Assembly: GCA_051453625.1 (NCBI GenBank)
Contig: JBOZIK010000001.1
Location: forward strand, 48,614,853 to 48,651,290
Direction: 5' to 3'
Origin: Welwitschia mirabilis
Lineage: Eukaryota
Length of the DNA: 36,438 nt
Every line of letters starts with the position of its first letter. Position 1 is the first letter of the stretch. Position numbers and translations under genes: made by a program. Shown here in pieces: positions 1-36,438 of the stretch. The notes under the pieces are model-generated. The model had not been told where the DNA came from. It did not search any database and was given only the letters and a program-made list of their open reading frames with translations.

Positions 1-643
1 GTTTATTAAGGTATAATCATATTTTAGAGTTACCTTATTTAGATTACAATAATAAATACTAATCCTAATTTGGCCATCCTTCTTTGGAGCAACCACCATA
101 TTTGATAGTCAATCTAAATATTCTACTGGTCATATGAAACCATCAGTTAAAAGGTATTCTAAGTCTCACTTTATCACTAATAGTAGGCAAGGTTTACATT
201 TTCTAATCCTTTGCTTCACTAGGGTTGAATTTGATTTTAGAATGATGCTATGTATAATACTTGACTTGGCAATGCCTACCATATCCTTATCAAGTAAAAA
301 TATCTTTATTAGATGATAACACATTTTCAAGCTTGGACTTGATTGATTGTGATAGATTTTGATTGATCTTCAATGACTTCTCGTAGTTAGTGGAATGTAT
401 TGCAAAATCATATGTCACAACATCTTGTTACTTCACTAGAGATAATTTCATCTTTTTAGGTTTAATCATTTCAAACGCTTTGGTATTTCTAATTGTTTAA
501 TCTTAATTTAAGAAGATATTAGGTTTCTCTAGGAATTTGTCAAAGTCAAAGTCTATAAGATTAAGATTATTGTACCTTGCAATGAGCTGACCAGTGGGGG
601 TAACATGCAAAGAAGAGTCCAATAACTTCCTCATCATGGTACC
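1..643 (-). pseudogene. pol: Reverse transcriptase N-terminal part and preceding linker (Tat/Ogre type)
   Basis: Manual translation of ~154-1 gives LLTDGFI*PVEYLD*LSNMVVAPKKDGQIRISIYYCNLNKVTLKYDY. Upstream, NKDIFT..KDMVGIAKSSIIHSI resembles DVFAWSYKDMPGID. Confidence 0.88.
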
Positions 644-751
644 CTATAATGTTAAGGGTTATGATAAGAATGAATGGCAAAATTAAACAAAAGGTGGTAC
701 CCTATAAGATCAAGGGTTATGATAAGAATGAATGGTAAAATTGAACAAAAG
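637..751. repeat. Two-copy 58-bp tandem duplication
   Basis: tggtaccctataatgttaagggttatgataagaatgaatggcaaaattaaacaaaag starts at 637. A near-identical copy starts at 695. Confidence 0.95.
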
Positions 752-950
752 AAAAATGCAAAAGAACATAGCTAGTTGTTATGACTAAAGGGATTACATG
801 CAAAGCATCAAATGTTTAACTTGTAAATAGATTTTTTCCCTCTTTTTTTTTTTGGTTTTTAGTTTTATATATACATATATATACATACATATATTTTTTT
901 AAATTTTTTATTTTTAAAAGAAATATTATTTATTTATTTTTCTTCTTTTT
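644..950 (-). other. Putative Ogre-type intron/non-coding spacer between protease and RT
   Basis: Very AT-rich with TA microsatellite and A/T runs. On the minus strand it ends in a pyrimidine-rich tract plus ccttaac...ttatag|ggtacc, followed by coding-like sequence. No donor site was identified, so the right boundary is approximate. Confidence 0.5.
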
Positions 951-1189
951 CCTCGAGAGATAGGATTATGGACCAATGGAAAACTCTTCAAGGACGAATG
1001 AAATCCATCTTGCATCAAGAACTTAGGTATCGATAGTTGATGAGACCTTCATCTTATGAGGATCTACTAGATTATATTAAAAATGCAAAAAGGAAATTGT
1101 CCTCTTTTCAAGCATAGGAAGTGATGAAGAAGAGGATGAAGTGGATGGAACCTTTGCATTCACCATTGTGTGGGTTCTCTCTAATGGCA

Positions 1190-1540
1190 CTGACATTTTT
1201 TAATCAATGAACTTTAACTTCTAATGTGGTAAAGATATAATTTTCCCTATGTCCATTATCTAAGGATATCCCAAAAGTAAGTTGAATTCTATTGCATTTT
1301 CAATTACATGGAGCTTAGTATCTTTAACTTTTTGAGTCACTTCAATAGGAAAAGTAACTCTTTCTCTTGATTTATCTTCATGGTCATTAAAGCCTCTAAT
1401 TTTCATGCTATTCTTTAAATTTAAGATATCATACATGTTGAGCTTCTTGACTTATCACATTTAACTTGGCTCTACAATTGACGAAGGCCTTACTCACCTT
1501 CATGGATTCAATATTCATTGAAATATAAGGTGGTTTAGTT
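1190..1540 (-). pseudogene. pol: Retroviral-like aspartic protease (Tat/Ogre type), decayed
   Basis: ORF 1429..1611 has KPPYISMNIESMKVSKAFVNCRAKLNVIS (~KPLYI...ALVDxGASLNV). Further along is LHVIENAIEFNLLLGYP...LPH*KLKF (~YNLLLGRPW...STLHQKLKF). Confidence 0.8.
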
Positions 1541-1899
1541 ATTATTATCTTTCTTAGGTATGGTGTAAATCTCTTCATGTTTGAATTGGATTTTCTCTTC
1601 ATTCTCTTCACTCTTTTGAATGCTTACCTATTTGGAGGTGGCTTCTTCTTTGGGCAGTGAGCTTAGGCTCAACCGTTCTTTCCATACTCTCTTAAATGCT
1701 AGGCTATGAGGCTTAAAGTTCTGAAGTAATAAAGTAAGATAATAATAAGATTCCTCTACTGAGGGTGTTTGTGATTACATTACACATGAGTCTAAGGAGT
1801 AGCATGAGCCTGAGAGTACTCCCTTCANNNNNNNNNNTTATGACTTATAATTTCTCTTTGTTTTCTTTAATTATTTGATCCAATGTTTTTGTAGATTGA

Positions 1900-3490
1900 T
1901 CGTAGATCACTAGGATTACAAGAGGATCATTTTTGTTTTGAAACACTACATTTTGTGGTGGTTGTGACATATAAAGTTAAGGCAGAAAAGGGTTCTTATA
2001 TATCTCAAGCTATTCATTTATAACTACTAGGATTGCATCAAATTTTATGTCTTTCTTATTTTTAATGATGTCTTGAATAATGTGTATCAAGTTGAAACAA
2101 TTTTTAGTGTGATGTCCTATGATCTTGTGATACCCATAGTACTTTAACTTATTATATTCTTTTTTTTTTAGAGCATTAGGACCCATTTGCTTGATTCGAG
2201 GCAACTGGATTGCTTCCTTTTTTTAAACAAGGTTAAGAGGATTTGTTCGATTGAGATTCTTAACTTTGTGAAGTTACTTCTAGGCTTAGGGGCTGAGGTT
2301 TTGTCTTGATATGCATTTTGGTTTTGGGATTGAGCCATGTATAACCATTATTGGATTTGTGCTGGTGGTAAGCATTGCATTGGTTGTGGTGGCAGGTAAT
2401 AGATTCCATTAAAATATATTCACAAAGCAAAGGCTTACAAGACAATGAGGGATTGAGATGGCATTAGTGCTTCCATTAGGTTTCTAATTAGTTGAGATAG
2501 GTAAATTGGCTGATAAGATTAATGGATAATGATGACATTCTTTGGATTATTACCTCTGTTGTTATTATTATCCTTTCCAGATGGTTCTCTTTAAGAGGTG
2601 TTGCCATGTTTCATGCCTCCCTTTTCTTCTATTATGACTTCAATTCATTTCTTTAGGTTTACTGCTTATTTGACAATCTCAAATGATTGCATTCTTAGGT
2701 GTTCAGATACATATGAAGTGCACGATTTGGTGAATAGGTATACTATCTTAAAGTCTATGATGGGAGTTTCCAAATCTAATGCATTGACTCTTTATCATCA
2801 TATATATCCTTGCATGTCTCATTAGATTGTTGTCACTTGTTTTTTAGCATGTCTGGAGTTACTCATTTCAAGATGTTAATTAAAGAATTTTAGACAAACG
2901 TTTCTAAGAGTTATTTTAAACTCATGACGTAATGAGGAGGTATGCAATGATACCACTCAAGGATAAGTCTCTTCCAAGACTAGTAAAATAAATTATAAGT
3001 AGTATTATGATTGATATTATACATGTGAAACATGTATTCGTAGTTTCTGACATGCATGATGGGATCCTATACACTAGTAAAATTTTTGAAGTGAGGCATT
3101 TCATTTGGGAAAAGGATCTTAGCAGGTATAAAGGGGTGAATTGAGGTGTCATCAAAATCTAAGTTTAAGTTATCTTTTTTGATCCAAAGGCCTTGCTTTA
3201 GATCATTAATGATCTTTCAAATGATTATTAGGTCTTTTTGATTATGAGCTTTATTTCTGGTGCGACAATTTCTTAGTGGTTTTTCTCCATGAGTTGAGTA
3301 CTTAAAGAGGTTGTCATCATCGACATCTTTTTTGGAATCACATGTTTAGGCTTTTTAAGGGGCTATGACATTCCTTTATGACAACATTCATTTACAAATT
3401 CTTCATTGTTTTCTCCCTCGTAAGAAGCTTAATCTCATGAGTTTCACTCCTTTCTTAACTAGTTAACCTTAACCTCTTAGATATCATAGC
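1900..3490 (-). pseudogene. gag: Gag (Retrotrans_gag domain plus Tat/Ogre His/Cys box), decayed
   Basis: ~3110-2890 reads MPHFKNFTSV*DPIMHVRNYEYMF...LEWYHCIPPH. ORF 2010..2204 has YYGYHKIIGHHTKNCFNLIHIIQDII (~CxYHxxxGHxTExCxxLKxxIQDLI). Confidence 0.8.
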
Positions 3491-3589
3491 ATAAACCCCC
3501 TCACTAGAGTGGATAAGGTGCAAGTTCCAATAATTTTTATAATTTATGATGGTGTGAAATTCATTCGGAATGAGGGTGGAAGGGTCTTA

Positions 3590-4400
3590 TTGGATAAGGA
3601 CTTTTTGTTTATCAGTCTCAATCCCATTTTAAAAAATCTTATGCTTGAGGACAATTCTATTAGTGATCATGAGAAGATTTTTAGACAAACTAAGTTTAAG
3701 CCTTTTTTTTTTTTTAACATTTTTCTAGGACCTTTTCTAATCTATCTAATCATTTCTTAAAACTATTTCTGGACATTAAAAATTCATCCATAAATATCTC
3801 CATTGATTTTCCTATCATATCTTGAAATATACTCTTCACTAACATTTGGAATGTGGAAAGAGCACAACATAATTCAAGTGGTAATATTTTATAAGCATAA
3901 GTGCTTTAATAATAGGTGAAAATATTTTAGCTTAATCTTCTAAAGCTATTAAAACTTGATTGTATCTACTGTATCCATTAAGAAAACTATAGTATTGATG
4001 ATTAGCTATTATTTCCAAGACTTGATCCATAAAATGTAAAGAGTAATGTTTATAACTTACTATATTTAACATTTAAAATTTTATCCACACTCTCCATTTG
4101 CTTTCTATTTTTGGTATTACAATAATAAGACAAATATCCTCTAGGTCTTATATAAGGTAAATGTTTCCAACATTTAAGAGTTTGGAAATTTCTTATTTAA
4201 TTACTTCTCATATATGTGGATTACGTCTTCTTTTAAATTATCATCTTGGTTTGATGGAAGTATCTAAATAAATCTTATGTTGACATGTTCCTAGATCTAT
4301 TCCTAATATATCAGTTTGATCCTAAGTAAAGGATCCCGTTTTTCTTACTAAAATTTTTTAAGTTTCCTTTTTTAAAAATAAGTTAAATTATTGTTAATGA
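3590..4400 (-). pseudogene. pol: Reverse transcriptase (Athila-like motifs), truncated before RNase H
   Basis: TDILGIDLGTCQHKIYL; KWRVWI; HFMDQVLEIIANHQYYSFLNGYSRYNQVLIALED; catalytic box MEIFMDEF at ~3780-3803; IVLKHKIF*NGIETDKQKV ending at ~3595. Confidence 0.9.
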
Positions 4401-4789
4401 TAAGAGGTTTTTGAGCTACATCCATATACTCTAATTGTTTTTTGAGTGGAGGTTTTTTGATCTCTTAAGGTATTAGGCTCTCTTCTTTGGGGGGGGGGGG
4501 GGGGGGNNNNNNNNNNNNNNNNNNNNNNNNNNNNNNNNNNNNNNNNNNNNNNNNNNNNNNNNNNNNNNNNNNNNNNNNNNNNNNNNNNNNNNNNNNNNNN
4601 NNNNNNTTTTTGATCTTTTATGGTATTAGGCTCTCTTATTTGTTCGTTGCCCCACACCACACTTTTTTTTTTAATCACATGAACTTCTTGAGTTAAAAGA
4701 ATATTAATCCTAGCTTTCACACTATATCTCATATCCTCTAATACTATACCTTAAGATAATTTAATTTCTTGCTTTAATTCTTATAGACT

Positions 4790-5140
4790 AATTTATATAA
4801 CCCTTTTTCTAGAATAAATAATTGCATTTATAGTGTCCATCCATGATCTCCCTAAAATGACTACATGAGTATATCTCTAGGTTTTCATTTCTAGTGTATA
4901 TATTAAATAAATAAACTCTTAGAGTTTAATTAGTATATCTTTAAGAATTCCTTCAGATGCTACTATAAAACCATCTACTAAATATACTTTTCTATGATAG
5001 CATGCTAATTTTGGCTTTCTTAAATCTTCATATGTTTTGTACACCATAACATTGACACTATTTCCAAAATCAACTAAGGCTTTCACTTTAATTTTATTGT
5101 CAATCATTAGTGTTTAAGGATTGCTATATTTCTCATATTA
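4790..5140 (-). pseudogene. pol: Aspartic protease, decayed
   Basis: ORF 4919..5107 has KALVDFGNSVNVM...LVDG...EGILKDILIKL, followed by VILGRSWMDTINAII. Confidence 0.88.
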
Positions 5141-5699
5141 TCTATTTTAAAGGACTTCTCTATAAGCCCAAGAAGCTTAGTCCTTTTTTTTTTGTTTTAA
5201 ACCATACTAGTACATGAGTACATCCTTTAGAACTTTTATGACTAGTAATGCTACTAAAGTATTTTCTAAGGCCTTTGCTAGGTATTAAATATCTCTCTCA
5301 ATCTTAGGATGCTCTAACTTCTTACTTCTTATTAGGAAGGGTAAAGTTTCAGATTGCTTTTCATAATGTCATCACTCCTATGTTGTTTTCACTAAAGTCT
5401 TATCTTTTCCTCCTTCTTTTAGATTTCTAACCAATTACTTTAGATTTTCTGAATCTTGTAGTTATAGCATGAGTAGTTCATTCCCTACGACTAGGTTATG
5501 GTTGAGTAAGGATTTTCCCTCCTTTTTTACAACTTTCTACTTCTTGTTTTTTTTCATCATAATCTTTATTTATCCAATTTCTATAGTATTTCATTTGTTG
5601 TTGTCTTTTAAAGATGACATATTTTAGAAGGATTTTACTATTCCATTTCTTATTTTGACAAGGAAGTGGTTTTATTCTAGCTTAAGATTAGTTTCTAAA

Positions 5700-6500
5700 A
5701 TTAAGGTCTAGCCTATTTATGTCTAGTAATTGAACAAATTCTTATAGTCAAGGCAATATATTCCATCATGATCATCTTCATCACAATGTTCATAAATAGG
5801 TCTCTTATCACATTTTAAATGTTGAATGACTAATTTATCAAAGTTTTCAATCATACTATCAGTTAGCTCTTTTGCAACTTCCTCCATTAGACTAGTGTAT
5901 TTACAACTATACAAATTGCCTTCTACATTTCTACTCTTTTCTTCTTTTTTTCCTATGTCCATCCTTGATTCATGTTAAAAAATTGGGTAATGCCCTCTTC
6001 TATCTCTTGTAAGTTTTTTGTTTTAATACTCTCTCTATATAATAATTTTAATTCATTTAAGATTTGGTTCTATAATCTTCTAAGTAACGCTCTTACTCTT
6101 TCTCTAGCTGGAATCCTATGTTTATAATATTTAGCAAGTAATATATTATATTTATTCCTAAATTCATCAAACGTTTCATTATCTTGCTATTTGATATTCA
6201 AGATTTATTCTCTTAGATCTTCCACTATCCTCATTAGTTGAAATTTATCTAGAGAGGTAGGATTACCCAAGAACTAAAATTATGGTTAGGATTTCTACGA
6301 TATAATAATTAAGCCTCTTCCTTTTTTTAAAAAAAAAAGAGAGAAAAGTACCTTAAGTGACTAAATTCTGAGTCTAGACTTTTAGCTTTTTAAAAGAATT
6401 AAAAAGACTTAGATGGAGTAATGGTTCCTTAGATATATTTCTTTTAAAGATGGATACAGATGTAATATTTATATCTCTAAGTTTATTAGGGAACCCTAAG
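5700..6500 (-). pseudogene. gag: Gag with remnant zinc knuckle, decayed
   Basis: PSFKGNISKEPLLHL at ~6455-6410; ILNIK*QDNETFDEF; ORF 5723..5962 has YEHCDEDDHDGIYC (degenerate Cx2Cx4Hx4C). Confidence 0.65.
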
Positions 6501-6909
6501 GCCTTAGGATTGATAGCACTTAAATGCTCTAACCAATGTGTTTCATAATTTAAAGATCTAGAGTCCTCATCATCTTTTCAATAACATTTTGTTACAAATT
6601 TTTACCTGCCTTAGATGTATTAAAATATTCTTATTAAATTACAAGTGTTTTGAGAAAGGTATACAATCATTATTTCATGTCCATCATTAGTTAAGAAAAG
6701 ACCTATTCTTTAACTACTTTTCCTAAGATGGTTTCATCGATATCAAAATCTTTCTCCTTAATTTCCATTTTGATCTTATTCTCTTATCATTCATCTAAGT
6801 TATATTTTTTAGGGCTCTCGACAAACCTCCCTTTCTCATCTCATCATTTTCTTTAGCTATCTTTCTAAATTACAGGCTTTGGTATCTTAGTTAGTTGGCT
6901 TAAAGATGG

Positions 6910-6926
6910 CCCTCCTCCTAGCATTA
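6910..6926 (-). promoter_or_regulatory. Primer-binding site, tRNA-Asn-like (degenerate)
   Basis: Plus strand ccctcctcctagcatta matches 13/17 to the plant tRNA-Asn 3' end as I recall it (CCCTCCTTCTAGCGCCA), and all mismatches are transitions. It lies 3 nt from a minus-strand ..CA LTR end at 6930. Confidence 0.6.
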
Positions 6927-6929
6927 AAA

Positions 6930-7900
6930 TGACAAAAGTTTCTTATTAGGGTAATAATCCAAACATAGTAGAATTTATGCTAGAAAAATTGGAAAAAAAA
7001 TTATTAACCTAAAGTAAGGTTAAGTCATTTAACTAAAAATAAAGATTTACTTTAAGAACTAACTAAAATGGCAAATTCTCAATTAGCTTAGTTTAAATTG
7101 TGTTTATAAGATAAGTTCTTGTAAACATTCAACTTGAATGGTTTATACACACATACACACTCTCACACATATACATATAGATACATTTATAAGTTAAGAA
7201 CGAGCTTATTACTATTTTATGAAAACTTTATTAGCCTATTATTTTGGTTACTAACAGTAACCTTTGTGAAATCTAGTGCTTCCACAAACCCTATCAAGAT
7301 TAGGTTTTATAACAATACAACACTTACTTGTTTATATACATAGAATATATTGTGGGGAATTTGTAAAGACATAATAAAGTAAAATTGAATAACACTTATT
7401 TATAAGCACTATTATATACTCAGTATCTATCCAACTATAGATACTAGATCAAGAAAGTAAAAATATTGCTTTTTCAATAGTATCACTTCTTACAATACTT
7501 TTCAATATGAAATTTCATGAGAAATAGATAGCCTTTCATATTATAGTAATCTCCTTTTTAAGTAATAGTGGAGCTTGGAAGACACTTACTGCTCTCTCTA
7601 GAATACATAGCAATTTCTTCCTTCTTTTGATCCTTAGATTAGTATTTCCACTCTTATTCTTATTAAAAAATCCCTCCTTCTTCCTTTCCTATCTTTGTTA
7701 TTCTTGTCCTCTAACTTACTCCTTGGTAGTTTATATTGTAGCCCCTTCGAGAAGCCACATGGAAAAAAGTAGTTTCTTCTTTTTAAGAATTCAGCTCTCA
7801 GCATGTATTTATCACATGGCATCCTGTACCTATAATAACTATAATAGTGCATATACATACTAAATAGTAATAATAAATTTACTAAAAGAATATTTAGTTA
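6930..7900 (-). repeat. 5' LTR of element 2 (distal boundary uncertain)
   Basis: Begins at TG 6930 next to the PBS. Non-coding, with a minus-strand TATA-like TATAAAC at ~7729-7735 and a CA/TA microsatellite at 7144-7186. There is no partner LTR in the window. Confidence 0.5.
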
Positions 7901-7949
7901 ATAGAAAATAAAAGGTATTTATTAATAACAAAAGTTATAAAAACATCAT

Positions 7950-9137
7950 CTTTAATGTACAAATTTTCTACTATTCATTAGTATAATCAAACTAACATAA
8001 ACTAGGCAAGTATCCAATATCATTCTTCCATTAGGATAATTAAGGTAAAAAATAATAAAAGTAACATATATTATCAAGTTGTCATGGCTCAAGTTATGGT
8101 AAAATAACTACATTCACTATATGACTCTCAGTGAATTTAATAGTTACTTTGATCCTTCATAGCCTTGTCATAAGCATAAAAAGTAAGACTACTATACTCA
8201 AAATCCATCAAATAAAAGTAGCTACAACTAATAAGCTAGCTTAAAAGAATTCACTTGCTTATTAAAAGAACTTAATAAAGTAGTTTCACTTAACTATTAG
8301 AAGCATGAGGTGACTTACAACTCAAAATCCAAAATCAGCAACTACTTTTATTAAATTAGGAAAGAACATTACATTAAAGAAAGAAGATTAGGCTAATATT
8401 AACTCCTCAAACTAGCCTCAAAACAAGTCTATTGTCAAAGAAGTGCTTAGAAGGCCATGTCGACTCTGATGCTTAAAGGATTCTAACTACGTTCACCAAT
8501 CAAGGATTCTTTATAATAAAGTCATAAGGCTCTTTTATAAGTTAGTATGAGGTAGAAGTGGTTGAAAGCCTTTGGTTTGTAGCAGTAGATTGATATTTAT
8601 AATGTTTGTTATGTAGCTTTAGGTAGCATCTTTCTCATCTTATGTTAGTTGAAGACCGTTATGATCATTTAAGCATGTGGCCTTTGGATCCTCATGCTTC
8701 TATCAACTGATGCTATTACCATGTGTCTTCAACATCATCTCATGTAACATTACCACATGTCACTGCTATGTTTCTTCTATGCCACTATTACATGCCATTT
8801 AAGATGCCAGTTATTTTTAATGTAATAACTATTTAAGTCCATAATTGCATTTTGATCATTTTTTCATGATAGTTCCAGAATGTATATTTTGAACTATTTT
8901 ACTTCAAAAAACCAAATGGCGATGCTACCATTTTCTATCGGATGACTTTCAACTTTTAGCATGTCCTTCAAAATGTAATATATACCCTAAAAATTTCATG
9001 AAAAGTGATAAGTTTAGAAATCATGTTAAAAAGGATAGAAGATAGAGTTTTATGATAAAATGATTATTTTAATGTCTTTGCCTAAGCTAAATTTGTTAAA
9101 TAAACTTGACCTAAATATTAACTTTTAGATGTTAACA
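7950..9137 (-). repeat. 3' LTR of Athila-like host element H
   Basis: Ends in TGTTAACA (9130-9137), the same terminus as the LTRs of A. It is followed by a PPT-like tract and 3' region homologous to 11150 onward. Patchy similarity to LTR-A; left boundary approximate. Confidence 0.6.
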
Positions 9138-9931
9138 CATCTCTCACTAGAGTTTTTCTAGACTCTTAGAAAAAAGTATTGAAAAAATGATCTAACTTGG
9201 AAATATTCTAAGGAAAAATATTCTAGTATGAAAAAGTGATATAACTTTTAAAATTTTTTTACAAATCTTTTTAAAAAATATGGCATTTAATTCATAAAAA
9301 TTTTTTAGAAAGGGATGTCATACCTTCTAATCAAAACTAAACTTTGTCCTTGAAGTCTTAAGATAGAAAATGATAACACAATTTTAAGAACATACCCTTA
9401 GAAAATATCTTTCATAACATGTCCTTTTATTGAAAAATGAAAAAATGTAAAGTAATGTAACTAAGTGACGATATAAAAAAAGGAAACTATATAATGAGAA
9501 ATCACCATCTTTATCTTTTAAACTAAGTAGAAAGCTAGTTCATAGAAATACCTATGCCTCATATGTTATTTCTTATGACATGGGGTTGAAGTGGAATGGA
9601 TGGTGAAAATGGAAAATGATAGTATAGAAATGGACTCTACCATACAACCTATGAATAAAAGAGATAACTTACATAACACAGTAGCCTTGTATAGTGGATC
9701 TTGATATTAAATAAGCATAGTATTGATGAAATAACTTATGAAAAATCAAGAATTAGTAGTAAACCTCAAGTAAAAAAGTTAAAGAAAATAGAACTTAGAA
9801 GGCCTTCAATCCTCACACACCACCCTTAGTTCACCTTTTCTACAATTACACATGTCCCTTATTTCAAGAAGTTTCAATCACATTGAGCATCCAGTATTAT
9901 GATATTTTCTTTTAATAAAATTATACATGTT
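9138..9931 (-). mobile_element. 3' non-coding region of host element H, left part
   Basis: Colinear similarity to 11150-11935 and 19301-19995 (e.g. cacattgagcatccagtattatgatattttct). It continues seamlessly at 26449. Confidence 0.8.
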
Positions 9932-11149
9932 TGATTAAATTTGTGGTATAATGTTTGGATTTAAAACTAAGTTCGAAACTTAGTTATTGTTCTTCCTTAG
10001 AGATAACAATGGGTATTGGCTATAATTTCACTAATTTTAATTTTAATGCAAGATACAAAAATCAAAATAAAGAGAAGAAGAGATGAAATGATTTTTAGAG
10101 TTTGAACTTCATCTGAGAGAGGAGGAAAACAAACTAGCTCAAAGATATCACCAATTTATCCAAAGTAGTTCTTCACTCCAATGTTATTCAATTGGCTTCC
10201 TGTAAAATAATTAAAACCATTAAGTTCTATTGGTCTAATTTATAAGGCATAATCTCATTCACCATATGATAAATGACTAATCTAACAAACATCTAAGTCT
10301 TAAATAACAATAGAAAATAAAAACCCCTAAAGTACTCAAGGTCTATGAAATTAAAAGATTAAGTGATAAAGTGGAATTCACACAACTAAACTAAACTTGG
10401 TAGTTAAATAAGTTAACTAAGCATCCTAATTATGATATTACTCATGAATCAAAATAAGAGAAAAACAACTTTTGTATCACAGAAAGAACAACTTTACAGA
10501 AAGAAAGAAGCAGGAAGAACTTCTCAAGCAATCCTTAAAGACTAGCCCACTCCCATAAAGAGTTGCCTAGAAAGCCATCATACATTATTCTCCAAAGTCT
10601 CCAATTTTATTAAGGCAAAGATAAATATAGTGAAGGGTTCAAGGATCTTTTATAAAGAGAGATAAGAGTGAGAGAGGATTTTACTTTTGGCTTCTAGCAT
10701 TATGTAGATTCTTCATCATTTAGCGTTAGGTAGATAAAATTTTATCTTGCAATGTTAAGTAGATTAGATTCTATCCTCTAGCATTATGAATAATCTTTAT
10801 CATTTAGCATTTAGTGGAGGTTATCTTATTGTATTTGGTTGAGATCGTTACGTAGCTCTAATGCCACCTCCACATGCCTTTGTTACATGTCTTCAAATGC
10901 TTTTGCTACATGTCACCACCTCATATCCCCATTGCCATCTTGATTTTGTGCATAATCATTTCCATCTTCCATCATGTGCTCCAAAACATAGCTAAATATT
11001 TATAGTTATTATGAATAAAATCATAATATTAAATTTTATTTTAAAAACAATAGAAGACATATTTTATGATTAAAATAATTAAATTAATGTCTTTATTTAC
11101 AATAAATTAATTGAAACATGATATACATGTTGACTTTTACATGTTAACA
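9932..11149 (-). repeat. 3' LTR of element A (~1.2 kb)
   Basis: TGATTAAA...TGTTAACA, colinear with 25227-26448 over its full length. Confidence 0.92.
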
Positions 11150-11163
11150 CACCCCCTAACTAG
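11150..11163 (-). promoter_or_regulatory. Polypurine-tract-like site of element A
   Basis: Minus strand ctagttagggggtg lies immediately before the LTR start TGTTAACA. Confidence 0.65.
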
Positions 11164-12077
11164 TCTTTTACTACTACCTTATCAAAAAGTCAATAATAAA
11201 ATGGTTAAACATGGAAAAATTGTTTGCATCAAAAGCACGTCAAGTGTTCAAATGATAATACTTAAAACTTTTGTGACCAATTTTATGTAATTAAGGCATC
11301 AAAGTAAAAATTTTAGTGAAAATCAAGATGTCATACCCACTAAACAAAACTAAACTTTGTCCTCAAAGTTTATGGTGAAAATGTTAAGTTATTTAAGAAC
11401 ATAGATGTAGATAGGTCACGAAAAGTTCTTTTATTGAAAATAATGTAAATTAAGATAAGAAAAAAGATAATCTATTTATAACTAAACATGTGCTAAGTGG
11501 AAAAACTATTCATAAAAATGGTTAATGCCTTAAGAGTTATTTCTTATGAAAATAATATAAAGCGGAATGTAGTGAAGTGATGTGAGGTAAATGAGGTGAA
11601 AAATGAGAGAATGAAGTAAAACCAAAAACCAATGAATAAATGAGTGAACTATCCTAAGTTATTAGCCCTTTATTATTTTTTTGTATTTTTTAGTGGATCA
11701 CATTATCAACCAAGTTAAGTTTTAATTAAGTAACCTTTAGCGATCGAAGGAATCGATGCAATTCCTAAGTATCAAAGTTAAGAAACTATGGTTCACACTA
11801 GGCCTTTAATTCCCATCTTTTTATTCCTTTATTTTCCATTTCCACCTTTACATATGTCCTTAATATTATGCCTTTAAACCACATTGAGCATCCAATATTA
11901 CAACATTTTCTACTAATAGAGTTAAGCATGTTATATTATGCATAAATCAATGCTACATTGCCACTGAGCGTTTATAGNNNNNNNNNNNNNNNNNNNNNNN
12001 NNNNNNNNNNNNNNNNNNNNNNNNNNNNNNNNNNNNNNNNNNNNNNNNNNNNNNNNNNNNNNNNNNNNNNNNNNNNN

Positions 12078-12127
12078 TAAATTGGCTGGAAACACTTGAT
12101 ACAAATGTCAATATTTATATATTAACA
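12078..12127 (-). repeat. Terminal fragment of a third LTR-A copy, abutting an N gap
   Basis: aaattggctggaaacacttgatacaaatgtcaatatttatatattaaca matches 26400-26448, and is followed again by the PPT and 3' region. Confidence 0.8.
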
Positions 12128-12344
12128 CACCTCTTAACTAGTTTTTTGCTAGTGCCTTAGCAAAAACTCGATAACAAAATGGTTAAACATGAAAAAATTG
12201 TCTATGTCAAAAGTGCATTATTGCGCTGCCAATTTTTATATATTAACACACCCCTCGCTAGTGCCTTAGCAAAAACTCCATAACAAAATGGTTAAACATG
12301 GAAAAATTGTCTATGTCAAAAGTGTGTTGTTGCACTGCTAATTT
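12114..12344. repeat. ~110-120-bp tandem duplication spanning the LTR-A end, PPT and start of LTR-B
   Basis: 12114-12234 matches 12235-12344 (gctagtgccttagcaaaaactc...tctatgtcaaaagtg...gcRctgcYaattt). Confidence 0.9.
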
Positions 12345-13379
12345 GTGGTTATTTGATGGAGGTTTAATGAGCTATTTTATAGGACATTTGCATAGGTTTA
12401 GGTGCAATTCTGAGGATTTTGAAGAACTAATAGAAGATCTCAGAAATGTGCAATTCTTAGCAAGATTTAAGGCATTTAAGACACATTTTGATACATAGAT
12501 ATTTAGAGAAAGAGTTCTAATAAAAAGGCTAAGCTTCTCATTTAATTTCTATTAAAGAAGATCGTCATCCCCTTTGTTTTTTAAATGACATATAAGACGA
12601 TGACACCATTACATGCTAATGTGGACTACTAAATCATCTACTGAGTCACTTGGTAATAAGCTATCATCCCCATCATCATCTGGATAATAGTCAAGATGAC
12701 ACTAATATTGTAAGTGACTCTAATAGCTGACCATTGACCATTTTGTCTGTTTCTTATCTGTAAAAGATGCATTTTTAAAGTGCCTTCTGTTTGTCATTTT
12801 CTGCTGTGTTTTCCTATAAATAAGTTCCCCTTCGATTCTCCTACTTATTTTTGTTGCATTAAAAATTCTCGTGATAGGAAATCGAAGGGCGGGAGATTCA
12901 TCCTAAGTGTTACAGAAACATGTTCCCTTGGTGAAGAGCTATGTTATTTTGTAATCTAGATGTTGTTACTCTTTAATATAAACTTAGTTTTCATGTTTGC
13001 ATATTAGGTTATTAGATTTTCCTTATGATTTGTGTTGCCCTTGATTTGGTAACAATTTCTTAGGTGATATAGATCACCAAGGGTAGCCTTTATTAAGACT
13101 GAAATAAAGTAGATTAATTTCATTTTGCATTACATGTAGATTAGTTGCATTTTGCATTTGCATTACATCCTTTATTTTCTACATTGTTCTTTCATTTTGA
13201 TTACTTTATTTCTTTGTGAAAAGCAATCCAAGTCTCATCTCATAGCCTTCAATGAGAATACGACATTCCGGTTAACTCCTACTCATACTAGTGTGTTGTA
13301 TTATATGAGAAATCTATTTATTTTATGAATGAAAGAGTCCTTTTGAATAGAAATGCTTGCATAAAAACACACCATAATA
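12328..13379 (+). repeat. 5' LTR of element B (~1.05 kb)
   Basis: 12627-13379 is colinear with 18524-19300, and 12328-12630 matches the reverse complement of 17914-18208. Related to 33915-35035. Confidence 0.92.
12815..12822 (+). promoter_or_regulatory. LTR TATA box (also at 18715-18722 and 34460-34467)
   Basis: cctataaataag is conserved at the same position in all three B/C LTRs. Confidence 0.7.
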
Positions 13380-13381
13380 AA

Positions 13382-13400
13382 TTGGTGTTGTTACCAGGAA
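13382..13400 (+). promoter_or_regulatory. PBS of B, tRNA-Asp type (degenerate)
   Basis: ttggtgttgttaccaggaa resembles the Athila PBS TTGGCGCCGTTGCCGGGGA, differing only by transitions, and lies 2-3 nt after the LTR end. Confidence 0.8.
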
Positions 13401-13854
13401 AGGCTACTGAGGAGCATAAGAGTTATCATTGTTTAGGTGAGTATATCGGATTTTTGTTCAGTTATTTATTCATAGCTATGTTGTATTTTATTTAGGAACC
13501 ATAGCTCTTCTGTCTGCAGTTTGTTAGTTTTAGTTTTCAGTAGTGAAATAGTGGTCATCCTCTCTGTCGTCCCCACAATAGATAGAATGATAGTCTGTAA
13601 TTTTAGTTTTTGTTTTCAAATTTTAATTTTTTGTAATAAAATCAGTCTCTATCGTCTCCTATGTCATCTGGATAACAAGGAGGATGACAGCTTATGTTTT
13701 TTTTTCTTTTAGTTTTCAGCTTTCCACTTTGCTATTTTCTATTTTTTTGCTTTCTCTGTTCATCGTTCCCTCTATTGTCCCTACAAAAAACAAGATGATA
13801 GCATTTTGTTTTTTATTTGTTTTTCTGTTATTTCTGTTTATAAGATACTGTGAC

Positions 13855-15600
13855 ATGGTTAGTCCAAAAAATAAAATATCATAGAAAAAGGGTTACTAAT
13901 AGAAGAAAGTATCAACAAAGGACTGGTCTACTTTAAAATATAATCAAGAACGCAATCTTTAGGTGCATACAATATCTTATTCGAGTTTAATTTTTGTTAA
14001 ATCATTAAAGAGAATAGAATTCAACCATCACTGTGTGCCTATCTTCATCTTGAATTAGATTTTCTTTTCCCCATTCTTCTCAAAAATAAATAGTGATACA
14101 AGGACCCTTAAGGACATTCTTACTAAAAGAAGGAGAAATCCTAAGGAAAATAGTAAAAAAACTCTTCGAGAACTTCTTATAGAAAAAGGAATAACAACAA
14201 AAAATGACGTTGAGAGTAAGGATTGAGACCATTCCTCCTTTCAACTGTCTTATTATTTCCCCTTTCCTTTTCAAATTTCATACAGGAATAATAATTAAAA
14301 TCTTAGGGATTCAACCTAATATAATTACTTTTATCCATCTCATCCATCTCCCATGCATTACTATGAAGAAGAAACATCTCCCATGAATTACTATGAGGAA
14401 GACATGATTGATGTAATGAAGAAAAGTCTAGAAAATACCAAGAAAAGCATAGAACATACAAACAACAAACTAGAGAAGTTGGTTCAAATCCTTCAACAAA
14501 ATTTATTACAAAAAATAAGGTTCTCTTATAATACAAAAACCTCAAAGCTATCTTGCTTTATCTTATCTTGAGGAAAATAAGGACAACTTAGGAATAAGTT
14601 ATAATGATTTTTACTTTCAAATAGAGAATGAAATTTTGGATCAAAGTTCAACATCTTACCCATTAGGAGATGAGTAAAAGGAAAACAACAACAATTTAAC
14701 TATATCTTTCAACAATGAAGATGAGGATGATATTCATTAAACGATGATATTGAGGTATTAGATTATATCCTTGAAGCCCGTTTATTAGATAAAGAATACA
14801 TTCATGAAAAATTTAAAAATTTCTTAATCTATAATAGACATAATGATTGCATTTCTCCTTCTCATGGAAATAATAAGATGTAATAAGATGATAAGTATGG
14901 TGAAGAAGAAGAGGATGATAACATTGAAATATTAGACCATATCCCTTATTTTCACATACTTTACAAAGATGAAGGAGTTCCACGTAAATAGAGGCTTAAC
15001 TTTTGAGATTAATAGAGATAGCATTGAGACAGAATCAATGGAAAAGATTAACTTAGTGACAATAACTTAAATAAGGATTACAGTTTAGAGTTGACAAAAT
15101 TATTTGGAGAGGAAGAGGAGTCAGACCAAGAAGCATTACAACATCCTTCATTACATAATCAACACAATGACTACTTTCCTTTCTATAATCTTTCTAATGA
15201 TCTTTTTGAGGAATCTACTAACTTAGAGAAGAAAAATAATCCTCAACAAAATGAAAAAGAAGAGTAAGATATAGTCAATAATAAAGAAGAGGAATATATG
15301 ATTAATGAATAAAGAATTTAAACAAGAAACTCTCCAAATCACATCCCTGTCCTCAAAAGTAATGAGACACATTATCTTGAGGACTTAACTCCAAAAATCT
15401 TCCAATCCTTTTCTTTGCAAATTTCATGTGCCACAAAAAGTAACATCTTTTCCTCTTTCTCAAAGACAACTCTACCTTGTGCTTCCATTAATCATTCTTT
15501 ACAAAAACAAGACTTGAGTTATCTTGAAACTCTAAATTAGGGCAAGCCATACCTTCTTGATTTAAATCCATGTTTAAAATTAAATTTTAAATAGNNNNNN
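13855..15600 (+). pseudogene. Decayed gag-related ORF with long acidic D/E/N-rich extension
   Basis: The start is homologous to the gag start of C (35491). Coiled-coil-like stretch in ORF 14353..14571, then GAA/GAT/AAT-rich codon runs. Many stops and frameshifts; the end is uncertain. Confidence 0.5.
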
Positions 15601-17252
15601 NNNNNNNNNNNNNNNNNNNNNNNNNNNNNNNNNNNNNNNNNNNNNNNNNNNNNNNNNNNNNNNNNNNNNNNNNNNNNNNNNNNNNNNNNNNNNNTGAGTT
15701 ATCTTGAAACTCTAAAGTAGGGCAAGACATACCTTCTTGATTTAAATCCATGTTTAAAATTAAATTTTAAATAGCTTCTTAGGTATATAAAACCTATTTT
15801 AATCACTCATCCTAATAAGTTTCTCACAAATTCTTGGATCTCAAATAATACCTCCCATGTTTAATATCAAGCTGTGAATGCAATTTATGTTTCAAATCCT
15901 TTATATTATGATTTTGATAAGAGATTGTTTTTCCATAAGTTGTATGAATTTTTTATCTTTTATATTATTGTTAATTCTTATGGAAATAAAATTTCATGTG
16001 CTCATGCAAATTGAAAAAAGCCTTGTCTTCTTAAAAATTTATGTCTTAAATCAAATGATAGAAACCATTTTCAAGAACCTTCAAAATCATCTTGGATACT
16101 TTGTTTTGGACCCTTCTCACATGCTTTTTCTAATGATACTTGGGATTCACAAAGTTTTCATAAGAGATTAATTGACACTTATCAGTCCTTTATCTTTTAT
16201 TTGAATTATGAAATTTGTGCTATCAAAGTATTATCTTTGTATTCTCTCTTCTTACAATTGATCTTACTTAAAAATGATTGCATACCTTTTATATTTTATC
16301 AATTAGTAAACATCTAGTTTGGACCTTATTTCTCTAAAAGAATGCAACATCTTAAGACCATTGAAATAGATCCTTCATTTTTATTTTTCTTTTCAATAAA
16401 AGTGTCGATTAGATTCTTAGGATTTGAATAAAGTTTATTGGTTTTAATGCTTTCTCTTTACTTCTTATGATTTTTACTTTGATTTTGTTTTTAACTTTAT
16501 ATTTTGATTTTCTGTGTGTGTCATTTCTTCTGTCATCCCTATGACAGTCAAGAAGATACTCTTTATTTTTCATTTTATGATGTCCATTTTTTGTTAGACT
16601 TTCACTTTCTGTTTTTATTTTTTGTCTTTGTCGTCTTGCATGTCGTCTGGACGATGAGAAGAATAACCATTAGTTCTTTTTAAATTTTGGTTTTCTATTA
16701 TTTTGAAAAAATACATTCTAATAGCTTTATTGAGGTTTTTGACTTGATCACTTAAGAATTTCAGAAAGTTAATGAGCAAATACTAAAAATATTTGAGCAA
16801 CAATTTGAATTTTCTCTTATCTTTTTCCTTTGGAGTTCATTATGGCATTACTTGATCATATTTCAAATATAACTTATGTATTTATTTCCATGATTATTAT
16901 TTTGACTTGGGTATTTTATAGTGGTAAGATTAGATTCACCCAATCTTAATACATTCACACATCTATGAACTTCAATATGAAGGAAGATGCTTTTTTTTTT
17001 TTAATGTTTTTCTCAATGATGAAAAGGTCTCAGATTGTTTAAGAGTGAAATAAGATCATGATGTTTTATATTTGAGATATTTTTAAAAACATGGTTACCA
17101 TAATGTCATACTATAAGTACACCAATGCAAATATTTTTGAGAGAAGCCTTTGGTAATGTAATATGATAGCCATGAAATTCTACTGGAAGGTTAGTTGGCC
17201 ATGCTTCACAAGTTCTTACTTCTTTAATGGTGGCTGCACTCCTCTTATCAAG

Positions 17253-17283
17253 GATGATAATAATAATAATAACAACAACAACT
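17253..17283 (+). repeat. (GAT/AAT/AAC)n trinucleotide microsatellite
   Basis: gatgataataataataataacaacaacaact. Confidence 0.85.
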
Positions 17284-17832
17284 AGGAGGCTAAGGGATAA
17301 TGGTATTCCTGGTATTACCATAAGCATTGCTCGTTTCCTAGACTCTTAGTCTTTCCATATGATCATCTCATTTTTTGAGATTTAGGTGTTTGTTTTGAAA
17401 TATTAGTAGGTGAGTTTATTTTTGAGTAATTCATTGGTCTGATCATTCATTGTTTAAAGCATTTTAATCTAGCATCATCATAACCACTACCTTATCACAT
17501 GGAATTTTTTATACATCAAGTTATGTGTTTTAAAAGCAAGTGATATTATGATTTCTTTCATGAGAGTCTGCTAGGTTGAAATATCAAATAGATATGTTAT
17601 CTTTTCTTTATGTTATCTTATATCCATTCTTTTTGTTTTCTTTTGCGGTTTGGTTAGTTATTTCAAAGTCATTACTGTATTTTCTTATCTTAATGGTTTC
17701 CTTACTTAGTTTTCAATAAAGAGTTGACTTCTTGCCTAAATAAATATTTTTTATGATGTTTATTTTTCATTTTTTTGAGTTCTTAAAATTGCTCATAATC
17801 ATTTTGTAATGAAACATTTTCATTGTCCACTC

Positions 17833-18456
17833 TTTTTTTTACTTGTCAGGATATTTTATCTATCTATATTTTTCAAATCCGACATTTCTTTACTCAACTT
17901 TACATTTCATTTAGAAGTAGTCCATATTAGCATACAATGGTGTTATCATCCTACATGTCGTCTGGATGACAAAGGGGACGATGGTCTTCTTTAATAGAAA
18001 CTAAAGGAGAATCTTAGCCTTTTTATTAGAAAGCTTCCTCTAAAGCTCTATGTATCAAAATATGCCTTAAATCTTACTAAGAATTGTACATTTCTGAGAT
18101 CTTCTATCAATTATCCAAAATCCTTAGAATTGCATCTAAACATGTGTAAATGTCCTACAAAATAGCTTATAAAACCCCATTAAATAACCACAAATTAGTA
18201 GCGCAACATAGCCCTCCACTTAGCCTTTTCCAGTCCCTAACAAAAACCAAGTAAAAAATCACAATTGCAAGCTAATTTGTCTTATAAAAAATCAATCTAG
18301 AAATTTTAAAATAGGCTCATGAAACACATCACATAACAAAGTAATAATAATGCATAATGTGTATGAAAATTTTTTAAAATTTTATCTCATGAAAGCTCAA
18401 AATTTTTATGAAAATTGAGCCATAAGAATGGTTCTTACCCCCCTAAGTAAAAAAAA
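17833..18456 (-). other. Inverted segment holding the PPT and first part of the 3' LTR of B
   Basis: The LTR start reads on the minus strand from 18208, with the PPT gaaaaggctaagtggaggg at ~18230-18212. The segment is flanked by a 12-bp inverted repeat ttttttttactt / aagtaaaaaaaa. Confidence 0.85.
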
Positions 18457-19300
18457 TACGTCCCGTATTGGATAATAAAGCAAAGGACATAGACAGGAAT
18501 AAGAAGGCAGAAGATGGATATTTTGCTGAGTCATCTATTTAGTCACCTTTTGTAATAAGTTGTCGTCCCTATCACCATCTGGATCATAGTCAGGACAACA
18601 CTGACATTGTAACTAACTCTAATAGTCAACCATTAATCATTTCATTTGTTTCTTATCTATAAAAGAGCGCATTTTTGGAGCACCTTCTGTTTGTTATTTT
18701 CTGTTGTGTTTTCCTATAAATAAGTCCCTCTTCGATTCTCCTACTTATTTTCATTACACCAGAAATTCTCGTGACAGGAAATTAAAGGGTGGAAGATCCA
18801 TCTTGAGTATTGTAGAAAGACATTCCTTTGGTGGACGACTATGTATCCTCCATTGAGGCCCAACTATTTTATAACCCATATGTTGTTACTCTTTAATATA
18901 AACTCATTTTTCATGTTTGCATATTAGTTTGTTAGATGTTCCTTATGGTTTATGTTACCCTTGATCTGGTGATAATTTCTTGGATGATATAGATCATCAA
19001 GGGCAGCCTTTGTTAAGACTAAAAGAAAGTAGTTTAGTTTTGTTTTGCATTGCATATAAATTAGTTGCACTTTACATTTGCATTGCATTCTTTATTTTAT
19101 GCATTATTCTTTCATTTTGGTTACTTTATTTCTTTGTGAAAAGTAATCTAAGTCTCATCTCATAATCTTCAATGATATAATAACATTTGGATTAACTCCC
19201 ACTTATACTAGTTTATTATCTTGTTTGAGAAATCTATTTTATTTTATGAACAACAAAATCCTTTTGAATATAAATGCTTGTACAAATACACACTGTAACA
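18457..19300 (+). repeat. 3' LTR of element B, non-inverted part
   Basis: Colinear with the 5' LTR from 18524. Ends ...CTGTAACA followed by the TSD. Confidence 0.9.
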
Positions 19301-20509
19301 TGCGTCAAGTGTGTGAACGATATAAGGTGAAAATTGTATGACCAATTTTATGTGATTAAGACATCAAACCAAAAATGTTTAGTGAAAATCAAGATGCCAC
19401 ACCCCCTAATCAAGACTCGATTATCCTCAAAGTTTATGGTAAAAATGTTAAGTTATTTGAGAGAATAGGTGTAGATGGATTGGGAAGAGTTCTTTTGTTG
19501 AAAAAAATGCAATTTAAACTAAGGAAGAAGGCAAGCTATTTTCAATCAAACATGTGCTAAGTGGAAGAACTATTTGCATAAATAGTTAATGCTTTAGGAG
19601 TTATTTCTTATGAAAATAATATAGAGTGTAATGTAGTGAAGTGATGCAAGGTAAATGAGATGGAAAGTGCATAAATGACGTGAAATTAGAAACCAATGAA
19701 TAAATAAGTAAACCATCCTAAGTTATTAGCCCTTTATGATATTTTTGTGTTTTTTCAATGGATCGCATTATCAACCAAGTTAAGTTTTAACCAATTAACC
19801 TATAGGGATCTAAGGAATCAATGCAAATCCTAAGTGTAAAAATTAAAAGACAATAGTTCACATAAGACTGCTAATTCCCACCTTTTTGTTTCTTTATTTT
19901 TTATTTCTACCTTTGCATATATCCTTAGTATCATACCTTTAAACCACATTGAGCATCCAGTGTTAAGACATTTTCTACTAATAGAGTTAACTATGTTGTA
20001 TTATGTAAAAATCAATGCTACATTACCAGTGAGGATTTATAGCCCTGATATAGTTGAACATGTCATAATTAAATCATTAGAGCTACATTGCTAATAGGCA
20101 TCCATAACCTTGGTGCAGTTAATTAAACCCAACTACATGATTAGTGTTATGTTCTTTTGGAGAAGAGATATATCATTTTCTTTTCTTCATCTTCCCATGG
20201 TCATTTTTTAATGCACTTTTAGGGGGTCATTAGTTCATTAACATTGTTAAGATAAATCTTGTCCCCATTAAAGGATTTTTACTTAAAGAGCACATGCAAA
20301 GGTAAATCCCACCTTTGTAACTAAGTTTCACCACAACTAGTGACTCTAAACAAATGTGTTCTTAACTAATACTTAAAATAAGTGTTTTTCCCCCTTAAAA
20401 ACCCATAAATAAACTTGATCTTAACCATTACTTAGGTGATAACGCGATCACTTATTATTAATTTTTGTTTTAAGGGCATTTAACGAGATCAATAAGTCTC
20501 AAAAACTCA

Positions 20510-20630
20510 TGGGTTGATGGTTTGTGTGAATGGTTTGTGTGAATGGTTTGTGGGTTTGATGGAGTGGTTTGTGTGAATGGTTTGTGGATTTGATAGAGTG
20601 ATTTGAAAATGAATTTAGTGAATGATAAGG
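20510..20630. repeat. Short tandem repeat (13-bp tggtttgtgtgaa and variants) just downstream of integrase
   Basis: ggtttgtgtgaatggtttgtgtgaatggtttgtgggtttgatggagtggtttgtgtgaatggtttgtgg. Confidence 0.85.
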
Positions 20631-20654
20631 TTCAAAAGAATGTTGAAATGAGTG

Positions 20655-21850
20655 ATAATGTTTCAGATGGTATCCATTAAATTTAAGGAGTTTAAGGTTT
20701 TGGGGATTTCCAATGAAAATAATTTCATGTGGTAAAACCTTTTCTATTAAGAAGGGTCCTTTCCACTTAGCCATTAATTTGCCTAAAAAAAGATGTAAGT
20801 TTGAGCTATATAGCAAGATTAGTTTCCCCTCTTGAAAAGATTTTCTAAGGATATGTTGATCATGGAACTTCTTCATCCTATCCTTATTTATTCTCATGCT
20901 ATCATAGGTGTCATTCTAATTTCGTTTAGTTCATTGAGTTGTATGATCCTATTTTGCTTTGCAACTTCTAGGTTTATATTCTTTATTACTCAGTAAGCCC
21001 TATGTTCAAGTTCTATAGGTAAATGACATGTTTTACTATAGACTAATTGAAAAGGTAACATCCCTAAGGGTCTTTTATAATCTATGTGGTATGTCCATAA
21101 GCCATTGTTAAGTTTGAAGAACTAGTCTTTTCATGTTGACTTTACTACTTTCTAAAGGATTTTCTTAAGTTTCCTATTTATAACCTCAACTTGTTTACTT
21201 TTTTGTGGATGATAAGGTGTTGCAAATTTATGTGTAACTCCATATTTAGTAAGAAGGATGTTAAATATTTAATTACTAAATTGTGTTCCTCCATCGCTAA
21301 TTAAAACACATAAAGAAAATGTCTTAACTTATTTTAGCATCATTTGTTTGATAAGCACATGCTTTAACCTATTTATTTATGTAGTTAAGACAAATAAGGA
21401 TGTATTGATTTCCATTGGATGATGGATAAGGGCCTTGAAAATCAATTGTTCATACATTAAAAGGTTTAACAATAAGGATGGGGTTTAAATCCATTATTTA
21501 TCTACATGAAAGACTTCCTAAACTTTGACAATTATCACAAGATTTTTAGTAGAAATAGAATTCTTTGAAAATCGATGGCTAGTAAAAACCTGATTGTAGG
21601 ATTTTTGTTATAATCTTATTAGTTGAGTAGTGGCCCCCATAAGCCTCGAAATGATAATATTTAAGTATGTTCTAAATGTCAGTTTTGAGGGATACATCTG
21701 CAAATAACTTGATCTAGACAGTATTTAAAATGATATGGGCTATCCCTAAAGAAATATTTGGCTTGGCTTAAAAACTTAATTTTATTATTAATGGTCTAGT
21801 GAAAAGGAATAGTTTTGGAGACTAAGTAATTGGCGATATCTACAAACCAA
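20655..21850 (-). pseudogene. pol: Integrase of element A, decayed
   Basis: [40 protein letters not shown] 20499..20897 has KDRMKKFHDQHILRKSFQEGKLILLYSSNLHLFLGKLMAKWKGPF...FNGYHLKHY. Confidence 0.93.
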
Positions 21851-21949
21851 GGTCTTTCTTTAATCGAAAAGAAATGTTTATCAAGAAAAGTGTCATCGAC
21901 AGGTAAAGATGTTTCTAGATTATTTGGAGATATGGATGAATGATAATCT

Positions 21950-23340
21950 ATAATAACATTATCAAAGCCTTTCTTATTCTTAATCTCTAAATTGAATTCT
22001 TGAAGGAATAGGATCCATATGATAAGACATGGTTTTGAATCTTTTTTAGCAAGGAGGTATCTAAGGGTTGAGGGATCAATGTAAATAACTACCTTAAATC
22101 CTAAAAGATATTACCTAAATTTTTCATGGGTAAAGACAATAGCTAGAAGCTCCTTCTCTATGATGATTTACTCGATTTAAGTGTAATTTAAGGCTTTACT
22201 GGCATAGTGAATTACAACTGGTTTTTTATCAACTCTTTATCCTAAAACTACTCCTACTGTGAAGTCACTTGCATCACACATAAGTTTAAAAGGTAACTTC
22301 CAATTAGGTGTTTGGATAATGGTCATGGAAATTAGTTTTTCTTTGAGTTATTCAAATGTGTTTTGACATGATAGAGTCTAGTTAAAGAAGATATCCTTAA
22401 TCAAAAATCATATAAAGGCTCAAAGATTTTACTGAAATCCTTGATGAACTGCCTATAATATCCTAGATGCCCTAAGAATAATCTAATGTCTTTTTATTTT
22501 TGAGGAATTAGCAGGTGTGTGATCAATGAGATCTTAGCTGGATCTGCTTGCATGCCTATCTTAGAGATAACATGTCCTAAAACTATACCTTGATTTACCA
22601 TAAGATGGCATTTTTTGAGTATAAGGGATTTTCAAATGCATCTTTTGAGAATACATTCAAAGCTATTCAAACAATGGTTAAACAAGATTTTATAAACTGA
22701 GAAATCATCCATTGAAATTTTAACACCTGAATCTAATAAGTCAGAGAAGATTCTGAACATGTAACATTGGAAAGTAATAGATGCATTGCATGGGCCTAAG
22801 GGCATTCATTTGTAAGCAATCATTTTATAAGGACAAGTGAAGGTGGTTTTGCCTTGATCTGCGGAAGTAATTTCAATCTGATTATAACTTGACTATCCAT
22901 CCAATAAATAGTAAAAAGGGTGCCCTACGAATTGTTCTAAAATTTGATCTAGGAAAGAAAGATGATAACAATCTTTTCTAGACCCAGTATTTAATGTCCT
23001 ATAATCAATACACATCCTTCATTTCACTACAGATTTGGTAGGAATAAGCTTATTATGCTTGTTAGGGACAAGGATAATTCCTGATTTCTCAACTATACTA
23101 TAAGTTGGACTTAGCCACTTTTTACCTACAATAGGATAGATAATCCCATTATTAAGAGGTTTAATTACCTATTTTAATAACTTCCCTCATAGTTAGGTTT
23201 ATCCTACATGATGCTTCAATGGATGGTTTGACATTCTCCTCTAAATAGATGTGGTGCATGCAAATACTGGGTTCAATGCCTCTAATGTCAGAGAGGGTCC
23301 ATCCTATTACTTATTTATTCTTACTTAAGAGTCTAAGCAA
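21950..23340 (-). pseudogene. pol: Reverse transcriptase and RNase H of element A, decayed
   Basis: GWTLSDIRGIEPSICMHHIYLEEN; *RMCIDYRTLN; FYYLLDG*SSYNQIEITSADQGKTTFTCPY; KISMDDFSV at ~22697-22721; RH motifs MCDASDFTVGVVLG, EKELLAIVF, WILFLQEFNLEI. Confidence 0.93.
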
Positions 23341-23453
23341 TTAATTTTCTTTGGATGGGGTGAGGAAGAATTTATAACTACTAGGAAGTGGAGTTATCCC
23401 AAAAGAAAGTGTATTTCATGTCATCAGGCAAGGGTTTAAGTTCTAAGTTAACT

Positions 23454-24645
23454 TCATTTTGGATTATAGGGCATGTTTCTTGAGAGTATTCTATCATTTT
23501 TGGGAGAATGAGAAGTGGATTCCTGATCCTCAATAAGGCCTTCTACTCTATCTATGTATTCTACCCCTTCATCATTTGAAGGTAACTTCATAGCATTAAA
23601 GAAGTTTAGCTCTATAGTCATGTTGCCAAATGAAATTTTCATTAATTCATTCCTATAATTGATCAAGGTATTGGAGGTTGCTAATAATGGTCTTCCTAAT
23701 ATGATGAACATTGTTTGGTTTGATATATCTTTATGTCAAAGACCATAAAATCTACTAGGAAGTAACAACCATCCACTCTAACTATGACATTGTAGATTAC
23801 TCTTAATGGGGTTTTAACAAAATTATCTACTAATTATAGTTGGAGTTTTTTGTTTTTGAGTTCTTTCAAGCCTAACTTCTTATAGGTTTTATAAGGCAGT
23901 AAGTTTACACTAGCTCATAAATCCAACAAGGCATGGTTGAGAGTTTTGTTACCTATGATAATGGTAATTATGGAACATCCAAGGTCTTTATACTTTGGTG
24001 GGAATTTCTTTTGGGAATCACACTCATTTGTTGAGCTTAAAAGACTTTACATTTAATGTTCATTAGCCTTTTTATAGTACATAAGTCCTTAAGGAATTTT
24101 GCATAGGAGGGGATCTATTTGATGGATTTTGAAATGGGAACATTTATTTTAACTTATTTAAAAATTTCTAGGGTTTTTGATTGTTTTTAATTATGTTTTA
24201 CTTCCCAAGCTGTTGGGAAAAAGGTAATGGTTCTTTAGAAATAGGTAATGGATCTTTGTTTTTATCCTTTTCCCTCTTTGCTATGGATTTTTGTTTATCC
24301 TTAGGCTTATTTTGTGTGGGTGGATTTTCTAGCTCTTTTCCACTCTTAAGGTATATAGACTTGGTCTCTTCTAGGTGTTTTATCCCTTTTATAAATCTAA
24401 CTCCTTTTTGGTTTGGTTGAGCGCTCATGGGGAGTTTCCCTATTTCTCTTTAATTTATTGATAAAAGAATGTGGTTAGTGATTTGGAGTTGGTTTATTGT
24501 CTATGTAAGCCTCTATTTAAGCCTTTGATTTGTTTGTTCTTGTCTTTGATTTTCTTGCATTTGTGTTTCATGAAATTTTTGAAAGTATCCTCCAACGAGT
24601 TAGACAAAATGATTTGATGGTTTGAAGATGAAGGGTAAGAATTAG
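23454..24645 (-). pseudogene. gag: Gag C-terminal part and aspartic protease of element A, decayed
   Basis: SNSLEDTFKNFM; ORF 24198..24428 has PNQKG...KSIYLKSGKEL; PPKYKDLGCSIITIIIG...ALLDL*ASVNLLPY; ORF 23454..23711 has IILGRPLLATSNTLINYRNELMKISFGNMTIELNFFN. Confidence 0.9.
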
Positions 24646-25203
24646 AAGACCTAAACGAAATAAAACAAAGGCATAAATAAAATGTTTTATTTCATTGCAA
24701 GTCAAAATAGATTTGTTAATCATGGATAAAAATTTTATAGTGTTAAGATCACAATGAAATAAAACAAAGGCATAAATAAAATCAAGCGAAATCATGAGAA
24801 AAATTTTAGAAGTTTTAAGGATTTACAAATGCAGTAAAATAAAGTAGATATGATGGACAATGATGTGAGTAAAAATGCAAAAAACATAGTAGAAAAGAAA
24901 AGCTTGTAATGCAATTGTAAAGTTCAATTAGAAAATTTTAAGTTTTCTTAACTCCAAAGAAACCTATAACAAATGTTAGACCTATAGAAAATAAGTTAGA
25001 AAATCAAAAACAAATCAAAAGAAAAAGGACCAATTTAGGATAACACTGGAAGGACCAATACCAACCATTGAAAAGTACAAAAAAGAAAAGTAAAAAGGAT
25101 CAATTAGATATCACTAGAATAAGGACCAATACCCACCATTGGGAAAATAAGAACTTGCAAAAACAAAAAACTATTACTCCTCTGAGCTGTTACTATACTA
25201 TTA

Positions 25204-25222
25204 TCCCTGACAATGGTACCAA
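25204..25222 (-). promoter_or_regulatory. PBS of A, tRNA-Asp type (degenerate)
   Basis: Minus strand ttggtaccattgtcaggga resembles TTGGCGCCGTTGCCGGGGA and lies next to the LTR end at 25227. Confidence 0.85.
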
Positions 25223-25226
25223 AATC

Positions 25227-26448
25227 TAATTAAGTCTGTAGTATAATGTTTAGATTTATAACTAGGTTAAAGACTTAGTTATCATCCTTCCTCAGGGATA
25301 GCATTAGGTATTGGCTATAATTAAACAAACTTTAATATTAATGCAAGATACAAAAAGGAAAGAAAAGAGAAGAAGAGATGAAATAATTCTTAGAGTTTGA
25401 ACTTTGTTTGAGAGAGGAGGAAATCAAACTAGCTCCTAGGTATCACTGATTTGTCCAAAGTAGTCCTTCACTCTAATGTTGTTCAATTGTTTTTTGGTAA
25501 AATAATCAAAAACCATTAAGTGCTTTTGGTCCAATTCATGGGGCATAATCTCATCCATCATATGATAAATAATGAATCCAACTAATACCTAAGTCTTAAA
25601 TAATAATAGAAAGTAAGGAATCTTAAAGTACTTAAGATCTATGAAATTAAAAGACTAAGTGATAAAGAGAAATTCATATAACTAAATTAAGATAGTTAAA
25701 AAAGTTAACTAAGCATCCTAATTATGATATTACTCATGAATCAAGATCAAAGAAAAGCAACTTTTGTATTACAGAAAGAATAACTTTATAGAAAAGAAAG
25801 AAAGAAGTAGGAAAAACTCTTCAAGCAATTCTTAAAAACTAGCTTACTCCCCCAAAGAGTCGCCTAGAAATCCATCACAAGTTAATGCTCCAAAGTCTCT
25901 AATTTCTCCAAGGCAAAGGTGAATATAATAAAGAGTTCAAGGTCCTTTGATAAGGAGAGATTTAGGATGAGGTTGGTTACATTCTTAGCTTATAGCATTA
26001 GGTAGAATCTTCATAATTTAGCATTAAGTAGATAAGATTCTATCTTATAGCATTAGGTAGATCAGATTCTATCCTCTAGCATTAGGTAGAATCTTTATTA
26101 TTTAGCATTTAATGGAGGTTGTCTTATTGCATTTGGTGGATATCATTACATAGCTCCAATGCCACCTCCACATGCCTCTACCACATGTCTTCAAATGCTT
26201 TTGCTATGTGTCAGCACCTCATATCTCCATTGCCATTGTGATTTTATGTGGAATTATTTCCATCTTTCACCAAGTATTCCAAAATATGGCTAAATATCTG
26301 TAATTATTATGAAGAAAATTATAATATTAATTTATTTTAAAAACAATAGAAGACATATTTTATGATTAAAACCATTAAATTAATGTCTTCATTTAAAATA
26401 AATTAGCCTAAAACACTTGATATAAATATCATTTTTCATATGTTAACA
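25227..26448 (-). repeat. 5' LTR of element A (~1.2 kb)
   Basis: Colinear with 9932-11149. Ends TGTTAACA followed by the TSD ATGTT. Confidence 0.92.
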
Positions 26449-26940
26449 ATGTTATTTTATAAAGAATTTAGTACTACATTACTAATGAGTGTCTATAGCC
26501 CCAATGTAGTTGAATATGTCATAAGTAGATAATTAGAATTACATTTCTAGTGAGTGACCATGGCTCATATGTAGTTAACAAACCTAATTAAGTGATCAAA
26601 ATTAAATGTGCTTTTGGGGTAAAGATATATATATATATATATATTGTTCTTTTCATATTCATTTTTTTGCATATAAGAGTGGTCATCAGCTCGTTAGCCT
26701 AATTAAGAAATATCTTTTCCCCATAAAAATGTTTGAAAATAAAGAATATAATATAAGGATAAATTTCATCTTTTTCATCCATATTTTTCAAAATTGAAGG
26801 CCTTAAGTAAACATGACTTTAACAATCATACTCGAAATGAGAATAAGGTTTTCTCAAAAATCATAAGTATACTTAATAATAACTATGCCTTGAAATGATA
26901 GTAAGAACATAAATTTATGATTTAATGGAAGGAGTGGATA
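26449..26940 (-). mobile_element. 3' non-coding region of host element H, right part
   Basis: Continues the alignment to 19993-20480 exactly where 9931 stops (ctacattactaatgagtgtctatagccccaatgtagttgaa). Confidence 0.8.
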
Positions 26941-27240
26941 ATAGTATTTAAGGTGACAATCATTGACTTTGAATTCTTAGCGATTTTTAAGATTTTCAAT
27001 GAGAAATACACTATTCAATAGTACCTATTTTATTGTGTATAAACCTTTCCTTTTAAAAACTAGCTTACCTGAAAACAAATGTAGTCTTGAATTGTAAAGT
27101 AAAACTAGTTCTCCTTCCTGAAATGGTTTTTTTTTTTTTAAGGATATTTTAATCATGCAATTTCTTCATCCTTTCCTTGTTAATCTTTACATTCTCATAA
27201 GCATTTCTAATAACATATAAATCATTAAGTTGAATAGCTA
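26940..27240 (-). pseudogene. pol: Integrase C-terminal fragment of host element H
   Basis: IQLNDLYVIRNAYENVKINKERMKKLHD*NIL, then after a frameshift FQEGELVLLYNSRLHLFSGKL...EFKVNDCHLKYY. Confidence 0.88.
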
Positions 27241-28559
27241 ATAACACACAAAAGTTAACATTTACATCAAGGAATTTAGGCCTTTCTAGCATTCTGAATT
27301 AATTATTATGATACTTTTATACATCTATTATGCTTAAGGCCATGGAAATCTAGTTTCAATAATAATCTGCCTTAACACTATCATTTTATAGGATATTTAC
27401 ATCATCTAGAGTACTGCGGTAGAAGAATAAGTTGTACTAAGCATTATTGGTAGTGGCACTAATTCTAGGAATGCTAACATCGGCTACTATGCATAAAATG
27501 GATCCATACTTAGTTCCAAATTTTTCTTAAAATAAGAAATTAATTCAGGGCAATTCCAAAAGCATAAGAGGAGCATAAAATGTTTTTTAAGAATAACCCC
27601 TTAAATTGGCCCCATGCCTAAAGGATGACCTCATACACTTTGGGCATTCTAAAAAGTAACCCCATTAGGTCTTAGAAATGTGAATTGAAAACCCTATTGC
27701 ATTTAAATATTGTACTTCACTTCACTTGAAGTCATTTATCACTTGATATATTATATAAGAGATTATTTGAGCTTTAGTCATGTGTTCTTTCTAATCCTTT
27801 TATTAGGTATGAGCTAGATTCCAAAGTAGTATGATGCTTCATGAATTAGCATGAGTACTTTTCATAGATTATAAACTTTTACAATTCTAGTACTAAAGTA
27901 TTACATGTTTTTTTTCTTAGTGCATTACTTTCATATCAAGTTATGATAGGTCTCATACTTGTTATGCTTAGGATTGGCTAAGGCTTGTTACCACTTTAAA
28001 ATCATTTAGTGATTCTCCTTTTTACCCTAGCTTACATAACTTAAATCTTTATTTGATAGATCTTGGGAGACCTTTACTTTTCATACTTATAATATTCTTG
28101 TTTTGAAGGCTAGAGGGCTTAGAAACATTACTGTCGTATCTATAGTGGATGAGATTATGCCACTGTACTTGAGCCAGAGTAGAAGCTACATGGATTCACT
28201 TATAAAACTTATGGGTTTCTTGAATTTATTATGATAGTATTGATGCTCTAGTCCATTCTTAAATATCTTATACATTTTTAATCTCTCATAGTCATTAACA
28301 TTGTGCTTGCTTTATTAAAAACTCATAACATCAATCTCTGTGGAAGAATGACATTAGGATTATGCTACAAATGGAAGTCATAGTATTTTTGATAAAAGTT
28401 GGATTTAGCCATGTAAAATTTCTATTGTTAGGGTGATCTTGCCATTTATCATACATTAATAACTAATATAAGCATAGCCAGATTTCATCATAAATAGCAA
28501 TTGGCATCTTTACCTGAGATAATGGCATAGTAGCTGTAGTGGAGCACATACAAAATTTG

Positions 28560-31500
28560 CATTTCTATATTGCTTTTTGGTTTTTTTCTTTTTTATTTTT
28601 CTTTCAAATTAGTCCACTTTTACTCTTTTATTTTCTCCTCCTACCCCCTTTTTTCACTAGTGGATTAGTGTTAATTATGCCTAGCATTTTAATTGATGGA
28701 ACCTGATCTAGTGACTTTTTTTCTTTTTATTTTTTATCTTTTTTTAATTTCTTTCCTGTTTATCTCTTTATTTCTTTTTTTTTCCTTATAAAATATTATC
28801 TAAAATAGNNNNNNNNNNCATTAAGAAAAACAATAAAAAGGTTCTTTGTTCTATGCATCTTCTCTCTCTACTATCTCTTCTCTCTTCTCTTCCCTCATCT
28901 AGCTTAGGTAACTTCTTTAATAGGTACTTGAAAATAATTTTGAAGAAAGTCATCATCAATAAAAATCTCAAGAAAGTGCTTTATATCATACATTTTTCAT
29001 TCATGAAATTTTATGTCTTGCATTAGACTATATTCTAGTTTTTTATTTTTGCATTAGCCCTTTCCATTATCAACATTCAGTCCTTATCTACCAATTAGCT
29101 GTAATGACCTATTACCCTAAACTATCATTTACTCTAAGAGCTACATTTTCATACTTAACTAAATCTATTTTATATCAATTCACTAATGTCACAATCTTCC
29201 TTCACTGACACCGTAGACTTGCATCAAAATTCCTTCATCTTTATTGAATCTTACATTTATGTCATCTTGAATATTTTCATGTATCATGTGTATCCAAAAA
29301 TGTAACTTTTCTTAACTGTTTTTTTACATTTCATGATTTGGGAATGAACACTTGATAGTAGATTATATTGAATCCCTATCAATTCTAAAATGGAGTGAAA
29401 ACATAAAAGCCATTCACAAGAGAGACCCCAAAAAAGTCAAAATAACTCTAGAAGTAACTTCAACTTCAACTAACCTAGATAAATCTTGAAAGAATATCTT
29501 AAACCATAATGTCTACTTACACCCTTTTGTATTGTCCAACATTCTAATGCTAATAGAATTCACTTTAATCTAGCAATGATGCAACTTATTCCACATTTTC
29601 ATGGTTTAGAGTTTAAGGATCATTACTTTCATCTTAAGGAATTTGAGTATGTACCCTCTACAGTCCATCAAAGACTCGATATATCTAATGTACTTAAATT
29701 GACTTTATTTCTTTTTCCCTTAAAGAGAAGGTAAGATCTAAGTTATACATCTGAAAACCTAGTTCTATCACTACTTGGACTAAGCTTAATCAAGCTTTCT
29801 TTAGAAAGTTCTTCATTAATCATAAGACCAATGCTATTAGATGTGACATCATGAACTTTTAATTAAAGTATAGTGAAGCCTTTTCCTATACCTTAAAAAT
29901 ATTTAAGGATATATTTGTTTAATGTGCACAACATAGTTTTGAGTAAGTAGGAGTCATAAGTTTCTTTTATAAAGGACTTTCATCTTAACCATAGGTAACT
30001 TGTGAAGATGATATGTAGAGGTATATTTCTAGACCTAGAAATTAACGAAGCTTAGGATTTTCTTGAGATTATAGCTGAGAGTTCAAAGAATTAGGAGAAA
30101 CCTAATAAGCTAACATGATCACAACAACTAGTTAGGTCCACTAGTATCTTCAAAATACCTAATAATAATGAAGTTAACCAAAAGTTGGAATAACTTTCTA
30201 AAAAGATTAAAGCTCTTAATACAAATAATAATCTTATGACTCCACCACTTTTTCGTAATATTTATCTTATGAATACTCATGGAACTTCTAATTATCTATC
30301 CATCCCTATGTTTCAAGGCGTAGTGAAAGAATAAATCAATGCTATGAAATAATAATAGTAAAAGCAAAGAGCAAATAATCCTTATTCCAATACTTACAAC
30401 TTTAAATGTAGAAACCACCTACATTGTTCATGTGAATAAGATAATACTAGCCAAGACTTAACTAGTTAACTTAAGATTTTAAATCCTTTGTCAACTTCCA
30501 ACTCTTTAAATGCTATATTTCATATATTCATGAAATCTTAGCATCATATTAATACCTTGCAATAATAATTTAACTAATAAACCTATTCCATGGTGTAAAA
30601 TTTAGAGCAAGGTATGTAATAACTAAGCTAAACTACTGTATATATTCTTACATCACTCAATCAGCATAAGAAGTATAAGCTTCTTACTACACACGAGCCT
30701 AACCCGGGTAGCTGAAGTTGATGGAAGATTCATAAATTAAGAAAACCAAGGTTATCCATTTAAGAAGTGGGAAAGAGATCAACAAAGAGGTAGAAAAGAA
30801 ATAGATCAAAGAAGAAGAAGTACAACAAAGTGAGCCTCAAAGTGAGAAAAAGATAGAGAAGAAATATGGAGTAAAAAAAGTTATTCCAACCTTTAAAGAA
30901 CCCCCAACTTTCCTTAATAACTTAATAAAAATAAATTAGCTAAAAAGTAATAAAAAGCGCTATAAATTTTTAAGGAAGTAAGATTAAGATCCCTCTTTTA
31001 GAAGCTACCAGGAAAGTACTTTTCTATGCTAAATTCTTGAAATATCTTTGTGTTTTTGAAACAAGGATGAATGTAAAAAGTAAAGCCTATCTTACTCAAA
31101 GAACTACTATCACCATTTAAAACTAATCCCTATAATATATAGAGATTCAAGTTGCCCTACCATAGCCATTAAAATCAGGAACACAAACTTCTAACAAACC
31201 TTGTTAGATCTTAAAGTTAGTGTAAACATTTTACCTTATAGTAGCTATAAAGAACTTGAACTAAATGATTTTAAAAATACCTAGGTCCAATTATAATTTA
31301 CTAATAACTCTTTAAAAACACCTTGAGCATAGTAGAGGATTTGATTGTTTAAGTAAAAAATTGCTACTTTCCTATGGACTTTGTAGTTTTGAACATGAAA
31401 AAGATTAGAAGTTATACCATTTCAATCATCTTTAGAAGACATTTTCTTATTACTTCTAATCCTCTTATTGAGTGAAGAAACGGTCTTATGAATATTTCAT

Positions 31501-33914
31501 TTGGTAATATGATCATTGAGTTAAATATCTTTAATACATGAAGTAACCTAAAGATTTCAAAGGAGTAGAGTTTATTGAAAGTGTTGATGAAGATCTTGAT
31601 CTTTCTTCCTATGAGAAAAACATTTATCTTCTTTCTTTGTCTTCTTTGAACTATGATTACATGTNNNNNNNNNNNNNNNNNNNNNNNNNNNNNNNNNNNN
31701 NNNNNNNNNNNNNNNNNNNNNNNNNNNNNNNNNNNNNNNNNNNNNNNNNNNNNNNNNNNNNNNNNNNNNNNNNNNNNNNNNNNNNNNNNNNNNNNNNNNN
31801 NNNNNNNNNNNNNNNNNNNNNNNNNNNNNNNNNNNNNNNNNNNNNNNNNNNNNNNNNNNNNNNNNNNNNNNNNNNNNNNNNNNNNNNNNNNNNNNNNNNN
31901 NNNNNNNNNNNNNNNNNNNNNNNNNNNNNNNNNNNNNNNNNNNNNNNNNNNNNNNNNNNNNNNNNNNNNNNNNNNNNNNNNNNNNNNNNNNNNNNNNNNN
32001 NNNNNNNNNNNNNNNNNNNNNNNNNNNNNNNNNNNNNNNNNNNNNNNNNNNNNNNNNNNNNNNNNNNNNNNNNNNNNNNNNNNNNNNNNNNNNNNNNNNN
32101 NNNNNNNNNNNNNNNNNNNNNNNNNNNNNNNNNNNNNNNNNNNNNNNNNNNNNNNNNNNNNNNNNNNNNNNNNNNNNNNNNNNNNNNNNNNNNNNNNNNN
32201 NNNNNNNNNNNNNNNNNNNNNNNNNNNNNNNNNNNNNNNNNNNNNNNNNNNNNNNNNNNNNNNNNNNNNNNNNNNNNNNNNNNNNNNNNNNNNNNNNNNN
32301 NNNNNNNNNNNNNNNNNNNNNNNNNNNNNNNNNNNNNNNNNNNNNNNNNNNNNNNNNNNNNNNNNNNNNNNNNNNNNNNNNNNNNNNNNNNNNNNNNNNN
32401 NNNNNNNNNNNNNNNNNNNNNNNNNNNNNNNNNNNTTGGTTAATTCAGAGAAAAGAATAGGATAGTCCTCTTATGATCTAAAATGTTTGAACCCTAATAA
32501 GTATTCTCCCCATGCCTATTTTTAGTTTTCTAACTCATGTATGAAGTTTTATCATGAAAAACTTACTAGGCCTAATTTATCACTTAATCATTCATCCTAA
32601 GTTTTAAAACCCTAATCCTTCAAATTTTTCCTCTTCATCTATAGTTGAACACTTTCTTATGATCTCAACTAGGTTTTATTAAATGAATTTAAATTGGATT
32701 TGCTTACTCTATCCTTTAGAATGTTTGGATTAAGCTATGGAAAGTACAAATATGTTAAGGATGCTCCTTTAATACAAAACCCTTATCATAATCATTTATC
32801 TATTCATACTTTAGCCATTTTCACTCATTTAAATTACCTCCATAGAATCCTTCATCTTTCACATTTCATCCACCCCTTTCATCATCTTATAAGCTTACGA
32901 GACTTAATGATTCTGGATAATGGTCTTTTCTTTAATCCATGAATAAAGAGATCTTTATATTTTTAAAGTTTGGTTAAGATTTTATAGGTTTTTACTTTGT
33001 CATTAACTAGTTCTTTGAATTTTTAAGTTCTTTGTTAAAACTTCCATGCATTAGAGATATCCAATTTGGAATCAAGGAAAAAGATGAATTTTCTTATTTT
33101 GTGGTGTTTCTTTGTTTTAAAGAATTCATAAGGATGAGATTATTTTTCTATTCGACTAACAAGTAAATGATCCCCTTTCATGTGCTATGAATATTTAAAA
33201 ATAACAATAATAATAAGAGTAAAACAAATTAAGAGAAATCTTAAAGCTCTTTTAGCACATTTGTTTATGATCATTTCTATTCGATTTAGTTAACTAAATT
33301 AGGGCGATGGATGTCTACTAGTAATGTAGCTCTAATGATTCATTTGTAACGCATTCAACTACATTAGGGCTATAGATGCTCACTAGTAATGCAGCAGTCA
33401 ATCCTTCTTGTACAACATGTTAAATTAGTTGAAAGCAAGTATTAGAACACTTAATGCTTAATATGATCAAATTCTTGAAATTTGGTTGCCAATGGAAGAG
33501 GAAGGAAAAGGAATGAAATTAATGTAAAATTGGAAAAATATTTTATTTACTTGTTTTAATAAATTAAACTTGAGCTTTTGGGCTACTTGTGGATTTGCAA
33601 AAATTTAGTAGCTAATATTTCTCTTTGTCTTAGTAAAGAATCCACCAAAAATTTTATAAATAAAATAAGACCATTAGATTTCATTTCATCATGTCTCATT
33701 TATTTATAAAATGCATGGTAGGATTTATCGTCTCATTCATCCATTTCATCTCATTTCCATAACATTCATTTTTATCATTCATTTCAAAGTTATATCCTTT
33801 TGTTTTTCTTCCTATGAGAAAGAACATTAAGAAATTCATTGTGCTTTTGAGTGATTTTTGTAATTTAATCTTTCCATGTATGTCTAGATCTAATGTAAAT
33901 TTAACTTGGACCAT
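28560..33914 (+). mobile_element. Athila-like element D, internal region (no 5' LTR seen; 3' region interrupted by C)
   Basis: T-rich leader, then gag-PR, a 771-N gap, and a 3' region homologous to the reverse complement of A 19430-20300 (e.g. gtaatgtagctctaatgatt...ttcaactacattagggctata). Confidence 0.8.
29390..31664 (+). pseudogene. gag: Gag and aspartic protease of element D, decayed
   Basis: MMQLIPHFHGLEFKDHYFHLKEFE; LFLFSLKEK; PSSITTWTKLNQAFLRKFF; NPYSNTYN; VIHLRSGKEI; LLDLKVSVNILPYS at 31201; YFPMDFVVLNM; RNGLMNISFGNMIIELNIFN. Confidence 0.92.
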
Positions 33915-35035
33915 TGATGTGTTACCAAATTATGTGTATTTGATGGGGTATTATAGGCTATTTTAAAGGATATTTATACAAGTTTAGATGCAATTTTGAG
34001 GATTATGGAGAATTAATGGAAGATCTAAAAAATGTGAAATTATTGGCATGATTAAAGGCATTTAAGGTACATTCTAATGCATATGGATTTGGAGAAAGAT
34101 CATTGATGAAAAATGAAGACTTCATTTCAGTTAAAAAGACAAAGAGAACTTTAGTCAAGTTTGTCATCCCCACGACAGCAAGGATGACAACATTGTAGAT
34201 GCTACATGGGAATGCTGACCTAGACTAAAGTTGGAATTACTAAATCATCCTTTCTAAAGGGGTGTCATCCCCATGGTCGTTCCTACGACATGTAGGATAA
34301 CCACTGTAACTTTTAATCCATCATCCCCTTAGTCATTTCCAAGACAGCCAGGATGATACTTGTAGTTGCTAGCTGACCTTGATCTATTTCATCCATTTCT
34401 TTTCTGTAATTGAGCATCTTTTGTAGTGCCTTTTATGTGTTGGTTTTGTTTCTTAACCCTATAAATAAGACCCCCTTCGACTCTCCTCTTTATCTTCATT
34501 CGCACTAATCATTATTATGATAGGAGATCGAAGGGCTAGAGATCCATCTCGTGAGTTGTAGAAAGACATTTTCTTAGTGAAGGGCTATGCATCCTTCATT
34601 AAGGATTGGTTGTTTTGTAACCCATATGCTAGTTCTATTTTAATACAAAACTTAATTTGATTTATGCATTCAATTCTGTTAGATTTTCCTTATGGTTTAT
34701 GTTGTCCTTGATCTAGTGATAGTTTCATTGATGGTATAAGTCTTAAATGTAGTCTTTATTAAGGATAAAAAAAGTAGTTTAGATTTATTTTGCATAGCAT
34801 TTAGATTTAGTTATATTCGCATTTACATCTCATCTTTATTTCTTACATTATTCTTCAATTTCGGTAATGATATTCTTTGTGAAAATTAATTCTCATTCTT
34901 CTCTCATAAGTCTTCGATAAGATATGACATTTAGGTTACTCCCATTTATACTAGAGTACATATTTTACAATCTAGACATTTTGGTTAACAGGATTTAGAG
35001 TAAGACGTGAAGTTACAAAAATATGCATCACAACA
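33915..35035 (+). repeat. 5' LTR of element C (~1.1 kb)
   Basis: TGATGTG...CACAACA, colinear with 12328-13379 but more diverged. Confidence 0.88.
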
Positions 35036-35037
35036 TC

Positions 35038-35056
35038 TTGATGCCATTATAGGGGA
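35038..35056 (+). promoter_or_regulatory. PBS of C, tRNA-Asp type (degenerate)
   Basis: ttgatgccattatagggga lies 2 nt after the LTR end. Confidence 0.75.
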
Positions 35057-35159
35057 AGGCTATTAAGGAACATGAAAATGTGGTTATTTGGGTGAGTAAA
35101 TCAAATTTTTGTTTGATTATTTATCTTTAGTGACATTGTATTTTTAATTAAGAATTGTA

Positions 35160-35278
35160 GGTTTTTGATTTTTGTTTTTTAGTTTTTCAGTTTTCGATTT
35201 TTTTGATTTTCAGTTTTCTGTTTTCAGTTTTTCGATTTTTGGTTTTTTCAATTTTTGATTTTTTCATTTTTAGATTTC
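35160..35278 (+). repeat. Degenerate 7-8-bp tandem repeat (TTTTCAG/TTTTCGA) in the C leader
   Basis: tttttcagttttcgatttttttgattttcagttttctgttttcagtttttcgattttt. Confidence 0.8.
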
Positions 35279-35490
35279 ATATTATAGTTTTCTATTAGTT
35301 TTCATCATCTTCTATGTCATCCACACAACTAGAAGGATAACAAATTGTACTTTTGGCTTTCGGCTTTTGCTCTACTAAATTTCTATTTTCTACTTTTTGT
35401 ATTCGTCGTCCCCTATGTCATCCCCATGATAATTAGGATGGCTATTACTTATTTCTATTTTATTTTCTATTGTTTTTTATTTGTTGTGAT

Positions 35491-36438
35491 ATGGCCAGTC
35501 TAGAAAAGAAATATTAAAGAGAAAGATTGTTGATAAAGAACATCAAAGAAGGACTAGTAGACTTTGAAATCAAATTGGATAAACAATCTCCAAGTGCATA
35601 TAATATTCCTTCTGATTTTATTTTTTATAAATTTGATCATGTAAAAGAAAATTTTATAGAAAATAATTTAGAAGAAGAAAATAATTTTACAATGTCTAGG
35701 ACTACACAAAAATAAAAGCAAGTCATAGGATCTTGAACACCTGGTCCTAATGCAAACCTTACCCTTAGAAAGTTAATAGCAAATAGAAAACAAGAAATTT
35801 AAACTCCTTTCTATGTACCCCTAGGAGATGATGTTGAGTTAAAAATCTAAATGTCTACCCTATCTTTAATGGTAAACATGAGTAGAATCCCCTCCAATAC
35901 ATTGTAGACATCAAACAATTAGTTCTTACCTCTGGGAACAGAAAGAAAAGGATTAGTGATCATACATACATGGTTATTTTTCCAATGACATTTAAAGGAA
36001 GAGAAAAACTTTGGTTAAAAACTATACTCCACAACTTGGAATCAAGTCTAGAAAGCCTTCATTAAAGTATTCATGAGTGAAGCAACCGTTAGAAAAAGAA
36101 AAAGGAAATAATAAATTTTCAATAACAATCAAATGAGGGTTATGCTTTCACATATGAATGGTTCTTTATAGAAACCCACTCTAATCCAGTAGATGTTTTT
36201 ACAAGAGAAGAACTAGTTTACTACTTTTATAGTAGGCTAAACCACCAAATAAAACAACTTGTATACTTCTCTAATGATGGAAACCTTATGAACTTTATAT
36301 TAGAGAATGCTTAGAAAACATTAAAGGAACTTGTGGAGGTGAGCCAAACTTGGCCAATATTAAAATATAACCACACTATAGGAGAAATCCTCAAAGATTT
36401 AAAAGAGGTTAAATAAGGAAAAAAGGTGGAAGACAACC
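35491..36438 (+). pseudogene. gag: Gag of element C (Retrotrans_gag domain), decayed
   Basis: PIFNGKHE*NPLQYIVDIKQLV; IFPMTFKGREKLWLKT; TWNQV*KAFIKVF; NFQ*QSNE; LVYYFYSRLNHQIKQLV...GNLMNF...A*KTLKELVEVSQTW. Confidence 0.85.

Follow-up and report, generated by a model that had tools for sequence, protein, structure and literature searches.

A fixed-register palindromic unit repeated in the LTRs and non-coding interior of an ATHILA-like retrotransposon family

Upstream of the TATA box, the LTRs of Sireviruses contain 8–32 repeated motifs of palindromic sequence, with more copies internally, and these motifs are interpreted as cis-regulatory (Bousios et al. 2010, PMC2829016; Bousios et al. 2016, PMC4728375). 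Repeats of another kind are reported for the Tat/Ogre LTR retrotransposons, which have hypervariable tandem repeats in their untranslated regions (Macas et al. 2009 as cited in Vondrak et al. 2020, PMC7004042). Here, we describe a 38-bp palindrome found 14 times in a 36,438-nt stretch of Welwitschia mirabilis DNA (the window), within two LTR retrotransposons termed B and C.

This motif is similar to the Sirevirus boxes in several respects. It is short, dyad-symmetric and present in many copies per element (9 in B vs 8–32 in Sireviruses), it clusters in the LTR upstream of the TATA box with further copies in the internal non-coding region, its sequence contains CpG and is specific to the family, and the part of the LTR that houses it is variable. 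However, its host is ATHILA-like (Ty3/gypsy) whereas Sireviruses are Ty1/copia elements, and the CGG-CCG core is absent from 14/14 copies, the half-site being GTCRTC. Moreover, the unit is a compound one of 38 bp with four half-sites in a 12/8/12 register instead of a single palindrome of 10–20 bp, and its internal copies lie in T-rich tandem units of the leader and mid-element, whereas those of Sireviruses are described upstream of the env gene. As for the Tat/Ogre repeats, the likeness is restricted to seven of the 14 copies: short head-to-tail units, internal and non-coding, variable in number between members and thought to be born during replication. Here, unlike in those repeats, a palindromic core is conserved and also occurs outside the arrays, in U3, while the spacers are not conserved.

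A parallel can also be drawn with the ONSEN LTR, which contains heat-shock elements, and with the untranslated leader of Drosophila copia, which contains dyad-symmetric enhancer repeats. The resemblance concerns alternating half-site clusters in U3, or repeated enhancer units that lie downstream of the transcription start and tune expression through their copy number, but the 38-mer matches no known factor or motif. The earlier note on this DNA had drawn an analogy with the VANC target motifs of VANDAL transposons, which, like DNA-transposon subterminal repeats, are bound by an element-encoded protein. A short motif is indeed dispersed over the non-coding parts of one family in both cases; B, however, encodes no recognisable protein, and the Sirevirus LTR palindromes offer the closer analogy.

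Palindromic boxes that recur upstream of the promoter in LTRs have been described as a hallmark of Sireviruses, within Ty1/copia. Here, an analogous but unrelated and more elaborate four-half-site box occurs in an ATHILA-like Ty3/gypsy family, which suggests that this box architecture is a recurrent solution among plant LTR retrotransposons. The motif is regulatory-looking and only moderately new. The non-autonomous B kept little besides cis signals, and the 38-bp motif provides a probe for the factor, or the RNA role, controlling a very abundant family; ATHILA elements are themselves of current interest as centromere invaders. Since the copies in the window are old and decayed, the finding amounts to a lead rather than to a demonstration.

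Host elements and location of the copies

B (12328–19300) is an insertion that is complete and non-coding, flanked by a 5-bp target duplication (TGTGT at 12323–12327, TGCGT at 19301–19305), and no Pfam domain was found in the six frames of 12078–19400 with stops read as X. Its 5' LTR (12328–13379, plus strand) starts with TG and has a TATA box, CCTATAAATAAG, at 12813–12824. A segment of ~600 bp (17903–18505, minus strand) is inverted and comprises the first ~310 bp of the 3' LTR (17903–18208) and the polypurine-tract region (18209 to ~18505). The remainder of this LTR (18506–19300, plus strand) contains a TATA box at 18713 and ends with CA at 19300. C is partial, running from about 33917 to the end of the window, and its analysis covered the LTR and leader region; its 5' LTR (33917–35035 with an approximate start, plus strand) has a TATA box at 34458 and is followed by a primer-binding-site-like stretch at 35039–35051.

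In ATHILA elements, the LTR terminus is followed by an AT-rich spacer of 3–6 bp and by the primer binding site TGGCGCCGTTGCC (ATHILAfinder preprint). The B junction reads ...CATAATA / AAT / TGGTGTTGTTACC, a 3-bp AT-rich spacer thus preceding a primer binding site (13383–13395, plus strand) identical to that of ATHILA at 9 of 13 positions, with four differences that are all transitions. For C, 7 of 13 positions are identical and five of the six differences are transitions. B and C thus both have an ATHILA-type primer binding site; both are decayed, and the match is approximate. The neighboring gypsy element A, in which RNase H precedes integrase as in the Ty3/gypsy order, has a primer binding site of the same type.

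All the 38-mers listed in the earlier note are present in the window at the coordinates it gave, nine in B and five in the partial C, and their clustering upstream of the TATA box, in the leader and in mid-element was borne out. They occur 138–307 bp upstream of the conserved TATA box CCTATAAATAAG in the three LTRs, 171–379 bp past the primer binding site, and at one mid-element location. With a single exception, mentioned below, they are on the plus strand. In the U3 of the B 5' LTR, the copies at 12564–12601 and 12663–12700 lie 249 and 150 bp upstream of the TATA box. Their partners in the 3' LTR are found at 17945–17982, in the inverted first part, and at 18562–18599, in U3, 151 bp upstream of the TATA box. 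The former is on the minus strand only because the ~600-bp segment was secondarily inverted. C has three U3 copies, at 34151–34188 (307 bp upstream of the TATA box, with a degenerate outer left arm), 34264–34301 (194 bp upstream, without counterpart in B) and 34320–34357 (138 bp upstream). The sites 12564, 17945 and 34151 are homologous, as are 12663, 18562 and 34320.

The B leader contains a tandem array (13519–13823, plus strand) of ~100–110 bp units, each made of a T-rich spacer and the 38-bp core. Its three cores are at 13554–13591 (171 bp past the primer binding site), 13651–13688 and 13762–13799, the last two occupying the same sites as 35304–35341 and 35405–35442 in the leader array of C (265 and 366 bp past the primer binding site). 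A mid-element array of B (16454–16703, plus strand), homologous to the leader arrays of both elements, adds two cores at 16520–16557 and 16630–16667. The motif is therefore found at matching sites of the diverged members B and C, both in U3 and in the leader.

Geometry and specificity of the motif

The 14 copies were aligned by MAFFT in 38 columns with zero gaps: the internal spacing is constant in every copy, as the earlier note had claimed. Compared with the CpG-intact consensus, each 38-mer departs from 4–9 of its 25 specified positions, with transitions making up 81 of the 89 mismatches; a strict search for this consensus with at most 3 mismatches retrieved no match in the window. The N5 spacers, which had been presented as variable, are not free in sequence: the left one is rich in C, every copy (14/14) has A at position 31, and most have T at position 12.

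We then looked at the half-sites independently of the copies. The window contains 51 RTCRTC and 30 GAYGAY hexamers, which form 7 same-strand pairs at 12 bp, and forward-to-reverse pairs at 20 bp (6), 32 bp (5) and 8 bp (2). Remaining distances up to 60 bp have 0–1 pair each, barring the offsets 3 bp off, where extra pairs result from the RTC-RTC periodicity. In a grid of 648 spacer geometries, a site being counted when at least 21 of 24 positions matched, the claimed geometry gave 12 sites whereas the other 647 gave 0.07 on average. The next-best geometries (6 sites) correspond to the same loci read 3 bp shifted. The half-site register of 12/8/12 bp thus outscores all its competitors.

Specificity was evaluated with a weight matrix from which each homology group was omitted in turn before being scored. 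The omitted copies score 24–47 bits, whereas the best non-copy site in the window, at 14550, reaches at most 10.7 bits and the highest score in 100 local shuffles is 15.1. Therefore, no copy was missed, and the motif is absent from the families of the window other than B and C, in agreement with the earlier note. A search for other recurrent palindromes in the window found none. Altogether, these data confirm that the motif is real, of fixed geometry and, within the window, specific to B and C.

Descent, conservation and CpG decay

U3 and leader copies have in common only the 38-mer and a few flanking bases. All copies display the same small asymmetries, which indicates descent from one unit, and a short right flank is also common to all of them. 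The flanks had been described as unrelated, which holds in part only. Each of the seven copies in the leader and mid-element forms the core of a tandem unit (self-match with a period of ~100 bp and 61.8% identity over 212 bp in the leader, 62.3% over 146 bp in mid-element), and the LTR copies include shared sites. The number of units differs between B and C, with three vs two in the leader and two vs three in U3. The idea that the motif is a mere relic of a ~100-bp tandem unit is thus half right: these copies are tandem, but they combine a conserved core with spacers whose identity is at chance level. Within arrays, the identity is 0.63 for the core (0.67 for its arms) vs 0.26 by chance, and 0.42 for the spacers vs 0.40 by chance; the spacers are 58% T, on the sense strand only.

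This better conservation than the flanks is limited to the arrays. When the two LTRs of B are compared, or the U3 of B with that of C, the motif is no better kept than alignable flanks (0.71–0.79 vs 0.60–0.88; also ~66–70% for both), so no constraint is shown after insertion, and constraint before insertion is weakly shown. Half-site CpG positions (four in each of 14 copies, n = 56) comprise 27 of the GTCATC type, 5 of the GTTGTC type, 5 changed on both sides, 5 other dinucleotides and 14 intact. Since the decay is mirror-symmetric across the motif, a single-strand mutation bias is ruled out as its source. In our reading, the 27-to-5 asymmetry includes shared ancestry, and five of the six changes datable to after insertion go in the same direction, although such changes should be neutral. 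The survival of 14/56 motif CpGs is near the CpG observed/expected ratio of the window (0.19), and there is thus no sign of protection from methylation.

In two public DNA runs, ~18000–22000 contigs per run fell on 1.6 kb of B, and the family is very abundant. Bins holding a core have a contig depth several-fold above that of neighboring spacer-only bins (e.g. 1529 vs 147), and 71–78 contigs per run break exactly at the core borders 12663 and 12701. Across the family, the motif-bearing U3 segment is low-depth and variable (274–2400 vs 60000–90000 in conserved parts of the LTR), and some contigs combine one motif copy with the flanking sequence of another.

Possible roles of the 38-bp unit

We tentatively propose that the 38-bp unit serves as a repeated cis-element specific to one non-autonomous, ATHILA-like family of LTR retrotransposons, with half-sites that would be read as DNA. 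Its GTCRTC half-sites number four, a direct pair at 12-bp spacing being mirrored over a 2-bp centre, and these would most likely be recognized on double-stranded DNA by a candidate dimeric or tetrameric sequence-specific factor. Two or three copies located 138–307 bp upstream of the TATA box could form an upstream activating or enhancer module in U3, to which the leader and mid-element copies, parted by T-rich tracts, may add downstream sites. One ancestral unit would have spread inside the element through short duplications, segmental and tandem, that probably took place in reverse transcription. The operator-like array suggested in the earlier note is retained in that the evidence leans to independently conserved half-sites in fixed register that are read as sequence. 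Its element-encoded binding protein, on the VANC model, finds no support, as B has no recognisable domain in six frames; LTR retrotransposons are not known to encode such regulators, and a host factor seems likelier. It should be kept in mind that rapid turnover of the low-complexity T-rich spacers by slippage could give the contrast between core and spacers without selection on the core.

One could assume that the unit has no function at all and belongs to the hypervariable tandem repeats of non-coding parts of plant LTR retrotransposons, produced when illegitimate recombination or faulty strand transfer occurs during replication, the palindrome promoting pausing and template switching and thereby copying itself with short flanks. 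We consider this doubtful but worth attention. The ~100–110 bp tandem units, the single origin seen in the common asymmetries and short right flank, the different unit numbers of B and C, the low-depth variable U3 segment with contigs joining a copy to a foreign flank, and the post-insertion conservation not above that of flanks would all be in keeping with it. Moreover, Tat/Ogre elements are described with such repeats and such a mechanism (PMC7004042). However, it does not account for a conserved core among spacers at chance identity, for a core-internal spacing constant in 14/14 copies, or for core bins that are deeper than spacer bins genome-wide.

Alternatively, the genomic RNA could be acted on in cis by an RNA (or minus-strand cDNA) hairpin with a role in packaging, dimerisation or strand transfer. 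This hairpin would have a 7-bp stem, then an internal loop (4x4 or 5x5), a second stem of 5–7 bp and a short loop, with U-rich single-stranded linkers in the leader, and the non-autonomous B would retain it because a helper Gag must recognise it. All copies fall within the stretch predicted to be genomic RNA, namely in 3' U3, the leader or the internal region, all had a single orientation before the secondary inversion, and retroviral packaging signals reside in the leader just past the primer binding site. In addition, the T-richness of the spacers is confined to the sense strand, for which an RNA-level role would be the more natural explanation, and the 38-mers fold below background (mean of -8.1 kcal/mol vs -2.45, sd 2.2, for 446 background 38-mers). 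Yet the antisense strand folds slightly better (-10.7 vs -8.1), pairing within copies does not exceed column composition (78.6% vs 77.1% when shuffled, 71/500 shuffles being as high), and 59/500 shuffles reach the observed covariation score, the copies being old and few. Among 196 arm cells, G.T (20) and A.C (23) mismatches are equally frequent, so that, with neither covariation nor strand bias, the pairing lends no support to the hairpin raised in the earlier note; on copies this old and decayed, such tests have low power and say little about an RNA role in active elements. No Rfam match was obtained for the motif, the neighboring element A has no copy despite its primer binding site of the same type, and the U3 copies are at enhancer-like distances from the TATA box. 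We thus regard an RNA hairpin as rather unlikely. Pairing explained by column composition, with no strand bias of mismatches, fits independent half-sites better than a selected stem.

A bolder version of the DNA half-site reading would make the unit a dedicated operator. The GTCRTC half-sites would be bound by a dimer of dimers of one specific factor. The same sites would act as a transcription switch in U3 and, in the leader and mid-element arrays, as a platform for loading from which the T-rich tracts keep nucleosomes away, the non-autonomous ATHILA-like parasite owing its spread to this one protein-DNA code and Sirevirus-like boxes having arisen independently in Ty3/gypsy. We hold this to be improbable. 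Most unlikely of all is that the palindromes are a point of interaction with host defence, their hairpin transcripts giving 21–22 nt small RNAs and silencing: the 38-mers are able to fold, but 12–14 interrupted base pairs per hairpin are short for a Dicer substrate. The analogy would be with maize Sireviruses, for whose palindromes this was proposed and whose palindrome-rich LTR region is presented as a hairpin-capable siRNA hotspot (PMC4728375). The aligned RNA-seq reads are few and nearly all partial matches, an observation that is neutral with regard to silencing.

A compound palindrome of fixed geometry

The 38-bp motif is a real compound palindrome of fixed geometry, in which four GTCRTC half-sites stand in a 12/8/12-bp register, and it is family-specific. 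All 14 copies that the earlier note had listed were found at their positions. Since the window contains no site within 3 mismatches of the strict CpG-intact consensus, degenerate scoring was used instead; each copy shows 4 to 9 mismatches to the 25 specified positions, 81 of these 89 mismatches being transitions.

The geometry was checked by three tests independent of the earlier list, namely hexamer spacing, a geometry grid and leave-out scoring. The 51 RTCRTC and 30 GAYGAY hexamers of the window pair on the same strand at 12 bp (n = 7) and in forward-to-reverse order at 20 bp (n = 6), 32 bp (n = 5) and 8 bp (n = 2), while other distances up to 60 bp occur at most once each, except for offsets 3 bp from the enriched ones. 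Of 648 spacer geometries, the claimed one gave 12 sites matching at least 21 of 24 positions, against an average of 0.07 for the remaining 647, and the runners-up (at most 6 sites) were the same loci read with a 3-bp shift. Together with the gap-free MAFFT alignment of the 14 copies over 38 columns, this confirms that the spacer lengths are invariant. Finally, when the weight matrix was built with a copy's own homology group left out, the omitted copies scored 24-47 bits, whereas the best site elsewhere in the window reached at most 10.7 bits and the maximum of 100 local shuffles was 15.1. Because the omitted copies far outscore all other sites, the list is complete and no copy lies outside B, a non-coding LTR element, and C, its partial relative from about 33917 to the end of the window. 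The grid and the leave-out scoring against shuffles rule out a chance or low-complexity artefact. A tiny mobile element or MITE is likewise rejected, the copies occupying fixed, matching positions in one orientation within B and C. No further recurrent short palindromes were found in the window.

Host elements and descent of the copies

The window is a gapped draft of about 30% GC, full of decayed retroelements and strongly depleted in CpG (observed/expected 0.19). B (12328-19300, plus strand) is one complete insertion that starts with TG, ends with CA and lies between the two copies of a 5-bp target duplication, TGTGT (12323-12327) and TGCGT (19301-19305), which are one CpG transition apart. 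It interrupts an LTR that belongs to the neighbouring family A; a 109-bp tandem repeat at 12148-12344 is part of that A-type LTR (homologous to 11103-11235) and not of B. The 5' LTR of B (12328-13379, plus strand), with an invariant TATA box CCTATAAATAAG at 12813, is followed by a 3-bp AT-rich spacer and then by TGGTGTTGTTACC. According to the ATHILAfinder preprint, the conserved ATHILA primer binding site is TGGCGCCGTTGCC, after an AT-rich spacer of 3-6 bp; of its 13 positions, 9 are identical in B and the other four differ by transitions. A decayed primer binding site of the same ATHILA type is present in C and in A2, a decayed Ty3/gypsy element on the minus strand (19330-26448), where it adjoins 25229. 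A2, in which an RNase H and an integrase zinc domain were detected with stops read as X, the RNase H preceding the integrase, carries no palindrome copy.

No Pfam domain was found in the six frames of B with stops read as X, and B is thus non-autonomous or gutted. A Lys/Glu-rich, open-looking frame on the plus strand of its internal region (14300-15300), also without Pfam match, may be what is left of a coding sequence, gag-like or otherwise. An 80-bp duplicate (15515-15594 and 15695-15774, 97.5% identity) borders the run of 100 N at 15595-15694, as if two overlapping contig ends had been joined with a spacer; the gap would then be an artefact of assembly, with no sequence missing.

In U3, the TATA box follows the copies of the B 5' LTR (12564 and 12663) at 249 and 150 bp, that of the 3' LTR (18562) at 151 bp, and those of C (34151, 34264 and 34320) at 307, 194 and 138 bp. 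Leader copies follow the primer binding site by 171, 268 and 379 bp in B (13554, 13651 and 13762) and by 265 and 366 bp in C (35304 and 35405), and B has two more at mid-element (16520 and 16630). Copies 12564, 17945 and 34151 represent one shared site, and 12663, 18562 and 34320 another. Copy 17945 is reversed relative to its LTR partner 12564 because a segment of about 600 bp (17903-18505), comprising the polypurine-tract region and the first ~310 bp of the 3' LTR with its exact TG terminus at 18208, has been inverted. One breakpoint falls within the 61-bp gap that separates the two U3 copies.

Homology links the leader array of B to that of C (63.6% over 472 bp) and the mid-element array to both (62-63% over 240-292 bp); each repeats internally in tandem, about every 100-110 bp. 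In the C leader, the place of B's first palindrome unit is taken by a T-rich microsatellite-like tract (35158-35277, periods 7-38 bp), so that the number of array units differs between family members. U3 and leader copies have in common the 38-mer and a few bases on its right only. The flanks, described as unrelated in the earlier note, are so only in part. The idea of a relic of one ~100-bp tandem unit is borne out by half: the seven leader and mid-element copies are cores of such units, yet the spacers of these units are at chance identity. Since all copies share small departures from symmetry (a C-rich left spacer and an A at position 31 in 14 of 14) as well as the short right flank, the 14 copies are descendants of a single ancestral unit, and neither convergent nor 14 independent events.

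DNA element, inert repeat or RNA hairpin

We tentatively propose that the motif would serve a non-autonomous ATHILA-like retrotransposon as a repeated cis-regulatory element at the DNA level. Another explanation, possible but doubtful, is that it is a functionless, self-duplicating tandem unit. Against this stand the seven array units, whose cores show a pairwise identity of 0.63 (arms 0.67) for 0.26 expected from composition, whereas their spacers (58% T) remain at composition level (0.42 for 0.40 expected). Contigs of two public DNA runs, about 22000 and 18000 in number, match 1.6 kb of B, and their genome-wide depth points the same way: core-bearing bins are several-fold above spacer-only neighbours (e.g. 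1529 vs 147 and 1040 vs 274), and contigs end exactly at the borders of one core (75 and 78 at 12663, 71 at 12701). On the other hand, fast slippage of the T-rich spacers could exaggerate the contrast within the arrays, and no sign of constraint since insertion is seen in the B LTR pair (motif identity 0.71 and 0.79, alignable flanks 0.60-0.88), in U3 between B and C (motif and flanks alike about 66-70%) or in CpG survival (14 of 56, in line with background depletion), as expected for dead copies.

The majority of wider-family contigs in both DNA runs depart from B at 12494/12495 and rejoin it at 12663; the stretch with the first U3 copy is thus subfamily-specific. RNA-seq reads also match 12354-12515 but run on into other sequence. 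Two RNA runs gave 208 and 56 matching reads, of which 202 and 54 match B only partly; such few and partial reads speak neither for nor against expression.

That the palindrome would act as an RNA hairpin appears unlikely. What speaks most in its favour is that the spacers are T-rich on the sense strand. However, pairing in the two stems (78.6%) hardly differs from that with partners shuffled among copies (77.1%; equalled or exceeded in 71 of 500 shuffles), the covariation score is matched by 59 of 500 shuffles, and Rfam gave no match on 12300-19400 at E ≤ 0.1. The 196 arm cells hold 20 G.T and 23 A.C mismatches, hence no wobble bias on either strand. Folding energies of the 38-mers are -8.1 (sense) and -10.7 kcal/mol (antisense), compared with -2.45 kcal/mol for background 38-mers; any decayed palindrome would fold this well. 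Covariation is thus not in excess over shuffles in these old, decayed and few copies; active elements may still use the motif as RNA.

The half-sites have 56 CpG positions in all, of which 14 are intact; 27 now read GTCATC and 5 GTTGTC, while 5 have lost both bases of the CpG and 5 show other dinucleotides. Shared ancestry inflates the count. Of the 6 changes that necessarily followed insertion, 5 run the same way. This decay is mirror-symmetric across the palindrome, which cannot be explained by a single-strand mutation bias and fits a half-site tolerating R at its fourth position. Altogether, the sequence evidence leans toward independently specified half-sites that would be read as DNA.

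Comparison with known repeats

We know of no plant transcription factor site that fits the 38-bp motif. Full-text searches on Athila together with palindromes or inverted repeats brought up no description of such a motif in the main texts on ATHILA, nor was anything relevant found in the passages retrieved from the Retand (PMC11963269) and einkorn centromere (PMC11302176) papers. Of the systems described, the repeated palindromic motif of Sirevirus LTRs comes closest: each element has 8-32 dyad-symmetric, CpG-rich boxes, which form a cluster ahead of the TATA box, with further boxes upstream of env, and which were interpreted as cis-regulatory (PMC2829016). The B/C motif resembles these boxes in position, copy number and symmetry. 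However, it does not belong among them as they are described there: it lacks their CGG-CCG core, it is a compound unit of four half-sites, and its host is ATHILA-like. In maize, Sirevirus palindromes are reported to be a hotspot of sequence change, hairpin potential and siRNA targeting (PMC4728375); for the B/C motif, an interface with small RNAs seems very improbable. The array part also has a parallel in Tat/Ogre elements, whose untranslated regions contain hypervariable tandem repeats ascribed to aberrant strand transfer (PMC7004042).

Pattern scans gave 3 loci in viral contigs, all acidic coding stretches unrelated to the motif, and 33 in metagenome contigs, none similar to the window by BLAST and mostly in GC-rich bacterial coding sequence. 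One of these metagenome contigs, the AT-rich L013 (24% GC), carries at 1481-1580 unrelated GGTCATCCGG and CCGGATGACC repeats, both direct and inverted, spaced by 12 bp. They look like the iteron cluster of a small replicon; their half-site core and period are those of the motif, probably by coincidence.
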